A stretch of 64,000 bases of DNA from positions 9,959-73,958 of the IMG/VR virus record IMGVR_UViG_3300045988_175441, one strand, 5' to 3'. Below the pieces are notes generated by a model. That model did no database searches. It was not told where the DNA came from and was given only the letters and a program-made list of their open reading frames with translations. The translations under genes were made by a program, and so were the position numbers. Shown piece after piece: positions 1 through 64,000 of the stretch. This DNA is from a virus. The first letter of the stretch is position 1. Each line of letters starts with the position of its first letter.

Positions 1-140
1 GGTTTTACTTCATTAGCAGATACATTGTTGCTACCAAAAGCAACACCCAAGATAGCAAGCGCAAGGATAACTCCACACGCTCCAAATTTTGACGACTTAC
101 GGATTGAACCGTGAACCTTTGTTTCTTGTGATTTAAACAT
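1..140 (-). CDS. Cell-surface protein, N-terminal fragment with YSIRK-type signal peptide (gene runs off the left edge)
   Basis: Reverse-strand ATG at 140-138 preceded by AAGGAG. Translation is MFKSQETKVHGSIRKSSKFGACGVILALAILGVAFGSNNVSANEVK, showing a SIRK..G motif, a hydrophobic core and a VSA cleavage-like site. Truncated, so absent from the ORF track. Confidence 0.55.
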   Translation of the reverse strand, partial: MFKSQETKVHGSIRKSSKFGACGVILALAILGVAFGSNNVSANEVK

Positions 141-173
141 TATTTTCTTTTTCTCCTTTTTGTGTGTTAAAGA

Positions 174-452
174 TTAAGCATTGACTTTTTCTTTTAAAGC
201 CTTACCTGCTTTAAATGCAGGAACTTTGCTTGCCTTGATCGTGAGTTCTTTTCCTGTTTGTGGATTACGACCTTTACGCTCTGCACGATTGCGAACTTCA
301 AAGATACCAAAGCCATCAATACGGACTTTTTCGCCTTCTGCCAAGTGTCCAGCGATTGTTTTGAATACAAATTCAACAGCTTCTTTAGAAGCCGTTTTAG
401 TCAAACCCAACTCGCTTGCCATTGACTCGTAAATATCACGTTTTGCCTTCAT
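174..452 (-). CDS. hup: HU/IHF-family histone-like DNA-binding protein (copy 1)
   Basis: 92 aa. Carries [41 protein letters not shown], the classic HU arm signature. Paralogue of 40219..40497. Confidence 0.9.
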
Positions 453-491
453 TTCTTCTTAACCCCCTTTTAATTATTTAATACATTTTAG

Positions 492-520
492 ATTATATCA
501 TCATTCTTTAGAAAAAACAA
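492..520 (-). promoter_or_regulatory. Extended -10 promoter for HU copy 1 (minus strand)
   Basis: Reverse complement reads TTGTTT-N17-TATAAT with TGA immediately upstream (TGATATAAT). Confidence 0.5.
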
Positions 521-531
521 GAGATAAACTC

Positions 532-575
532 AAAAAAAGTATTATTTTATAAAATATAAAATAATACTTTTTCTT
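532..575. terminator. Bidirectional rho-independent terminator
   Basis: Perfect 12-bp stem AGTATTATTTTA/TAAAATAATACT (538-568), flanked by an A-run and a T-run. Ends the minus-strand operon at 581. Confidence 0.75.
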
Positions 576-580
576 TTTTA

Positions 581-1741
581 TTAGCCTATGAACTCAACGT
601 TTATTGATTTCACTAGTGGTTCTTCTAACCAAAAAGTGTTCATTAGTTCTTTTTCTCCTGACAAAAATTTCCTATAAACCTCATATTCTGATAGCTTTGT
701 ATCAAGCAATTTCTTTGATAAATCAGCCATATCTCCATTGAATTTTACGGTTGCTTTTGGTTTCTGCGCCAATAATTTTTCAACAGGTACATGACGTTCT
801 TCTGCCAATACTTCAAGTTTCTTATAGTAAGGGTTATTTGGGCTAGGAGTTGCTACTAAACGTTGCAAGATTTCATCTGGATTGAAACTCTCTGCCAATC
901 TCTTAGAGATTTTCTGGATAGCCACTCTCTCAGACGCAATCTGCTTATTTCTTTCTTCCCACTCGGTCACGCTGTCTAACAGTTCAACATTCTTACTTAG
1001 CTTTCTAAAAATGCTAGGCAAACATAAGAGCGTGTTAAAGTCATCAGCAGTCATTTTAGGTATGCTATCTAGCGCTTGTGGTCTATTTATATTCAAGATC
1101 AACGTCATCAAAAGGACAATCTCACTCTCGTTCCCTTGCGTGTTGACCTTCACTTGATAGTGAGTGTTGTTTAGCTTCGCATTGTCAAGCCCTACTTCCT
1201 TGGTTTTATCCCTAAATTCTTCAACCAACTCAGGGTAACTATCAATATTTTCTGTCAGGAGCTTATTGACCTGCATAGCGTCAAACAGTCTATAGAAATT
1301 ATCAAGCAATTCTTCTGAACCACTCATTCTATGCTCCCACTTTTCAAGTGTTTCATTCAGGACTACTTCTAAATCCAATAAATGGCTTTTGCTCCATTCT
1401 TTCAACGCCATTTCCGTTGCTCGTCCTGTGTCAAAGAACTCCCTCAAACCGTCTCTCAGGTCATCATCTGTGATATAGCCTTCATTGATACCTAATTCTA
1501 CCCACTTGTCATAAGACGCTTTCAGGCGTGGTTTTAAGTGCCAATCCACGTCAATATACGTCACGCCTTTAGGAAAGCCCTCTGTATGCAGATAATCTTC
1601 TACAAGCTCCTTAATGGTGCTTGGTTCAGCTTCAATCAAGGTTGCTGTAAAGTCCTGCAAGTCAAAGCGTTTTTCAAACATGAGGATTGCTTGTTTTAAT
1701 GAATCATCTTTATTTTCTGATTTTCGTTTAATCGTAACCAT
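581..1741 (-). CDS. Hypothetical protein, 386 aa, soluble and helical
   Basis: Long ORF, last gene of the minus-strand operon. No motif recognised. Confidence 0.7.
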   Translation of the reverse strand: MVTIKRKSENKDDSLKQAILMFEKRFDLQDFTATLIEAEPSTIKELVEDYLHTEGFPKGVTYIDVDWHLKPRLKASYDKWVELGINEGYITDDDLRDGLREFFDTGRATEMALKEWSKSHLLDLEVVLNETLEKWEHRMSGSEELLDNFYRLFDAMQVNKLLTENIDSYPELVEEFRDKTKEVGLDNAKLNNTHYQVKVNTQGNESEIVLLMTLILNINRPQALDSIPKMTADDFNTLLCLPSIFRKLSKNVELLDSVTEWEERNKQIASERVAIQKISKRLAESFNPDEILQRLVATPSPNNPYYKKLEVLAEERHVPVEKLLAQKPKATVKFNGDMADLSKKLLDTKLSEYEVYRKFLSGEKELMNTFWLEEPLVKSINVEFIG

Positions 1742-1777
1742 ATCTACTCTCCTTCGTGTTGTCTATTTTATTGTATC

Positions 1778-1812
1778 AAAAAAAGCAAGCTATTTGTGAA
1801 CTTGCTTTTTTG
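1778..1812. terminator. Hairpin terminator or attenuator
   Basis: AGCAAG/CTTGCT stem with an A-run on the left and a T-run on the right. Confidence 0.45.
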
Positions 1813-1814
1813 CT

Positions 1815-2288
1815 TTAGACAACAGCCATCAGCTCTTTTGAGCGTTTGAGCTGTTCTGTTAGTTCTGAGACTTGACTAGATAGGTCATTAGCTTCCTTAG
1901 AAAAGCCTTGGATCGCACGAATAACACTTGAATAAAGTTCTTTATCTTCTGGCTCAGCTTCCTTTTCGCCTTCTTCTAGGACGGTAAGGTTGTGACTAGC
2001 CCAATCCTCTAGCTTGTTAAGTGGTACAACTAGGTCACATAGTGCTTTTAGTTCTGTCTCAATATCCTCTTGGCTAGAGATAGTACCAAAGGCTACAAAC
2101 TGGATAGCTTGTTCTTGGTCGCCAAAGACTTTCTTATCTTCCTCAGACAAGTCTCCCCCTGCGTCATCAATTCTATGTAGCCACGTTTCTAGTTTAGCAC
2201 CAAATAGCTTCTTATTCTCTGCTAGGTTCTTGACTGCAAAGTTCAAGCCTGCCAAAGTATAGCCTTGAATTGAAATAACTTCTGCCAT
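1815..2288 (-). CDS. Hypothetical acidic protein, 157 aa
   Basis: ORF tightly packed against its neighbours. No motif recognised. Confidence 0.65.
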   Translation of the reverse strand: MAEVISIQGYTLAGLNFAVKNLAENKKLFGAKLETWLHRIDDAGGDLSEEDKKVFGDQEQAIQFVAFGTISSQEDIETELKALCDLVVPLNKLEDWASHNLTVLEEGEKEAEPEDKELYSSVIRAIQGFSKEANDLSSQVSELTEQLKRSKELMAVV

Positions 2289-2290
2289 AT

Positions 2291-2851
2291 CTACTCTCCT
2301 TCCCTGTAAGTTGCAAGTTGAATCTGCTCTGTCATAGTATCGTAGTTTCCTGAGTAAACTAGGATATTCTTGCCATCAGTAAACGTGATTGTAAACTGTA
2401 GCGTTCCTTCCAAGTTAGACTTGAAAACCTTAGTTTTAGAAGCGTCATACTTGTATTTTAGGAGCATTTTTTCCTTGATAATCATTAAGTCTTTACGATA
2501 GCTAGATAGGTCATGGTTTAGCCTATCTGGTACGATTGAGTTTTTATCAGGAGATTTTTCAAGAGCTTCAACCATCTTCTGGATCATCTTCTTAGTTGTC
2601 TCTGCTTGCTCTCCTGTCACTTGTTCATTGGGTTTTTCAAGTGTCTTTTCTAGCTCCTTTTGAGGATTGCTAGTGATGATTTCTACCTTTTCGGTTGTTT
2701 CTTCCTGAGTGGTAGTAGTTTGAACGCTTGCTTCCTCTAACTTAAACTGTTGCCCTTCGGACTTCTTGTTAAAGAATAGAAAGAAAGAAGCTGTACCAAC
2801 CAGAACAAGCCCAATCAACCCAATCAATAGTCTTTTGGTAAATCTATTCAT
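2291..2851 (-). CDS. N-terminally membrane-anchored protein, paralogue of 22538..23143
   Basis: TM segment LLIGLIGLVLVGTASFFLFF. Shares QFKLEE..TTT, LEKPxExxxGE and GNYxxxxxQIQ blocks with the T4SS-proximal protein at 22538. Confidence 0.7.
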   Translation of the reverse strand: MNRFTKRLLIGLIGLVLVGTASFFLFFNKKSEGQQFKLEEASVQTTTTQEETTEKVEIITSNPQKELEKTLEKPNEQVTGEQAETTKKMIQKMVEALEKSPDKNSIVPDRLNHDLSSYRKDLMIIKEKMLLKYKYDASKTKVFKSNLEGTLQFTITFTDGKNILVYSGNYDTMTEQIQLATYREGE

Positions 2852-2853
2852 AG

Positions 2854-3756
2854 TTATTCTCCTGTCTTATGATGGTTAAAATCCTCTTTGTTCTCAGCCG
2901 TATTATACTTGCCTTTGTCGTCTCTTACTGTGTTCCCTTTTAGCAGGTCATTGATTTTCTTAAAGTAAGTATTCATATCTGAGTAACCTTGAATCGCGCC
3001 TGTATAGGTACAAGCAAGGATTTTACCTTCTTTATTTGTCTTAACAATGTAGTTAAGTAGGGCAAAGTCTCGCTTATCGTTCGTGACTGGAACTAGCACC
3101 TGAAAATATCGGTTTGCACTAGTTGAACCACTCATAACTGATACCATGACTGGACTAGCTAAAGAGGTAGTTGACTGCGTTTCTTTCCCCCAAGAATGAG
3201 AAGCTAAAAGATTATAAATGTTTTGTTGAACACTTAGGTCAGCTTCCCCTTCGGTTTTCTTATCCTTATCCTTATTTTTCGCCTTATCTTCACTTCCTAC
3301 GCTATCTACAGAAGCACTAGAAGCAAGGTAAGGTTTCAAACTCTTATAAGCTGTATCAACTTTCGTATCAAAGCGAATCCCAACTAGCGTTTTAAAGAAA
3401 TTATTTAAGTCTGTATCAGCGTTTAGCTTAGTAAAGTTCAAAGCAAAGTCAGTTTCTTCTCCGTTTTTGTCCTTTTCCTGCTCTGCTTGAATATCAGCAA
3501 GCTGTCCTTGAACTACCTTCAACTCGTTATTTTCAAGCTCTCCAATCTGCGTTGGCAAATCCTGTGTTGAAAACAACTTGCCTACTTCGTCAGTCGTGTA
3601 AGACTGCGTGACTGTGACTTTCTTAGAGAAGAATACCCCACCTAAAATAAAGGCTACAATAACAGGGATAATCGTAACAAACGTGATTTTTTTCCAATCT
3701 GACGCTTTTACTAAATCCTCTAGGTCGTCTAGCCATATTCCAATTTTTTCAAACAT
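2854..3756 (-). CDS. Membrane-anchored protein, 300 aa
   Basis: Single TM (ITFVTIIPVIVAFILGGVFF) followed by a large extracytoplasmic part. Confidence 0.7.
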   Translation of the reverse strand: MFEKIGIWLDDLEDLVKASDWKKITFVTIIPVIVAFILGGVFFSKKVTVTQSYTTDEVGKLFSTQDLPTQIGELENNELKVVQGQLADIQAEQEKDKNGEETDFALNFTKLNADTDLNNFFKTLVGIRFDTKVDTAYKSLKPYLASSASVDSVGSEDKAKNKDKDKKTEGEADLSVQQNIYNLLASHSWGKETQSTTSLASPVMVSVMSGSTSANRYFQVLVPVTNDKRDFALLNYIVKTNKEGKILACTYTGAIQGYSDMNTYFKKINDLLKGNTVRDDKGKYNTAENKEDFNHHKTGE

Positions 3757-3763
3757 ATCTTAC

Positions 3764-4129
3764 TTACCCTTCATCTGGACTATCCCAAAAAGCAGAACCG
3801 TCAATATCAATATCGCCTTCTGTATGAAAAATATCGCTTCTAGGGAGCTTTTCTAACCAACCCATAAATTCTTCACTCCCTACTACGCCACCTTTCATGA
3901 TATTTTCTTCTGGCATATTGACGAGATCCACTTCTAGGTTCTTATATAAATCTGGGCGCAATACAATTCTTTCTTCGATTTTGCGCCATTCTAACAACGA
4001 TATGAACACATAATGGTCTTTCTTATCACTCTTACGCTGTAGATTTTCGACTAGGCGTTCTACTCGTTGCTTTTCATACTTGTTTAATCGCCTTGTATTC
4101 AAGCGAACAAAAATATAATTCTGAGCCAT
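3764..4129 (-). CDS. Hypothetical protein, 121 aa
   Basis: ORF abutting the next gene (stop and start adjacent). Confidence 0.6.
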   Translation of the reverse strand: MAQNYIFVRLNTRRLNKYEKQRVERLVENLQRKSDKKDHYVFISLLEWRKIEERIVLRPDLYKNLEVDLVNMPEENIMKGGVVGSEEFMGWLEKLPRSDIFHTEGDIDIDGSAFWDSPDEG

Positions 4130-4561
4130 TTATTCTACATTTGCACTTTCTTTACGTTCAATATAGGTCAAAACAGAAGCATAGTCAAAGACTGCAATCT
4201 TTTCTTCGTTTTCTCCTGTCTTAACCACTCCCCAAAGATTACCGTCTCCATCTAAGCGATAAACTCGCATAGTTACTCCGTCCGATAGGTTGAATACCCC
4301 ACCTAATGTATCATCTTTGTTGATATACAAGCCATTCTTCACTAGAGCATTTCTGAGCGCTTGATAATCTTCCTTGGAAAGTTCTCCTTTTTCTTCTTTC
4401 TGAGCATATAAACTCTCTGGAACTTCTACGTTGTTATCTACGGTTGCTACCTGCTTTGAGCAGGCTACACCAACTACACAAAAAGCAAGCAGAAAGCTAA
4501 GACTAATAGCCTTTCGTAGCAATCCAAGTTTTAAAGTGTTGTTCTGCTTTGTTGTCATCAT
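4130..4561 (-). CDS. Putative lipoprotein
   Basis: Lipobox-like LLAFCVVGVAC-S after a basic N-region. The start is uncertain because it overlaps the upstream gene by 59 nt. Confidence 0.6.
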   Translation of the reverse strand: MMTTKQNNTLKLGLLRKAISLSFLLAFCVVGVACSKQVATVDNNVEVPESLYAQKEEKGELSKEDYQALRNALVKNGLYINKDDTLGGVFNLSDGVTMRVYRLDGDGNLWGVVKTGENEEKIAVFDYASVLTYIERKESANVE

Positions 4562-5348
4562 AGTAAGTCTCCTTCAAATACAAGTGAGCTTGTTCTGATT
4601 TTTGTAACCCTGTGAGCATAGCTTCAATATCGTTTTCCATACGCTGTAAGCATTGGTTTAGGTATTGAGCAAGCGTAAGCGTATCTTCTGGATCACTTAC
4701 CTTGCGTCCTGACCATCTGTCATAAGTAAAGTCAGGTTTTAAAGCAAACTTCCAAGTATCGGTTGCTGTGATGTTGTTTTCTCGCAACAGCTCCTCATAA
4801 CGCTTGTAGCTCTTGTAGAACTCTTTTAGTTCTTCTGAACTCTCAAAGTCCTCTTGTGAGTAAATAGGGAAATTAAAGTATTCTACCGTATAGATGATAT
4901 GCTCTAACCCTTTAATATCGTTCTCTACTAAGTGGTTTTCATCAGGAACTACCAAGTTGCCCCAATCTGTAATATCGTAGATAACTGGACGGACGTAATC
5001 TCCCCAATCCACGTTTTCTTCTTCATCAACGACTGGTACAGTTTCAAGCATATAGTCTTTCTTAAAGCTATCCATACGCTTCTTCCATTCCAACACTTGC
5101 TCGTCATACCAATCAGCAAGCAATTCTACATAGAAAGTTCCACTTTCTTCCTCGTCTTTTTGAATCGCATAGTCCTGCGCACTTTCAATAGCTTCAAAGA
5201 TTGTAAGCTCTGCATAGTCCTTTTCTAAAAACTGACGGTATTCTGCCAAAAAGCTATTGTAGGAAGCCATCACTCTTTCTAGTAGTTCTTTATTGTTCTC
5301 TACTACGAATAGGAACTCCTCTTTAATTTGTTCTTCTGTTTTTGCCAT
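4503..5348 (-). CDS. Hypothetical acidic protein, 281 aa
   Basis: Long ORF in the operon. No motif recognised. Confidence 0.65.
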   Translation of the reverse strand: MAKTEEQIKEEFLFVVENNKELLERVMASYNSFLAEYRQFLEKDYAELTIFEAIESAQDYAIQKDEEESGTFYVELLADWYDEQVLEWKKRMDSFKKDYMLETVPVVDEEENVDWGDYVRPVIYDITDWGNLVVPDENHLVENDIKGLEHIIYTVEYFNFPIYSQEDFESSEELKEFYKSYKRYEELLRENNITATDTWKFALKPDFTYDRWSGRKVSDPEDTLTLAQYLNQCLQRMENDIEAMLTGLQKSEQAHLYLKETYYDDNKAEQHFKTWIATKGY

Positions 5349-5363
5349 GTATCTTCTCTCTTT

Positions 5364-6017
5364 CTAGTATTTTGTATCACTTGCAATTTTATTGATGTTT
5401 TCATCTAGGATTTCAATGCCACTATCTGTATGATAGCCTAGACGTAGGACTTCTCCTGTTTCTCGGTTGTAAACAGAAGGAACTTTGTCAATATCAGGAT
5501 AATGTTTTACATATTCCTCGCCAAAAGAACTTGTCACGTCCACATAGACTATTGCTGTTTGCGCTCTACCTGTTAGACTTTGTAGTTTTGGAACTGTTGC
5601 CTGACACGCTTCACACGTTGGGTTCATAAATACTATGTATGAGCTACCCTCGATTGCAGACTTATCCTTATCTGATACCGAAAAGACAAAGTTAGGATTG
5701 CTTTGATCTAATAACCTAAATCCATCTGCACCCATATAGCCTATGTAGGTTCTTGAAAACAAGCTAAAGCCTAACCAAACAACCGTTGCTGTCACCCCTG
5801 CACCAAATACAACCCACTTCCAAACAGTTTTAAAGTTAAATAGAACAGGTATCAGCCCAACTGTAAAAGGTAGAATCATAAAGCCTAATACATGATAATA
5901 ATGCTTGAATGAATACCCTAACTGGAAAGGAAGAAGGAGCAATACTGCTATCAAGATGACTTTCAGTACAAAAAATAACCACTCCTGCGAATTAAACTCC
6001 GAAAATTTCAACTTCAT
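5364..6017 (-). CDS. Polytopic membrane protein with C-terminal thioredoxin-like CxxC domain
   Basis: About 4 TM helices, then FMNPTCEACQATVPKLQ (CxxC in a thioredoxin-fold context). Confidence 0.6.
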   Translation of the reverse strand: MKLKFSEFNSQEWLFFVLKVILIAVLLLLPFQLGYSFKHYYHVLGFMILPFTVGLIPVLFNFKTVWKWVVFGAGVTATVVWLGFSLFSRTYIGYMGADGFRLLDQSNPNFVFSVSDKDKSAIEGSSYIVFMNPTCEACQATVPKLQSLTGRAQTAIVYVDVTSSFGEEYVKHYPDIDKVPSVYNRETGEVLRLGYHTDSGIEILDENINKIASDTKY

Positions 6018-7276
6018 TAGTTGCTCCCTTCTTTCTTCTTAGTAGAATTTGAACTTTTTGTCTGTACTTCCTTTGAATCAGATTTCTGTTTTTCATCTTT
6101 CTTAGAAGAATCATCAGAACTTTTCGGTTTTTCGTCCTTCTTATTCTCGGTTTTCTTCGCTTTAGCTTTTGAGTTTTCAATGAACTTCTGTACCCACTCG
6201 TCATCATAGACAACCTTTTCCCCTTTAGCGTCAAAGACGGTCAAAGAGCCTGTTGACTGGTCGTACTTCTGAATAAAGTATCTCTTGTTCTCAAACGTAA
6301 AATACCCTGTAAGACCTGTCTTATCGTTCTGCTTGATAGTATCAAAGGCTGTTGTGAGCGACTTAACGTTGGTGTCAAACTCTCCACTAGATAAACCTGC
6401 TCCTGCTTCTTCCTTCTTAGGAGCTTCTTCCATGATTTTTGCGACTTCCTGTTCAGCAAGGCTCGTATTCTTACTGTTAGTATTGATTTGCCAAAAAGCC
6501 AATCCACCAATCGCAAGCACGGTAGGGATACCAACTGCAATATACTTCAAAACACCGTTTTTCTTACGTTTTTTCACTTTTTTACCCTCGTCTGGTTCAA
6601 CTTCTGCGTCAGGTTCGTCCGTGTCAGCTTCAACTTCGTTGTCAGCTTCTTCTGGAAGGTCAACCTCAGTATCTTCTGGTTCTTCTGTCGCTTCTTCAAT
6701 TTCAGGCTCAGGTTCTTCTGTAGGTTCTACATAGGTTTCTGGCTCTACTGGTTCAGGAACGGTTGTTTCTGGTTGTTCCTCAACTGGTTCAATCTCAGCT
6801 ACTTCCTCGCTTACAATCGGTTCTGTAGCTTCTACTGGTTCTTCAATAGGCTCTTGGACTTCCTCTTTTGGTTTTGGAGAAGCAAGTCTCATTTTCTTCC
6901 TTGGAGCAACTGCTTTAGGAGTTCTATCTGTATGCTGTGGAGCAACTATAATAGAGTTCCCTTCTTTAGTTTCTGCTTCCTTGGGTTGTTCAACCTGTTC
7001 TTCTGGCTTGTCTGCCTTCAACTCATTGTATAGAGCCATAAAGCTATCCTGACCGTTATTCTTAACATAAAGGTCAATCACTAGCCCTACAAGAACATTG
7101 TAAAGCTCAGTTTGTTCTTCTGATTTTCCTTGGAACTCATACGTCAGGATTTTTGTAAGTTCAGAATCGCTTACTTGACCGTCTTGTAAGAATTGCAACA
7201 TAGCTTTTAATCGTTGTTGCCCCAAAGCAGGTTGATTATCTATTTGCTCTCGCAAGGCTTCATACTTACTAATCAT
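6017..7276 (-). CDS. Acidic P/E-rich bitopic membrane protein; C-terminal domain paralogous to 21888..22520
   Basis: Long EPVEE/PEPE low-complexity linker and TM LKYIAVGIPTVLAIGGLAFW. The C-terminal block LTGYFTFENKRYFIQKYDQSTG matches LTGYFTSNNKIYKVITYDRETG. Confidence 0.7.
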   Translation of the reverse strand: MISKYEALREQIDNQPALGQQRLKAMLQFLQDGQVSDSELTKILTYEFQGKSEEQTELYNVLVGLVIDLYVKNNGQDSFMALYNELKADKPEEQVEQPKEAETKEGNSIIVAPQHTDRTPKAVAPRKKMRLASPKPKEEVQEPIEEPVEATEPIVSEEVAEIEPVEEQPETTVPEPVEPETYVEPTEEPEPEIEEATEEPEDTEVDLPEEADNEVEADTDEPDAEVEPDEGKKVKKRKKNGVLKYIAVGIPTVLAIGGLAFWQINTNSKNTSLAEQEVAKIMEEAPKKEEAGAGLSSGEFDTNVKSLTTAFDTIKQNDKTGLTGYFTFENKRYFIQKYDQSTGSLTVFDAKGEKVVYDDEWVQKFIENSKAKAKKTENKKDEKPKSSDDSSKKDEKQKSDSKEVQTKSSNSTKKKEGSN

Positions 7277-7291
7277 CTGTTCTCCTCTCTA

Positions 7292-7666
7292 TCAATCTAC
7301 AATTTCAATCTTGTTATCGCTACTCAACTTGTATCTGCCTAACTTAATAGACGATACCGTAATTGTTAGCTGTGAACGAACGTGAGTTACTTTTTCAATC
7401 TCCATATCGTCCATCGTTACCTTATGCCCACTTTTCATTGAATCTACTGGCAAACCTCTGCCATTTGAACCAATTAAGCGAACAAACACTAGTTCTTCCT
7501 CGTTAGTAGAATCAACTTTGACATTCTGCAAGATAATTCTAATCTCGTCTGATGACTTTTCATAAGCGCAGACTGTTTCAAATTCTGCTTCTTCAAAAAT
7601 TAAGTCTTGGTTAATTCCTCGAAAGAACATTAGACCTTGTATTTTTTCTGCTTCAATAGCTACCAT
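7292..7666 (-). CDS. Hypothetical protein, 124 aa
   Basis: ORF abutting 7667..8137. Confidence 0.6.
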   Translation of the reverse strand: MVAIEAEKIQGLMFFRGINQDLIFEEAEFETVCAYEKSSDEIRIILQNVKVDSTNEEELVFVRLIGSNGRGLPVDSMKSGHKVTMDDMEIEKVTHVRSQLTITVSSIKLGRYKLSSDNKIEIVD

Positions 7667-8137
7667 CTAATCTCTCCCACTATAAAATTCTTTCAGGTTT
7701 TCTTGTTCTCTATCAATCAGGACAAGACCACCTGTATAGACAAATAACTTCTCATAAGAGACAACTTTGACGTATGAATCCTCAAAGTCAAACTCTACAT
7801 AAGGGTTTTCCGAACGCATGACTTGACCTGCCTGTACTTCTCGGTTAGAAGGCGTGTCAAGATACAAGCGAAATAGTCTGCCTGTATTGTTTGCGACATT
7901 GCCATCTTGGTAGGGTGGATAGATTGTGTTATCTTCCTCAATCTCTACCAATAGTTTTAATGGCTTAGTGCTTAACACCTCTGCCACCTTTAGTTTTTTG
8001 TCTGCAAAAAATCCTTCAATATCAAACGTCTTATAACGCTCAAAGTTTGTATAGTTCCTTGTCTTTTCATACGTTGGAACGTGTTTTATTGACTTTCTTA
8101 CTTCCACTTTCTTTTTCCTTCTTTCGTTGCGCTTCAA
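7667..8137 (-). CDS. Hypothetical protein, 156 aa (start uncertain)
   Basis: ORF overlaps the upstream gene by 71 nt, and there is no internal ATG that would relieve the overlap. Confidence 0.55.
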   Translation of the reverse strand: MKRNERRKKKVEVRKSIKHVPTYEKTRNYTNFERYKTFDIEGFFADKKLKVAEVLSTKPLKLLVEIEEDNTIYPPYQDGNVANNTGRLFRLYLDTPSNREVQAGQVMRSENPYVEFDFEDSYVKVVSYEKLFVYTGGLVLIDREQENLKEFYSGRD

Positions 8138-8567
8138 TTTCTAAATCGTTTATGTAGTCTAGGAGTTGGATCATCTTAGCAATGCTAAAGTGAAATTCCT
8201 TATCTCCTGTATAGAGCTGTCTAATGCTATTGGTTGCAATAGCAGAACCAACTTCATCTGTCTCCTTCAATTCTTTTCTCCACTTGAAAAAGAACTGCTT
8301 ATCTCGGTCAAATATCTTGCGTAGTTTTTTCTCAAAGTATTTGCCCTTCTTATGTTTATCTAAAATTTTACATAGTTGCAGGATAACTGTACCTCGCAAC
8401 CTAAAGAACTTCTCTTTATCTTTCGTATAGAAGATTTTAGAGGTAGTTCCGATTTTCATTCCACTTACTACAAAGTCTTTAGGAGCAAGTTTATTTTCTT
8501 CAATAAACTGCATGATTTCATCTGTTAGAGCATTATATTCTTTTTCAATAATCTTATGTTTTTGCAA
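8067..8567 (-). CDS. Hypothetical protein, 166 aa, first gene of the minus-strand operon (possible regulator)
   Basis: ORF divergent from parA. Basic C-terminus. No firm motif. Confidence 0.55.
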   Translation of the reverse strand: MQKHKIIEKEYNALTDEIMQFIEENKLAPKDFVVSGMKIGTTSKIFYTKDKEKFFRLRGTVILQLCKILDKHKKGKYFEKKLRKIFDRDKQFFFKWRKELKETDEVGSAIATNSIRQLYTGDKEFHFSIAKMIQLLDYINDLEIEAQRKKEKESGSKKVNKTRSNV

Positions 8568-8689
8568 GTTTATCTCCTCTCTTTGTTGTTTTTATATAAT
8601 CTATAATACCATTATTATTTCTATCTTACAACTATATAAATAAAGGTTTTTATAATTTTAAAAAAATTAAACTTTTTTTATCTTTTCTA

Positions 8690-8718
8690 TTGACATGAGT
8701 TTTTCATTATGGTATTAT
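8690..8718 (+). promoter_or_regulatory. parA promoter
   Basis: TTGACA (8690-8695), N17, then TATTAT (8713-8718) with TGG upstream (extended -10). Confidence 0.65.
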
Positions 8719-8731
8719 TAAATCGTGTTAA

Positions 8732-8749
8732 GTGATTATATTTTTGTGT
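8732..8749 (-). promoter_or_regulatory. ACACAAAAAnATAATC box (inverted orientation) between the parA promoter and its start
   Basis: GTGATTATATTTTTGTGT is the reverse complement of ACACAAAAATATAATCAC. Confidence 0.5.
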
Positions 8750-8776
8750 CTGATGATTATTTTTTGATTTATCTCA

Positions 8777-8792
8777 ACACAAAAAGATAACC
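8777..8792 (+). promoter_or_regulatory. ACACAAAAAGATAAC box (forward)
   Basis: ACACAAAAAGATAACC lies 30 nt upstream of the parA ATG. Confidence 0.5.
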
Positions 8793-8821
8793 ACAATCTT
8801 ATATTATTTCAGGAGTATATT

Positions 8822-9664
8822 ATGAAAGTTGTCACTGTCTCTTCCCTTAAAGGGGGAGTAGGGAAATCCGACCTCTCAACAATAATAGCCGATTTCCTTT
8901 CATACTATGGTAGGGTTTTATTGATTGACGCAAATCGTCAAGGAGACACGTCTAAACGGTTTATCTATCAAGAAAACGAAGAAGGAAAAACTGTTGATAT
9001 TTCTTCTGAGGAAAATCTCTTTGAAAATATCTTCCGTAAAAAGCCTGTTGTTCCTTTGACTGTCAAAGACAACCTTGACCTACTTGTAGCTACTAAGAGC
9101 TTGAAAGAGGTCGAAGCTCACGTTGAACACATGGAACGTAAAAGTCCACTTATCTTCAAACGCTGGCTTAAACGTTCTAAACTGAAAGACTACTACAAGT
9201 ATGTAGTGATCGACACTCACAATAGCGAAGGTATCTTGCTTGATAACTTCTACCTAGCTAGTGACCTGTTAATCGCAGTTGCAGGTTCAGGGCGTTGCGA
9301 AATGGACGGAGCTATCGGTGTATATGACCGTGTAGAAGCTCTTAAAAATGATGATAACCTTGTCAATGATGATGACGAGCCTATCATGAAAGCTAAAGTC
9401 GTCTTTGTTGGGAACTTGCTTAAGTCTGGTGGTGGTTCTCATGGCGTTACTGCTACAAATGAATACCTAGAACAGACCAAGGATAATGAACTATTCATTA
9501 CTAATATCTGGGAGCGTAACATTTTCCGTGACGCAAGCGCAGAAAACAAAACGGTTTTTGACATTATGAAGCGCTCTAAGTATCGTAATAAAAGTTTTGA
9601 AAAATACTTTGCCAAGCTACAAGAAAGCCTTGAAACAATCAAGCACGCTATTGACGTAGCATAA
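8822..9664 (+). CDS. parA: ParA/Soj-type partition ATPase
   Basis: Deviant Walker A at the N-terminus: SSLKGGVGKSDLS. 280 aa, followed by a small DNA-binding protein gene. Confidence 0.85.
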   Translation: MKVVTVSSLKGGVGKSDLSTIIADFLSYYGRVLLIDANRQGDTSKRFIYQENEEGKTVDISSEENLFENIFRKKPVVPLTVKDNLDLLVATKSLKEVEAHVEHMERKSPLIFKRWLKRSKLKDYYKYVVIDTHNSEGILLDNFYLASDLLIAVAGSGRCEMDGAIGVYDRVEALKNDDNLVNDDDEPIMKAKVVFVGNLLKSGGGSHGVTATNEYLEQTKDNELFITNIWERNIFRDASAENKTVFDIMKRSKYRNKSFEKYFAKLQESLETIKHAIDVA

Positions 9665-9678
9665 ATTAAACATATTTT

Positions 9679-9694
9679 GATTATCATTTTGTGT
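9679..9694 (-). promoter_or_regulatory. Box copy (inverted) between parA and the RHH gene
   Basis: GATTATCATTTTGTGT is the reverse complement of ACACAAAATGATAATC. A degenerate forward copy, ACACAATAGAATAATC, sits at 9722-9737. Confidence 0.45.
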
Positions 9695-9784
9695 TGGGAT
9701 ATTATTTTTATAATCATTTCAACACAATAGAATAATCTTGAAACACTATTTTATAATTCAGAAATTAAGAAAGAGGAAATTAAA

Positions 9785-10333
9785 ATGGCATTTAAACTAC
9801 CAACTAAACAACCTACTAAAACAAACAAGAGAATTGTCTTGGACGCTATTGATACAGACGAACCAACACCTGTTGAAGCTCCTAAGAAGAAAGTTGCTAA
9901 GAAACCTGCTAAAAAGAAAGCAGAAGCGAAGAAAGAGCCTGTTGTAGAAACTACAGAGCAGACCAACACTTTCTTCCATAAGCTCCAAATTAGTGAGCCT
10001 AAACATGAAAAACTTTCAACAAATATCTCAGACGCAAACTTGCGTAAGCTAGAGCGTCTGATTAAAGCAGGTTGCCAAAACAAATCTAAGGCAATCGGAG
10101 CAATCCTTGACGCTTTTGACGTGGATAAGGCTATTGAAGAACCTACATTCTTTGTAAAGAACACCATCACGAACGATTCACGCCACAATCGTCTCAATAT
10201 CTCCATGACACCTTCTCAACGTGAGAAGCTAATGCGTGTAGCTCATGCAGGACTTGGAAATATTGCCCTTGCGTTCTCATGTATCTTGAACGCCTTTGAC
10301 GTGGAAGAAGCCTTGAAGAATATGGAAGAATAA
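9785..10333 (+). CDS. Centromere-binding or regulator candidate: Lys-rich N-tail plus two tandem ribbon-helix-helix units in one chain
   Basis: Internal duplication: KLSTNISDANLRKLERLIKAG..KSKAIGAILDAFDVDKAIEE versus RLNISMTPSQREKLMRVAHAG..NIALAFSCILNAFDVEEALKN. Each unit follows a beta-strand, helix, helix pattern. Sits in the ParB/ParG position after parA. Confidence 0.6.
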   Translation: MAFKLPTKQPTKTNKRIVLDAIDTDEPTPVEAPKKKVAKKPAKKKAEAKKEPVVETTEQTNTFFHKLQISEPKHEKLSTNISDANLRKLERLIKAGCQNKSKAIGAILDAFDVDKAIEEPTFFVKNTITNDSRHNRLNISMTPSQREKLMRVAHAGLGNIALAFSCILNAFDVEEALKNMEE

Positions 10334-10359
10334 GCTAGATTATTTTCTAGCTTATTTTT

Positions 10360-10374
10360 ATTATCTTTTTGTGT
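10360..10374 (-). promoter_or_regulatory. Box copy (inverted) downstream of the RHH gene
   Basis: ATTATCTTTTTGTGT is the reverse complement of ACACAAAAAGATAAT. Confidence 0.45.
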
Positions 10375-10426
10375 TACTGGACACCTTTTTATGTGTTTAT
10401 GTATTATTTTTACGTTTTAAGAAATT

Positions 10427-10456
10427 AAAAAAACGTGTTATAAAACACGCTTTTTT
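10427..10456. terminator. Bidirectional terminator between convergent genes
   Basis: CGTGTT-ATAA-AACACG hairpin with an A-run on the left and a T-run on the right. Confidence 0.65.
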
Positions 10457-10832
10457 AATTCCCTGAAATAATCTTCCCTGTTGCTGAATCGAAGTCTATT
10501 TTCAGTTCTTTCAAATATTTCTTGACGGTTGGCTCTTGGACGTTGAGCGCCATAGCAATCTGAGCAACACTCTTAAAGCTACCCTTCTTAACACCTGCAA
10601 GTAAGGCTGTCTGTCGGTCAGATTTCCCCATAGATGATGATAAGCCCATGTTTGACTGAGCGTTCCGTAAACCTGTTCCTCTTGACGCTTCTCTTGAATA
10701 ATCGGCAATTTCTCTACTAGACATGACCTTACGCTCGCTTCTACGAGTGATGACGCTTGGATCATACGTTGTCACGACCTCGCCTGTACTTGTACTACTC
10801 TTTTTGAAAAAATCGTTAGGATTGTACCCCAT
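10455..10832 (-). CDS. Small protein with C-terminal helix-turn-helix
   Basis: C-terminus SVAQIAMALNVQEPTVKKYLKEL resembles a sigma-region-4/LuxR-type HTH. Confidence 0.55.
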   Translation of the reverse strand: MGYNPNDFFKKSSTSTGEVVTTYDPSVITRRSERKVMSSREIADYSREASRGTGLRNAQSNMGLSSSMGKSDRQTALLAGVKKGSFKSVAQIAMALNVQEPTVKKYLKELKIDFDSATGKIISGN

Positions 10833-10980
10833 TTTTTGAACTCCTTATTTTGTTTGAGACTATTTTATCATTTTTCGATAATTTTTTCAAGAATATTTTT
10901 TCTTAAAATGCTGATTTTTCAAAGGACTTTTGGTATAATAGTTGTGAATAATAATTTATTTTAACAAACAAAGGAGCAAC

Positions 10981-11232
10981 ATGGAAACAGAATACATTGA
11001 GAAATTGATTGAGTTTGCTTGTAACCGTATCATGACTGACCTGAAAGAAGGGAAGTTTACTGCCTACTTTATAGCGCAACAAATCGGTATTACTCGCAAG
11101 TCTGTCCTACACTTAGTAGAGAACGGTTGGGAGCAAGCACGATACAGTACGATTACTGGCTTGATTGAGTTTTACGAAAAACACTATGGAGTTATCAGTC
11201 TCCCTAAAACTGATGAAGATTACAAACTATAA
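10981..11232 (+). CDS. Small HTH protein (XRE-like)
   Basis: FTAYFIAQQIGITRKSVLHLVENG. Lies directly upstream of the coupling-protein gene. Confidence 0.55.
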   Translation: METEYIEKLIEFACNRIMTDLKEGKFTAYFIAQQIGITRKSVLHLVENGWEQARYSTITGLIEFYEKHYGVISLPKTDEDYKL

Positions 11233-11241
11233 GGAGTACCT

Positions 11242-13872
11242 ATGAGTTCCAAAAGTTCAAAGAAGAAAAAGAAAAAGAAACTACAGAGGTATTACAAGAA
11301 CGGTAAGAACGTTTATCCTTACGCAAAGGCTTCTAGGTTTTTGTGGGGTTCAGGATTTACCGTTACTATCCTTGCAGGGTTAATCGTAGCAACCCAACTG
11401 ATACTGTTCCTGTTACAAAAACTAGCCTTAATGATTCAGGGGGTAGTAGGATTTAATAGTAAGCTAGGTAAAAACCTAGACAACTTTATCTACATAAAAC
11501 TACCTTTGGGTGGGATTTTAAAACCCTTATTGGCTGTCCTGCTGTTTATTGTTCTTGCTTATCTGGTAACTATTGCCTTACGTCATCACGAAGGAGAACT
11601 ACAGCCCTTTAAAGACGATAACATGGCTAGAGCTATCCGTAGAGACGTTATCAAAAACCTAGAGCTAAACGTACTGGACTATGACGACAAAGGCAAGATC
11701 AAGAACTCTAAACAGGATATAAAAGCTCGTGAGATATTAAGACGTATGGCTATTGAAGTCCATACCAGAAAAGAAGTAAACGGAAGTGACTTTCTTTCAA
11801 TCGCAACCGTCAAGATCGAACGACCAAAAAACAAGGCTATCCGTAAAGTGCTTGAAGGCACGTTCTTTAAGGACTTACCTAGTGAGTTGACTTTTGCGAC
11901 AGAGGAGCTGTTTGCCTTCTCAGAACGCTTGACTGAAAAAGAGTTCTATTTCTTTGAAGCGAAGGCTATCGTAACCGAAGAATACGTCTATAAGATTGAG
12001 GAAGCGCAGAAGAAACTACAAGAAGCTCTTGGCAAAGGTAAAAAGTCTGGCAATGGTTCTGATGAAGTTGAAATTGTTGATACAGGTATTTTCACAAAAG
12101 AAAAAGCCTCTTGGGATATTGAGGTTCTGTACGATAAGAAACTACAAGAAAAGATCGAAGAACAAACCAAACTTGCAAATGAAGAAGTCGCAAACCTCTA
12201 TCTTTCACTTGAAACCTTTATCAGTTCTAACGAAAAAGTAAACCTGCAATTTGTTAGTATGAGAGCAACAAACTCTAACGCTCAATTTACTTACACGAAG
12301 CCAAAAGGTGTAAATAACATGGGTACAGAGCAGATGAAGGAGAACTTGGAAAGTGACTTGGGTAAGCAGGATATAAATATTACTCTAAGAGCAGGTCAGA
12401 TTATCATTCAGATTCCACTTGATAATAAGATTACTGCTGACGCTTACACCAACTTTATGAAAGCCTTTTTTGGCAAGAAAGACTTGCCACCACTACAAGC
12501 CTTAGTTGGGGTTGATACAGAAGGTGCACCAAGAACTTATGACCTTGCGACAGCTCCACATATCCTGACAGCAGGTACAACTGGTTCTGGTAAGTCGGTT
12601 GGTATCAACATGATTTATTTGTCTATCATCTTGCGTAATAGCCCTGATGTTGTTAAATTCATCATCATTGATCCGAAGAAAACAGAGTTTACACCTTACA
12701 AGCGAAGCCCTTATCTCTATACAGACGTTATTACAGATATGGACGGTGCTAAAAATGCCTTTAATGCTGTTGTAACTGAAATGGAGCGAAGAAATAGCTT
12801 GTTTGAGGAAATTGGGGTTCGTAATCTACAGACCTACAACCAGAAAGTATCTCCTGAAAAGAGAGAGCCTTACCTTATCCTGATTGCAGACGAGGTAGCA
12901 GACCTTATCATGACAAACGGAGACGAGGTAGAGGATTCAATGCAACGTCTAGGTCAAAAAGCCCGTTCAGCAGGTATCTTGATTCACATTGCAACTCAGA
13001 CACCACGAGCTGATATTATCAAGGGTAAAATTAAGGCTAACTTGCCTTCTCAGATTGTCTATAAGGTTGCTAACAGCATTGAAAGTGATATTGCGATTGG
13101 AGAATCAGGAGCAGAACGCTTGCTTGGTAAAGGAGACACTTACGTTAAGTGGTCGGATAACCCTAACCTTGTTCGTGTTCAAGGTGTATTCCTGACAGAT
13201 GAAAATATCAATGACATTATTGATTCAACGATTCAAAAATATCCTGATGAACGTTACTACAATGAACGTGTACCTATGGACGCTTTTGAAGATGGATTCA
13301 TCAAACCTAAAGAACTTGGGGATATTTCAAAAGGTTCAGTTTATCGCTACGCCATCAAGCACCAAAAAAGTCCTGTCATAGACGAGGACATGGACGAGCA
13401 GGACATAGTTATTCCTAGCCAAGAAAAGCCAAAGGGTACACCTGCTATTGCTTCTGCTCAACCTTACGAAACAACGAGTGTTCACAAAGAGAGTTTTGAG
13501 GAGTACAGGAAGCGTTATGAAGAAAAGAACGCCCAAACTGCCCTAGAGCTAGATGACATACTAGGCACTCGAAAGCGCAAAGTAGAAGCCTTGATAAACC
13601 AGATGAACCTTGATAAAGAAAAAGAACAGGAACAGGAGCAAGAAAAGGAAATTCCACAACTAGATCATGAGGTGGAAGAAGCGATTGAGGAACGTGTCTC
13701 ACATACTGAGCCTGAGCCTACAACACCTGTTGACAAGGAAGCTATTGCTAATGAACTCTATCCTGATGGCACTACTCCAACCGAAGAAGTGAAGAAGGAT
13801 AACTCAATCCTTCCTAAACCAATTCCGAAGGATTGGAAGTTCAGAAAAACTGGAAATAGAGGGAAAATGTAG
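11242..13872 (+). CDS. FtsK/SpoIIIE-family DNA translocase, putative conjugative coupling protein (TcpA/Orf21-like)
   Basis: N-terminal TM helices, Walker A AGTTGSGKSVGIN and Walker B YLILIADEVADL. 876 aa with an acidic C-tail. Confidence 0.8.
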   Translation: MSSKSSKKKKKKKLQRYYKNGKNVYPYAKASRFLWGSGFTVTILAGLIVATQLILFLLQKLALMIQGVVGFNSKLGKNLDNFIYIKLPLGGILKPLLAVLLFIVLAYLVTIALRHHEGELQPFKDDNMARAIRRDVIKNLELNVLDYDDKGKIKNSKQDIKAREILRRMAIEVHTRKEVNGSDFLSIATVKIERPKNKAIRKVLEGTFFKDLPSELTFATEELFAFSERLTEKEFYFFEAKAIVTEEYVYKIEEAQKKLQEALGKGKKSGNGSDEVEIVDTGIFTKEKASWDIEVLYDKKLQEKIEEQTKLANEEVANLYLSLETFISSNEKVNLQFVSMRATNSNAQFTYTKPKGVNNMGTEQMKENLESDLGKQDINITLRAGQIIIQIPLDNKITADAYTNFMKAFFGKKDLPPLQALVGVDTEGAPRTYDLATAPHILTAGTTGSGKSVGINMIYLSIILRNSPDVVKFIIIDPKKTEFTPYKRSPYLYTDVITDMDGAKNAFNAVVTEMERRNSLFEEIGVRNLQTYNQKVSPEKREPYLILIADEVADLIMTNGDEVEDSMQRLGQKARSAGILIHIATQTPRADIIKGKIKANLPSQIVYKVANSIESDIAIGESGAERLLGKGDTYVKWSDNPNLVRVQGVFLTDENINDIIDSTIQKYPDERYYNERVPMDAFEDGFIKPKELGDISKGSVYRYAIKHQKSPVIDEDMDEQDIVIPSQEKPKGTPAIASAQPYETTSVHKESFEEYRKRYEEKNAQTALELDDILGTRKRKVEALINQMNLDKEKEQEQEQEKEIPQLDHEVEEAIEERVSHTEPEPTTPVDKEAIANELYPDGTTPTEEVKKDNSILPKPIPKDWKFRKTGNRGKM

Positions 13873-13905
13873 TGTTTCACATGAAATTAGGAGAATTAAG
13901 AAAGT

Positions 13906-14577
13906 ATGAATAGACTAAAATTACTTTGGTTGAGGGTTGACCTTTGGTTCAACCCCTACAAGTACAATGAGGAAGGTATAAAAGCCCTCTATGCTCACAA
14001 GAATCCTAAAGAAAAGGTCAAAGGGCTTAGCAAACAGCAAGTAGTGGATAGCAACATGATTGCTCTTAATATCACTACTGTTGATAGACCTATTGAACTG
14101 GCTAATGGTATTAAGGAGCTTGAAAGCAGACCTTTTGATAATGGTATTTACTACCACGATAACCATTACCATCAATACCTAATCAAGTATGACAAGGGTT
14201 CTGGTAAAAGATACCAAGCACGAAACGGTAGCAAGCGTAGTCGCTATAAGAAACACTTGAAAATCTATCCTAAGAACGTAGCTCGCTATGATCTTACACA
14301 TATCAATTCTATTGGATTCCACGGAGACGAAACCTTCTGTATCGGTTTTGACAGCAAACTCAACCAAGAGGACATGAATAGGTTTGAGGAAAAGGTAAGA
14401 GCTGTCAACAACAAACAGCCTATTTACTGGTTTACGGATATTCAACTACAGGAAGATTATTCTGCTGTTTGGGTAGCAACCATTGTTTCCTTAGACGGAG
14501 AAATCCTGCTCCAAGAGATATTTCATGATCACTCTAATTTCCATTGGGAAATTGAGTGGAAACGTAAGGTGGGATAA
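13906..14577 (+). CDS. Hypothetical protein, 223 aa, with an HDNHYH (HUH-like) histidine cluster
   Basis: ORF directly after the coupling protein. Contains YYHDNHYHQYLI, plus several Tyr in the first 30 aa. Function is not established. Confidence 0.6.
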   Translation: MNRLKLLWLRVDLWFNPYKYNEEGIKALYAHKNPKEKVKGLSKQQVVDSNMIALNITTVDRPIELANGIKELESRPFDNGIYYHDNHYHQYLIKYDKGSGKRYQARNGSKRSRYKKHLKIYPKNVARYDLTHINSIGFHGDETFCIGFDSKLNQEDMNRFEEKVRAVNNKQPIYWFTDIQLQEDYSAVWVATIVSLDGEILLQEIFHDHSNFHWEIEWKRKVG

Positions 14578-14975
14578 TGCAAGAGACCTACGACAAAAAA
14601 GCCAATGTTTTCTGTAAGGTTCGTATGCTCAATGGCACGCGCCTTACTTATCAATTCCCTAACGACCTGAGAAAAGCTATGCTACAGTCTTATCACGAAG
14701 GGAACTTAAAAGAAATCCTGAACGGAGCTTTAATCAATGTTCCTACGACCAAGTACAATAAAAAAGGGCAAGCAACCCTTCACTTAGGAAAGATTACGCA
14801 GGTTTTCATAGCAACTCATAAAAGCAGATGGCGTACCAGAGGACAATTCCTGACAAGTGATAACTGGCAGGGAGAACTTAATAAAGCAGATATTCGATTC
14901 TTACTACACGACCACTCTTTCTTGAATAAAGTCAGGATTCGTCTGGACTTGTTCAAGTGGAGAAGTCGCTTATAA
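14577..14975 (+). CDS. Hypothetical basic protein, 132 aa
   Basis: Start overlaps the preceding stop (ATAATG). Confidence 0.6.
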   Translation: MQETYDKKANVFCKVRMLNGTRLTYQFPNDLRKAMLQSYHEGNLKEILNGALINVPTTKYNKKGQATLHLGKITQVFIATHKSRWRTRGQFLTSDNWQGELNKADIRFLLHDHSFLNKVRIRLDLFKWRSRL

Positions 14976-14985
14976 ATAAAAAAAG

Positions 14986-15016
14986 GCATATTATAGATTA
15001 TTTAATATGCTTTTTT
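14986..15016 (+). terminator. Rho-independent terminator
   Basis: GCATATTA/TAATATGC 8-bp stem followed by T6. Confidence 0.75.
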
Positions 15017-15089
15017 CTTTCCTACCCCTTTATCTTATAAAGGTTTTATGTTATAATGAGTTTAAATAAAATTGAAAGGAGTTCGCTAT

Positions 15090-15500
15090 ATGTTGGATTT
15101 TGTTCACAACCGTAAAAAGGTTATGGAAATTATGGCAGAGGACGCTCTAACAACTATGGACTTGTTAGAAAAGGTCAAGGCAGATACAAAACACCTTGGC
15201 TCTTTCGCAGGAGACGGTTTGCTCATTCCACCACCTGCAACAAGCTATGTTATCAACAAAGCTCTTGCTGTTTTGAATATGGATCAAAAAGACCTTATCA
15301 AAAACGCAGATGGATTGGATTCTGTTTCTAACTCAGCTAAAGAGGTCAAAGAAAGTATCCGTCTTATCACTACTGATTCTGATGACGTTGCCCTTGTCTC
15401 AGAAGAAGTATTCACAGTCATTTTTGACTATCTAACTGACGCTGTTCAGTCATTCGCCCAAAGTCTTGAAGATTTCGGACAAGAAAATAACAAAGAATAG
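15090..15500 (+). CDS. Hypothetical acidic protein, 136 aa
   Basis: ATG at 15090 lies 8 nt after AAAGGAG; the track start at 15072 is a TTG inside the SD. TGTTATAAT promoter at about 15047. Confidence 0.6.
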   Translation: MLDFVHNRKKVMEIMAEDALTTMDLLEKVKADTKHLGSFAGDGLLIPPPATSYVINKALAVLNMDQKDLIKNADGLDSVSNSAKEVKESIRLITTDSDDVALVSEEVFTVIFDYLTDAVQSFAQSLEDFGQENNKE

Positions 15501-15536
15501 AAAGTCTTTCACTATTAGTAACTATCAGTAAAAAAG

Positions 15537-15571
15537 CAACTATTTCTGGGAAGAAGTAGTTGCTTTTTTTA
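15537..15571 (+). terminator. Rho-independent terminator
   Basis: GCAACTATTTC/GAAGTAGTTGC stem followed by T7. Confidence 0.75.
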
Positions 15572-15589
15572 CACCCTCTAATTAGCCCC

Positions 15590-15650
15590 TAAAATCGCCT
15601 GTACGCCCTTTTAAGAAAAAGTGGTACATTTTATCGACTATACAAAAAAA
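15590..15650. repeat. Dispersed intergenic repeat, partial copy D
   Basis: CCTAAAATCGCCTGTACGCCCTTTTAAGAAAAAGTGGTACA aligns with 59417-59460 and 60090-60135. Confidence 0.45.
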
Positions 15651-15800
15651 TCCCCTTCTGGAGCAACAGAGGGGCAAATAAAGCGTGCCTAGATGAACAA
15701 CAACGATTTTTTAGAATAGGTCGCTTTTTTTATTTTTTAAGTTCCACAAGGACTATTATACCATAAAAAGCCTTTGAAATAAAGGGTTTATGATATTTTT

Positions 15801-16889
15801 TTAATAATATTTTGAGTTTTTTTGCACGTCATGAACAAGCTGTATCAAGCTGTGGTAGGCTTCTGCATTTTCTTCTTTAGCGTCAGTCAACTCCTGCGTT
15901 ACGCTTTCTACCCCTCGGCTTAGTAGATAGAGCTGTCCTAATTCGTTAAGAATACTGGTGTCTCCTTCTTCATGGATTGATTCAAGTCTAGCTTTTTCTT
16001 TCTCAACTACTTTTTTATAGTTGCCTAGAATCTCTAAGCATTGAGTGTGAGGTTTTAAAATGGTAAAATCTCCACCGTTCAAATAACTTTGATATTCTCC
16101 AAGTCCAAAATCACCTTCAAGCAATTCTCTGCCTAAAATCATAGCCATTAAAGAGTGGCTAGAAACAATTAGAAAACTTTTGCCTAAGTTTAATAGCTCC
16201 TGAATATAGTTTTCATGAGCTATTCTAAAATCTTTGTCATAACTCTTTGAAGATACATCAAACTCTAAAATATAGGTCATTCTGAATGAAGCATTACTTA
16301 ATTTACACCTTGAACCATCTATCTTAGATATAGCTTTTTCGATTGGAGCTTTGTATTCTTCTGGGAAAGGCGCTCTCTCAAATCCAAAAACGTCCTCTCC
16401 CTCTAGGATAAAATCCTCTAATTTTAGCAAGGGGTGCAACAGAAATATAGGGGAGTAAATCCTCACTTGCTCAATTTCTTCCAACATATTTTCAAGTTGG
16501 ATTGCACCTGTACTCTTTACTTTGTCTCGTAGGTTCTCTAAGACTATCTCGTTGAACCTTATATTCGATTGATTGATTACTACAGCCTTGATGACGGTTG
16601 AAAAATAATCACGAAAAGCACGAAAATCTGACTGGCTATTGATAGTTTTACTTTTCGCCATTAAAACGATCATCAGGTCATTTTCGCTTTGTGAACCACT
16701 AACCAAGTCAAGCCTTCTCCATTGGCTATTCAATTCTTGGCTTTGACTTTCTGTTAGTACATTTTCTAAAGTCGCTTTTATTACGTCCAGTCTGCGTATG
16801 GCATCAAAATACATAGCAGTATGTTCAAATACATTGTAGGTTTCTTTTTGAAGCCTTTGAGTATATTCAACCTGAGTTTCCGTCAACAT
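15801..16889 (-). CDS. Paralogue family member 1 (362 aa, most divergent)
   Basis: Starts MLTETQ like its neighbours. Shares PEEYKAPIEKAISKI and ARLESIHEEGD..ILNELGQL blocks with them. Confidence 0.7.
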   Translation of the reverse strand: MLTETQVEYTQRLQKETYNVFEHTAMYFDAIRRLDVIKATLENVLTESQSQELNSQWRRLDLVSGSQSENDLMIVLMAKSKTINSQSDFRAFRDYFSTVIKAVVINQSNIRFNEIVLENLRDKVKSTGAIQLENMLEEIEQVRIYSPIFLLHPLLKLEDFILEGEDVFGFERAPFPEEYKAPIEKAISKIDGSRCKLSNASFRMTYILEFDVSSKSYDKDFRIAHENYIQELLNLGKSFLIVSSHSLMAMILGRELLEGDFGLGEYQSYLNGGDFTILKPHTQCLEILGNYKKVVEKEKARLESIHEEGDTSILNELGQLYLLSRGVESVTQELTDAKEENAEAYHSLIQLVHDVQKNSKYY

Positions 16890-16910
16890 ATTAGACTTCC
16901 CCCTGTTTTA

Positions 16911-18011
16911 TTAGATTCTAGCCACTTCTAGCAATTTTTCTTTCAGAACTGTCAAACACTCCAAGTAATAACGAGGACACATTTCTGCCATTTTTAACAC
17001 AGTTTCCAGTTGATAGGCAAGTGCGCTAAGTGTTTCAATACCAATATCAAACTTACTGTCATTTTTTTCTTCACGTTCTGCTTCTAAACGTTGGAGTTCT
17101 TTTTTTGTAGATTTGTATAATGATTCAAGTTCATTTGCGTTAGTTCTGTATGACAACATAAACTTGTCATGTTCTGCGTTTAAAGTTAATTTTGCAAAGA
17201 CAAAAATACTACTTTGTCCATTGATAAGACGCTCAATTTTTTCACAAATTACTTGAATATCACTACATACCGTTGAACTTTCCTGATTTACCTTTTGGAT
17301 AGTGGCGTAAGAATTACTGTAGGCATTTTTAAAATCTTTTGAATAGATTTTATCTTGAAGGTCATCTTCTGAGGGCATATTCTTAGTGGCAACATAGGCA
17401 AGCTCCATATCATTATACACCTCTCTCATGCTCTTAGAAATGGCTTCAAACTCAGGATTGTATTTATCAGGGATAGCATAATCAGGGTAATCAAAAAATG
17501 GTCGTAGTCCTTCAATATCACTTTCTAGTTCTACCAAAGGCGTAATAATGTTGTTATTAAGAACACCAAACATTTCAAATAACTCTGTCAGGTTATTTGA
17601 TAAGTATTCTTTTGCGTCCGTACCATCAACCCTTTTCAAAACATCTTCAACTATTTCAATGTTTTCGTTAAGATTTTTACGAGTTTCATAGACTTTATTT
17701 AATACCTCTGAATAGGTAAGGCGTAAATCAGAATAATCTAGTTTACTTGTGAGAAAATGGGCTTTTTGCCTTAATTCGTCAATATAATTATTTACCTTAT
17801 TGAGATTAGTTGGTGCGATTGCAGTATTTTTCCATTTAATATACAATTCTGCTAATAATTTATCCTTATCTTCTTCAAATAACAATGAGTGCTTAAAACA
17901 ATCTGGGTAAAGAAGAAGTTTATAAAAATAATCGTCATTACTAATATCTACTAGTCTTTTAAAAGCACTTGCTAACTCTTGGATTTTTTCTTCTTGTTGT
18001 TCAGTAAGCAT
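16911..18011 (-). CDS. Paralogue family member 2 (366 aa)
   Basis: Collinear similarity to 18044..19159 by eye, for example TVCSDIQ and KKELQRLEAEREEKNDSKFDIGIETL. Confidence 0.75.
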   Translation of the reverse strand: MLTEQQEEKIQELASAFKRLVDISNDDYFYKLLLYPDCFKHSLLFEEDKDKLLAELYIKWKNTAIAPTNLNKVNNYIDELRQKAHFLTSKLDYSDLRLTYSEVLNKVYETRKNLNENIEIVEDVLKRVDGTDAKEYLSNNLTELFEMFGVLNNNIITPLVELESDIEGLRPFFDYPDYAIPDKYNPEFEAISKSMREVYNDMELAYVATKNMPSEDDLQDKIYSKDFKNAYSNSYATIQKVNQESSTVCSDIQVICEKIERLINGQSSIFVFAKLTLNAEHDKFMLSYRTNANELESLYKSTKKELQRLEAEREEKNDSKFDIGIETLSALAYQLETVLKMAEMCPRYYLECLTVLKEKLLEVARI

Positions 18012-18043
18012 AATTTTACTCTACTTTCTTTCCTGTATATCCT

Positions 18044-19159
18044 TTAGACAATCCCTTGCTCTAGCAACTCTTTACTTGCTACAGTCAAGTTGGCTTTCAA
18101 TGCTGTTAAGTTGTTCATGTAGTGGTAAGGGCATTTTTCTGCCATTTCAAGAATACTGTTGAGCTGACGAACTAACAAATTGATTGTCTCAATCCCTTCA
18201 TCAAGTTTGCTATCTTTCTTTTCCTCACGTTCTGCTTCTAGGCGTTGAAGCTCTTTTTTAGCAGAATGAAGGAGTGGTTCAAGCTCTTTTGCATGGTTTC
18301 TATACGATACGATCATTTCGTCATAGTTTGCACTTGCAAATGAACCTACAAAGTCATAGACACTACTTTCTCCGTCCAAAAGACGTTTGATACGTTCACA
18401 AAGACCTTGAATATCTGAGCATACAGTCAAACTAGTTTGTTCTACGCTCTGAATAGTTGAATTAGCAACGCTATAGGCAATAAAGAAGTCGTCAGAAAAA
18501 ATAGTTTTGTTCAGGTCATCTTCCTGTGGCGCGTGTTTTGAAGCGTTGTAAGCAATAACCATATCGTTATAAACTCCACCTAGACACTCAGAAACAGTTT
18601 CTACTGCTGTTCGGTATTTCTCAGGTAGGTTGGAAGGAGCAAGGTCAAAGCTCTCTTGAATTTTTACAATTCCCCCTTCCAAACCAAGCAACGGTGCAAT
18701 AATACTATTGTTTAAAATTTCGTAGATACCATGTAATGTTTGAAGGCTTTGCGTAATTCTTGCTCTAGTATCTTCAACATAAACGTGTTTTAAAGTTTCA
18801 TTGACTTTCTCAATGTTCGCAAGCAAGTTCGCTCGGATTTTGTAAAGTTGATCCGTGGTATCTAAATATTGCAAACGGAAGGAAAGGTAGTCTGCATTGG
18901 TACGGATATAGGCAACTTTGTTAGCTAAGTCTTGAATAAGTTCATCTCCACTATCCAAAGATGGATAAAGAGAATCATTTTTCCAGTTTTCTTCTAGTTC
19001 ATCTGCTAAATCTTCCTTTCCACCATCACGCAAAGCCCAAAGGATTTCATCTGGGAACATACACGTCTCAGAATGGTATTTATCCTCTACAATTATTGCA
19101 ATGTTACGAAAAGCTCCTGCTGTCTCATAAGCAAAGTCTCGTTGTTTTTCACTTAACAT
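18044..19159 (-). CDS. Paralogue family member 3 (371 aa)
   Basis: See 16911..18011. Contains KKELQRLEAEREEKKDSKLDEGIETI and MAEKCPYHY. Confidence 0.75.
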   Translation of the reverse strand: MLSEKQRDFAYETAGAFRNIAIIVEDKYHSETCMFPDEILWALRDGGKEDLADELEENWKNDSLYPSLDSGDELIQDLANKVAYIRTNADYLSFRLQYLDTTDQLYKIRANLLANIEKVNETLKHVYVEDTRARITQSLQTLHGIYEILNNSIIAPLLGLEGGIVKIQESFDLAPSNLPEKYRTAVETVSECLGGVYNDMVIAYNASKHAPQEDDLNKTIFSDDFFIAYSVANSTIQSVEQTSLTVCSDIQGLCERIKRLLDGESSVYDFVGSFASANYDEMIVSYRNHAKELEPLLHSAKKELQRLEAEREEKKDSKLDEGIETINLLVRQLNSILEMAEKCPYHYMNNLTALKANLTVASKELLEQGIV

Positions 19160-19194
19160 GGTTTATACCTCGTTTTTCTATTTTTATATTTCTA

Positions 19195-19233
19195 GTATAG
19201 CTCATGTTTTTATTTTTGTGTGAACAGGCTCAT
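19195..19233 (-). promoter_or_regulatory. Promoter/operator element shared with 43859..43899
   Basis: Minus strand reads ATGAGCCTGTTCAC-N16-GAGCTATACTAG. The 14-mer is identical and the spacing is the same as in the plus-strand copy upstream of 43933. Confidence 0.55.
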
Positions 19234-19321
19234 AAAAAAAGACTGTTTACATTTTTTCCTGAAAGTGGGGTAAAATAAAAATTGTTTTTAAAAAGGGGAG
19301 CTTTTATTTATTTACTCTCTC

Positions 19322-19360
19322 TCTCAATAATAATAGATATAGATATATATAGAGACGATT
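19322..19360. other. AT-rich tract next to the iterons (putative DNA unwinding element)
   Basis: CTCAATAATAATAGATATAGATATATATAGAGAC. Confidence 0.5.
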
Positions 19361-19403
19361 TTGACACCCTCTAAAAGCGCATGGTTGAGCGATTCTATTT
19401 TTA

Positions 19404-19557
19404 TTGCACAACCGAAAACTGGGGTTTGCACAACCGAAAACTGGGGTTTGCACAACCGAAAACTGGGGTTTGCACAACCGAAAACTGGGGTTTGCACAAC
19501 CGAAAACTGGGGTTTGCACAACCGAAAACTGGGGTTTGCACAACCGAAAACTGGGGG
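19404..19557 (+). repeat. Replication-origin iterons: 7 head-to-tail copies of a 22-bp unit
   Basis: TTGCACAACCGAAAACTGGGGT repeated at 19404, 19426, 19448, 19470, 19492, 19514 and 19536. The last copy ends in G. No spacers. Lies 200 bp upstream of the rep gene. Confidence 0.9.
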
Positions 19558-19759
19558 TTTTTCGTAATAATATAACTAAAATTATGCTAGTTGGCATAAA
19601 CAAAGGGAGCAAAAACGTTTTAAATTATATAAATACAAGCGATTATAGACAAAAAGCGTATAAAAAATAAAAAAAGTTAAACAACTTATAACTAAATGGT
19701 TGTTATCTTTTAGAAAATGTTATATACTAGGTTCGTAAATACAAGGAAAGATGATTATT

Positions 19760-21100
19760 ATGAGTGAATTAACAGAAAAAACAAACGAATTAGTGGAGAA
19801 TCAGTCTGTTACAGATTTAATTGATAAGCAGAGAAACATTCTTGCTAAGAGTAAAATTCTAAAGCTATCTAACCTAGCAAATAGAATGACACCAATCCAG
19901 AATGCTATTTTCTCTTTAGCCTTACGAAATGTAGTAATTGATGGGGATAGAGCTATAACAGAAGTTCAGGTATCAGAACTCCTAGAATTGATTAAAAGTT
20001 CTGAGTATAGCAAATTCAACAGAACAGCAATCAATAGAGATAAAAAAGCTATACAAGAAAACCATATCAATCTAATTGATGAAAAATTCTATGACAATGA
20101 TCCAAATGGAAAATCAATATCAATAGGACTTTTTAGCTATTTTGAATATGAGCGAGGAAAGTTTATAGGAGTATTTAATTCTACTCCTGACCGTAAAGGA
20201 AAGACACCTATTCTTGATATTTTAAAATCTCAGGAAGTAAATCCCTTGATGTATAACCTTAATACATTTTCAAAGTTATCTCCATCAGGTCAAATGTTAT
20301 ACGAGGAGCTTTTAATTTTTAGTGGACAGAATATTCGGTCTGCAAAATATGATATTGAAGGGTTGAAACAGTTGTTTAAGTCTAACGGAAAATCCATGAA
20401 CCGTTACTACACTATCAATCAAAAGCACCTAAAAGGAGCGATTGAAGATATTAACAAATATACTGATATGGACTTAGTTGTTAAACCTGTAAAAGAAGGG
20501 CGAGCTGTTACTGGGATTGAATTAGTCTGGTCTATTGATAAGATTAAGTTGCAGGCTACTGAAGATCAACGTAAGACGCTACATGAATTGTATGTTCAAC
20601 TTAAAAAACTAGAACCTACCTCAAAAGAAGATTTGTCTTTATTGTATAGACTTGAAAATCCTCACTTGGTAAGTAAACAGGAAGCGCAAGGGCTTATTTC
20701 GATAGCTATTGGACGAGTAAGAAGTTTAGCTATTGAACAACAACCTGCACTACCAAGTGTTCCAGAGAGAAAAGTAGTTGCTGATGTTGAGAAAGTAAAA
20801 GAGTTGTTCCCAAGTGTGGAGAAAAGACAACTTAATCTAGTTGCTACAACTATGCAGGACTTTCCAGAGGAAGAACAGGACGCTATCTTAGAGTATGCTT
20901 TGTTTTTAGGTAAACATAATAACGCTAGAAGCGTGAAATATATCCTACACCTTCTTAATGGTTGGTTTATCGAGGGGATAAAAACAAAAGCTCAAGCAGT
21001 TGCCCTTCACGACCAAAACTACGGAGAACCCCTACCAGATGTTAGCAAGATAGAAATTTCAGATGAATTTAGAAATGCTATGGACTTATGGAAGGACTAA
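19760..21100 (+). CDS. rep: Theta-type replication initiator (RepB/Rep_3-like N-domain, DnaD-like C-terminal domain)
   Basis: Position beside the iterons. N-terminal LAKSKILKLSNLANRMTPIQNAIFSLAL pattern and C-terminal AILEYALFLGKHNNARSVKYILHLLNGWFIEGIKTKAQA (DnaD/DnaB_2-like). ATG at 19760 is better spaced from AAGGAAAG than 19751. Confidence 0.7.
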   Translation: MSELTEKTNELVENQSVTDLIDKQRNILAKSKILKLSNLANRMTPIQNAIFSLALRNVVIDGDRAITEVQVSELLELIKSSEYSKFNRTAINRDKKAIQENHINLIDEKFYDNDPNGKSISIGLFSYFEYERGKFIGVFNSTPDRKGKTPILDILKSQEVNPLMYNLNTFSKLSPSGQMLYEELLIFSGQNIRSAKYDIEGLKQLFKSNGKSMNRYYTINQKHLKGAIEDINKYTDMDLVVKPVKEGRAVTGIELVWSIDKIKLQATEDQRKTLHELYVQLKKLEPTSKEDLSLLYRLENPHLVSKQEAQGLISIAIGRVRSLAIEQQPALPSVPERKVVADVEKVKELFPSVEKRQLNLVATTMQDFPEEEQDAILEYALFLGKHNNARSVKYILHLLNGWFIEGIKTKAQAVALHDQNYGEPLPDVSKIEISDEFRNAMDLWKD

Positions 21101-21103
21101 GCA

Positions 21104-21571
21104 ATGAAAATTCTAGCGATTGATCCATCTTCAAATTTTTACGAAACGTCCACAACAGGTATTATCCTACTAGACAACGAGGTTGAAATAAACCATTGGC
21201 TAGTAGGATATGGACGTGAAAATTTCAAGGCTTGGTATGATGAAATAGGCAAGAGCCTTGACTATGACGTGGTTGTAACGGAAAAGTTCACGGTCAGAGA
21301 GAATGACAGGGCAAGGGATAACACTCCTATCCAGACAATCGAAATGATACAAAAATGCTTCCCTGACACGAAGCTGATTAGTAACAACGAATATAAAACG
21401 ACTGTTCCTGATGAACTACTTAAACTCTTGAACCTATGGAAGTTCCCTGAAAATGGCAACCACAATGACTTGCGAGCGTCTGCAAGAATTGGCTTGCATT
21501 GGGCGATTATGACCGAACAAAGAGAGGTTATACAAGCTATCGGCAAGAGGGTTATCCCTGAACAAAAATAA
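21104..21571 (+). CDS. RuvC-like (RNase H fold) nuclease or resolvase candidate
   Basis: MKILAIDPSS, then VVVTEKF, then NHNDLRASARIGLHW. The order matches the RuvC D/E/(H)D catalytic residues. Confidence 0.55.
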   Translation: MKILAIDPSSNFYETSTTGIILLDNEVEINHWLVGYGRENFKAWYDEIGKSLDYDVVVTEKFTVRENDRARDNTPIQTIEMIQKCFPDTKLISNNEYKTTVPDELLKLLNLWKFPENGNHNDLRASARIGLHWAIMTEQREVIQAIGKRVIPEQK

Positions 21572-21574
21572 AAA

Positions 21575-21599
21575 GTTAGAGAAAACTCTAGCTTTTTTT
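21575..21599 (+). terminator. Rho-independent terminator
   Basis: GTTAGAG-AAAA-CTCTAGC stem followed by T7. Confidence 0.65.
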
Positions 21600-21606
21600 C
21601 TTTTCT

Positions 21607-21616
21607 GTGATATAAT
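21607..21616 (+). promoter_or_regulatory. Extended -10 promoter at the head of the transfer region
   Basis: TGTGATATAAT, followed by the small hairpin AGTCC-TTTCGC-GGACT (21633-21650). Confidence 0.5.
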
Positions 21617-21671
21617 TCATTTATAAGAACAAAGTCCTTTCGCGGACTAATAATTATCAAAAGGAGAACAG

Positions 21672-21872
21672 ATGGAAGTAAAAGCACTACCACTAAGGGC
21701 ATGGTTAGCATGGAAAAAAATCAGTCATAAGGAATTGGCTGAAATTGTAGATGTTTCCCCAAGGTCAGTCTCTAAATGGGCGACAGAGGGGTTAGTTCCA
21801 CTACCAAAGCACCAACGCAGAATTGCAGAAGCTCTAGGAGTTGAACTAGAGCAGATTGATTTTAAAAATTAA
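21672..21872 (+). CDS. Small HTH regulator (XRE-like)
   Basis: ISHKELAEIVDVSPRSVSKWATEG. Confidence 0.6.
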   Translation: MEVKALPLRAWLAWKKISHKELAEIVDVSPRSVSKWATEGLVPLPKHQRRIAEALGVELEQIDFKN

Positions 21873-21887
21873 AGAGAGGACTAAATT

Positions 21888-22520
21888 ATGGCAAAGAAAA
21901 CAAAAGAACCGTTTGATCCAAGCGCTTGGTTGAATGAAGCGCCTGCAACCAAGGAAGAAAAGCGAGAGAAACGCAAGGCAGAGCGTGAAGAAAAGAAAAA
22001 AGAGGGCAACAAGAAAGCTACAATCCCTAAGAAGAAAAAAGAAAAAGAGAATGACAACAAATTTAATCTGAAATATGGTATCTTTGTAGGAGCTTGTGTT
22101 GTAGCATTGGCAGGTTCAGGAGCTTGGGCTTTTGTTTCTCATAATGGGAACGCTAAATACAATGCTGACCTGATTGCTACTGCTAAGTCAGAGGTTGAAA
22201 AAGCTAAAGAGGAAGCAGAGCAAGAGGAAGAAAAGAAATACAGCCTTACGAAAGAGGAGTATGAGAAGAACGTTGATACAATTACAAAGAGTATCAAGAC
22301 ACTTTCTAAGAAAGACAATGGCGACTTAACAGGTTACTTTACGTCTAACAACAAAATCTACAAGGTTATCACTTATGACCGTGAGACAGGGCAGATGTAC
22401 GTTGTAGAAACAGACGAAAAGAACAAAGACAAAGACGTTAATAGCAATGGTAAACCATTATCTCTAAACAAGGATTGGATCAACACGCTAGTTGTACGTC
22501 TTGAAGCGCAAAAAAATTGA
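21888..22520 (+). CDS. Bitopic membrane protein, T4SS-associated; paralogue of the C-terminus of 6017..7276
   Basis: Lys/Glu-rich N-terminus, TM GIFVGACVVALAGSGAWAFV, and a shared LTGYFT..NK.Y....YD..TG block. Confidence 0.7.
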   Translation: MAKKTKEPFDPSAWLNEAPATKEEKREKRKAEREEKKKEGNKKATIPKKKKEKENDNKFNLKYGIFVGACVVALAGSGAWAFVSHNGNAKYNADLIATAKSEVEKAKEEAEQEEEKKYSLTKEEYEKNVDTITKSIKTLSKKDNGDLTGYFTSNNKIYKVITYDRETGQMYVVETDEKNKDKDVNSNGKPLSLNKDWINTLVVRLEAQKN

Positions 22521-22537
22521 TAAGGAAGGTTGATTGA

Positions 22538-23143
22538 ATGATTGAGTATTTTAAAAATCTATCTAATCGTGCTAAAGTTATCTGGTCTCTTTCGACTGTA
22601 GGAGTGATTGCTGTTGGGGTAACAGCCTTTATCTGGTTATCTCCTAAACCAAGTGCAGGAACAGACTTTCAACTAAAGGAAAGTACAGGAGTAGTCACTA
22701 CTACTGAACCTTCCTCAACTACTGAAATCTCAGAGAAACCTGCTTCTTACTACAACGACACTCACGCAAGAGCAGTTGAGAAGTTAGAGAAGCCAACAGA
22801 GGAAATCTCAGGCGAAAAGAGAGAAAAAGTCAAGGCAGGCATTGAAAGAGCGATTGCAGGATTGAAGAAAAATCCTGAGAACGTGGGTAGTGTTCAAGGT
22901 GGTTATAGCCCTACTACAAACTATATGGTACAGGGAATGCACCAAGCTCTTGAAGCAGGGTACGAAGTGAAGATAGATACACTTACGACTACAAAAAGCA
23001 ACCATGAGCATATCTATCAATTTGCAGTTGATATGGTTAGAAAAAAGGATAATAATTCTGTAACAGTTACAGGAAACTACAGCGAAGAATTGAACCAAAT
23101 TCAATTTTCTATCCTTGTAGGAGATATTCAGATTCAAAACTAA
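22538..23143 (+). CDS. Membrane-anchored protein, T4SS-associated; paralogue of 2291..2851
   Basis: TM VIWSLSTVGVIAVGVTAFIWL, plus the shared blocks listed at 2291. Confidence 0.7.
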   Translation: MIEYFKNLSNRAKVIWSLSTVGVIAVGVTAFIWLSPKPSAGTDFQLKESTGVVTTTEPSSTTEISEKPASYYNDTHARAVEKLEKPTEEISGEKREKVKAGIERAIAGLKKNPENVGSVQGGYSPTTNYMVQGMHQALEAGYEVKIDTLTTTKSNHEHIYQFAVDMVRKKDNNSVTVTGNYSEELNQIQFSILVGDIQIQN

Positions 23144-23199
23144 CCACACGATTATAAAATGCGACAACACAAAGAATAATCGGAAGGTAGAGAAATTTA

Positions 23200-25830
23200 A
23201 TGACAAAGAAACAAAACGTGAAAGTTTGTTACCACAAAGAGCGAACGAAAAAGTCAAGGTTTAGGAGCAAGTCTGCTCTAGTATTGGCTCTTTTTGTAGT
23301 AAATGCAGTCCATACGTCAGGAGTGATACCAGTTATTCGTGATGGCGTGATTGCTTATGCTGATGTTCACTACTCTTATTCTCCTGATGATGATTGTGGA
23401 GTGAACCAAGACGTAAAAGGTAAGAGCAAAAAAAACAACAAAGATAGCTCTACCTCTAATAGTCAGTCGTCAGATTCAATAGACGATACCGTTTGGACAA
23501 GAAAAGGTACGAAAGCCTATCAAAACGCCATAGACACGATCAACTTTTGGAAAGAGCAAGGTCTTTCAGGGGTTGAAATTGCAGGTATTATCGGAAATAT
23601 TGGTGGTGCTGAGAATACAACCTTTACCCTTGACCTGTCAGAAGAAGGTGGGGGAAGTGGTGGACTATATCGGTTTAACCCTTCTAGCAAATATACTAGT
23701 TGGAGTGGCTTTGATGGTAAATGGTCTGCTCAAAACCAAGGGGAGTTTGTCCTTTACTCAGAACCTCAATCTGTACTAGCGTATATTAACAAAAAGAACA
23801 CTAGTCCGTCTCAATCTGCTGAGGATTGGGCGAACCTATACGAACGACCAGACGCAGGAGCTTTGGCAAATAGCTTGCAAGCTCGTAAAGACGCTTCTGA
23901 AAAAGCCTACAAGGTCTTTGAACTAGATAAAATCGAAGGCGATTCTAAGAAGGTATCTACTTGGGGTGGCTCAAATGTTTCCCAAGATAAAAAGGTCAAA
24001 ATCTCGGCAGAAGATGGCAATAAAAAGGGAACTAAGATTGACCTTAAAGTTGCTATTAAGTGGTTTGAAGAAAGAGAAGGCAAGGTTACTTACAGTCAGG
24101 ACGCAGGTAGTAGAAAAGGTCCTCTGCAATATGACTGTTCTTCCTCAATCTACATGGCTTTAGTCGAAGGTGGAGCAGGTAAGACAGCAGGCGATTATCC
24201 AGTCTCTACAGAAACAGAACATGAGTGGCTTCTACAAAATGGCTTTACTAAAGTCTATGAAGGCAAGTGGGGAGACAAGGGAGACGTTAAAGAGGTCAAA
24301 AAAGGCGACATTATTATCTGGGGAACTAAAGGTTCTTCTGGTGGCGACTTAGGGCATACTATGATTATGTATGACAATGAGACTATTATCCATAGCTCGG
24401 CAGGTCATAACGGTATCGCTCGTGACACTTACTCTAAATACCGTGATGAAGCAACAGACCATCAGACAGTATATGTTTACCGTTACTCAGGTTCAACCAA
24501 CTTTAGCGAAGATGACGTTGAGAAGGTAGAAACAAAATGTAAACCTAAGTGTGCTTACAATGACAGTTCAGAACGTGTGAAAGGCACGAATAGCTCAACA
24601 GACAGCAGTACCTCTACTTCTGGTAGTAAAGATACAGCAACAATGTTGAATGAGTTTGCTAAAAAACATGAGCAAGCCTATGTTGAAAGTTGGCGTGTAG
24701 GTGGGTTCTTACCTTCTGCGTCTATCATTCAAACTATGATTGAGACTAGCTTCAATGAGAGCGTACCTTCATTCGGTCAGGCTCATAACATGGGTGGAGT
24801 TAAAACCTCTAAATTAGAGGACTTCTCAGAAACCATGAAGCTCTATGGTAAGGACGCTGTTGCCTTTTCAGGAGCAGGAACTACCGTTGGAGACAATACA
24901 GGTGGTACTTATACCTACTTCAAGAGTTTTGACGCAGGGATTGTAGGTAAAGCTGAGTTCATGGCACGTCAAACGCTCTATGACGGAGCGATTAACAACA
25001 CGGACGCAAAAGCAGTCTTTAAGGCTATTGCTGATGGTGGTTGGGCGACAGATTCAAGCTATCAAGTCTCACTAAATAAGATGTACGACCAGTACGGAGA
25101 ACAGCTCAAATGGTTAGATGAAAAAGCTATTGCTAAATATGGTAAGACACCATTTAAAAAAGGCTCTATTGCTGAAAGTAAAGATAAGGCAGTTGGGGCT
25201 AAGATGGGCGCTCATAGAGGTACAGCAGTTTGCGACACTAACAGCAGTTCTGGTGGTGGAGACGGTTGGCAAAAAGCAGGTGGTTCAACAAGCTATACTT
25301 TAAATCTGTGGTGGAAAAAAGATGACCTACCCCCTGAAATGCAACAATATGCTCTTGATCCAGAGAGTGTAGGATTGAAATGGCGTTCTAAAGTGGGTTG
25401 GGAAGGAGCTTCTGCTTATATTTCAAGTGGATATACCGACCAATGTACCACTCTAGCAAGTGCTTTGTTTGGGGCATTGTGGGAGAAAGACGGAAAAGCT
25501 ATGGGCGATTCTCACGGTATGACAGGTAACGGTGTTGAAATGGCTAAACAGGTTGCTTCTAAATTCGGTAAGAGTACAACCAGTACACCGACAAGTGGAG
25601 ATATTGTTTCTCTACAACCTAACCACGTTGCTATTGTCAGTCACGTTTTCGATAACGGAGATATTCTTCTAGTGGAGCAGAACGTTCCTAACTATTCAGG
25701 TAACGGAGATAGCTTCACTTGGAACTACTCTTATATCACAAAAGCTACCCAAAAAGCGAAGAACTACGAATTTTGGAATCCATCATCAGAAGGCTACAAA
25801 GTAACAAGCAAAGCTAAGTCAGTAGGCTAA
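23200..25830 (+). CDS. Multidomain peptidoglycan hydrolase (lysozyme-like + NlpC/P60 + glucosaminidase + CHAP)
   Basis: Four regions in order. (1) GIIGNIGGAENTTF..GGSGGLYRFNP. (2) LQYDCSSSIYMAL..GDIIIWG..GHTMIMYD..IHSS (Cys-His). (3) ASIIQTMIETSFNES..NMGGVK..GGWATDSSY (glucosaminidase-like). (4) YTDQCTTLASALF..GDIVSL..NHVAIVSHV..LVEQN (CHAP-like). Confidence 0.75.
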   Translation: MTKKQNVKVCYHKERTKKSRFRSKSALVLALFVVNAVHTSGVIPVIRDGVIAYADVHYSYSPDDDCGVNQDVKGKSKKNNKDSSTSNSQSSDSIDDTVWTRKGTKAYQNAIDTINFWKEQGLSGVEIAGIIGNIGGAENTTFTLDLSEEGGGSGGLYRFNPSSKYTSWSGFDGKWSAQNQGEFVLYSEPQSVLAYINKKNTSPSQSAEDWANLYERPDAGALANSLQARKDASEKAYKVFELDKIEGDSKKVSTWGGSNVSQDKKVKISAEDGNKKGTKIDLKVAIKWFEEREGKVTYSQDAGSRKGPLQYDCSSSIYMALVEGGAGKTAGDYPVSTETEHEWLLQNGFTKVYEGKWGDKGDVKEVKKGDIIIWGTKGSSGGDLGHTMIMYDNETIIHSSAGHNGIARDTYSKYRDEATDHQTVYVYRYSGSTNFSEDDVEKVETKCKPKCAYNDSSERVKGTNSSTDSSTSTSGSKDTATMLNEFAKKHEQAYVESWRVGGFLPSASIIQTMIETSFNESVPSFGQAHNMGGVKTSKLEDFSETMKLYGKDAVAFSGAGTTVGDNTGGTYTYFKSFDAGIVGKAEFMARQTLYDGAINNTDAKAVFKAIADGGWATDSSYQVSLNKMYDQYGEQLKWLDEKAIAKYGKTPFKKGSIAESKDKAVGAKMGAHRGTAVCDTNSSSGGGDGWQKAGGSTSYTLNLWWKKDDLPPEMQQYALDPESVGLKWRSKVGWEGASAYISSGYTDQCTTLASALFGALWEKDGKAMGDSHGMTGNGVEMAKQVASKFGKSTTSTPTSGDIVSLQPNHVAIVSHVFDNGDILLVEQNVPNYSGNGDSFTWNYSYITKATQKAKNYEFWNPSSEGYKVTSKAKSVG

Positions 25831-25834
25831 GAAA

Positions 25835-25860
25835 GAGAGGGTTTACCCCTCTTTTCTTTT
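25835..25860 (+). terminator. Rho-independent terminator (bulged stem)
   Basis: GAGAGGG-TTTA-CCCCTCT followed by a T-rich run. Confidence 0.5.
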
Positions 25861-25912
25861 TGCCCTTATGTCAAAAAAATAATCAAACGACACAAAAAAA
25901 TAATACAAATAC

Positions 25913-25941
25913 TTGACAAAATAATATTTTTGTGATTTAAT
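25913..25941 (+). promoter_or_regulatory. Promoter preceded by two box copies
   Basis: TTGACA-N17-TTTAAT with TGTGA upstream. Boxes AAAAAAATAATC (25873-25884) and ACACAAAAAAATAATA (25890-25905). Confidence 0.5.
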
Positions 25942-25989
25942 GATGGTGTAAAGTTAAGAAAGAGTTATTAAAGAAAGAGAGAAACAGTT

Positions 25990-26130
25990 ATGTCACTAAG
26001 AAATATTATTGATTCAACAGTTGCAGGACTTTTGGCAGTAAGTGTGAAAAATGCAGGAGACGGATATAAGAAGTCTAGCCATAAGTCTATTGTGGCGAAT
26101 AAGCCGATTAAGAAAGATTGGAGTAAATGA
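25990..26130 (+). CDS. Small protein, 46 aa (below the ORF-track cutoff)
   Basis: ATG after an A/G-rich SD-like stretch. Encodes MSLRNIIDSTVAGLLAVSVKNAGDGYKKSS.... Its stop is 1 nt from the next start. Confidence 0.4.
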   Translation: MSLRNIIDSTVAGLLAVSVKNAGDGYKKSSHKSIVANKPIKKDWSK

Positions 26131-26131
26131 A

Positions 26132-26440
26132 ATGAGAGAGTTATTATCTAAAATTTGGTATTATGGAACGTTGCCTATTTGGTGGTTCTTTACCTTCATC
26201 ACGTCAGACGTACTGACTAATATTTTCTGGGGTGGAGCTATCATTGGTGGGTTCGTGTTCTTGCTAACCTATAAAACAACTTATGAATGGTTGATATTTT
26301 CGTTTATGTGTGTATGTTGTGCAGGGGGTATGTGGTTCGCAGGTGTCTTCTATGGATTCTTGGGTAAAATCATAGTACGATTGATCCGTATTGTTCAAGG
26401 TTGGATTGACGGTGTTGACTATTCAGAATATGACGTTTAA
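26132..26440 (+). CDS. Small polytopic membrane protein, 102 aa
   Basis: ATG at 26132 lies 8 nt after GGAG. About 3 hydrophobic helices. The track start at 26051 has no SD. Confidence 0.6.
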   Translation: MRELLSKIWYYGTLPIWWFFTFITSDVLTNIFWGGAIIGGFVFLLTYKTTYEWLIFSFMCVCCAGGMWFAGVFYGFLGKIIVRLIRIVQGWIDGVDYSEYDV

Positions 26441-26454
26441 TAAGTAAAAGTAAA

Positions 26455-26482
26455 AGTCGCTCATAAGAGAGTGGCTTTTTTA
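26455..26482 (+). terminator. Rho-independent terminator
   Basis: AGTCGCTC-ATAA-GAGAGTGGCT (with G:U pairs) followed by T6. Confidence 0.55.
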
Positions 26483-26600
26483 TTGCTCTAGGCTAGAAAA
26501 ATCAAGATAAATCGCAAATTTAATACACAAAATCATAGTAAAGTAAAAAAACTATGGTATAATTAAGTAATGATAATAAAATGTTATTGAGGAGGATATT

Positions 26601-26840
26601 TTGGAACATAAACCAAAGGTTACGATAGCTCAAAGGTGGATTTTATCAGAGTTAGAAAAGCATAAAGAAATGACCTTAAAAGAGTTGATGAAAGTAACGG
26701 AGATTAAAGAGACAACTTTGAAAGTCTATCTTAGTCGCTTGATTCAACAGGACTTAATAGTATCTATCCGAATTAGTGGAGAAGAAACTAAATACACGGT
26801 CAAGAAAGGAAAGAAATCAGATGGGAAAAAAGAAAGTTAA
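26601..26840 (+). CDS. Winged-helix transcriptional regulator-like protein, 79 aa (TTG start)
   Basis: GAGGAGG lies 5 nt before the TTG. Contains MTLKELMKVTEIKETTLKVYLSRLIQQDLI. TGGTATAAT promoter at 26555-26563. Confidence 0.55.
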   Translation: MEHKPKVTIAQRWILSELEKHKEMTLKELMKVTEIKETTLKVYLSRLIQQDLIVSIRISGEETKYTVKKGKKSDGKKES

Positions 26841-27918
26841 AGAAAAGTACAAACAACTAAAAGCTAAAGAAAACACGATAGCTGAAATTGAAAAGGTAAG
26901 CGAGCAGGAAGAAACGAAGCATAATTTCTTATACAAGTGTCGCTCATTCTTAGGTCAGACGTTTAACTTAAAGACGAAGCGTGGCAAGATTCTTGCTTTT
27001 GGGCTGACAGCTTGGTTATCAATGGCAATAGGATTCGCTTTATCTAACTATGTGCAGACAGGGAACACGGTAGGGGGAACAGTCGCAACTTACAAAGGGG
27101 GCTATATCCGAGGACGGAAGCTGTACGAATACTACAAGAACTCCCTAGAAGGTTCAAACCTAGTTAAGACTACGCTTTTGTACCAGACTTTCGGTGCGCT
27201 TTATGGCGATAAAATCACAGATGAAGAAATTGAAACAGCACTACCGAACTACCGAAACGCAGGACTAAAGACTTTATTTGAAAAAGGAGACAGTACAGAG
27301 AGTATCAAAACTCTAGTACGTCAACAACTAGCCTTGCAGTATGGATTGAAAACCAATATTGATGTAACCCAAGAAGAAATGGCTGAACGTTGGGAAACCT
27401 TCCACCCTAAAATGAAAGTCCAGATGGTATTAGTGGCAGATGAAGCGCAAGCGAATGATATTGCTACACAGTTAGGTCAGGGAGTTAAGATTGACAATTT
27501 CCTTAAAATGGATCAATCAGGACTGAACGGACAAACAGCAACTATCAAGTCTAACACAGAGCAACTTTCTAGCGAGGAGCTAAAACAACTCCAAAGCACC
27601 AAAGAAGGGGGAGCTACAGTTATTGAAAAAGACAACGTAGCACCAGACGGTTCAATCGTTAAAACCTACTATGTGTTTAAGGTATTAGAAAACCCTGCAA
27701 AGGGCGAAAATATGGAAAGTTGGACTGATGAACTTAAAGAGCAGATTCAGGAAGATAAAGTCCGTATTGGTTTAGGTCAGAAACAAGCGTCCGAAGAAGA
27801 AGTTGCAAAGAATACTAAGGCAGTCAAAGACGCTATCAAGTCTGTATTTAAAGAGCAGGACGTAAGAGTAACTGACGACTACATGAAAAAAGCACTTGCT
27901 GATTATCTAGGAGAGTAA
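26821..27918 (+). CDS. PrsA/SurA-like foldase (membrane-anchored chaperone or PPIase-like)
   Basis: TM after a basic N-terminus. The layout YYKNSL..TLLYQTFGALYGDKITDEEIETAL..LVRQQLALQYGL..VTQEEMAERWETFHPKMKVQMVLV resembles PrsA N-terminal and parvulin-border regions. Confidence 0.5.
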   Translation: MGKKKVKEKYKQLKAKENTIAEIEKVSEQEETKHNFLYKCRSFLGQTFNLKTKRGKILAFGLTAWLSMAIGFALSNYVQTGNTVGGTVATYKGGYIRGRKLYEYYKNSLEGSNLVKTTLLYQTFGALYGDKITDEEIETALPNYRNAGLKTLFEKGDSTESIKTLVRQQLALQYGLKTNIDVTQEEMAERWETFHPKMKVQMVLVADEAQANDIATQLGQGVKIDNFLKMDQSGLNGQTATIKSNTEQLSSEELKQLQSTKEGGATVIEKDNVAPDGSIVKTYYVFKVLENPAKGENMESWTDELKEQIQEDKVRIGLGQKQASEEEVAKNTKAVKDAIKSVFKEQDVRVTDDYMKKALADYLGE

Positions 27919-27921
27919 CGA

Positions 27922-28275
27922 ATGGGTATTTTTAAAAAAGTTAAAAAGAAAATTGACAATACGTTTGATGAAGATACATTACAGAATGACGTATCAAGTG
28001 GAGCGCTAGAAAAAGGCTCTATTCTTTGGGGATTGAGAGCTACAGTCATTGGTACAAAGAGTGTATTGAACGAGGTTGTCGGAAGGACAGTAACGGTTGC
28101 GAACAATGAACGAGATAAGATTATCAACCAACAAGAACCTCAACGACCTCAACCAGAAATTAAAAAGCAGGTTCAAGAGCCTGTAGCCCCTCAAAGCTCA
28201 GATATGTCAGAGTATGACGAATTTGAAGAATGGAAGAAATTTCAAGCTATGAAGCGAGGAAAGGGGAATGAATAA
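27922..28275 (+). CDS. Hypothetical protein, 117 aa
   Basis: ORF in the operon. No motif recognised. Confidence 0.55.
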   Translation: MGIFKKVKKKIDNTFDEDTLQNDVSSGALEKGSILWGLRATVIGTKSVLNEVVGRTVTVANNERDKIINQQEPQRPQPEIKKQVQEPVAPQSSDMSEYDEFEEWKKFQAMKRGKGNE

Positions 28276-29156
28276 TGGCAAACGAGGTACAAGAATACCA
28301 ACAAGTCCAAGAAAACGAATTTGACGTTATTGAAATCCCAAAGGGAGATTGGACTGGGGAAAGTCTAAAACATGGTTTGGTAAACTCGTATTTCTACTTT
28401 GATATTTTCAAAAACCTAACCAATGGTAAGCCTATTAAAATTTTGTGGGCTGGGTTCTCCTTGATGTTAGTCTTTGCGACAATTTTCATGGCAACTCTAG
28501 CCTTCCAATGGACTTCTACAGTCTCAGTTTTTAGTGGTATTATTTCTGCAATCCTCGTAAGCATAACGCTTCTTTGGTTGGCATGGTTGAATATCAAGCC
28601 TTCTAGCGATACAACTTTATTGATTGATAGTATCCGTACTTTCTTTTACTTGGTAAAATCAAAACCAAGCCTGAACAACCTACGTTTTAAAGCGCAGGTC
28701 AAGGGAAATCAGATTGTTTTTGATAACGGTAAGAGCTATGGAGAGGTTTATGTGGTAGAGGGTGTAGTCAACAAGTCCATGCTTTCAAGAGACTTAGTTG
28801 CTATCTACACAGACCTTGAAAACTTACTACCCAACTTGGGAGAAGTCACAATGATCCAATCAAGCCAGATTGAACGTGTTGAGTTTACTAGTTTGAAAGA
28901 ACACTATAGAGAAATCAGACAGAACCCTAACAGTACGAAGTTGCAGAAGAAGTTGGCTCAGATTAAGAACCGACGTGTAGTTGATGACTTAAAGAATGAG
29001 TTGACGCAGAAGGAAGTTGTATTCTTTGTAGCAAACAAGGAAGAAGAACTATCAAAGGGCAGACAGTTTTTGAGGTCTGCTTCTGAAAAAGGGGTTATCG
29101 CAAGCTATGCGCCTATCTCACAAAAGAACCTAGAAAGGATATTAGATAGACTATGA
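28275..29156 (+). CDS. T4SS-associated membrane protein, 293 aa
   Basis: Two TM helices (LMLVFATIFMATLAFQW and VFSGIISAILVSITLLWLAWL). Translationally coupled on both sides. Confidence 0.6.
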   Translation: MANEVQEYQQVQENEFDVIEIPKGDWTGESLKHGLVNSYFYFDIFKNLTNGKPIKILWAGFSLMLVFATIFMATLAFQWTSTVSVFSGIISAILVSITLLWLAWLNIKPSSDTTLLIDSIRTFFYLVKSKPSLNNLRFKAQVKGNQIVFDNGKSYGEVYVVEGVVNKSMLSRDLVAIYTDLENLLPNLGEVTMIQSSQIERVEFTSLKEHYREIRQNPNSTKLQKKLAQIKNRRVVDDLKNELTQKEVVFFVANKEEELSKGRQFLRSASEKGVIASYAPISQKNLERILDRL

Positions 29157-31081
29157 AATCTATTGTTAAAGAATATGCCCTAGACTATCTAATCAATGGG
29201 CGCTATAGAAAGTATTTGTATGTGTTTGCCCCTTACGGACGAGGACTACAAATGCAGGCAGAAGATATTATCAATCTCAAAGGCTTCCCTGTTATCTCAG
29301 GCTGTACGGTAACAACATGGAATAAGCTCCAACTCCTAAAACCAGAAGAATATCGTAAGGAAATGAAAGGTTTAGCCAATCTGGTTAAGGTCAACGACCA
29401 AGACTTGCCAGACGGTGGGCTTGCAGGAGATATTAAGTGGGCTACGAATCGTCACAGCGCCATGTATCTTGCTGAACAGTCTGACGACAAAATGTCAGGT
29501 GGCTTGTATGTTTGGGAAATCGTTGTTACAGCTCTTTCCAGAGAGAAGTTGGATCGCCAAATTGAAGTTATCCTAAACCGTTGGGGTGGGGTTGATAACT
29601 ATATCAGTAAGAAATACAACCCTATCCAATACTTTGAATTGGTTGATACAGTAGGAACTAACAAGTACAAGCGAGGAATTTTATTCAATCCTCTAATCGT
29701 TACTGAGAAAGTGAACACTACTACGCTAGAGAACTATGCGAAGTTGTGTTTCTTCCAACGAACTACGCTACAAGATGAATTAGGAGAAGAATTTGGATAT
29801 GATTTTCTAGCTCCTTCTCAGATTGGGGAAGATGGCAACTCTAAATATCCAAAAGTCCTAATTGACGCAAAGAACTACCTCAACAAACTAGGTATTGTAG
29901 CAATACCACGCTCATTTTCACGCTTTGATTATGTCTTTAAGGACGTTTATCAAGATGAAGCAGAGACTATTAAGAAACCTCAGTCACTAGCGAGCGTAAC
30001 AAGTCAGCAAGTGGCTAATCAATTCTTGATGGAAGGTAAGAAAGTAGTCCATATCGTCCTAAATGACTTTGACTACTTTAAATTAGAAACCCCTCATAAT
30101 CGAGACACTAAGCAGTTCCAGAATACGATTATCGAGGAAACGCAGATTATTGATGGCTCACGAATTAGTATCAATCCATTACAGCCTTTTGCGAAGAACA
30201 GAACGGAAGAAAAGGAAGAAGAAATCCCTGCTTATGGTCGCTCTAAGAAGAAATTTAATACCATTATCCAAACCTTGATTTACTACCAAGGCGAAGATAC
30301 AGGGATAGTTGATGAAGTCTTTGACGAGCTGATGGAAAATGAAGCGCTTTGGAACAGAGATAATGACGTGATGGTTGACCGTAGGAACTATCTGCAACAA
30401 CCTGCAAGTAAATATCCTGCTTTTGACCGTGCTATCACGCGCTTTGAGACCAAAGAAGCTAACCTACGCAGGGATATGAAGATTGATGAAGCAAAAGAAG
30501 TCGCTCAGATTAAGAGACGACTAGAGAGCTTCTTGACGAATAATAGGTCGCTGATTGGTTCTAAGACAACCCTTGAATTAGACGAAAGCAAGGTCAACTA
30601 CTACATACGACTAGACAAACTTGATACTCTACAGAAAAATATTCAGGTTATCAATCTAGTTGACTTTGTGACAGAGTTCTTAGGAGCAGGAGACCTGATG
30701 ATTATTCACGGTGCAGAGGTTTTAGATGTCCGAACTTATGAGTATCTAGCTGAACAGTTTGAGCGTACCTATGATAAGAAGGTGCGAGTGCTATTGAGTT
30801 ATGACGTTACGGATTCATTGAAACCAAGCACGAAGAACTCTTTAGGTTCATCTAACGTATTTACTCTTACTAAGCGCCTGTATGAAGAATTTAACACAGG
30901 GGTTGACTGGTCGTTCGTAGGTCGTATGAACAATTCAAGGAATTACGAGCAGTTAGTAAAGGCTGAACTCCCAACAACAACAAAGGTTGATATTGAATTT
31001 GAAGGGGGAGTAGGACGTGCCTTATTCAATCGTCCTGCAACAAGATCATTTTACTTGATAGGAGTTAAACCGATATGTTAA
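29153..31081 (+). CDS. Large soluble T4SS-cluster protein, 642 aa; possible degenerate VirB4-like protein (no P-loop seen)
   Basis: Occupies the position and roughly the size of Gram-positive VirB4 (TcpF/Orf16). I find no GxxxxGK[ST] motif anywhere in it. Confidence 0.35.
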   Translation: MKSIVKEYALDYLINGRYRKYLYVFAPYGRGLQMQAEDIINLKGFPVISGCTVTTWNKLQLLKPEEYRKEMKGLANLVKVNDQDLPDGGLAGDIKWATNRHSAMYLAEQSDDKMSGGLYVWEIVVTALSREKLDRQIEVILNRWGGVDNYISKKYNPIQYFELVDTVGTNKYKRGILFNPLIVTEKVNTTTLENYAKLCFFQRTTLQDELGEEFGYDFLAPSQIGEDGNSKYPKVLIDAKNYLNKLGIVAIPRSFSRFDYVFKDVYQDEAETIKKPQSLASVTSQQVANQFLMEGKKVVHIVLNDFDYFKLETPHNRDTKQFQNTIIEETQIIDGSRISINPLQPFAKNRTEEKEEEIPAYGRSKKKFNTIIQTLIYYQGEDTGIVDEVFDELMENEALWNRDNDVMVDRRNYLQQPASKYPAFDRAITRFETKEANLRRDMKIDEAKEVAQIKRRLESFLTNNRSLIGSKTTLELDESKVNYYIRLDKLDTLQKNIQVINLVDFVTEFLGAGDLMIIHGAEVLDVRTYEYLAEQFERTYDKKVRVLLSYDVTDSLKPSTKNSLGSSNVFTLTKRLYEEFNTGVDWSFVGRMNNSRNYEQLVKAELPTTTKVDIEFEGGVGRALFNRPATRSFYLIGVKPIC

Positions 31082-32070
31082 ATAATAATCTTAAAAGGCT
31101 ATCTCCTCATATCAGTAAAGCAATAAAAGGTGGCTTTGCCTTCCTGATGGTAGTCTTTACAACCTTCTTTATCGCTTATAGTGTTATTGAAGGGCGTAAG
31201 GCTCTAGGAAACTCACAAACACCGATAGGAGAGACGCTACAATTTGCACGTTCAGGAGCTAATATCATAGTCAAGAACTACTACACAGACAAGAATCAAG
31301 ATGTGTTGATTGCTACGCTTGAAGTAAAAGAAGGCAATAGCAAGTTACCAACTAAGGCAAGTGACTATTGGGTAGTCACTACCTCAGATATTGGTGGACG
31401 TAGCATACCTACTTACTTTGGGCGAATGAATACAGACGGAGACTTTTATATCATTATCCCTTATCCTAAACAGCAGACCTACACGGTTGCTATCTACAAC
31501 ACTACTACAAGTGGTGGGGATATAAGTTCTAGTGGAGACCAACTAACTATTGGTACAGGAACGAATAGTAAAATCGTATCAGATATTACAAGTGACCTAT
31601 TGAAGAACGTAAACAATCAACAGGCTCAGAAAGTAAAAGAGACTGATATTATCGCTTTGAACATGACCTTAAAATCTGCATTACAAGATGACGCTAAGTA
31701 TAAAATCACTACCCTTGATGTAGATAGTCTATTGTCGCAAGACGGAGACACAGTAGCCTTTGATTTTAGGAAGTTCTACACGCTTGCTTATCGTGACCTA
31801 GCTGTATCAGTCGCAAGGGATAAGGTCAACAGCTACACAGAGGAAATTAAAGCTCTCAATGATAAGTTGAAAGAGGTCAGAGAAACCCTAGACCGAAATC
31901 CGAATGATGAAGTCGCTATCAATCAACAAAACACGATCAATGATAGTATCGCAAGCGCTCAGGATAATCTTGAAAAAGCGAACCAAAACTTAACAGAGAT
32001 TAAGAAACGCTTTAACTATGACGAAAGTACCTTTAGTGACTATACAACGAAGATGTATTCATTGAATTAA
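31075..32070 (+). CDS. Membrane-anchored T4SS-cluster protein with C-terminal coiled coil
   Basis: TM GGFAFLMVVFTTFFIAYSVI, and a heptad-like C-terminus. Confidence 0.6.
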   Translation: MLNNNLKRLSPHISKAIKGGFAFLMVVFTTFFIAYSVIEGRKALGNSQTPIGETLQFARSGANIIVKNYYTDKNQDVLIATLEVKEGNSKLPTKASDYWVVTTSDIGGRSIPTYFGRMNTDGDFYIIIPYPKQQTYTVAIYNTTTSGGDISSSGDQLTIGTGTNSKIVSDITSDLLKNVNNQQAQKVKETDIIALNMTLKSALQDDAKYKITTLDVDSLLSQDGDTVAFDFRKFYTLAYRDLAVSVARDKVNSYTEEIKALNDKLKEVRETLDRNPNDEVAINQQNTINDSIASAQDNLEKANQNLTEIKKRFNYDESTFSDYTTKMYSLN

Positions 32071-32091
32071 AAAAGAAAGGAGAGCTTAATT

Positions 32092-34326
32092 TTGGTAACT
32101 GTAGGAAAAAAGAAAAAGCACCACAAACCAAAAGGAAAGTCCAAAGAAATAGACGAAAAGTTTTCTAAAGCAGTTCATGTGAATAGTTCAGGACGACAAC
32201 AACTAGTGTTCAACTACGATACCAAAGTTGTTTCTTGGAACAACAAGGTAAGGGAATACAAGGAAGAACTTGAAAAGGGTTCAGGAACAGAAAGTAGCTT
32301 GTTTCGTAATGAGCAATTTAAGAAGCTGTTAGATGACTTTAACAATGAGTACAAGGATAGTTTGATTATTCTCCCCCCCTATGATGGAAATTTTAGGGGG
32401 CGTGAGAATGAATTGAAAGCAATCAACGATACAATAGCTAATACCCTAGAGCCTACACGAATAATTCTTGGAAATGCAGGTACAGGGAAAACAACTATTG
32501 TCCGTGAAGCGACAAGACGGATCAATTCAGGCGAAATGACAAACAAGATGGGTTATAATCTTGTAGTTGTGGAGCTATCCTTACTAGCTTTGCTAGATGA
32601 AGGGGATAGCAAGTTCACAGCAACACTAGCTGAAATGATACCTAAAATCCTTGGACTAGAGCAGAAGGCAAGAGAGTTCCTAAATGACGAAAACATAAAA
32701 TTTGTTCTCTTTATTGATGAAGCACACACTCTTACTAAGGCAGTCCAGAAGGAAAATGGAGAGAGTAATGGTGCTGACGTTTTGAAACGTCATATCAAGC
32801 CAGAAATTGGCTCTTTGATTCTCATTGGCGCTACAACGCTTGAAGAATATCGCTATTACATTGAAACCAACCAACCTTTCAAGGAGCGCTTCTCAGAGAA
32901 AACGATTCTACAGGACTTTTCAAAAGAAGAAGTAGAAGAAATCGCAGTCGCTCATTGGGAATACTTGATGAAGCTCAGAGGAATAACTAATTCAACGCTA
33001 TCCAGAGAGCTGATACGCTTTATTATCCGTGTAAATGCTAGAGAAGATTTAATGAGTGCTGAACCACGGAAAACCAAGCAATTTCTACAGAGTTTGGACG
33101 CTCACTCCTTTAACGTAGGAGAGACACCTGACTACCAAATGGTCGTAGAAGTCTTTAGGTCGGCTAAGAATATCACAGCAGAGGTTGTTCCTGATATTGA
33201 GAGTGCAACCAAAGCGATAGATGAACGTATTAAAGGTCAGTATGCTTCTAAGTATCTATTGAAACGTGCGTTAGTATCACGATACGGTAATCTATCCAAG
33301 AGTGATAACAGCCCCTTCTTATCGTTACTAGAACTTGGACCAACAGGTGTAGGTAAGACAGAAACAGCTAAAGTCCTCAACGAGTATATCTTTGGTGGAC
33401 TTGGTAAAATCGTTCTTCTGAACTGTTCTAACTATGCCTATATCGAAGGTGGGGTTGAAAAGTTCCTAAAAGAAGCAGGGGAACAGGTGGGAGATAGTGA
33501 GTTTGCTATCCTTGTCATTGACGAGGTGGAAAAAGCTATCCCTTCCAAAGATAACAAGGTTATCAGTTCTTTGCGTGATGTGTTCCTAGACCTCACAGGA
33601 GAAGGTATCTTAAAGTATGCTCCACGCTTTGGTGGAGTGGATAGAAAGACCTCTTTAGCAAAAGCTATCGTTATCTTTACCTCAAATGCAGGTTATGAAA
33701 TCTTTGAAGGGAATGACAAGTTCTCAGATAACACGATAACTAAAAATACTCCTGAAAATGAAATCAGACGGATCATGTTCTCTATCGTAAATGAGTTAGA
33801 GAGCCATCTACACGAAAAGTACAACTTTGCCAGAGAGTTCTTTGGACGTTTAGACGCTACACTACCGTTTACGTCTTTGACCGAGGCAGACGCTATCGAG
33901 TTGACCGAATTGTTCTTGGATAAGTATATCCAGAACGCAAAAGAGCAAGAGAACATAGAAATCAAAATTGATGATAAAATAGAGTATAAGAGTACACTTG
34001 TTCGTGGCTTAGAAGATGGAGAGGTAAGGGAGTTTTATCCACTTGCTGTTACTCTATCCTCTTACATAGCGAATATGCGTGATAGCTCTAAGGGTGGAGC
34101 AAGGCAAGTTCAAAAAGTCTTTAACAACTACCTAAATGTGTTGATTGGGGATATTAAGTTGAAACGTAAAGGTTTTAAAGAACCTAAGACAATCAAGATT
34201 TATCCACGCTTGCTTGAACCAGACACAGGAAATGTTGTTCAGGATAAAGAAGAACAGAGAATGGTTCGCTATGCTCTAAAGCCTAATAGAATGGAGGATA
34301 TAGAGATATTCTATGAGGAGATTTAA
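32092..34326 (+). CDS. Clp/Hsp100-like double AAA+ ATPase (no N-domain or M-domain evident)
   Basis: D1: LGNAGTGKTTIV, VLFIDEAHTL, and IGATTLEEYRYYIETNQPFKERF (compare Clp IGATTxxEYRKxIEKDxALxRRF). D2: LGPTGVGKTETAKVL, ILVIDEVEKA, IVIFTSNAG. TTG start 9 nt after AAGGAG. Confidence 0.75.
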   Translation: MVTVGKKKKHHKPKGKSKEIDEKFSKAVHVNSSGRQQLVFNYDTKVVSWNNKVREYKEELEKGSGTESSLFRNEQFKKLLDDFNNEYKDSLIILPPYDGNFRGRENELKAINDTIANTLEPTRIILGNAGTGKTTIVREATRRINSGEMTNKMGYNLVVVELSLLALLDEGDSKFTATLAEMIPKILGLEQKAREFLNDENIKFVLFIDEAHTLTKAVQKENGESNGADVLKRHIKPEIGSLILIGATTLEEYRYYIETNQPFKERFSEKTILQDFSKEEVEEIAVAHWEYLMKLRGITNSTLSRELIRFIIRVNAREDLMSAEPRKTKQFLQSLDAHSFNVGETPDYQMVVEVFRSAKNITAEVVPDIESATKAIDERIKGQYASKYLLKRALVSRYGNLSKSDNSPFLSLLELGPTGVGKTETAKVLNEYIFGGLGKIVLLNCSNYAYIEGGVEKFLKEAGEQVGDSEFAILVIDEVEKAIPSKDNKVISSLRDVFLDLTGEGILKYAPRFGGVDRKTSLAKAIVIFTSNAGYEIFEGNDKFSDNTITKNTPENEIRRIMFSIVNELESHLHEKYNFAREFFGRLDATLPFTSLTEADAIELTELFLDKYIQNAKEQENIEIKIDDKIEYKSTLVRGLEDGEVREFYPLAVTLSSYIANMRDSSKGGARQVQKVFNNYLNVLIGDIKLKRKGFKEPKTIKIYPRLLEPDTGNVVQDKEEQRMVRYALKPNRMEDIEIFYEEI

Positions 34327-37300
34327 GAAAAAACTAGGTAACATACTATTGTTGTCTTGCTTACTGTTTTCAACAGGGGTAACAACAATGGTATCTACCT
34401 CTCATGTGGTTTATGCAGATGATGACGGCAAGGCAAAAGTGCAACCTGCTGAAAAGGTTAAAGAGGTTGAAATAAAAGCCAACCCTGAGCAAAAGAGAGG
34501 GGCTATTGCTTATGCTATGTATCAAGATATAGGTGTTGGTGTTACTCAGAGGGTTAAATTTCAACCATATTTTAATATTGCAGGTGGTTCTCCTGTCCTA
34601 GTTGGGATCAATTCAGCGAACCAAGCCTACAGTCCTGCAAAGATAGGCGATGAAGGTGGTGGTAGTGACGCAAAAATGAGTTATTTTAGTGCTTCCAAAA
34701 TTGGAAGTAGTAAAAATACAAATGCCCTAATCGCCCAAGATGAAGCCTATATGAAAACCTTTTACAAGGCAGAAGATGGGTACTGGTATGAGGAAAAATC
34801 AGGAGATAAGTTACTTGCCTACCGACCAGTAAAAGTAAGTTCTCATAATTTGGAAACAGGGAATCCTTGGAAGTTAGAAGATTTTTCTAATGATGTGGAC
34901 GCTTTCCAGAACGCTCAAAAAGGAACTATGTTTGTGTTTGTTCCAGTAGCAGATATTAAAACAAAGAACGCTACAGCAGGGGTATTCTTTGATAAAAGTG
35001 GTAGCTATTCTGTACGCTCTAAATTAGTTGAGAAGAAAGAGAAGAAGCAAAGTCAAGCTGACCGTAAGAAAACTCAACAGGACAAGCAGAAGGCTCTAGC
35101 AGAGGAATTTGCGTCATCATACCCTAACGTGGGGGATAGACCTTCCACAAACACGCTCCTAGCGTACATTATGTATACTAAAGGGGGTTCAGGAGACGAC
35201 GCTATCAAGGATATTGACCTATCCTATGGAGAAATCAAGTATTATCCTGCTCCTTCAAGCAACGTACTAGTGAATGATGACGCTTATAAGTCAAACGAAG
35301 CAGTCAGAAAGTACGCAGGAAACGGAGAGACTAAAGGGGCTTATATCCCTAACTCAATCAACATGGCAGGCAGTCCACAGCCAGAAGGTAAGACACTTGC
35401 GAATATGCTTAAAGTGTACGGTGGTTGGGGCTTTATCTCAGTTAGTGCGACAGCAACAGATACAAACTCAACAACAAGTAACAACCTTGGTTCAATCCTT
35501 GGAGATATTTGGGATAATAACAACGGTTGGTTTGGGGTAATCGGAAATGTCATCTTGACTATCCTTGCTCCTGCTCTTTGGATAATAGCTATGGTATTTG
35601 ACGTGTTCAACTCAGTAGCTAATGCCTTCCTTGGATTTGTAACAGGATTGGGAAATATCTTTGGCGATCCAATCGGAATGATTTTCTACAAGGCAAAAGG
35701 AGAATCAGGTTCGGATAACTGGTTAGTGAACTTGGCAGTCAATTTGAAAGACTACTTCTTCACGAATGAGTTTATCGCAGGTATGGCAGAAACCATTAAC
35801 GCTTACCGTAATTGGATATTCTTTGTCTGGTTGCTAATTGGGTTATTGTCACTCATTTATCGAATGACTTTCCGTAAAGGTAAATACGGACAAGCTATGA
35901 CTAAGTGGTTCTTTAGAGTATCTGCACCAGTCGTTATGATTATCCTAGCAGGTATTGTAACAGGTTCTACAGTCGCAAACGGAGCAGGCTATAATCAACA
36001 GCAAGACGCAAGCGATAAAGAGATTGATATGCTCAAATATGCGGTAGCATTTAACTTGGACTTGCGAGAAGCCTATAACTTTGCAGGTAAAGATGGAGCG
36101 CCTAAATATCAAGAACTGATTGATAAGGACGATATAGATATTTCTACTTGGAATATGTCATCTAAGCAGATTAAAGACCTCAATCAGAGAATCGAAGCTA
36201 AACTTGGTTCAGAATTATCTGCTGACCTAAGCCAACATAACACGCAAGGGGCTACGTTTGATGTCAATACCTATCTAAGTGGTATTGCACAGGCAAGCAA
36301 ACTAGCAAATGCTCAACGTACAGGAAACTCAGTCGCTTCTAATGACCTTCCTGCTGATTTTGTTAAGAATGGCTACATGAGTTACAAAATCGAAGGAGAG
36401 AACAAAGAAAAGACTAAGTTCACTATCTATGGTGCGCCAATGCTTAAAATAAGTGGTGGCTCACAACAATCTGCTGACTTTGTGCCAGTTGGTTATCAAT
36501 TTGACGGTTATCCTTATATCTTCACTCAAAATGACGCAAGTATTAAGCGTCAAGAAGAAGAAAGCGAAAGCGCAAGTGATGAAAACAAGTCCACAGAGTA
36601 CGCTTATCTTTCAGGTACGTCAAACGCAAAAGATCCAAATTATAAGAAACAGTTTTATATTGGATTCTACGGTGTCTATTGGGAAGCAACGCCTGTTTCT
36701 CTATCACAACCTTGGACTTACCTCTATGGTGCTAACACAAACAATAACGCAATCACAGAACACCCTTCAACCTATATGTACGGTGCAGGGAAATCTACTC
36801 AGATTGCAAACCTTAGAAAACAACAAGGTTCTAACCTAGAAGATGATGATAAAGCTCCAGAATCTGTAACAACTCCTCAAATGAGCGAAGATGGGAAAGG
36901 CTACAAGTCAGAAGGACGCAAGCATTATTTCTATTGGAAATATATCAACGCCTACAACCTTGCATTGATAAATAAGTATATGGGTACGAAGTCCGATATG
37001 GACGTATCAGACCTACAATTATCAAACCAATCAGTCGTGTTCCTTCTTCAATCACAGCTCAAAGAGACAGAGTTGCGCTATTATGCAAGCAACCTTAACC
37101 ACTCAGATTCAGGTAAAGGTAAATCAAGCTCTAAGACACCATTTATCTATAACCGATTCATCACTCCTCAGAAGTCAGATGATATTGCTTCTGTTAAGAT
37201 TAGTGGGTTCTTTATCACACTTGCCTACACAATTATCCTGATGACTTACGTTAAGACACTTGCTACAATCAGTATTAGTGATTACATTGTCGGACGTTGG

Positions 37301-38482
37301 AAGGCTATGTTTGCAGGTATTAAGGGTTCATGGTCGAACGCTGTTTACTACTCAATCTTAACTTGGTTCTGGGGATTGATCGTAGAGTTCATACCTTCAA
37401 GTTTCCAGTTGGGAGTAAGTATTATTACAGAAACAGCAAAAGCCTTGAATGATTCTCCACTCGGAATGGCAGGGAGCTTTGGTGTCGGCTTTGGAGTTCT
37501 ATGTGTAGCGTGGGTTCTTACTTATCCGTTCGTGCAAGTAGCAGATAAGAAAATCTCATTGATTGTCGGGCTTATCTATATGTTTGATGTAATACGTCTA
37601 GCAATCAAAGGTTGGTTGTTCGGACGCTACGGTTTAGACAGCATTATCTACCAAAACTCAGGTGGCTTTGGAGCAGGTGCTTTGCTAGGACTTGCGACAG
37701 GTGGCTTGCTAGGAGCTAAACAAGACCTTCAACAACGCTTGGGTAATATCAAAAATAGCTTTAGTGGTGGAGATAATGTCACAGGAGATAGTCCTACTAC
37801 TGATGATGATGGAGACGTTGTACCAAACAGTCCAACTAGTCCAACAGGTGGCGCAGATGGCGAAAATCCAAATGAGCCAGACGGTCAAGCAGTCGGTGGA
37901 GATAACCGTAAAGAGCTTACAGATGACGAGAAGAAACGCAATCCGTTCCGTAATGAAGAAGGCAAACCTAATGGAACACCTAAACCAAAACCAAAACCTA
38001 AGAATAATGGTAAATTTGGTAAGTTGATGTCGGTTGCAGGAAAAGGAGCAGGTGTTTACTATCAAGTCGCTAGAATTGCTACGACAGCTACTATGTCGGC
38101 TATCGGTATGAATAACCTTGCTAACAAGACGAATAATGCGTTCAACACAATAGGACGTGGTATAAGAAATCCTCAAAGCCCTGTTAGAAAAGCAGTAGGA
38201 CAAGGAGCAAGCAAGTTCAAAGACTTTGTAGATAAACGGAGAGCAAACAAACCGAATCCAACAGGAAACGGTAGTAAGATACCTACGTCTGCTGACAAAC
38301 CTAACAGTCCACAACGTGAAGGTAAGATGAAGCCTACAATCGTCAGTCAAGAACGTTCTGCTCAAACGTCCGTTATAACTGACAATTCTTCTTCTAACAC
38401 TCCAAAAGTCACTCGTAAAGAGGGCATGAAACCAGTTAAAAAGCCTGTACGCTACCCTAAGAAAAGGAAAAAGAGAAAGTAA
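34313..38482 (+). CDS. Giant polytopic membrane protein (VirB6/TcpH/Orf15-position channel component candidate)
   Basis: Signal or TM at the N-terminus, a roughly 380-aa extracytoplasmic region, at least two clusters of TM helices, and a low-complexity basic C-tail. 1389 aa. Confidence 0.6.
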   Translation: MRRFKKKLGNILLLSCLLFSTGVTTMVSTSHVVYADDDGKAKVQPAEKVKEVEIKANPEQKRGAIAYAMYQDIGVGVTQRVKFQPYFNIAGGSPVLVGINSANQAYSPAKIGDEGGGSDAKMSYFSASKIGSSKNTNALIAQDEAYMKTFYKAEDGYWYEEKSGDKLLAYRPVKVSSHNLETGNPWKLEDFSNDVDAFQNAQKGTMFVFVPVADIKTKNATAGVFFDKSGSYSVRSKLVEKKEKKQSQADRKKTQQDKQKALAEEFASSYPNVGDRPSTNTLLAYIMYTKGGSGDDAIKDIDLSYGEIKYYPAPSSNVLVNDDAYKSNEAVRKYAGNGETKGAYIPNSINMAGSPQPEGKTLANMLKVYGGWGFISVSATATDTNSTTSNNLGSILGDIWDNNNGWFGVIGNVILTILAPALWIIAMVFDVFNSVANAFLGFVTGLGNIFGDPIGMIFYKAKGESGSDNWLVNLAVNLKDYFFTNEFIAGMAETINAYRNWIFFVWLLIGLLSLIYRMTFRKGKYGQAMTKWFFRVSAPVVMIILAGIVTGSTVANGAGYNQQQDASDKEIDMLKYAVAFNLDLREAYNFAGKDGAPKYQELIDKDDIDISTWNMSSKQIKDLNQRIEAKLGSELSADLSQHNTQGATFDVNTYLSGIAQASKLANAQRTGNSVASNDLPADFVKNGYMSYKIEGENKEKTKFTIYGAPMLKISGGSQQSADFVPVGYQFDGYPYIFTQNDASIKRQEEESESASDENKSTEYAYLSGTSNAKDPNYKKQFYIGFYGVYWEATPVSLSQPWTYLYGANTNNNAITEHPSTYMYGAGKSTQIANLRKQQGSNLEDDDKAPESVTTPQMSEDGKGYKSEGRKHYFYWKYINAYNLALINKYMGTKSDMDVSDLQLSNQSVVFLLQSQLKETELRYYASNLNHSDSGKGKSSSKTPFIYNRFITPQKSDDIASVKISGFFITLAYTIILMTYVKTLATISISDYIVGRWKAMFAGIKGSWSNAVYYSILTWFWGLIVEFIPSSFQLGVSIITETAKALNDSPLGMAGSFGVGFGVLCVAWVLTYPFVQVADKKISLIVGLIYMFDVIRLAIKGWLFGRYGLDSIIYQNSGGFGAGALLGLATGGLLGAKQDLQQRLGNIKNSFSGGDNVTGDSPTTDDDGDVVPNSPTSPTGGADGENPNEPDGQAVGGDNRKELTDDEKKRNPFRNEEGKPNGTPKPKPKPKNNGKFGKLMSVAGKGAGVYYQVARIATTATMSAIGMNNLANKTNNAFNTIGRGIRNPQSPVRKAVGQGASKFKDFVDKRRANKPNPTGNGSKIPTSADKPNSPQREGKMKPTIVSQERSAQTSVITDNSSSNTPKVTRKEGMKPVKKPVRYPKKRKKRK

Positions 38483-38552
38483 CCACAGACTTTTAACGAT
38501 ATGATATAATTAAACTATAAGCAATAAGCTGAAAAAAGAAAGGTAATTAACT

Positions 38553-38831
38553 ATGTTTACAAAACTACAACTATTGGCTACATTTGATCCAAGTTTGAAA
38601 AATCAACTGAACAACATTAAGAACAAAACACAAGTTGTCGAAGCAGGAAAAGAATCTCAAAAAGATTTGGTTGGCTTGACACAATGGGGCTTGTTTGCAA
38701 TTATCCTTATTGCAGTCTTTATGGGCTTCCATTATTCAAGAAAGCATGATTGGAAAAAGGCAGTTTTCTCCTTTGGTACAGCAATTCTAGCAGGTATCTT
38801 TGGTTGGCTTATCCTTCCTAGCTTTGTCTAA
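38553..38831 (+). CDS. Small membrane protein, 92 aa
   Basis: Two C-terminal TM helices (WGLFAIILIAVFMGF and FSFGTAILAGIFGWLILP). Confidence 0.6.
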   Translation: MFTKLQLLATFDPSLKNQLNNIKNKTQVVEAGKESQKDLVGLTQWGLFAIILIAVFMGFHYSRKHDWKKAVFSFGTAILAGIFGWLILPSFV

Positions 38832-38841
38832 GAACATAAAG

Positions 38842-38874
38842 AAAAGAGAAGTTTATAGCTTCTCTTTTTTATTT
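38842..38874 (+). terminator. Rho-independent terminator ending the T4SS operon
   Basis: AAAAGAGAAG/CTTCTCTTTT 10-bp stem followed by a T-run. Confidence 0.8.
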
Positions 38875-38880
38875 TAAAAA

Positions 38881-38936
38881 AACTAGCAAAAAAACCACAA
38901 AAAATACTAGCAAAAATAAAATCATTGTGGTATAAT
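38881..38936 (+). promoter_or_regulatory. Promoter with two direct ACTAGCAAAAA repeats (putative operator)
   Basis: AACTAGCAAAAA (38881) and TACTAGCAAAAA (38905) overlap the -35 region. TGGTATAAT at 38928-38936. Confidence 0.5.
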
Positions 38937-38966
38937 GAAATCACGATAAAAAAGTAAGGGGAAATT

Positions 38967-39110
38967 ATGGTGGCTAAAGACCTGATAGTGTACGGTTGGA
39001 AAGTACCACGAGAACTTGTGGACGAATTTAACCGTGTCAAAGAAGAAGAAGGGTTCAAGACCAACACAAAGACCTTGGACTTTATTGTTCGTGACTATTT
39101 TAAAAAATAA
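38967..39110 (+). CDS. Small ribbon-helix-helix (CopG/Arc-like) protein, 47 aa
   Basis: AAGGGG SD. MVAKDLIVYGWKVPRELVDEFNRVKEEEGFKTNTKTLDFIVRDYFKK fits a strand, helix, helix pattern. Below the ORF-track cutoff. Confidence 0.5.
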   Translation: MVAKDLIVYGWKVPRELVDEFNRVKEEEGFKTNTKTLDFIVRDYFKK

Positions 39111-39127
39111 AAAAAGGAGATTTTTTC

Positions 39128-39922
39128 ATGAAGAAAACAATCGTAACTTTGGCTTGCTCAGTAGTGTTGCTTTCAGTAGCAAACACTACCACGACTTTCG
39201 CTGATGAAGTCATCAGTCCAGACGCAGTAGCAACAGCGACAACTCAACCTACGGACACTAACGTTCCAAGCGCTGACGCAGTTGATACAGGTAACGCAGG
39301 AAACACAGGTACAGAAACACCTGCTGTTCCAGAAGTACCAGTTGTTCCAATCGCAGATGAAAAACCAGTTGAAACACCTGCTGTAACGGAAGCACCTGCA
39401 ACTACGGAAACTCCTGCTACAACAGAAACACCAGTTGTTCCAGAAGTTCCATCAACTACAGAAACGCCTTCTACAACTACAGAGCCTTCAACAGAAGCTC
39501 CTGCTGTACCAGAAGTGCCTGCTACAACAGAAACACCTTCTACAGCAACAGACAAGGCAGATGACAAGAAACCTGCTGATGACAAAAAACTTGCTGATAA
39601 CAAGAAGGACAATACCAACTTGCCTATCGTTGATCCAACTACAACAGACGCAAAACCAGTTGAAACTGACAAGGGAACAGTATTAAGCACAGATAACGGA
39701 AAGGTTATCGTTAAAAATACTGAAACAGGGGAAGAACAAACTTTTGCCCCAGAGGAACTTGGTGGACAAGTCGAAAAAGACGGTACAGTTACCGTTAAAG
39801 AAAAAGACGGTAAATTGACACGCCTTCCAAACACAGGTTTAGAAGAAAGTGCGTCAATGCTTATCGCAGGACTAACTACTTTGTTCTCAGGCGTTGGACT
39901 TTTGAAACGCAAAAAGGACTAA
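39128..39922 (+). CDS. LPxTG cell-wall-anchored surface protein with T/E/P-rich repeats
   Basis: Signal peptide, TETPATTETP-type repeats, then LPNTG, a hydrophobic segment and KRKKD. Confidence 0.85.
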   Translation: MKKTIVTLACSVVLLSVANTTTTFADEVISPDAVATATTQPTDTNVPSADAVDTGNAGNTGTETPAVPEVPVVPIADEKPVETPAVTEAPATTETPATTETPVVPEVPSTTETPSTTTEPSTEAPAVPEVPATTETPSTATDKADDKKPADDKKLADNKKDNTNLPIVDPTTTDAKPVETDKGTVLSTDNGKVIVKNTETGEEQTFAPEELGGQVEKDGTVTVKEKDGKLTRLPNTGLEESASMLIAGLTTLFSGVGLLKRKKD

Positions 39923-39960
39923 TACTATCTAAATACCTCTTTCATAACAAATTACAAGAA

Positions 39961-39992
39961 AAAGACAAGCAGAAATGTTTGTCTTTTTTTAA
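39961..39992 (+). terminator. Rho-independent terminator
   Basis: AAAGACAA/TTGTCTTT stem followed by T7. Confidence 0.75.
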
Positions 39993-40035
39993 TTTTTGGG
40001 TTGTAATTATAGTAAATGCGTGATATAATGCTTTA

Positions 40036-40162
40036 TAAGGTGTGGGTAAGATAGTTGCGTGTCTTACTTAAACTCCTAAAATATTCTCAACCGAGAAAAA
40101 CTTAATTTCTTTATACACGGTAGGTCGGTTCGTTGCGGCTCTCTCCTACCGTGTTTTGTTTT
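40036..40162 (+). ncRNA. Candidate small RNA or structured leader of about 125 nt (alternatively an oriT-type inverted repeat)
   Basis: Promoter TTGTAA-N17-TATAAT with TG (40001-40029). Hairpins GTAAGA..TCTTAC and CACGGTAGG-N20-CCTACCGTG, followed by TTTTGTTTT. No ORF. A separate TGGTATAAT promoter follows for the HU gene. Confidence 0.3.
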
Positions 40163-40218
40163 AAAAGAATCTATAAAATGGTATAATCGTTATAGAATGT
40201 AGCAAGGGGGGTGGAAAC

Positions 40219-40497
40219 ATGAAGTCTAAACGAGATATTTATAAATCAATGGCTAAAGCCCTTGACTACAGTAACGAGCGTTCAAAAGAAGCAGTAGAGT
40301 ATATCTTTGATAAAATCTCAGAATTTCTAGCAGAAGGCGAAAAAGTTCAGTTGATTGGCTTTGGTAATTTTGAAGTGCGAGGACGTGCAGAGCGTAAAGG
40401 TCGCAATCCACAGACAGGGAAATCTATTATGATTAAAGCAAAGAAAGTACCTGCTTTTAAATCAGGAACAGCCTTGAAAGAGCTAGTAAATAAATAA
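40219..40497 (+). CDS. hup: HU/IHF-family histone-like DNA-binding protein (copy 2)
   Basis: 92 aa. [41 protein letters not shown]. Collinear with 174..452. Confidence 0.9.
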
Positions 40498-40510
40498 GAG
40501 ACCAGAGGAA

Positions 40511-40537
40511 GTCTATGAGAAATCATAGGCTTTTTTA
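40511..40537 (+). terminator. Rho-independent terminator
   Basis: GTCTATGA-GAAA-TCATAGGC stem followed by T6. Confidence 0.7.
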
Positions 40538-40546
40538 TTTATTTTG

Positions 40547-40575
40547 TTGACAGAGGAAAAGAAAGAGTGTATAAT
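40547..40575 (+). promoter_or_regulatory. Reiterated promoter cassette P1
   Basis: TTGACA-N17-TATAAT within GAGTGTATAATATAAACATAAAA. Confidence 0.7.
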
Positions 40576-40609
40576 ATAAACATAAAATCTAAGAAAGGCT
40601 TTAAGGAGA

Positions 40610-41974
40610 ATGATTTTAAGAGGGGAAGAAGTGATAGAACTCCGTCCTTGGCAAAAGTCGGCTCTAGTTCGCAGTAGAAGGGAGATAGACGGTATTTTCC
40701 TTGAAGCACTAGGTGGACGTGGTAAGACAATCGCAACAATGGCGATCATTCAGGAGAAGAAAGCAGAGCGTGTTCTAATCTTGAATAACAAGACAGCCAT
40801 ACTCAATGGTTGGGAGAAGGACGCTCAGGAGCTAAATTTGGGCTATCCTGTCGCTTTTACGGTCAAAACCGACAAATGGTTAAGGTCGAAAGCGAACGCT
40901 CTTAGAGAAGCCGAGAAGGGGCTTAAAACGCTTCGTAAAAAAATAGGGGTACGAAAACTCTATAGACAGAATCCAAAGTATGTAGAACTTAGCGAGAACG
41001 TGAAGCAGTTGAAAGCAGAGTTGGACTATGATGTACTTGTCATAGATGAATGGCAGGATATGTGTAGTAATCAGACCTGTAAGGACTATCTACATATCCA
41101 GAGAAAGTACACTATCGGCTTATCTGCAACACCTATCAGGCGCAAAGGGGAGAACTTTTACCCCCTTGAAAAGACCTTCTTCAAGACGCAAGAACCGTCC
41201 AATAGACAGGAATGGCTCTTAAAGTGGGGAACACTAGTCTATGATTCTTATTCTGCAATGAAAGCAAAGTGGAAGGATTTTGCAGACTACGAGAGCTATA
41301 TTGCTCAACTAGATAACCGTGGCAATTTTATGTGTTGCGAGGAGATCGAGAACATAGAGCAAGCTGTATTAAACAATGGCTTTGCAAAGGAGCTTTACCT
41401 AAAGCGTGTTTCAATCCCTGAGAAGAACAAAGAAAAGCTGAAAAGTTTTAAAAAGTTCAACGTCTTAGGAGTAGATGGCGATTATGTCATGGGTAAAGGC
41501 TCTATGTCTAACAAGCATACCGAACGCTTGCTGAGACAAGCAGAGGTTGTTATTGAAGATGGCAAGCTGATCGTAGATGACACTAAGATTAGTCCTGTAA
41601 TGGAAATGGCAGGTGGAATGTTAGAGAGGTCATTTAACCGAAAAGAGGGGCTGAAAGGTGGCGTGGTTGTCGTTTGTGAAAGCAAGAGAGTAGCAAAGGC
41701 AATGTATGAACACTTTAAAGGCAATTCTCTTGGGCTATGGACTGGCGATAAGCAGATAGACCACTTGAACAGCGCTAACTTAATTGCTACAGCAAAGGTC
41801 ATGGGAACTGGTGTAGATGGATTGCAGTATCGCTTTGATACTATGATTGTACTTGATCCAAAACAAGAAGGAAGTGGAGAGTACAATGATTATAGACAGT
41901 TGCAATGGCGTATCTCAGGGGCAAGACAACAACACAAAGTGAACATTGTTGAAGTGGTTTTCGTAGAGGAATAA
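40610..41974 (+). CDS. Superfamily-2 helicase-like ATPase (DEAD/SNF2-like)
   Basis: Motif I LGGRGKT, motif II VLVIDEWQ, motif III LSATP, and a C-terminal QLQWRISGARQ (motif VI-like). Confidence 0.65.
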   Translation: MILRGEEVIELRPWQKSALVRSRREIDGIFLEALGGRGKTIATMAIIQEKKAERVLILNNKTAILNGWEKDAQELNLGYPVAFTVKTDKWLRSKANALREAEKGLKTLRKKIGVRKLYRQNPKYVELSENVKQLKAELDYDVLVIDEWQDMCSNQTCKDYLHIQRKYTIGLSATPIRRKGENFYPLEKTFFKTQEPSNRQEWLLKWGTLVYDSYSAMKAKWKDFADYESYIAQLDNRGNFMCCEEIENIEQAVLNNGFAKELYLKRVSIPEKNKEKLKSFKKFNVLGVDGDYVMGKGSMSNKHTERLLRQAEVVIEDGKLIVDDTKISPVMEMAGGMLERSFNRKEGLKGGVVVVCESKRVAKAMYEHFKGNSLGLWTGDKQIDHLNSANLIATAKVMGTGVDGLQYRFDTMIVLDPKQEGSGEYNDYRQLQWRISGARQQHKVNIVEVVFVEE

Positions 41975-41977
41975 ATT

Positions 41978-42544
41978 ATGGGGATAAAAGAGATAGTTCA
42001 AAGAATTTTTAAGAAGGAAGCAAAAGTGCATATTCTTCTTGATATTGACGGAGTGCTTAACACAAACAAAGAGCCTACTGGCTATTACAAAATTATTTCA
42101 CACCCTTGGGGAAGGTGGACTGTAAGGACAGATGTTTTGGATTGGGTAAAAGAACTTTCAAGCATGGATAATGTTCAAGTCCATTGGGTATCAACTTGGG
42201 AAGATGAAAGCAATATTATCAATAAGTACCTAAATATCAAGGAGTTTCATTGTTTTAAAGTTAATGGAACGGTAGTAGAAGGGAAATTAAAAGCAATTAA
42301 GGAACAACTAGCGACAGTCAAAGGGAAAACAATTATTGCAATAGATGATGATTTGAACAGAAATCAGTTGCTATCTTTAACAGAGGAACAGAATGTTAAT
42401 AAGTTGAGACAAGAGGTTACTAACCTTGCTTATCAAAATCACAACGCTTTTTATGGAGTAGTTCCTGATAGAAATATTGGAATAAGTGACGAGGAAATGA
42501 AATTTGTTGGGGAAATTATAGAGCAGGAGTTGGCAAGAAGATAG
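41978..42544 (+). CDS. HAD-superfamily hydrolase-like protein
   Basis: N-terminal ILLDIDGVLN (DxDxV), then VSTWE, then IAIDDD, in the order of HAD motifs I-IV. Confidence 0.5.
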   Translation: MGIKEIVQRIFKKEAKVHILLDIDGVLNTNKEPTGYYKIISHPWGRWTVRTDVLDWVKELSSMDNVQVHWVSTWEDESNIINKYLNIKEFHCFKVNGTVVEGKLKAIKEQLATVKGKTIIAIDDDLNRNQLLSLTEEQNVNKLRQEVTNLAYQNHNAFYGVVPDRNIGISDEEMKFVGEIIEQELARR

Positions 42545-42548
42545 CTAT

Positions 42549-42577
42549 TTGAATTATTCAGAGGAACGGTGTATAAT
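42549..42577 (+). promoter_or_regulatory. Reiterated promoter cassette P2 (variant -35; apparently leaderless)
   Basis: TTGAAT-N17-TATAAT within GGTGTATAATATAAATATG. The A of the ATG at 42584 is the 7th nt after the -10. Confidence 0.5.
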
Positions 42578-42583
42578 ATAAAT

Positions 42584-43207
42584 ATGGGGAAAAGACAAGA
42601 TGTGGTTGTCAATCGCTTGTATGAGCTTGTAAAATCAACCTCAAAACCCAGAATACCAATGGCAGAATCTTTGAGCCGATATAGTGGGCTAGATGTCGAA
42701 CAGGTAAAAGATATAGCCATAGAAATCAATAAAGCACGCAGGATAAACAGTTTACCCAACTACCGAATGGTAAGTATCTTACTACGAGTGCTTCCTGATG
42801 AAGATATAAGGTATCTTCTGAAATTGAATCGAGAAGCAAGGTATGGGAATGAACAGAGAACTCCTGATGAAATGCTTGCGATTAGTATTTTTAGGAAAAG
42901 AATTAGTGGGCAGTTTAACCAGACCAGAAACGAAGTCTTTTCAGAACTGGTAAAAAAACACGCTGATCTAAATATCGTTCCTTGCGAGACGATATTAGAC
43001 GAGCTAGAGGACTATTTTAACAATAGTGAAATGATAATTCTTAGAATGGTAGCAAGAGGTTACAACCCTAAAATAGAGGACGCAACAAACACTATAAGTC
43101 TGCTGAGTGCAGAGCATAGGCAACTTATGAGAGAAAACAGAAAGAAAGAAAGAGACAGGTTACTATATGAGTACGAAAGAAGAAGTAAAACAGAAAGTGA
43201 AAACTAG
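42584..43207 (+). CDS. Hypothetical protein, 207 aa
   Basis: ATG at 42584. The track start at 42569 lies inside the promoter -10. Confidence 0.55.
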   Translation: MGKRQDVVVNRLYELVKSTSKPRIPMAESLSRYSGLDVEQVKDIAIEINKARRINSLPNYRMVSILLRVLPDEDIRYLLKLNREARYGNEQRTPDEMLAISIFRKRISGQFNQTRNEVFSELVKKHADLNIVPCETILDELEDYFNNSEMIILRMVARGYNPKIEDATNTISLLSAEHRQLMRENRKKERDRLLYEYERRSKTESEN

Positions 43208-43646
43208 CTATAAATATCATCATATCACGAGACGATATTTGAAGCGCAACTATCAAAAGGTTCTTGAAATTCAACGCAGATACCGAGAAGCACACCCAGA
43301 AAAGTCGAGAGAGTGGCGTAGAGAAGCGCAACGTAGGTTCTATCTGAAAAATAAGGATAAACCAGAGTATCAGGCAAGTAAATATTACAGCAACCAAAAA
43401 GGGAGCTTTAAACGCTATGTGTTGAATCACGCAGAGCAGGAAGAACTGAACCTTTTTCTATCCGTCTTGGAAGCTAAGAAGAAGAATGAAGCAGTCAAAC
43501 GCCCTGTACTGATTGCCCTAGATGATAAAGAAGTTCAAAAAATGCGAACGATAGCTTACCGTTTTATCTTTAAGAACGTAGAAGCAAAAGACTATAAGCA
43601 GGTTGAAGGCTTTATCCATGAAGCGCTAGAAAAACTAGAACGGTAA
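43167..43646 (+). CDS. Hypothetical basic protein, 159 aa
   Basis: ORF overlapping the upstream gene by 41 nt. Arg/Lys-rich. Confidence 0.5.
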   Translation: MSTKEEVKQKVKTSYKYHHITRRYLKRNYQKVLEIQRRYREAHPEKSREWRREAQRRFYLKNKDKPEYQASKYYSNQKGSFKRYVLNHAEQEELNLFLSVLEAKKKNEAVKRPVLIALDDKEVQKMRTIAYRFIFKNVEAKDYKQVEGFIHEALEKLER

Positions 43647-43649
43647 GGT

Positions 43650-43823
43650 ATGAAGTTCAAGCTCTTATTGTTACTAGTCAATGCAGGGGCAATGTATCTT
43701 GTTTATCTACATGAAAGCCCAGATAGAACCTTGCTTGGGTTATCTATCTTATTTTCCACCTACATTTATCTGTTTGTCAGGTATTTGTTTTGCAGACCAC
43801 AGAAAAACGCAAAGAGGAAATAA
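43650..43823 (+). CDS. Small membrane protein, 57 aa
   Basis: ATG after TAAGGT. MKFKLLLLLVNAGAMYLVYL...LSILFSTYIYLFVRYLF suggests two TM helices. It ends before the terminator, unlike track ORF 43681..43863. Confidence 0.45.
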   Translation: MKFKLLLLLVNAGAMYLVYLHESPDRTLLGLSILFSTYIYLFVRYLFCRPQKNAKRK

Positions 43824-43830
43824 CCTCATG

Positions 43831-43856
43831 GAAGCCTATAAAGGCTTCTTTTTTTG
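43831..43856 (+). terminator. Rho-independent terminator
   Basis: GAAGCC-TATAAA-GGCTTC stem followed by T7. Confidence 0.8.
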
Positions 43857-43858
43857 TA

Positions 43859-43899
43859 AATGAGCCTGTTCACTAAACCAAGAAAAAAAGAGTTATACT
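43859..43899 (+). promoter_or_regulatory. Promoter/operator element shared with 19195..19233
   Basis: ATGAGCCTGTTCAC-N16-GAGTTATACTAG. Confidence 0.55.
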
Positions 43900-43932
43900 A
43901 GAGATAAATAAAAAAGACAAGGAGAAAGCAAT

Positions 43933-45459
43933 ATGGCTTTTGGGGAAAATATAGAAAAACTTAGCTCAATTACTTTAGAGTGTCATGATATGGATAGTGG
44001 TTCTAATTATGGAACAGGGATTGACGCTCCTGACGTGGAATTAAATGACGCAGACCTAGAAAAACTTGCTGATTGGTATGTGAAGCACTATGGCAATGGT
44101 TCAGTAACAGTCGAGGACGTGAAGGATCATGAATACGATAACGAAATCAAGGAAATCATTGAACAGGCTATCCTAGATAATGCAACGGTTTATGATGAAA
44201 AAGCAAGAAAATACTACAACCAGACTGTAAAATCCTATTATGTAACATATTCTGCAAAAGTGAACTGTTCTTTTGAACTAAATGGCTTGAGCTTTAATAT
44301 CAACTATGATGAAATTGAACGCAATTTTCCTTTTACTAAAGGTTTAGAGGACTATTCAGAAGTCCTAGAACTAGTTGAAAAAGACGAGCTAGACAACTTA
44401 TTATCAGATGACGATAAGAACGAGTTGGAACAATTAAAAGTCCAGATTAAAGACAATTACTACTCAGTTGCAAGCCTTCCTGTAGAAATTGATTGGGAAA
44501 TGTGTAAAGGCTATGCAAAAGAAGCAGGTGTAGCTGATGAATACCTGACAGAAGCAAACTTAAACCGTGCTTTGGAGCTTACTTTGCAAAATATTGCTCT
44601 TGAATACACTAAGATAGGGGATTGCTTTGTCCTTATCAAAGACGGTTTGATCCATGTAGGAACAAACATTGTAGAATATGAAGATACAGCAGAAGAAGAT
44701 ATTGAAACGATTAGTAAATTGACTATAGAGAAAGACGACTTAGGAATTTATCGTCTGTATGTATCAGGAGAAATGCAGGACGAGTTGAACAAGGCTACAG
44801 AATACAAAGAAGTTATTACACGAATTTGGAGTTATGTAACATGGTTTAAGCAGGAAAAAGCAAAAGCAGATACCTATATCCAAGAAATCAATGCAAAAAT
44901 CAAGAATATCTTATCAAGCATTATGGAACGTATCTTGACTGTTGCAGAAGTTGAAAAAAACCAAGAATGGGTGGTTAAGAAACTAGACCTTGCAAACGAG
45001 TTAGAACAAGCAGTAAAAACTTACCTAACTGCTAAAAGGGAAATGCGTCACGCGCTAGAAGATGATAGTTTGGAAAAATTAAAGGTAGATACAACAGCTA
45101 TTGGGCTACTTAACCTAGACGCTTTAACAGGTGGATCTTTAAGAGTTGGAGTGGAATTTTTAACAAGCGTTTTGGGAGACCTAAAAGAAGCGAAAACGTC
45201 ATTTTCTATGTTGCAGGTGGCAGAAATTTCCTTTGAAGAAGTGTTGAAGATGGAATCAGGAACTTGCTCATTGGTTCTAACAGAAATCAGTTCACAACTT
45301 AAAAAGCTACTAAGTGAACATAGCGAAAATGAAAAGATGGCGCAGGAAATCGAAGAAGCGCTTGCGCTTACTAAACAACCGAAAGTGATTACAGCAGAAG
45401 AAGAAATGGTGTCTGCATGGAATAAATATATTGGTTTGAAAATGGAAGGGAAGGAATAA
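43933..45459 (+). CDS. Hypothetical acidic protein, 508 aa
   Basis: Long ORF with an AAGGAG SD. No motif recognised. Confidence 0.7.
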   Translation: MAFGENIEKLSSITLECHDMDSGSNYGTGIDAPDVELNDADLEKLADWYVKHYGNGSVTVEDVKDHEYDNEIKEIIEQAILDNATVYDEKARKYYNQTVKSYYVTYSAKVNCSFELNGLSFNINYDEIERNFPFTKGLEDYSEVLELVEKDELDNLLSDDDKNELEQLKVQIKDNYYSVASLPVEIDWEMCKGYAKEAGVADEYLTEANLNRALELTLQNIALEYTKIGDCFVLIKDGLIHVGTNIVEYEDTAEEDIETISKLTIEKDDLGIYRLYVSGEMQDELNKATEYKEVITRIWSYVTWFKQEKAKADTYIQEINAKIKNILSSIMERILTVAEVEKNQEWVVKKLDLANELEQAVKTYLTAKREMRHALEDDSLEKLKVDTTAIGLLNLDALTGGSLRVGVEFLTSVLGDLKEAKTSFSMLQVAEISFEEVLKMESGTCSLVLTEISSQLKKLLSEHSENEKMAQEIEEALALTKQPKVITAEEEMVSAWNKYIGLKMEGKE

Positions 45460-45461
45460 TC

Positions 45462-45674
45462 ATGAGAGAAACGATTGAAGCTTTTTTGGAAGAAACCAAA
45501 AATCTTTCTGACGATACCTTGCTTGGAGAAAGAATCGGAACGGAATTTTATTGGAAGTACGGTAGAGCGACAAAATGCTTTTGGAGTTGGTATTTTGATA
45601 GCGATTGTGTAGTGACTATGAAACACCTACGCTATCTTGCTAACTTGGAATTGAAGCTTCTAGACAAAGAATAA
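45462..45674 (+). CDS. Hypothetical protein, 70 aa
   Basis: ORF 2 nt after the preceding stop. Confidence 0.5.
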   Translation: MRETIEAFLEETKNLSDDTLLGERIGTEFYWKYGRATKCFWSWYFDSDCVVTMKHLRYLANLELKLLDKE

Positions 45675-45777
45675 ATAGATAACTCCCAGAGGAGCAGTTC
45701 CTTTGGGGTTTATTTTTAGACAACACGAAAAAATAATACATGAGTACAAAAAAATAATCAAAAAATCATAAAAAGTG

Positions 45778-45805
45778 TTGACAAAAGATAAAAAGAGTGT
45801 ATAAT
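45778..45805 (+). promoter_or_regulatory. Reiterated promoter cassette P3
   Basis: TTGACA-N16-TATAAT within GAGTGTATAATATAAATATAAAA. Boxes at 45723-45738 and 45745-45759. Confidence 0.7.
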
Positions 45806-45842
45806 ATAAATATAAAAACAATAGTTCATTAAGGAGAACAGA

Positions 45843-46175
45843 ATGATTAAATCAGTAAAACGATACATTAAGCGTAACCCCTACCAAGCAGGGCTTATCG
45901 CTTATAACTTAGGGGTGTTTGCATGGTTACAGACAAATGCACATATTTTGCTTATAAAAAACAATGTAACAATACCACCTTTTTTACAGGCTTATAGCGA
46001 AGAAACACTACGTTTTATCAGTACCTACACGCCTCTTTCATGGCTTGTTGGCTCAATGTTTTTAGCTTGGGCGTTTAAAGCTGTAGGAACGGTTGTAAAA
46101 TGGATCATCACTATTGCCCTTATCTTTGTAGCTTACTACTTGTTGAAAAACTACAGAATTGCTATCTTTGGCTAG
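45843..46175 (+). CDS. Small membrane protein, 110 aa
   Basis: AAGGAG SD. About 3 hydrophobic helices. Confidence 0.6.
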   Translation: MIKSVKRYIKRNPYQAGLIAYNLGVFAWLQTNAHILLIKNNVTIPPFLQAYSEETLRFISTYTPLSWLVGSMFLAWAFKAVGTVVKWIITIALIFVAYYLLKNYRIAIFG

Positions 46176-46483
46176 AAAGAGAAAAATGGCAATGTTTCAA
46201 CGCTTTGGAACATTACTTAAATCAACAAGGAATTGACCTTGATAGTGTAGCAGATGATGAAATTGAAATGGACGATTCAGCAAGAATCTATGTTTTCTTA
46301 GAAGCAAATATAGAAGGAGTTGAAATCGTTAAGGAGAACATGAGGTATTTTGTTCCACTACTAGAATATAATGGGGAAGTTGATTATTTTCTCCAATGGA
46401 TTGAATCAAGGTTCAGTTTTGATAAGTTCACTTGGAAAGATAAAGAGTATTATATCCTCATTGAGAAGGAAGATGACAAATGA
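46100..46483 (+). CDS. Hypothetical acidic protein (start uncertain)
   Basis: The only in-frame ATG overlaps the previous gene by 76 nt. Confidence 0.45.
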   Translation: MDHHYCPYLCSLLLVEKLQNCYLWLEREKWQCFNALEHYLNQQGIDLDSVADDEIEMDDSARIYVFLEANIEGVEIVKENMRYFVPLLEYNGEVDYFLQWIESRFSFDKFTWKDKEYYILIEKEDDK

Positions 46484-47010
46484 ATATTAGAAAGTTTAAT
46501 AAAAAGTTCAAGTTGAAAGTGATAGATGTTGCAGGAGACTTTTTTGGGAAAAAGCATTATTACCACTTTGACACTTGGGAAGAAGTCCAGTTCTTTCTTC
46601 CCTTTGGTTATACAGAAGGCAAAAGGCAGATTGAAGTCACAGAGACAACGGTTGCTCCTGACGGTATGCAGACCTTTAGCAAAACCAAGGTCAAAACCTA
46701 TGATATAGGCGAGCTGACCTTCATAGAGCAAGTAAATAATGTCCTTGGGCTGTTTGGGGAAGAACTAGTCATATCAGACAACACGGAGCAGTTTGGGGTT
46801 TTGCTGATTGACCTTCCTTCCAAGCTCATGAAGTACACTTATGTTGCTAAGAGGATTATTGTGGGGCATACCTACTACTCAGCCCTTAGTTGTGATGATA
46901 TTACCTTTATTGCAGAAGAAGGTAGTAGAGCTGTATTCACTCAGGAAGAAGTGGAGAATGATCCAATCCTTAGACGGTATTATTTCAAAGAGTTAAAGGG
47001 TATTGACTGA
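46480..47010 (+). CDS. Hypothetical protein, 176 aa
   Basis: ATGA overlap with the upstream gene. Confidence 0.6.
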   Translation: MNIRKFNKKFKLKVIDVAGDFFGKKHYYHFDTWEEVQFFLPFGYTEGKRQIEVTETTVAPDGMQTFSKTKVKTYDIGELTFIEQVNNVLGLFGEELVISDNTEQFGVLLIDLPSKLMKYTYVAKRIIVGHTYYSALSCDDITFIAEEGSRAVFTQEEVENDPILRRYYFKELKGID

Positions 47011-47465
47011 TGAAGGATTTTGATTGGGTTATTGGAAAACAAGTAGGGGAGCTGACTATACTTAGTTATACACCCCCTTTAAAAGAGCTACGACACCAAA
47101 GAAACTGTACTTGTCTATGCAGTTGTGGAAAGCAGGTCGAAAAAAGGTTAAGTCGTGTTTTAGGAGAAGAAGTGAAGTCTTGTGGGCATTTACGTTCACA
47201 GGCAGGTAAGGACTTTTCAATCAACCTAGATCAGAATAAGGCTTACGAAGCAAGAACAAGTAAAGACAAGGCTATGTCGAACTCACAGACAGGGATAAGG
47301 AATATATCAAAGTCAAAAAATGGAGACGGATATAGGGTATATCTCAGAAGGCATGGCAAACATTATCGTAAGAGAGCCAAAACCCTTTCAGAAGCTCTAC
47401 TAGTCAAGAAAGAATTGATTAAACAAGCTGAGAGGGATTTTGGCGAGGTCATCTATAAAGACTAG
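47010..47465 (+). CDS. AP2-like DNA-binding domain protein with N-terminal Cys cluster
   Basis: CTCLCSCGKQV...SCGH, followed by TGIRNISKSKNGDGYRVYLRRHGKHYRKRAKTLSEAL (AP2/integrase-type pattern). Confidence 0.5.
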   Translation: MKDFDWVIGKQVGELTILSYTPPLKELRHQRNCTCLCSCGKQVEKRLSRVLGEEVKSCGHLRSQAGKDFSINLDQNKAYEARTSKDKAMSNSQTGIRNISKSKNGDGYRVYLRRHGKHYRKRAKTLSEALLVKKELIKQAERDFGEVIYKD

Positions 47466-47481
47466 AACAGAATAAAGAGAA

Positions 47482-47509
47482 AGTCCTACAAAAAGTTAGG
47501 ACTTTTTTA
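47482..47509 (+). terminator. Rho-independent terminator
   Basis: AGTCCTA/TAGGACT stem followed by T6. Confidence 0.75.
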
Positions 47510-47529
47510 TTAAAAAAAGATAAAAAGTG

Positions 47530-47558
47530 TTGACAAAGTATAGAAACAAGTGTATAAT
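47530..47558 (+). promoter_or_regulatory. Reiterated promoter cassette P4
   Basis: TTGACA-N17-TATAAT within AAGTGTATAATATAAGCATAAAT. Leader of about 100 nt before ssb. Confidence 0.7.
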
Positions 47559-47662
47559 ATAAGCATAAATAAATTAAGGAAAAAACCTTTCTTGAAAATA
47601 TCTTTATGGTTTTTGGCAGAAGTGCGAAAGCAAAAATGATAAAAAATAAAGGAGAATAAACT

Positions 47663-48130
47663 ATGGCAATCAATAGTGTAGTCCTAGTAGGACGTATGAC
47701 AAAGGACGCAGAATTGCGTTATACACCTTCCAATGTGGCAGTCGCTACATTTACTCTTGCAGTAAATCGTCCATTTAAGAACCAAAATGGCGATCGTGAA
47801 GCTGACTTTATCAATGTGGTTATGTGGCGACAAAGTGCTGAAAACCTTGCAAATTGGGCTAAAAAAGGAGCGCTTATCGGTATTGAAGGGCGTATTCAAA
47901 CACGCAACTATGACAATCAACAAGGTCAACGTGTTTATATAACAGAAGTTCTAGCTGAGAGTTTTTCTCTTTTAGAAAGTCGCTCAGTTCGTGAAGGACA
48001 AGGACAAGGTGGATATTCTGCACCAAGCAACCAAGCGTCAACGCAACCTACACCTGACTTTTCAAGACAAGAAAATCCTTTCGGACAAACAAATCCAATG
48101 GATATTTCAGATGATGATTTACCATTTTAA
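47663..48130 (+). CDS. ssb: Single-stranded DNA-binding protein
   Basis: OB-fold N-terminus [21 protein letters not shown], a Gly/Gln-rich linker, and the acidic tip DISDDDLPF. Confidence 0.95.
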
Positions 48131-48203
48131 TTAAGCGAAAACCCTTGACTTCAAACAGTTCAAGGGCTTTCCTTTAGAGTATTTTAGGGGGCATTATGAA
48201 ACT

Positions 48204-49031
48204 ATGAAACTACGGTATGCTATCTGGGAACGATTAAAAAAGGCAAAAGAGGAGAAGGGGCTGACCTATCGTGAGTTATCAGAACGGACAGGTATCAGTC
48301 AGACAGCTCTTACAACTTTATTCTCAGTAAAACCAAACTGTACGGTTGGAAGAATTATCAAGTTATGCAAGGCTTTAAACAGAGACTTGTCCTATGCGTT
48401 CGGAGAAGATACAGGAAAAGTTCTTGTCTATCCAGAAACAGAAAGAGAAGCGATCAACAATTTTTGGAAGCAGATTGATTCTTACTACTTGAACCCTAAC
48501 GGACGCAAACATTACTCACGGAAGAAAGTCTATCGGTCAATGGGTAAGGCTTATTACAGGGCAGTAGGAGAAGATAATATCCATCTATCGCTTGACGTGG
48601 TGGAAAAATTCTCTAATCACTTGAAGATAAGTCCTTTGAACCTTATCTCAAAAACCTATAGCTTGGGTGGACGCTTGCACTTTAGGAAGCAAAACAGCCT
48701 AGTCTATCTACACTTACAGGACGGAAAGACAGATGTAGCAACCTATATGATTGATGGCGACAATTCACGCTATAAAGTCGAAGATTGGCTCATGGGTATG
48801 CTTGCAGGAACAGGTGGACGAGTGCTGACCTTGACGGATATTAACGACAAGCAAAGTCAAGTTTGCCTAGAGTGGGGCGACAGTCTTATTCTACGCCTAG
48901 AAAAAAACGGTCAGGAGCTTTATTCTTACAAGTCAGAAAAAGACAAGGCAAATGAACTACTAACAAAAATAAGCAGGAAGGAAAAAGGTTACGATTCATA
49001 CTTGAACCTTTTAGAAGAAAAAGAAATATGA
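48204..49031 (+). CDS. XRE-family HTH protein with an unknown 200-aa C-terminal domain
   Basis: LKKAKEEKGLTYRELSERTGISQTALTTLFS. Confidence 0.6.
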   Translation: MKLRYAIWERLKKAKEEKGLTYRELSERTGISQTALTTLFSVKPNCTVGRIIKLCKALNRDLSYAFGEDTGKVLVYPETEREAINNFWKQIDSYYLNPNGRKHYSRKKVYRSMGKAYYRAVGEDNIHLSLDVVEKFSNHLKISPLNLISKTYSLGGRLHFRKQNSLVYLHLQDGKTDVATYMIDGDNSRYKVEDWLMGMLAGTGGRVLTLTDINDKQSQVCLEWGDSLILRLEKNGQELYSYKSEKDKANELLTKISRKEKGYDSYLNLLEEKEI

Positions 49032-49201
49032 AAGAAGAAAATAGCAAGCTAGTATTTGCTATCATTGTGCTTGCGTCTCTACTACTTTCTGTTTATCTAT
49101 CTGCTGTTGTGGTAGCTGTTGTAAAAGATGTATCAATTACAACAGTTATCCATAATTGGCAGTCAGGAGCGCTTGATTTTTTGAAAAGCCTGATTGAGTA
49201 G
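49028..49201 (+). CDS. Small membrane protein, 57 aa
   Basis: ATGA overlap with the preceding stop. Contains LVFAIIVLASLLLSVYLSAVVVAVV. Below the ORF-track cutoff. Confidence 0.45.
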   Translation: MKEENSKLVFAIIVLASLLLSVYLSAVVVAVVKDVSITTVIHNWQSGALDFLKSLIE

Positions 49202-49217
49202 AAAGGAAAAAATATTT

Positions 49218-50723
49218 ATGTTTATAGTATATTTACTTGCTGTAGCCTTCTTAGTGGGTTTATTTGCAATCCTTGGTTACTGGGGTTCACAGATTGATAG
49301 GGGCAATTTAGAAAAAGAAATCATGTATCGTCAAAGGGCGTTAGGTAAACCTATTTTTGACGATATAGACTTTGAGAAGTACGGTTCAATCAAAGAGCTT
49401 ATACGACTGAACGAGGAGCTAAAAGTCCTACAAAGAATGCAGAAGGCTAGAGAAGGAAGTTTAGCATGGTATGAAGGCGTAGTTCCAGTTAGTGGGGAAG
49501 TGACGCAGAAACAAGGCTTTGAGTATATAGAGTTTGAAGAACAACAGGAAGCCCTTATCCCTCTTAATTGGGATTTATCCATCGTGGGGCAAGGAAAAGT
49601 TGACGTTGATAGAAAGAAACGTGACAGACGTATTCAGGAAGTTGAAAGGCTTGAAGAAAAGGTTGACAGTTACTTTAAAAATTGTTTTGGAAGAAATGTG
49701 ATCGCATTATTCAATACTAAAATAACTTGGAGTGGAGCTGAGTTCTTTATTAGAATAGCGCTTAAATATGGTTATGTAGAAACATACGCCTTGAAAGCTA
49801 TAAAAATTGACTTAGAAAGCATTTTTCATACTAACTCCTTAGAAGTGACAGAGTATGGGAATATTATCCGTATTGCTTTTAATACAAGTGAGATTGAGTT
49901 CCCAACAACTCACTATATGTTCTCAAAATTTGCAAGCGAAGGTGTACCTAAGACACCCCTAACAATTATGGCAGGGATTGATAAAGAAGGTAGAGTAAGG
50001 CAGTATGACCTTGCTATGGCAGGTGGAGTTCTGGTATGTGGTGGAGTTGGAAGTGGCAAAAGCAACTTTGTAAGACTAGCTCTTTCCTCAATCATGCTAC
50101 ACAGTACGCCAGATGAAGCTAAGTTTGTAGTTTATAGCCCTGCTGTTGATGTGGAGTTCCACTACCTCAAAGGAAGTCCGTATCTTTACAAGGATATACT
50201 ATGCAAAGAAGAAGAAACACTTAATGTCCTAGCAGAGCTGAAAAATGAGATTGACCGTAGATGGAAGATGTTTTCAGAACGTGCAGTCTATAGCGTTAGT
50301 GAATTTAACTCTATTGCTGATGAAAAAGAGAAATTGCCTTATCTGTTAGTTGTACTAAATGAAGCTGAGAGCTTGCTGTATCATAAGTATGATGAAGTGA
50401 TTGAACTATTGGTATCTTTGACAACTAGAGGACGATCTACAGGAGTTATTCTTTTAGAAACAACACATAACGCTAGAGCAGATATTGTTCCACAACGTCT
50501 GAAAGCCAATTTACCGTGTGTGATCGCTTATAGTCTAGGCAATTCTGTTGATAGCTTGATTGCTATTGGAACAGAAGGAGCAGGACGCTTACTAGTGTCA
50601 GAGTGCTTGATAAAATGGATTGATAGCCCAGAGCCTACTAAGATTAAAACCCCTTATATCAGCGATACAGAAATAGCTAAGATGGTTGAATCCACTAGTA
50701 AGAAGTTTAAGAAGTTTTCGTAA
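49218..50723 (+). CDS. Second FtsK/SpoIIIE-family ATPase (TcpB-like), membrane-anchored, with Asn in the Walker B motif
   Basis: TM MFIVYLLAVAFLVGLFAILGYW. Walker A CGGVGSGKSNF. Walker B region LLVVLNEAESL, with N where FtsK-like proteins have D. Confidence 0.75.
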   Translation: MFIVYLLAVAFLVGLFAILGYWGSQIDRGNLEKEIMYRQRALGKPIFDDIDFEKYGSIKELIRLNEELKVLQRMQKAREGSLAWYEGVVPVSGEVTQKQGFEYIEFEEQQEALIPLNWDLSIVGQGKVDVDRKKRDRRIQEVERLEEKVDSYFKNCFGRNVIALFNTKITWSGAEFFIRIALKYGYVETYALKAIKIDLESIFHTNSLEVTEYGNIIRIAFNTSEIEFPTTHYMFSKFASEGVPKTPLTIMAGIDKEGRVRQYDLAMAGGVLVCGGVGSGKSNFVRLALSSIMLHSTPDEAKFVVYSPAVDVEFHYLKGSPYLYKDILCKEEETLNVLAELKNEIDRRWKMFSERAVYSVSEFNSIADEKEKLPYLLVVLNEAESLLYHKYDEVIELLVSLTTRGRSTGVILLETTHNARADIVPQRLKANLPCVIAYSLGNSVDSLIAIGTEGAGRLLVSECLIKWIDSPEPTKIKTPYISDTEIAKMVESTSKKFKKFS

Positions 50724-50737
50724 AAAGACAAAATAAA

Positions 50738-50765
50738 AGCCCCTGATTAGTCGTAGGGCTTTTTG
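50738..50765 (+). terminator. Rho-independent terminator
   Basis: AGCCCCT..AGGGCT stem followed by TTTTT. Confidence 0.65.
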
Positions 50766-50890
50766 TATGAGAAAACTAAAATCAAACCCCCTCTTACGAG
50801 GGGTGGAGAACTTATAAGAAAGTTCAAAGAATAGTACGAAGCTATTATAACACTAACAAGCAACTCCTGACAAGTTTTTTCGGAAAATAG

Positions 50891-50919
50891 TTGACAGGAG
50901 GTATAAAAGGGTGTATAAT
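50891..50919 (+). promoter_or_regulatory. Reiterated promoter cassette P5
   Basis: TTGACA-N17-TATAAT within GGGTGTATAATATAAACATAATT. Confidence 0.7.
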
Positions 50920-50954
50920 ATAAACATAATTAAAAAAAGAAAGCAGGATTTAAA

Positions 50955-51122
50955 ATGCGTACAACAATATGCTATGCAACCATGATTAAGGACGGAAAAC
51001 CATTCATCTACGAGCTTGAACGTGAGGACTACTCCTTGTTTGACTTTGACAAGGAATTTCAAAAGATTGCTAAAAATCGTGGTTGGCAGTATGTAGAATG
51101 TGGCACAACACCACTCTTATAG
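50955..51122 (+). CDS. Small acidic protein, 55 aa
   Basis: First ATG after cassette P5. Encodes MRTTICYATMIKDGKPFIYELEREDYSLFDFDKEF.... Weak SD. Below the track cutoff. Confidence 0.35.
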   Translation: MRTTICYATMIKDGKPFIYELEREDYSLFDFDKEFQKIAKNRGWQYVECGTTPLL

Positions 51123-51141
51123 AATGTTCGCAGGGGGAACT

Positions 51142-51897
51142 ATGGAAAAGAAGAAAATCTTTAAACTACTGACCGTAGCAACAGCAATGTTGCTATTAGT
51201 TGGTTGTAAGGACGTTCAGAAGATTGCTGACAAGAAAGACAGTCAGACAACAGAAGTAGCGCAGGTAGAACAGGGAGCAGTCCAGACTTGGAGTATTGAT
51301 AAGTACCCTAACTACTACACAGTAGATGGCAAGAGTGGTATCAATCCATCAGACTTTCCAGAAGCAGGTAAAATCCAGTATGGAGAGTTAGACAAGCTAG
51401 GACGTACCACGGAAGCTAAAGGCTCACTAACGTTTAAGAACGTAGAAGGCTCTTACGGAGTGCGCCAGAAGTTTTCTAAGGACGCTGATCCAAGTGGTTG
51501 GGGTGTTCAGGATAAAGTGAAAATCCCTTACTCTAACGGTAAACACTACAAAGGGTTCTTTTGGAATCGTAGTCATCTTATCGGAGACGCTTTAGGTGGA
51601 GACGCTATCCGTCAAAACGTAGTGACAGGAACACGAACTCAAAACGTGGGAGAGGACGCTAAAGGTGGTATGCGTTATAGCGAGATTAAGGCGCAGGAGT
51701 GGTTGGAAGCAAACCATGACGGAACGCTCTACTACGGAGCAAAGCCAGTCTATGAGGGTAACGAGCTAGTGCCAAGGACTGTTATTGTTTCTATGCTATC
51801 GTCAGATGGTACGATTGATGAAAAGGTTATCGTCTTTAATAGCGCTAATGGTTTTGAAATCAACTACGCAGACGGAACTTTTAAGGAGACAAAATAG
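51142..51897 (+). CDS. Secreted lipoprotein DNA/RNA non-specific endonuclease (NucA/DNA-entry-nuclease family)
   Basis: AGGGGG SD before the ATG at 51142. Lipobox LLLVGC. Catalytic-region pattern FFWNRSHLIGDALGGDAIRQNVVTGTRTQNVG. Confidence 0.75.
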   Translation: MEKKKIFKLLTVATAMLLLVGCKDVQKIADKKDSQTTEVAQVEQGAVQTWSIDKYPNYYTVDGKSGINPSDFPEAGKIQYGELDKLGRTTEAKGSLTFKNVEGSYGVRQKFSKDADPSGWGVQDKVKIPYSNGKHYKGFFWNRSHLIGDALGGDAIRQNVVTGTRTQNVGEDAKGGMRYSEIKAQEWLEANHDGTLYYGAKPVYEGNELVPRTVIVSMLSSDGTIDEKVIVFNSANGFEINYADGTFKETK

Positions 51898-51908
51898 CAG
51901 GTGGCGTA

Positions 51909-52154
51909 GTGAAGAAAATATACAAAAAATTAGGTTCGGATTCAGTTGTTGTAAATGCGAAAAAGTTAGTTGTTTTAACTAAACATGGAGAAGAACCTGC
52001 TAGTAAGTATTTTCCAAAATTTAGAATGTATGATGATTTAATCATAATACCCATTGAACCAGAAAGCGAGTTCAAGGAATATCTAAGTAGCTATGTAATA
52101 GATTGGAGTAGAATTTCTAAAGAAGTCCTTTCCATTACAACGTCATGGTGGTAA
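51909..52154 (+). CDS. Hypothetical protein, 81 aa (GTG start), directly downstream of the nuclease
   Basis: AGGTGG SD. No motif recognised. Confidence 0.45.
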   Translation: MKKIYKKLGSDSVVVNAKKLVVLTKHGEEPASKYFPKFRMYDDLIIIPIEPESEFKEYLSSYVIDWSRISKEVLSITTSWW

Positions 52155-52214
52155 AAACATTGGGGAAGTTTAGGAGCAAGTAGCTAGGAGAAAATCCTAG
52201 CTATTTTTTTATTT

Positions 52215-52400
52215 TTCTCCAATCGTTTTAAAGGGCATTTTTAGCCGATATAAGCGATTTTAAGACAAAGGGGTAGAAATAGACCTCGATATAGATAAAG
52301 TGCGAAAATGAGGACGAGAGAGGACAAATAGAGGACGATAGGATATAAAGGAGTGTGTAGAGAGAGAAAAAGGGTTGATTTTGATAAAAATAATCTCAGA
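52215..52400. repeat. Dispersed intergenic repeat, degenerate copy C
   Basis: AGCGATTTTAAGACAAAGGGGTAGAAATAGACC and GGATATAAAGGAG resemble the copies at 59405 and 60075. Confidence 0.35.
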
Positions 52401-52413
52401 AAGCAAAAAAGTC

Positions 52414-52442
52414 TTGACAGTCAAGTAAAAAGAGTGTATAAT
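52414..52442 (+). promoter_or_regulatory. Reiterated promoter cassette P6
   Basis: TTGACA-N17-TATAAT within GAGTGTATAATATAAACATAAAA. Confidence 0.7.
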
Positions 52443-52473
52443 ATAAACATAAAAATAAAAAAGGGGTATCATT

Positions 52474-52847
52474 ATGAACCAAGATGAACGCAACGCAACG
52501 CAAAGAGAGTAGCTGAACTTACCAAGCTACAAGCTATTAAAGAGACAACTGAACGCCTACTTCACTCAGGCGAAGAAAACACTCATACTCTTATCATGGT
52601 TGAGACTACTAGGAAAGGCGAGGAAATCGAAACAATAAGCCGAGTTATGGCTGACGGAGATGTACGTCAAATCTTATTGTCGGTTGGTGGGCTTCTCAAA
52701 ACAGCAAAAAAGATGATGAATAGCTTTCCTGATGACTTTATTGAGGATGCAAAGGAAACAAGAAAAGAAGAACTGCTTAATCTTTTTCTGCAATCGGCTG
52801 AAATCGGCTCACAGTTGATGGAGTGGTGTGAAATCGGAGATATGTAA
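52474..52847 (+). pseudogene. Small gene interrupted by a frameshift at an (AACGC)3 repeat
   Basis: The SD-equipped ATG at 52474 (AAGGGG, 7 nt upstream) gives only 12 codons. The 83-aa ORF starting at 52596 has no SD and is open back to 52488 in the +2 frame. Removing one 5-nt unit fuses the two. Confidence 0.45.
52487..52503 (+). repeat. Pentanucleotide repeat (AACGC) x3.4
   Basis: AACGCAACGCAACGCAA. Confidence 0.8.
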
Positions 52848-52859
52848 AGAGGTTCAGAT

Positions 52860-53198
52860 ATGATAGTAAAAGATTATAAGAACAATGGGGAAAGCATTAC
52901 ATACAAGCTAGACTATGATATTTTTAGTGTGAACGTTGAACATAAAAAAACTAGTGAAGGAGTTAATGTAACTGACCTGACAGACTTGTTCGATTGGCTA
53001 GATGAACAAGAAGTAAGCGTACTGCCATTAAAATATTTTTTGTGTTTCCAAGATAGTCTGTTACTAGCAGGCGACACATTAGATTTTGCAATGAGCGAAC
53101 GCAAAATGACGCAAAAAGGAATTGAAGAACTAGCTGATAAATTATTTGATAAGAATATATCAGAACGTTTAGAATCAATTTGTGGAAGGAAGGAGTAA
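52860..53198 (+). CDS. Hypothetical acidic protein, 112 aa
   Basis: ORF in the operon. Confidence 0.55.
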   Translation: MIVKDYKNNGESITYKLDYDIFSVNVEHKKTSEGVNVTDLTDLFDWLDEQEVSVLPLKYFLCFQDSLLLAGDTLDFAMSERKMTQKGIEELADKLFDKNISERLESICGRKE

Positions 53199-53207
53199 AA
53201 GAGAAGA

Positions 53208-53996
53208 ATGCGAAAAATCATAATGATTACAATAAATATCATTGCATTGGTCTTGATGTCAAGTGATGATGTGAAACATAGAGTTGTAGGGGTATCTATT
53301 ATAATTTTCTGTTATTTGTTCCTTCTGCTTAATTACACGCTTCCTAATAGAAATTATGAAAACTATAGCGTAAAAAGAATTGAAGCGCCTATATTAAGTG
53401 CAAGAAAACAGTTTAAAGTCAAAAAGATTGCGACCTATAAAGTGAATGAAGGGGTTTTAACAGAGGAAAAATGGGAAGATTTAAAACTTGCGTTAAACTC
53501 CTTTGCATTAGAGTTTTTACATAGAAATTTTCCTGATGTTGAATGGGATAGTCAATTCTATTTAATAAAATATGATGGAAGGTTAGCAGGGGTGTTTGTG
53601 AGCATAGCACTTTATAAAGAACTTATGTTTACAGAAAAGCCTATGTCACCTATTTTGTTAAATGAAACTTTTCTGTATGCTACAATCAAGTTTAATGATT
53701 TTGGGATTATTAAACCAGTAGTGGAACATGAATTAGTACACTATGCACTTTGGAAACAAGGAAAGAAATTTAGAGATCATCAAGAAGATTTTGAAAACAA
53801 ACTTTTAGAGTTGAATATCCCATCAAATAACCCTGAAAATTCAAACGCTTACAGCTTTGGGATAGAACGTATTGAAACAGAGAATGGGATTGAGGACACG
53901 CTATCTTTAATTATACCGCCTAGCAAATTATCTGAAAAAGATTACAAGAACGTCCTAGAAAAATATATAAATAAGTATAACAGCAATGATGAATAG
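53208..53996 (+). CDS. Membrane-anchored HExxH metallopeptidase-like protein (SprT-like motif)
   Basis: Two N-terminal TM helices, and VVEHELVHYALW (HExxH). Confidence 0.5.
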   Translation: MRKIIMITINIIALVLMSSDDVKHRVVGVSIIIFCYLFLLLNYTLPNRNYENYSVKRIEAPILSARKQFKVKKIATYKVNEGVLTEEKWEDLKLALNSFALEFLHRNFPDVEWDSQFYLIKYDGRLAGVFVSIALYKELMFTEKPMSPILLNETFLYATIKFNDFGIIKPVVEHELVHYALWKQGKKFRDHQEDFENKLLELNIPSNNPENSNAYSFGIERIETENGIEDTLSLIIPPSKLSEKDYKNVLEKYINKYNSNDE

Positions 53997-54014
53997 GGGG
54001 AGAATAAATCAAAC

Positions 54015-54692
54015 ATGACAAATTGGTTTGTACGGATAAACCACAGGAAAGACAATAAAGGGGAGTTTTACTCAGAACAAGTAGAACGTAAGCTATATTT
54101 TGACTATGCTACAAAACGTGATGTACTTGATAAAGTGAAAAAAGACTACCCTGAGTATTTCTTTAATAAAGTACCACAGAGAACGGTAGATGGGGAGTTA
54201 TTCTATGTCAATGTCTATGAATTAGATAGCCATTGGGAAGAATTTTGGACTGAAAAAATCCCTTGTCAGTATTGTGGAGAGAATCCAGTCAATAGGATTG
54301 ACCTTAAAAATAATAACTATAGTGGCTATTATTTCTGTTGTTTGGAGCATGAGGAACAGTTCTATGAAAACCGATTGAGGGAAGATGACAGAACTTACCA
54401 GAATAGCAAAGTAGTTGGCTTTATTTACAAGATTACCCATAAACAAACAGGGAAAATATATATTGGAAAGACGGTCAACCACCCTATTTTTAGATGGTTT
54501 CAACATTTTAAAGCGCAGTCAGGTAGTTATTTTCATGAAGCAATGAAAGATAGCAAGATCACAGATTGGACGTATGAGGTTATAGATGTATTGGAAAAAG
54601 GTTTAGAAAAGGACTTACTAGACCTAGAAAGTAAGTATATAGCAGAGTATAACGCAACAGATCGTGATTATGGATATAACACGAAAGATTAG
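54015..54692 (+). CDS. GIY-YIG nuclease-domain protein with an N-terminal Cys-rich domain
   Basis: GFIYKITHKQTGKIYIGKT..RWFQH..E..YI..YN (GIY-YIG order), and CQYCGEN...CCLEHE upstream. Confidence 0.7.
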   Translation: MTNWFVRINHRKDNKGEFYSEQVERKLYFDYATKRDVLDKVKKDYPEYFFNKVPQRTVDGELFYVNVYELDSHWEEFWTEKIPCQYCGENPVNRIDLKNNNYSGYYFCCLEHEEQFYENRLREDDRTYQNSKVVGFIYKITHKQTGKIYIGKTVNHPIFRWFQHFKAQSGSYFHEAMKDSKITDWTYEVIDVLEKGLEKDLLDLESKYIAEYNATDRDYGYNTKD

Positions 54693-54708
54693 AGAAAGGG
54701 GAAATAAG

Positions 54709-55125
54709 ATGAAGAAATTGACGGTTAGAGGTATTTCCACTCACGAAGAAAGTAAAGGCGAGTGGAAATATGGCTACCTTATTGAAGATGAAGGAATATC
54801 TTATATTATCAATAGTGTTGTGGAAGCAAATGACGAGTATATCACTATTGGAGAGTGGTGTTCTGTAGATCCTGAAACATTGGGTATATCAACAGGGGTG
54901 CCTGATGAAGATGGAACAGAAATCTTTGAAGGGGATATAGTTAGACAAGTACGAACCCAACCAACAACGGAAAACGAAACAATCACAGGCGTTGTAACCA
55001 TGATTGAGGGCGCTTGGTTGATTATGAATGATAACAAGCAATTAGCAAGTTATTTGTGGTCAGAGACGGATAAAAATGAAGTCATAGGTAGTATCTATGA
55101 AAATCCAGAGTTGCTAGAAGAATGA
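54709..55125 (+). CDS. YopX-family protein
   Basis: ATG after AAAGGGG. Contains GTEIFEGDIV and the C-terminal VIGSIYENPELLEE typical of YopX. Confidence 0.6.
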   Translation: MKKLTVRGISTHEESKGEWKYGYLIEDEGISYIINSVVEANDEYITIGEWCSVDPETLGISTGVPDEDGTEIFEGDIVRQVRTQPTTENETITGVVTMIEGAWLIMNDNKQLASYLWSETDKNEVIGSIYENPELLEE

Positions 55126-55136
55126 AAGGGGAAAAA

Positions 55137-55388
55137 ATGAATAAAGCAGAATGGAATAAACTTGTAGTAAGAAAACTGCTTCAAGAAGAAAAAGTACATT
55201 TTGGGGATAATGTGTCAAGTATTTGGGAAGGAGTGACACCTGATATTGACGAGGAAGTGTTGGTTTACACTCCAGAAATCGGAGTGACTACAGATACTTG
55301 GATAGACTATGGAAATGGGGTTGGTTTTGAAAATTATGATTATGACGTGATTTATTGGACTAGCTTCCCAGAACCACCAAACGAATGA
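55137..55388 (+). CDS. DUF551-like small protein
   Basis: The pattern EEVLVYTP...DVIYWTSFPEPPNE resembles the phage DUF551 C-terminus. Confidence 0.45.
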   Translation: MNKAEWNKLVVRKLLQEEKVHFGDNVSSIWEGVTPDIDEEVLVYTPEIGVTTDTWIDYGNGVGFENYDYDVIYWTSFPEPPNE

Positions 55389-55499
55389 TAGGAATAACCT
55401 TTGAGGTTTGTTAGGACAACCTGATAACCTTGAGGGTTTTCTTTTTTGTTAAAGAACACAAAAAGATAAGACAAAAACACAAAAAGATGATAAAAAATG

Positions 55500-55528
55500 T
55501 TGACAAAGAAAGATAGAGGGTGTATAAT
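55500..55528 (+). promoter_or_regulatory. Reiterated promoter cassette P7
   Basis: TTGACA-N17-TATAAT within GGGTGTATAATATAATCATAAAG. Boxes at 55456-55470 and 55477-55493. Confidence 0.7.
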
Positions 55529-55557
55529 ATAATCATAAAGCAAACAGGAGAAGGAAT

Positions 55558-55809
55558 ATGGAACTACTAGTAAAAGGAACTTATGATAAGAAAAGTGAGC
55601 GTTGGTATGTTGATACTGACGAAGCAACAGTAGAAGCAATGAACAGCTTTTTAGAGGAGCATGATCTTGACGTGTTTGAATCATGGTTAGGGTATTTGGA
55701 AGGTGGAATGAGTGATGAATCACTCGCCTTTATCAATATATTGCAGACTATCGAAAATGGAGAAATCAACCTATATGACGGTAGCAAGATTAAGCTAGTA
55801 GAAGGGTAG
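55558..55809 (+). CDS. Hypothetical acidic protein, 83 aa
   Basis: ACAGGAGAAGG SD. Confidence 0.6.
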   Translation: MELLVKGTYDKKSERWYVDTDEATVEAMNSFLEEHDLDVFESWLGYLEGGMSDESLAFINILQTIENGEINLYDGSKIKLVEG

Positions 55810-55814
55810 AAAAA

Positions 55815-56198
55815 ATGGAACAACGCTTTACAAAGAAAGACTTTTTTGTAGGTCAGGAAGTTTACGCAGAATATGTCGGTTTGACAGGTTTAAGAAATAA
55901 AAAAGGGGATATTAGTTTAGAAGTTGTAACAAGAGTAGGGAATAAGTACGTTACAACAAATAAACGTATGTATCAAATTGCAGATGGTGTCCTAGTGACA
56001 GAATATTCTCCTGATTATGTATTGTGGATCAATAAGGGAGACTTAGAAATGAAAATAGCTAAAGATAAGCTGTTTTCAAAATTATCAAGTGAGTTTTCAT
56101 CAGGAGTAGGATTGCAGAATAGAAAACTCTATGAGAGACTGAGCCTAGAGGACTTGCAAGAGATTGAGCGAATTATTGACAAAGGAGAAACAAAGTAA
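55815..56198 (+). CDS. Hypothetical protein, 127 aa
   Basis: ORF in the operon. Confidence 0.6.
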   Translation: MEQRFTKKDFFVGQEVYAEYVGLTGLRNKKGDISLEVVTRVGNKYVTTNKRMYQIADGVLVTEYSPDYVLWINKGDLEMKIAKDKLFSKLSSEFSSGVGLQNRKLYERLSLEDLQEIERIIDKGETK

Positions 56199-56384
56199 AT
56201 GAAGGTATATAACGCAATCGGAACAGTCTATAATGTCTTTGGCAGATTGAAGAAAAAAGAGCTTATCGGCTCTTTCTCAACACTAGAGCAGGCAAGAAAC
56301 GTAGTTAGTCAGGTAGCAAGCAACTATGACGAAGTGGGAATAGTTGTCACTGAGCTTGACAAAGTGGAAACAAAGGGACTATAA
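56199..56384 (+). CDS. Hypothetical protein, 61 aa
   Basis: Start abuts the preceding stop. Confidence 0.5.
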   Translation: MKVYNAIGTVYNVFGRLKKKELIGSFSTLEQARNVVSQVASNYDEVGIVVTELDKVETKGL

Positions 56385-56404
56385 AAGGGGTAGCGAGGTA
56401 AAGC

Positions 56405-56767
56405 ATGGGATATACAGGGTGGCTTATGCCAGATGGGGAATTTTATCCTTGTAAACATAAAGAACATACTGAAACTTTACAAAATTTATTTGAAATGCCT
56501 CAGTACCATAAATTGATGGTAGACAATATCAGCAGAGGTAAGCCTTTTAGGAGCGAACCTGAAGGTTGTATGTGTTTCTGGGATACTGATTTCAAATTTG
56601 CTAGTTTTATTGGCGAAATGACCGAACCTGTAAAGGAATTTTTGATAAAGCATTTTCCAGAGTTCAATAAAGAACAGAAAAAATGTATTTATGATAAGTT
56701 CTACCTTTTGAGTTTAAAAACCGAAGGTCAAGAAATGATTTTGAAGGAATTTGAGCAGTTTATGTAA
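56405..56767 (+). CDS. Hypothetical protein, 120 aa
   Basis: ORF in the operon. Confidence 0.6.
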   Translation: MGYTGWLMPDGEFYPCKHKEHTETLQNLFEMPQYHKLMVDNISRGKPFRSEPEGCMCFWDTDFKFASFIGEMTEPVKEFLIKHFPEFNKEQKKCIYDKFYLLSLKTEGQEMILKEFEQFM

Positions 56768-56778
56768 AAGGAGTAGCT

Positions 56779-57060
56779 ATGAAACAACCTATAACACAAG
56801 ATAACATTGTATGGCAGTTGCCTATAGCAAGTGCAGATAACAATAATACAGGCTATATTCATGGCAATGCAAAAACTCATGCTTTTGTAGTTTGTAGTGA
56901 CAACCTTATGCACGATTCTTTATGTAAAAGATACGGTCAATACACTAAATATTTTGAGACTATCAACATTGAAGGAGTTGAGGAAAAACACCTATGTAAA
57001 AAGTGCCTGAACGCCTACAAGAAACTAAAAAAGAAAGAAGAAAACAATAATGGAGCTTAA
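56779..57060 (+). CDS. Hypothetical Cys-rich (zinc-ribbon-like) protein, 93 aa
   Basis: AAGGAG SD. Contains C..C(K)RYG ... CKKC. Confidence 0.55.
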   Translation: MKQPITQDNIVWQLPIASADNNNTGYIHGNAKTHAFVVCSDNLMHDSLCKRYGQYTKYFETINIEGVEEKHLCKKCLNAYKKLKKKEENNNGA

Positions 57061-57364
57061 AGGGAAAACCAGAGAGGGAGAACTTGTTACTTTGCTATCA
57101 GGAAAGGATAGCTACACTATCGAAGTAGTAGCAAGTGAAGATAAAAAAGGCAAGAAGAAGTCTGACAAGGCAAAAGAGCCAGTACGGATTGGAAATTACA
57201 AGAATGAATTTCCTAAGAAATCGCTTGAAATGTACGAAATTAAGAAGCATGATGGCGAAACAGGAGTGAAGATCAAATTTGCAGGGGAACGGTTTACCTT
57301 CTCTTTTGTGACTGAGACACCATACGAAAAAGTGGTAGAAATGCTAGAGGTGGGGAATAATTGA
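57050..57364 (+). CDS. Hypothetical protein, 104 aa
   Basis: Overlaps its neighbours by a few nt. Confidence 0.55.
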   Translation: MELKGKTREGELVTLLSGKDSYTIEVVASEDKKGKKKSDKAKEPVRIGNYKNEFPKKSLEMYEIKKHDGETGVKIKFAGERFTFSFVTETPYEKVVEMLEVGNN

Positions 57365-57675
57365 TGTTTGGAAAGAAAATGTTAGTAGTGAGCTATGTCT
57401 ATAGTTTTGATTACTCAAACGAACCATTAGAGCTTAATGAACTAATGTTTGAGAAAGTTCCAGTAAAGAAGAAATGGGGGAAGTATGTTTTGCTTAACCC
57501 TAAAGATCAAGAACGCTTTGGTTTATCAGTAACAAAAAAAGACTTTGAGAAAGTCTTAAAAAAAGGGTGTTACTATATTGTGTTTTTTGAATGTCATTCT
57601 GCGAAAAATGTATTTAAAGCCAGTAGGCTGTTTAATAAAGAATTTGATGTTCATGGTGGTAGATGTTTTGAATAA
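57364..57675 (+). CDS. Hypothetical protein, 103 aa
   Basis: ATG overlapping the preceding TGA (TGATG). Confidence 0.55.
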   Translation: MFGKKMLVVSYVYSFDYSNEPLELNELMFEKVPVKKKWGKYVLLNPKDQERFGLSVTKKDFEKVLKKGCYYIVFFECHSAKNVFKASRLFNKEFDVHGGRCFE

Positions 57676-57784
57676 GTAACAGAAAAAGGGATAGAATAAT
57701 GAGCAAACATAGACGAGTTGAAGATATGTCTGAAATCTGGGCAAAAGGGTATGTGGATTCAGGAGTAGTTGAGGTAAAAGAAGC

Positions 57785-58219
57785 ATGACAGAAGAAGTTA
57801 AAATCTACGCTTATAGGCTAAGTATTGCAGATGGCAATGTCAAAGTTGAAGAAATAGTGTTTACTGCAATAGAAAAGCAGAAAACATTTATTTTAAAACA
57901 AGATGGAGATAATACTACTAAGAGAGTAGTTTATAATCTCAATGAACCTATCGAAGATAGTATTGTTTCTGAAAAACGAGACAATTTCATGCGTGGCAGA
58001 AGAACTTTAAGAAAAGATGAATTGGAAGATCTGACTGCTTCTCCATTTGAAGATATACGCTATATCTATTACAGAGAACCGTCTCTAGCAAAAGCTATGT
58101 CTATGTTCAAAAGGAACTTAGAAGTTCGTATTATAGGGTTTAAGTATAAAATCGAGAGCCTGAAAACCAAGACGAAGGCTTGTGAGGGCTTTGTAGCTGA
58201 TGTAAAAAATAATTTTTAG
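57785..58219 (+). CDS. Hypothetical protein, 144 aa
   Basis: ORF in the operon. Confidence 0.6.
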   Translation: MTEEVKIYAYRLSIADGNVKVEEIVFTAIEKQKTFILKQDGDNTTKRVVYNLNEPIEDSIVSEKRDNFMRGRRTLRKDELEDLTASPFEDIRYIYYREPSLAKAMSMFKRNLEVRIIGFKYKIESLKTKTKACEGFVADVKNNF

Positions 58220-58232
58220 TAAGGGGAAATAA

Positions 58233-58883
<651 letters not shown>

Positions 58884-58896
<13 letters not shown>

Positions 58897-59369
58897 AGGA
58901 GAAAGCATTGTTAGAAAAATTGACGTTGCATTATAATGAAAATACTACTTGGCTTATTATAGCTATAGTTGTCTGTTTTGCAGTTGTTTCACTTGTCGCT
59001 ACTATAGTTTCGCTAGTGGCAATTTGGAAAGACAGAGGTAAGCCTTTTAGAGTTTCAAAAAACGTGCTATTGCTTTGTATGACCTTTTTGGTATCAATTC
59101 TTTGTATAATGGCAGAGATCGCCTGTTGTTTGGCAATAATGGGAGAAATTAGAGGATATAACGCTAACAAGGATATACAGACAGGCATTTCGGATATTAA
59201 AGACTATTATGAGATAAAACCAAAAGGCAACCTTTTATATTTTAATTTGAAGGGAAAGTATAGAGGGTTAGGAATACTAGAATATCATGCAACAGCAGAG
59301 GTTGTAGAAGAAAATCCGACTGTATATAAAATAGAATACGAGGGAGATTATTTTGAAATTAAGAAGTAA
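58884..59369 (+). CDS. Membrane protein, 161 aa
   Basis: Two TM helices (WLIIAIVVCFAVVSLVATIVSLVAIW and LLLCMTFLVSILCIMAEIACCLAIM). Overlaps the methylase stop. Confidence 0.6.
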
Positions 59370-59383
59370 TAGGTTAATTTAAA

Positions 59384-59407
59384 AGGCTAGATCCACTAGC
59401 CTTTTTA
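59384..59407 (+). terminator. Rho-independent terminator
   Basis: AGGCTAG-ATCCA-CTAGCCT stem followed by T5. Confidence 0.8.
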
Positions 59408-59560
59408 TTTGCGCATAAAATGGGCGTATATGGCACTTTAGGTCAAAGTGGCATAAACTCTAGGTAGAGCGATTTAAAATGCGATAGAGGGCAAAACAAG
59501 AGGAAATAAGAGCCAGATACCCAGAATGCCATTGTCAAGGTATAGCTAAAAAATAAAGTC
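59405..59560. repeat. Dispersed intergenic repeat, copy A
   Basis: Aligns along about 150 nt with 60075-60240, for example CTTTAGGTCAAAGTGGCATAAACTCTAGGTAGAGCGATTTAAAATGCGATAGAGGG against GTTTTAGGACAAAACAGCATAATTCTAGGTGGAGCGATATAAAACGTGATGGGAG. Confidence 0.6.
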
Positions 59561-59598
59561 ACGCGCAACAAAAAATAATCAAAATATGATAAAAAGTC

Positions 59599-59627
59599 TT
59601 GACAATAGATAGAAAAGAATGTATAAT
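59599..59627 (+). promoter_or_regulatory. Reiterated promoter cassette P8
   Basis: TTGACA-N17-TATAAT within GAATGTATAATATAAACATAAAA. Box at 59566-59580. Confidence 0.7.
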
Positions 59628-59665
59628 ATAAACATAAAATTATTAGGAAAATATGGGGTAAAATA

Positions 59666-60037
59666 ATGAACGAACAAGTTAAATTAGCAAAAAGTGTAGA
59701 ACAGCCTATCAGAAAGCATCGTACTGTATTTACAAGTACAAAAGGATTGTTAAGAAAGAAAAGATGGGTAATGTTGGATATTGATGAACATGGTCTTACT
59801 TATCGTAGTAAACCAAATTATTCAGGAACCGTGCTTTCCTCAATATATCATGCTATAGGAGAAATTATTATAGATCAACGTGCTTTTACAGTAACTATTA
59901 AAATGGGTGAAATGGACGTTCACAGAATATGTGTGATTGACTTAAAAAGATTAGATGGAGATTTATGGGCGAATTTTAATATCATTAAAGAAAAAATATC
60001 TATGTTTGCAGAAAATAAATTGGTTATCAAAAATTAG
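59666..60037 (+). CDS. Hypothetical protein, 123 aa
   Basis: Single-gene cassette between P8 and a hairpin with a T-run at about 60060-60085. Confidence 0.6.
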   Translation: MNEQVKLAKSVEQPIRKHRTVFTSTKGLLRKKRWVMLDIDEHGLTYRSKPNYSGTVLSSIYHAIGEIIIDQRAFTVTIKMGEMDVHRICVIDLKRLDGDLWANFNIIKEKISMFAENKLVIKN

Positions 60038-60074
60038 ATAAATTAGAAGAAGAAAAAGACTGGCTTTGTAACAG

Positions 60075-60240
60075 CCTTTTTTATATCCTCAAAATGCGCC
60101 TAAAATGGCGCGTGTGACGTTTTAGGACAAAACAGCATAATTCTAGGTGGAGCGATATAAAACGTGATGGGAGCTAAAATAAGGGGGAATACAGACGAGC
60201 TAGAGACGAATGTACCTTAGAGAGAGGATATAAAGCGAGG
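60075..60240. repeat. Dispersed intergenic repeat, copy B
   Basis: See copy A. Contains the small hairpin GCGCC-TAAAAT-GGCGC. Confidence 0.6.
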
Positions 60241-60306
60241 AATAAGGCGTTTATCAAATAGAACACAAAAAGATAATATAAAAGTATAAAAAAATAATCA
60301 AAACCA

Positions 60307-60335
60307 TTGACAAGGGGAAAGAAAAGGTGTATAAT
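60307..60335 (+). promoter_or_regulatory. Reiterated promoter cassette P9
   Basis: TTGACA-N17-TATAAT within AGGTGTATAATATAACCATAAAT. Boxes at 60263-60278 and 60285-60299. Confidence 0.7.
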
Positions 60336-60384
60336 ATAACCATAAATAACGAAAGAAAGATCAACAAGGTCTGGGTAAAAGAAA

Positions 60385-60696
60385 ATGATTAAAGTAAACG
60401 CAAATATTAAAGACGTAGCGAAAGAACTTGCTGTAAATATCGGAAGGGATAGCATGGAATTTTATCTCACAAAAGACGGCGAAACTGGTGTCCGTCAAAG
60501 TGGAAGTTTTGGGGCAAATGAGAGCGAAGTCGTTTACAAAGTACCACTTGATAAATGGTATTGGAAATACGAATTGGAAACAATCGGTCTTGATGTTGAC
60601 AAAAAATTAAACGAAGAAGAACTTAAAACACTTACCGACTATATCGTAAAAACAGACCGCAACAATGGCGAAAGACTGGAATGGAACGAAAATTAA
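60385..60696 (+). CDS. Hypothetical protein, 103 aa
   Basis: First ORF after P9. Confidence 0.55.
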   Translation: MIKVNANIKDVAKELAVNIGRDSMEFYLTKDGETGVRQSGSFGANESEVVYKVPLDKWYWKYELETIGLDVDKKLNEEELKTLTDYIVKTDRNNGERLEWNEN

Positions 60697-60716
60697 AAAA
60701 GAAGAGGTGTAAAATT

Positions 60717-60938
60717 ATGGCAAATAAAGATGGTTGGCATATAGTTTACGGACAAAACGTTTATGTAGAGAATGGGAAAGTCGTCTTAGGAACAAGAAAA
60801 GACGAAAACAACTCAGAAGTCACTTGCTATCCTTATGAGTACGACAAAGACCATGACTGTTGGGTTAATATTTCTAAGGAAGTAACTCTATCAGCTTATA
60901 GGGCAGGGTACAAAAGAGGAACTAAATGTATGAAGTAA
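60717..60938 (+). CDS. Hypothetical protein, 73 aa
   Basis: ATG at 60717 after AGAGGTG. The track start at 60681 overlaps the previous gene. Confidence 0.5.
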   Translation: MANKDGWHIVYGQNVYVENGKVVLGTRKDENNSEVTCYPYEYDKDHDCWVNISKEVTLSAYRAGYKRGTKCMK

Positions 60939-60948
60939 GCAAAGAACC

Positions 60949-60972
60949 AGAGGGGGCAACCCCTCTTTTTTG
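60949..60972 (+). terminator. Rho-independent terminator
   Basis: AGAGGGG-GCAA-CCCCTCT stem followed by T6. The same hairpin recurs at 63546. Confidence 0.85.
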
Positions 60973-61027
60973 TTTCGTCGCAACACAAAAAAATAATCAA
61001 AAAACATAAAAAAATGATAGAAAACAG

Positions 61028-61056
61028 TTGACAAAGGACAAAAAAGAGTGTATAAT
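61028..61056 (+). promoter_or_regulatory. Reiterated promoter cassette P10
   Basis: TTGACA-N17-TATAAT within GAGTGTATAATATAAACATAAAGAAGTTAAGGAG. Box at 60983-60998. Confidence 0.7.
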
Positions 61057-61087
61057 ATAAACATAAAGAAGTTAAGGAGAAAACATA

Positions 61088-61759
61088 ATGAACGCAACAC
61101 CAGTTTTAGACCGAGCAGTAGTAGGAGCAAAGGCAAAAGAAAAGGTATTAAAACTTCTTACCAAGCAACTAAAACAACAGAAAAAAGACGTGCTTTGTCG
61201 AGCAGGCATACACCAAGTTCATCACTACAAGGACAAGTCAGTATATACAGATGGGCGAGTTTGTTTTCACTTGCCTGCTTCTCTCATTGATAAGCATATA
61301 TCTTTAAATATCTTCACTCCAAAGGAAATTGAAAAAGGAAATAAACCAGTTGATCCAGAATCCTTTAGCTATCCAGATACAGATAGACTTTTTTACAAAG
61401 AAAAGCAACTACAAGAAATGTCTAAAGTTGAGCTTGATGTATTAAAGACTTTGAAAGAGCTGAAAGAGTTAAAGAAAAAGACGGTTGAACAACCAAAACT
61501 AGGGAAGGTTGTCCGTGTTAACCAACAAACAGGGGCTTTCACTCAATGTAACGAGCCTAAACAAGATATTAAGGATAGACGTTCTAAAGATTATGGTATC
61601 TTAGTGCAAGTGGACTTTCTTATCAATACACTATCAATCGTGAAAGAATTTGGAGATAAGCAAGTCACATTTTACTTAAATAAAGAAAACCCTTATCGCC
61701 CTATTGCTATTTACAGTGACAATGTAAAAAGTATGGTAGCACCAATCCGTTATAACTAA
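61088..61759 (+). CDS. Hypothetical protein, 223 aa
   Basis: ATG after AAGGAG. The track ORF 61048..61290 is a read-through of the promoter. Confidence 0.65.
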   Translation: MNATPVLDRAVVGAKAKEKVLKLLTKQLKQQKKDVLCRAGIHQVHHYKDKSVYTDGRVCFHLPASLIDKHISLNIFTPKEIEKGNKPVDPESFSYPDTDRLFYKEKQLQEMSKVELDVLKTLKELKELKKKTVEQPKLGKVVRVNQQTGAFTQCNEPKQDIKDRRSKDYGILVQVDFLINTLSIVKEFGDKQVTFYLNKENPYRPIAIYSDNVKSMVAPIRYN

Positions 61760-61815
61760 CTCCAACTCCTACCCCTGCTCCAACGCAACGAGCAGGGGAA
61801 AAGGAGTGATGATAT

Positions 61816-61926
61816 AACCACTTTATAAAGAGATAGGTAAGAGTTTCATAGATAATCTCCTTTTATACCAACGCTGAAACACATAAAAACTCCGTACCGA
61901 ATTACCTATCTCCCTATAAGGTGGTT
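61816..61926 (+). other. Long imperfect inverted repeat (25-nt arms, 61-nt loop)
   Basis: AACCACTTTATAAAGAGATAGGTAA (61816-61840) pairs with TTACCTATCTCCCTATAAGGTGGTT (61902-61926). It begins just after a TGATATAAC -10-like element (61809-61817) and ends 35 nt before a small hydrophobic ORF. Confidence 0.5.
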
Positions 61927-61961
61927 AGCAATAACCAAAAAACAAAAAGGAGAATCGCAAA

Positions 61962-62060
61962 ATGTATCTAGGACAACTACTAGCTTATCCTATATGGCTA
62001 TATATAGGAATAAGCGTGATCGCTATTGTACGCAACGCTTGGAAGAATATGGAAGGATAG
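61962..62060 (+). CDS. Small hydrophobic peptide, 32 aa (candidate type I toxin)
   Basis: AAGGAG lies 8 nt before the ATG. MYLGQLLAYPIWLYIGISVIAIVRNAWKNMEG is one TM helix plus a polar tail. Below the ORF-track cutoff. Confidence 0.4.
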   Translation: MYLGQLLAYPIWLYIGISVIAIVRNAWKNMEG

Positions 62061-62154
62061 CAAATGCTACTTCTTCTTTTTATTTGCATCACAAAAAGGC
62101 GAAAAAGAAACACAAAAAAATAATAAAAAAGTACAAAAAAATAATACAAAATGG

Positions 62155-62183
62155 TTGACAGGTAGAAAATAAAGGTGTATAAT
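62155..62183 (+). promoter_or_regulatory. Reiterated promoter cassette P11
   Basis: TTGACA-N17-TATAAT within AGGTGTATAATATAAATATAAAA. Boxes at 62111-62126 and 62132-62146. Confidence 0.7.
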
Positions 62184-62218
62184 ATAAATATAAAAGGTTG
62201 AGAAAAAAGGAGAACAAA

Positions 62219-62539
62219 ATGAACAACACAGTAACAACAACAAAACACGCAGTCATTGAACTTGTCAAAAGCGCTCAAGTCTTTACAAAGGATAGGAACG
62301 ATAACGCTACTAGCGTTAAAGCTCTTGACAACATTAGAGATTTTATTTTTAATGTGAACCAAGTCTTTACTCCTGATGGTGCAACTAAAGTGGCTTTAGA
62401 CGACATTTGCCAACGTTGCTTGATCTATAGTGATTCTTTTAAGCCTAACGTGGATTTGGTTGACATGGCTAAGAAAATCAACAGCGTCAGATTTGACGTG
62501 ATGTTGGAATTGAAAACAGCCAAAATTGATATTTTTTAG
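62219..62539 (+). CDS. Hypothetical protein, 106 aa
   Basis: ATG after AAAGGAG. Confidence 0.6.
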   Translation: MNNTVTTTKHAVIELVKSAQVFTKDRNDNATSVKALDNIRDFIFNVNQVFTPDGATKVALDDICQRCLIYSDSFKPNVDLVDMAKKINSVRFDVMLELKTAKIDIF

Positions 62540-62586
62540 ACTAACAAATACCAACCGTATTAGTATTTGAGAAGTAAAATAGAGAA

Positions 62587-62609
62587 AGAGGGGTTATCCC
62601 CTCTTTTTA
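62587..62609 (+). terminator. Rho-independent terminator
   Basis: AGAGGGG-TTAT-CCCCTCT stem followed by T5. Confidence 0.85.
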
Positions 62610-62666
62610 GTTGCAAACACAACACAAAAAAATAATCAAAAAACATAAAAAAGTTGCAAAAAGTAG

Positions 62667-62695
62667 TTGACAAAGAGTTAAAAAGAGTGTATAAT
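62667..62695 (+). promoter_or_regulatory. Reiterated promoter cassette P12
   Basis: TTGACA-N17-TATAAT within GAGTGTATAATATAAACATAAAGAAGTTAAG. Box at 62621-62636. Nearly identical to P10 over about 100 nt. Confidence 0.7.
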
Positions 62696-62734
62696 ATAAA
62701 CATAAAGAAGTTAAGAAAACAGGAGAAAAAACCT

Positions 62735-63148
62735 ATGTCAATTACAGCCTTGAAAGACAACGCAGATATTCTTTCAGAACACAACTATATGTGGCATGGA
62801 GAAACCCTATGCGACAACTATGGGGCTACACAAGAAATGATGAATGAGTTTTGGGAGTTGGTAACAAAGAGAATTGACGAAGCCTACATGGAAGAATATA
62901 AGGCTTACCATATCACTCATGAAGAATCATGCAATCCAAACGCAACTTATATTGGTTTGTGTGGTATGTCTATTGAAAGCGAGGCTATTGATTATGCTAT
63001 TGAGGAGTTGGGAATCAAGGAAGATTTGGAAGAATGGCTAGATACAACTATTGAAAAACTAGAAGAAGTCATTAACCGAGTTAAAGTAGATATGGATAAA
63101 ATCCTATATGAAATCGTTGAAAAATACAACCTAACCTACGTTGACTAA
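62735..63148 (+). CDS. Hypothetical strongly acidic protein, 137 aa
   Basis: ATG after ACAGGAG. Asp/Glu-rich throughout. Confidence 0.6.
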   Translation: MSITALKDNADILSEHNYMWHGETLCDNYGATQEMMNEFWELVTKRIDEAYMEEYKAYHITHEESCNPNATYIGLCGMSIESEAIDYAIEELGIKEDLEEWLDTTIEKLEEVINRVKVDMDKILYEIVEKYNLTYVD

Positions 63149-63191
63149 TAAGAGGGGCTATAAGCCCCTTAGAATTAAAGGAGAACGCAAC

Positions 63192-63527
63192 ATGAACCTA
63201 ACTAAAGGATACACAAACCCTATCTTTGAAATGATTGGCTATGAGCCTAAAACAACCTTCTGGTCTGACTTTAGCATTGCTGATATGTTCGGAGTTGAGG
63301 GAGTTAAGGACACCTACAACCGAGCAAAAGATGAATGGAAAGATAACATTGAGTACATGACAGAGTTTGCTATGGTACTCAATCATAAGAGTTGGCAACA
63401 CAACGAAAAAAACCAAACCCTATGTAGTTTATATTCTGACCTATGGTGTAACATTGAGGACTTTATCTATGAGCATTTCAAGGATAATGAGGAAGCAATC
63501 AGCTACTACCAAAGAGTAACAGATTAG
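63192..63527 (+). CDS. Hypothetical protein, 111 aa
   Basis: ATG after AAAGGAG. The track start at 63141 overlaps the previous gene. Confidence 0.6.
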   Translation: MNLTKGYTNPIFEMIGYEPKTTFWSDFSIADMFGVEGVKDTYNRAKDEWKDNIEYMTEFAMVLNHKSWQHNEKNQTLCSLYSDLWCNIEDFIYEHFKDNEEAISYYQRVTD

Positions 63528-63545
63528 ATAGAAAGCAACACAAAA

Positions 63546-63564
63546 AGAGGGGGCAACCCCTCTT
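63546..63564 (+). terminator. Hairpin identical to the 60949 terminator stem-loop but without a T-run
   Basis: AGAGGGG-GCAA-CCCCTCT followed by TAAAAAT. Confidence 0.4.
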
Positions 63565-63851
63565 AAAAATAATCAAGACGCACAAAAACATAATCTTTCC
63601 ACACAAAACAGTAAGCAAGATATTACAAAGTAAAAAGACGAAAGACAAAGGTATAAAAAGATAATATACCGACACAAAAACATAATAAACATACACCGAA
63701 AAAGGATAAAGATACACTAAAATATAGCAAGCCGACACCAAAAAATACGAGACAGCAAGGTGCGAAACTCCTGAAAGAGAATGGTTCAGATATTTCAGAA
63801 AGTCTTGCAGAAAATCCGTGAAAGCGAGGGCAAGCCGAGAAGAAAAAAATA

Positions 63852-63888
63852 GCTCTAGCGCAGAAATTCAGAAAAATTCTGCTAGAGC
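63852..63888. other. Inverted repeat in the terminal non-coding region
   Basis: GCTCTAGC(G)CAGAA(A)TT ... AATTCTGCTAGAGC, followed by a GC-rich patch at 63901-63950. Confidence 0.5.
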
Positions 63889-64000
63889 CAAAAATAAAAA
63901 TCTGAGGGGCAAGCAAGGGGGCAGACGGACGGCGCAACCCCACTCACTGCAAAAGGAAATGCCTTAATTTATGTTTACCATATCCCTTTTCTTTTCTATG

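Follow-up and report, generated by a model that had tools for sequence, protein, structure and literature searches.

Several strong sigma-A promoters with a shared conserved upstream sequence, ahead of separate and variable mosaic operons, are known as establishment promoters from p576 of Bacillus pumilus (EGeRS2, controlled by Reg576) and pLS20 (EGeRS1), whose operons carry small 'establishment' genes such as those for methylases, nucleases and anti-restriction proteins; p576 has two direct repeats abutting the -35 on its 5' side (PMC6294495, PMC8708921). Linear topology is known from the Enterococcus faecium conjugative plasmids pELF1 and pELF2 (PMC6863802, PMC13492992). No arm-wide universal promoter has been described for these: the word 'promoter' is absent from the pELF1 paper, and Ptra, the sole promoter tested in pELF2, was constitutive and plasmid-independent (PMC13492992). 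The linear episome pIKMIN-B502 of Streptococcus salivarius DB-B5 was published in a genome announcement only, in which the features discussed below were not analyzed (PMC7530928).

In a 64,000-nt stretch of DNA, the whole of which is called the window here, we found 11 copies of a predicted strong promoter sequence, TTGACA-N16/17-(G)TGTATAAT-ATAA-N-Y-ATAAA, and one weaker copy, all on the plus strand between 40.5 and 62.7 kb (Table 1). Both strands of the window were searched with the -10/start block TGTATAATATAAMCATAAA, allowing up to three mismatches. The plus strand gave 11 matches, where 0.16 were expected by chance and none of 100 shuffles reached 12, and the minus strand gave a single unrelated match with three mismatches. 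A perfect TTGACA-N17-TATAAT was present in 10 copies, the copy at 45778 has a spacer of 16 nt, and the weaker variant at 42549 has TTGAAT and the start block ATAAATATGGGG. The full core was absent from the first 40 kb of the window, where only two promoters, both ordinary and consensus-like, were found at 8690 and 25913. Beyond the hexamers, GTG 5' of the -10 and ATAA-N-Y-ATAAA 3' of it were kept, and the promoter spacer was purine-rich and variable in sequence. P10 and P12 could be aligned over ~140 nt, a stretch that takes in the terminator hairpin before each of them, and mean column identity was 89%; scans or reading of the upstream sequence placed a terminator-like hairpin within ~100 nt upstream of about 7–8 of the 12 copies. 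The initial annotation, which had described twelve plus-strand copies with none in the first 40 kb, conservation past the hexamers, near-identity of P10 and P12 and a terminator usually preceding each copy, was confirmed in these observations and partly supported in its interpretation. It had also considered that the copies might be assembly artefacts or might not be conserved in related plasmids; the former was ruled out because the same arrays recurred across many independent assemblies, and the element was conserved in related replicons, pIKMIN-B502 included. The array copies show every element expected of a strong sigma-A promoter, from which we predict their activity, strength and start sites.

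Table 1. Predicted promoters, boxes and candidate regulator genes in the window, with their positions
Feature	Coordinates	Strand	-35 start	Description
P1	40547..40586	+	40547	Perfect core, TTGACA-N17-GTG-TATAAT-ATAAACATAAA, without boxes; directly 3' of terminator 40505-40536 and HU gene; heads helicase/HAD genes
P2	42549..42586	+	42549	Weak variant, TTGAAT and TATAAT-ATAAAT-ATG; a leaderless mRNA is probable for the ORF with ATG at 42584
P3	45723..45816	+	45778	Boxes at 45723 and 45744, then core with 16-nt spacer; terminator 45684-45708 precedes
P4	47512..47569	+	47530	A-rich upstream region, then core; hairpin 47480-47505 precedes; SSB and HTH-regulator genes downstream
P5	50891..50930	+	50891	Core, start block ATAAACATAAT; heads small ORF and non-specific nuclease gene
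P6	52414..52453	+	52414	Perfect core; terminator 52178-52206 upstream; eight ORFs downstream (52596-55388), GIY-YIG and YopX genes among them
P7	55456..55539	+	55500	Boxes at 55456 and 55477, then core; ~11 small genes downstream, DNA methyltransferase (58435-58896) among them
P8	59565..59638	+	59599	One box, core; heads single gene 59666-60037
P9	60263..60346	+	60307	Two boxes, core ATAACCATAAA; heads two genes
P10	60983..61067	+	61028	Two boxes, perfect core; terminator 60949-60969 upstream
P11	62110..62194	+	62155	Two boxes, core ATAAATATAAA; clearest cassette swap among near-identical variants
P12	62622..62706	+	62667	Box and perfect core; within the stretch that is terminal inverted repeat in related full-length contigs
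Inverted-orientation boxes	8731..8795			Between divergent gene 8067-8567 and parA (8822-9664); adjoin parA promoter at 8690
Boxes	9676..9740			Between parA and 182-aa protein gene
Two boxes	10356..10417	-		Just 3' of 182-aa protein gene; no adjoining promoter
Backbone promoter	25869..25941	+		Two boxes; TTGACA-N17-GATTTAAT; without arm-type -10/start block
182-aa protein gene	9785..10333	+		Candidate box-binding protein, encoded after ParA
HTH_3 (Xre-type) protein gene	48204..49031	+		In array; matches phage repressor families; second candidate regulator
Terminal repeat homology	62573..64000	+		Homologous to terminal inverted repeat of related 76-86 kb contigs

Rather than an ordinary circular conjugative plasmid with a single array, the window is most of a ~75–86 kb linear replicon with terminal inverted repeats of 1.5–2.8 kb and two outward-facing arms; the replicon family is one of uncharacterized linear plasmids of human oral streptococci. 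Four of seven related contigs of 72–86 kb carry inverted repeats of 1.5–2.8 kb, 99–100% identical, at both ends, and the window stops ~60–160 nt before the physical ends of related 76–86 kb contigs. To the left of the window lies a second array of at least five copies on the opposite strand. In all seven of the 72–86 kb contigs, the left-arm copies were all on the minus strand and the right-arm copies all on the plus strand, with up to 19 copies in the parts examined. The same promoter is present in both arms, at ~20 copies per replicon and always directed towards the nearer end. The arms, composed of small accessory genes, flank a conserved center of ~40 kb encoding a Rep_3 initiator, ParA, FtsK-like and VirB4-like transfer proteins, a cell-wall hydrolase and surface adhesins; neither a relaxase nor a transfer origin was identified in the window. 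GC skew switches at ~8–19 kb, near rep, and the direction of the arm promoters would be co-directional with replication from an internal origin.

This replicon is kin to pIKMIN-B502 and, distantly, to the Enterococcus pELF-type linear plasmids. pIKMIN-B502, a distant relative known from culture, with a terminal inverted repeat of 1178 bp, likewise has outward-facing arms in which almost all small genes are preceded by a repeated promoter cassette; this cassette, which is its own, has nine outward copies in the left arm and six in the right, and TATAAT-ATA(T/A)ACATAAAG is common to this cassette and the window. It is, however, of a different lineage: its VirB4-like protein is only 25% identical, and in its cassette the spacer and a TGTATATAA motif 5' of the -35 are conserved, where the window has boxes. 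The pELF-type plasmids share with the window an AAA ATPase followed by a large protein in the same order, an FtsK-type translocase, a lysozyme-like hydrolase and LPXTG proteins, and pELF_GK941 has small families of repeated promoter/operator sequences. Protein identity is nevertheless very low (21.7–23.3% for the distant VirB4-like ATPase homologues), the host of the window replicon is an oral Streptococcus, and in pELF1 one end is a hairpin and the other is capped by protein, unlike the symmetric inverted repeats of the window family. The likeness to p576 and pLS20 lies in the promoters and mosaic operons described above; unlike those plasmids, with 4–5 copies, the window replicon has ~20, the core itself is near-invariant including its start block, the DNA is linear and both arms bear an array, and regulation is putative. 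The boxes of the window, ACACAAAAARATAAT spaced 21 bp apart, are unrelated to the TTATCCC repeats of p576, which are spaced 2 bp apart, and no Reg576 homologue was recognized in the window.

The core is under purifying selection and is kept by it, not by recent copying, since among 36 positional orthologues it diverged by only 0–2.5% (-35, 0.5%; GTG, 0.9%; -10, 0%; start block, 2.5%), as against 8.5–8.9% for leader and flanks and 20.6% for the spacer. In 252 unique copies, the block was 92–100% conserved except at position -2, which is free (A 46%, T 40%), and position -1 (C 78%, T 21%). A neutral repeat family, recently duplicated or gene-converted and without function of its own, could account for pairs alike over ~140 nt such as P10 and P12 (89%) and for the outermost cassettes, which lie within the homogenized inverted repeats, but is contradicted by the orthologues, whose spacers diverged by 20.6% against 0–0.5% for the hexamers. 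Among copies, moreover, the spacers between the invariant hexamers are unrelated, across many samples one core fronts at least 65 gene families that are unrelated to each other, and the core also occurs on a plasmid with proteins only ~25% identical, so that we consider this explanation very improbable.

Conservation of the block reaches further than known polymerase needs: the strict ATAA (-6 to -3) and TAAA (+2 to +5) exceed them, and the invariant GTG is unexplained by textbook rules, because its TG lies one base nearer the -10 than in the canonical extended -10 (TGn) and the scan tool scored no extended -10. The block (GTG-TATAAT-ATAA-N-Y-ATAAA) might thus be the operator of a dedicated plasmid or host regulator that switches the whole arm regulon, in keeping with the earlier proposal of a factor reading the -10/+1 region. 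It is arm-specific, the backbone promoters sharing boxes only; GTGTATA-ATA-TAAACAT reads as a weak imperfect dyad; three repeated promoters of pELF_GK941 contain a perfect palindrome whose right half is the related GTGTGTATAAT; and an Xre-type repressor-like gene lies inside the array. However, no such factor was found, the free position -2 would be a dyad contact, the variable spacer holds no conserved partner half-site, and the start-site preference of RNA polymerase accounts at least equally well for a free -2, a pyrimidine in position -1 and A in position +1. Furthermore, pIKMIN-B502 has the block, yet its upstream motifs differ and comparison detected no similarity between its candidate regulators and those of the window lineage, which suggests that one reader, the host polymerase, serves both plasmids. 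We regard the operator explanation as unlikely.

The boxes are a motif separate from the core, plasmid-wide and lineage-specific. A position weight matrix gave 24 matches compared with 3.2 in local shuffles, all of them intergenic and often paired; they adjoin the -35 of 7–8 arm promoters, surround parA and the gene after it in both direct and inverted orientation, and are not clearly present at four of the 12 copies (P1, P2, P5 and P6). The boxes noted as part of the array layout were therefore real, but not specific to the array. As they are plasmid-wide and also flank the par genes, they are probably sites of a regulator or centromere protein. For omega of pSM19035 and KorA/KorB of RK2, the sites of one protein likewise lie at the partition locus and at many promoters plasmid-wide; binding here is putative and, unlike in those regulons, the window promoters themselves are near-identical. 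The 182-aa candidate has two repeats that look ribbon-helix-helix-like by eye; searches assigned it no fold or family (predicted model pLDDT 44) and revealed no relationship, by sequence or by family, with omega, ParG or KorB.

In total, 348 copies from the metagenomic and IMG/VR loci analyzed head at least 65 unrelated first-gene families. Three loci (L019, L021 and L022) are 99.7–99.8% identical to the window up to 62195, within the P11 start block, and carry a different gene beyond it. Of 74 distinct junctions, 16 fell in cassettes, which make up 7.2% of the region (~3-fold enriched, p = 6e-5), and 38 at other gene boundaries. The proposed shuffling of gene cassettes by recombination was supported, as related variants differ through gain, loss or replacement of genes at junctions in or beside the cassette; the identity of the core reflects selection. 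The cassette promoters are one kind of recombination joint among several. The layout, and some junctions within the repeat, resemble integron-like capture units with the repeat as a site-specific recombination site, but neither an integrase nor another family of site-specific recombinases was identified in the window, junctions range between -80 and +60 relative to the core instead of sharing one phosphodiester bond, half lie at other gene boundaries, and conserved ribosome-binding stretches such as GGAGAACGCAACATG serve as joints as well; we consider this explanation very improbable.

Early promoters are clustered in phages T5, T7 and SPO1, where many are strong and near-consensus, share homology past the hexamers and head small host-takeover genes; in poxviruses, variable arms adjoin the inverted terminal repeats, gene transcription runs towards the termini, and the flip-flop hairpins are incompletely paired. 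The copies could be early promoters of a phage or phage-plasmid; the 72–86 kb relatives are classed as viral contigs in IMG/VR, the array contains phage-type genes (YopX, a ProQ_C-like domain, homing endonucleases and SSB), and pIKMIN-B502 appears in the DB-B5 announcement as a 'linear phage-like episome' (PMC7530928). However, Pfam searches of the 64 kb and PHROGs searches of the arm detected no capsid, terminase, portal or tail family, the backbone is of plasmid type (Rep_3 initiator, ParA, FtsK-type coupling protein, VirB4-like ATPase, LPXTG adhesins), and the AAA ATPase and large downstream protein are ordered as in conjugative pELF-type plasmids. We find a phage origin improbable and take the likeness to phages and poxviruses as analogy only.

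Our preferred reading, to which we assign a probability of roughly 60%, is a near-maximal, near-invariant host sigma-A promoter that fronts the arm cassettes, with boxes binding a plasmid repressor and exchange via the shared core. Each copy would be read by the host primary sigma factor through an A-rich upstream region, consensus -35, 17-bp spacer, consensus -10, AT-rich stretch and A start after a pyrimidine, and would serve as a portable standard front end for the variable-arm gene cassettes, its near-invariance maintained through selection on promoter function. Being common to all cassettes, the promoter would also provide one short homology for exchange between arms and between related plasmids. 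The boxes may be binding sites for a protein encoded by the plasmid, the 182-aa protein being the likeliest candidate, and this protein would hold the otherwise constitutive promoters down in the established cell; they would then fire in a burst after transfer, once the DNA enters a cell lacking that protein. The constitutive, plasmid-independent behavior of Ptra in pELF2 counts against this reading, as do the four copies without a clear box, the failure to assign the 182-aa protein to a fold or family, the negative results for a relaxase and a transfer origin, and the conservation of GTG, ATAA and TAAA beyond known polymerase needs. The promoter family offers a view of how a large pool of accessory genes may be expressed and reshuffled on such linear plasmids.

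The promoter array in the right arm is real, is more extensive than first noted and belongs with the repeated-promoter accessory or establishment regulons. The initial annotation had placed near-identical copies at 40547-62695, and TGTATAATATAAMCATAAA with three mismatches or fewer indeed matched 11 times on the plus strand within 40.5-62.7 kb, against a chance expectation of 0.16; the single three-mismatch match on the minus strand was unrelated. TTGACA-N17-TATAAT was perfect in ten of the twelve copies P1-P12 (hexamer score 12/12, 17-bp spacer), the copy at 45778 scored 12/12 with a 16-bp spacer, and the copy at 42549, already singled out as a TTGAAT variant, was weaker (10/12) with a divergent start region. 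In this last copy, P2 (window 42572-42590), the start codon (ATG) of the following ORF comes 6 nt beyond the TATAAT, and the transcript may therefore be leaderless. As had been stated, the first 40 kb contained no copy of the core, and the two consensus-like promoters there (8690 and 25913) both lacked the -10/start block. The likeness of P10 and P12 also held, at ∼89% identity across ∼140 nt including the preceding terminator. The terminator said usually to precede a copy was borne out for about 7-8 of the 12, which had a terminator-like hairpin upstream.

When the copies were aligned on the -10, information was high at the -35, at the GTG preceding the -10 and across the -10 together with the 11 bases that follow it (ATAA-N-Y-ATAAA), in agreement with the reported conservation beyond the hexamers, and the spacer was purine-rich and varied between copies. 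The -35 and -10 have the 16-18 bp spacing of primary-sigma (sigma-A/sigma-70) promoters and, judged by sequence, 11 of the 12 copies place Y(-1)A(+1) ∼7 nt past the -10, at the predicted start. TG abuts TATAAT (GTG-TATAAT), one base out of register with an extended -10 (TGn, with TG at -15/-14), which the promoter scan scored as absent in all copies. A possible UP element (an A/T-rich block at -40 to -60 that the alpha subunits contact) is the A-rich upstream region of most copies, for example ATAAAAAGTG adjoining the -35, which overlaps the box motif and is largely absent from P1 and P5. The window matched no known RNA family in Rfam. A single-strand (Frpo-type) promoter was rejected on reading the sequence, since the element is an ordinary duplex promoter without a hairpin. 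The cassette is most likely a host sigma-A promoter of near-maximal predicted strength that is kept by selection.

Divergence from the window was measured in 36 positional orthologues, for which both flanks aligned and overall identity was below 98.5%. The upstream flank, leader and downstream flank had diverged by 8.9, 8.5 and 8.7%, respectively, and the first 14 nt of the spacer by 20.6%, compared with 0.5% for the -35, 0.9% for the GTG, 0% for the -10 and 2.5% for the start block. This pattern indicates that the promoter is maintained by selection and not by recent copying. Duplication or recombination had been offered as a source of the identity; recent copying does not hold, with 0-2.5% in the core against 20.6% in the spacer, but cassettes are indeed swapped between variants. 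We regard neutral repeats as highly improbable. Among 252 unique copies, chosen for having both hexamers and a spacer rich in purines from loci fetched by the full pattern and hence with some ascertainment bias, G-T-G was conserved at 92-95% and A-T-A-A at 96-100%, position -2 was free (A 46%, T 40%), -1 was C or T (78 and 21%), and the bases from +1 were A (97%), T (96%), A (96%), A (96%) and A (85%). In its free -2, pyrimidine at -1 and A at +1, the block follows the start-site preference known for bacterial RNA polymerase; textbook rules do not account for the invariant GTG, ATAA and TAAA. A dedicated factor reading the -10/+1 block, as had been proposed, is doubtful, with these unexplained bases in its favor and the polymerase-like start site against it. 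A palindromic operator in the same block was also considered, and the free position -2 led us to reject it as the main reading.

The upstream boxes, which had been counted as part of the cassette, are real and lie upstream of array promoters, but they form a separate, plasmid-wide motif that is also found around the par genes. A position weight matrix for ACACAAAAARATAAT-type boxes gave 24 matches versus 3.2 in local shuffles, all of them intergenic and often paired 21 bp apart. In the array they are located at -43/-22 or -53/-32/-11 relative to the -35, in either helical phase, for 7-8 of the 12 copies, and the plasmid-wide occurrence makes the cassette an upstream motif of the whole plasmid joined to an arm-specific core. 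As in the Reg576-type regulon (EGeRS2), several predicted strong promoters here share a repeated pair of boxes, as candidate operators, directly upstream of the -35, but these boxes are unrelated to its TTATCCC heptamer and no Reg576-like ribbon-helix-helix repressor was recognised in the window, none of whose proteins matched a ribbon-helix-helix family. From the analogy with Reg576 of p576 (PMC6294495) and the box layout around the par genes, we infer that a plasmid protein would bind the boxes and damp the promoters in established cells, and this damping would give an expression burst on entering a new cell. One candidate regulator, the 182-aa protein encoded after ParA, had no Pfam match, PDB matches at E ≥ 0.27 and an AlphaFold single-sequence model with a pLDDT of 44; the homologues found were all close (identity of 75% or more across the aligned part).

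Coordinates of the promoters, boxes, side features and related loci (L-numbers, fetched relative loci or contigs)
Feature	Location	Remark
Promoter copies P1-P12 (-35 starts)	window 40547, 42549, 45778, 47530, 50891, 52414, 55500, 59599, 60307, 61028, 62155, 62667	plus strand
Boxes	8731-8795	inverted orientation, beside parA promoter
Boxes	9676-9740	between parA and next gene
Boxes	10356-10417	directly after 182-aa gene, without promoter
Boxes		at backbone promoter at 25913
Boxes	63580-63690	near right end
Candidate regulators	9785-10333; 48204-49031; 26601-26840	182-aa protein; HTH_3 Xre-type protein; winged-helix protein
HU genes	174-452 (-); 40219-40497 (+)	∼72% nucleotide identity
Tandem ∼365-aa paralogues	15801-19159 (-)	three
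155-aa protein	21104-21571 (+)	begins MKILAIDPSS...
FtsK/SpoIIIE-type genes	11242-13872; 49194-50723 (+)	backbone; variable arm
Homing-endonuclease-like genes	47010-47465; 54015-54692	HNH-like, GIY-YIG
Terminal repeat/palindrome sites	window 62573-64000; L272 1-225; L162 9850-10148
Terminal inverted-repeat contig pairs	L188/L235, L238/L214, L242/L225, L272/L254
Shared-leader cassettes	L029, L030, L070, L126, L127, L139, L147 17290-17330
T-rich-spacer class	L033, L036, L038-L040, L057-L060, L062-L064, L099, L118, L122, L132 and others
pELF_GK941 palindrome AATTTATGTTATTATGGTATCATAATAACATAAAT	L274 1585, 13965, 21648, 32503, 40679	38 nt, upstream of operons
pELF_GK941 promoter TATACACAC-NN-GTGTGTATA-AT	L274 5316, 6293, 38294	palindromic spacer

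Contig sequences indicate that the window replicon is linear and that the array is one of its two arms. On a contig with the left-end genes of the window, a second array follows in which the same promoter recurs at least five times on the opposite strand, and in seven contigs of 72-86 kb all left-arm copies were on the minus strand and all right-arm copies on the plus strand, with up to 19 in the parts examined. The IMG/VR relatives were 72-86 kb long, and four of them (76-86 kb) had inverted repeats of 1.5-2.8 kb at their ends that were 99-100% identical and matched window 62573-63996, so that the window stops ∼60-160 nt short of the assembled ends. By their contigs, these relatives would be linear molecules with specialised ends, as the pELF plasmids are. 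GC skew changed sign at 8-19 kb, near rep, which would fit an internal origin with replication running both ways and the genes facing in its direction. The outermost ∼210 nt of the longest contigs was imperfectly palindromic (DNA fold -40 kcal/mol, z = -6.8) and was found in both orientations beside the same internal sequence in different assemblies, the expected signature of incompletely paired flip-flop ends and hence suggestive of hairpin telomeres. Placed as mirror images, two diverged HU genes, each adjoining an LPXTG adhesin gene, mark the inner boundary of the left arm and that of the right. The start of a 155-aa protein encoded directly after the replication initiator looks by eye like a RuvC-type resolvase motif, but the protein had no Pfam or PDB match; if RuvC-type, it would be a candidate for resolving telomeres or concatemers.

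Among the products of the first 40 kb are a Rep_3-type initiator, an FtsK/SpoIIIE-type ATPase (FtsK_SpoIIIE domain, 2.6e-44), ParA, a large lysozyme/CHAP hydrolase, an AAA ATPase with a 1389-aa protein next downstream, a VirB4-like protein and two HU copies. An LPXTG-type surface protein (ORF 39128-39922) had a C-terminal LPNTG motif by reading, and Gram_pos_anchor matched a gene running off the left edge of the window. Three tandem paralogues between the transfer genes and rep were conserved in all relatives seen and matched no family. Exact copies of window proteins were found only in metagenomes, most of them human oral among the records naming a source, on contigs that reach 75-86 kb; the last arm gene (63141-63527) had no exact copy in the look-up, and the rightward extension of the window was taken from the pattern-fetched loci. 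The adjacent adhesin in some relatives was an antigen I/II protein, which is typical of oral streptococci.

Among the matches listed, the only database relatives of the VirB4-like protein were on S. salivarius pIKMIN-B502 (25% identity) and on a large number of plasmids from E. faecium (21.7-23.3%); it matched 99 Enterococcus plasmid records, of which pELF_GK941 was fetched. Apart from the genome announcement of pIKMIN-B502, as a ‘linear phage-like episome’ (PMC7530928), the linear plasmid family of the window is undescribed. Despite that label, phage early promoters are an improbable reading: Pfam searches covering nearly all window proteins returned no virion protein. They returned no relaxase or recombinase either, and no oriT was found in the window. 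A nucleotide search of GenBank phages with the array gave a single 185-bp match to a Streptococcus phage YopX gene, and the same search of PLSDB plasmids gave no match.

The pIKMIN-B502 plasmid (57.7 kb; NZ_CP054155.1) is recorded as linear, has a 1178-bp inverted repeat at its ends and carries its own outward-facing cassette in 9 left-arm and 6 right-arm copies, one ahead of almost every small gene. Both of its ends (in L026 and L273) start with (GT)14 followed by CGCAGTCGCTC repeats, and this end sequence differs from that of the window family. It shares the core TTGACA-N17-TATAAT-ATA(T/A)ACATAAAG with the window, whereas the spacer and the TGTATATAA motif upstream of the -35 are lineage-specific, and the candidate regulators of the two lineages had no similarity. 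The shared core would thus most simply be read by common host machinery and the differing features by plasmid proteins. In species-representative genomes the full promoter pattern gave 12 unrelated single matches, none in Streptococcus, so the motif is not a general host promoter form. The pELF-like plasmids have weak homologues of the VirB4 analogue, the FtsK/VirD4-type ATPase and a large membrane protein, and pELF_GK941, a linear plasmid of this type, has the AAA ATPase and large protein in the same order as well as small families of repeated promoter or operator sequences. We observed a palindrome in five copies and a promoter in three on pELF_GK941, neither of which was found mentioned in the pELF1 and pELF2 papers searched. 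The one pELF2 promoter tested (Ptra) was constitutive and plasmid-independent (PMC13492992).

The promoter pattern occurred at >120 metagenomic and >114 IMG/VR loci among the matches listed, including an unrelated T-rich-spacer class, and in these loci 348 purine-rich-spacer copies headed at least 65 unrelated first-gene families. The T-rich class (..TTGTATAATATAACTATAAA) lay on unrelated contigs of 95-335 kb, several matches per contig and some filed as viral, and may represent another giant element with its own repeated promoter. Three relatives (L019, L021 and L022) matched the window at 99.7-99.8% up to 62195, inside the P11 start block, and carried a different gene beyond; in L020, P11 and its gene were exchanged for another promoter-gene unit that rejoined at a conserved ribosome-binding stretch, and L023 had a 250-bp insertion at 62548. 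Gene gain, loss or replacement was seen in such clean swaps, with junctions inside or beside cassettes. Of 74 distinct homology-block ends in the array, 16 fell within the 7.2% of the sequence taken up by cassettes (p = 6e-5), 38 lay at other gene boundaries and 20 inside genes. This spread makes the promoter one favored joint among many and not a dedicated recombination site. Integron-like capture sites, that is, an integrase with a fixed site, might produce swaps at cassettes, but the dispersed junctions and the lack of a recombinase family match among nearly all window proteins led us to reject this mechanism as highly improbable. Most likely, the arm cassettes of the linear plasmid would share this promoter as their front end, and it would double as shared homology for cassette exchange. 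Many cassettes of relatives shared a leader with a small hairpin, GGGC-AACGCAACAA-GCCC, followed by AAAGGAGAAC(C/G)GCAAC, so repetition and reuse extend to the leader and ribosome-binding modules. Homing-endonuclease-like genes lie between cassettes, and pIKMIN-B502 carries ERF and PD-(D/E)XK recombination genes; these could drive gene-level mosaicism.

The recognisable arm products were a DNA helicase with a HAD protein, SSB, an Xre-type repressor-like protein, a second FtsK-like protein whose gene lies inside the variable arm, a non-specific nuclease, HNH-like and GIY-YIG endonucleases, YopX, a ProQ_C-like protein and an orphan DNA methyltransferase. Most arm genes have no known function, and none matched a recognised anti-restriction family. 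In gene content the arm resembles the variable, mosaic ‘establishment’ operons of the pLS20 family, among whose genes are methylases and nucleases (PMC8708921), and with its methyltransferase, SSB, nucleases and helicase it may also fit leading-region anti-defence islands (PMC11541004). Tentatively, at a probability of roughly one in five, we propose a hairpin-ended linear conjugative plasmid family, previously unrecognised and common in human oral streptococci, whose two telomere-proximal arms would be libraries of promoter-plus-gene cassettes, the universal selected promoter providing both immediate establishment and anti-defence expression from whichever end enters a new cell and homology for cassette exchange between arms and between plasmids.

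For the few Gram-positive plasmids that have been studied (p576 and pLS20), it was above all through repeated regulatory sequences that ‘establishment regulons’ were defined. The window family takes this logic to an extreme, with ∼20 copies whose core hardly varies and with 65 or more gene families, on a linear replicon that is abundant in human oral metagenomes and previously unanalysed. The motif provides a handle for listing the whole accessory gene pool of the family from metagenomes and predicts transcription starts that can be compared with existing oral metatranscriptomes, and regulation, linearity and transfer are accessible in a cultured relative (S. salivarius DB-B5). Given the distant kinship to the pELF plasmids that spread vancomycin resistance, the arm organisation and end structure may bear on how pELF plasmids acquire and express cargo. 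If the proposed reading is true, the arms would be a promoter-based counterpart of the integron that needs no integrase.
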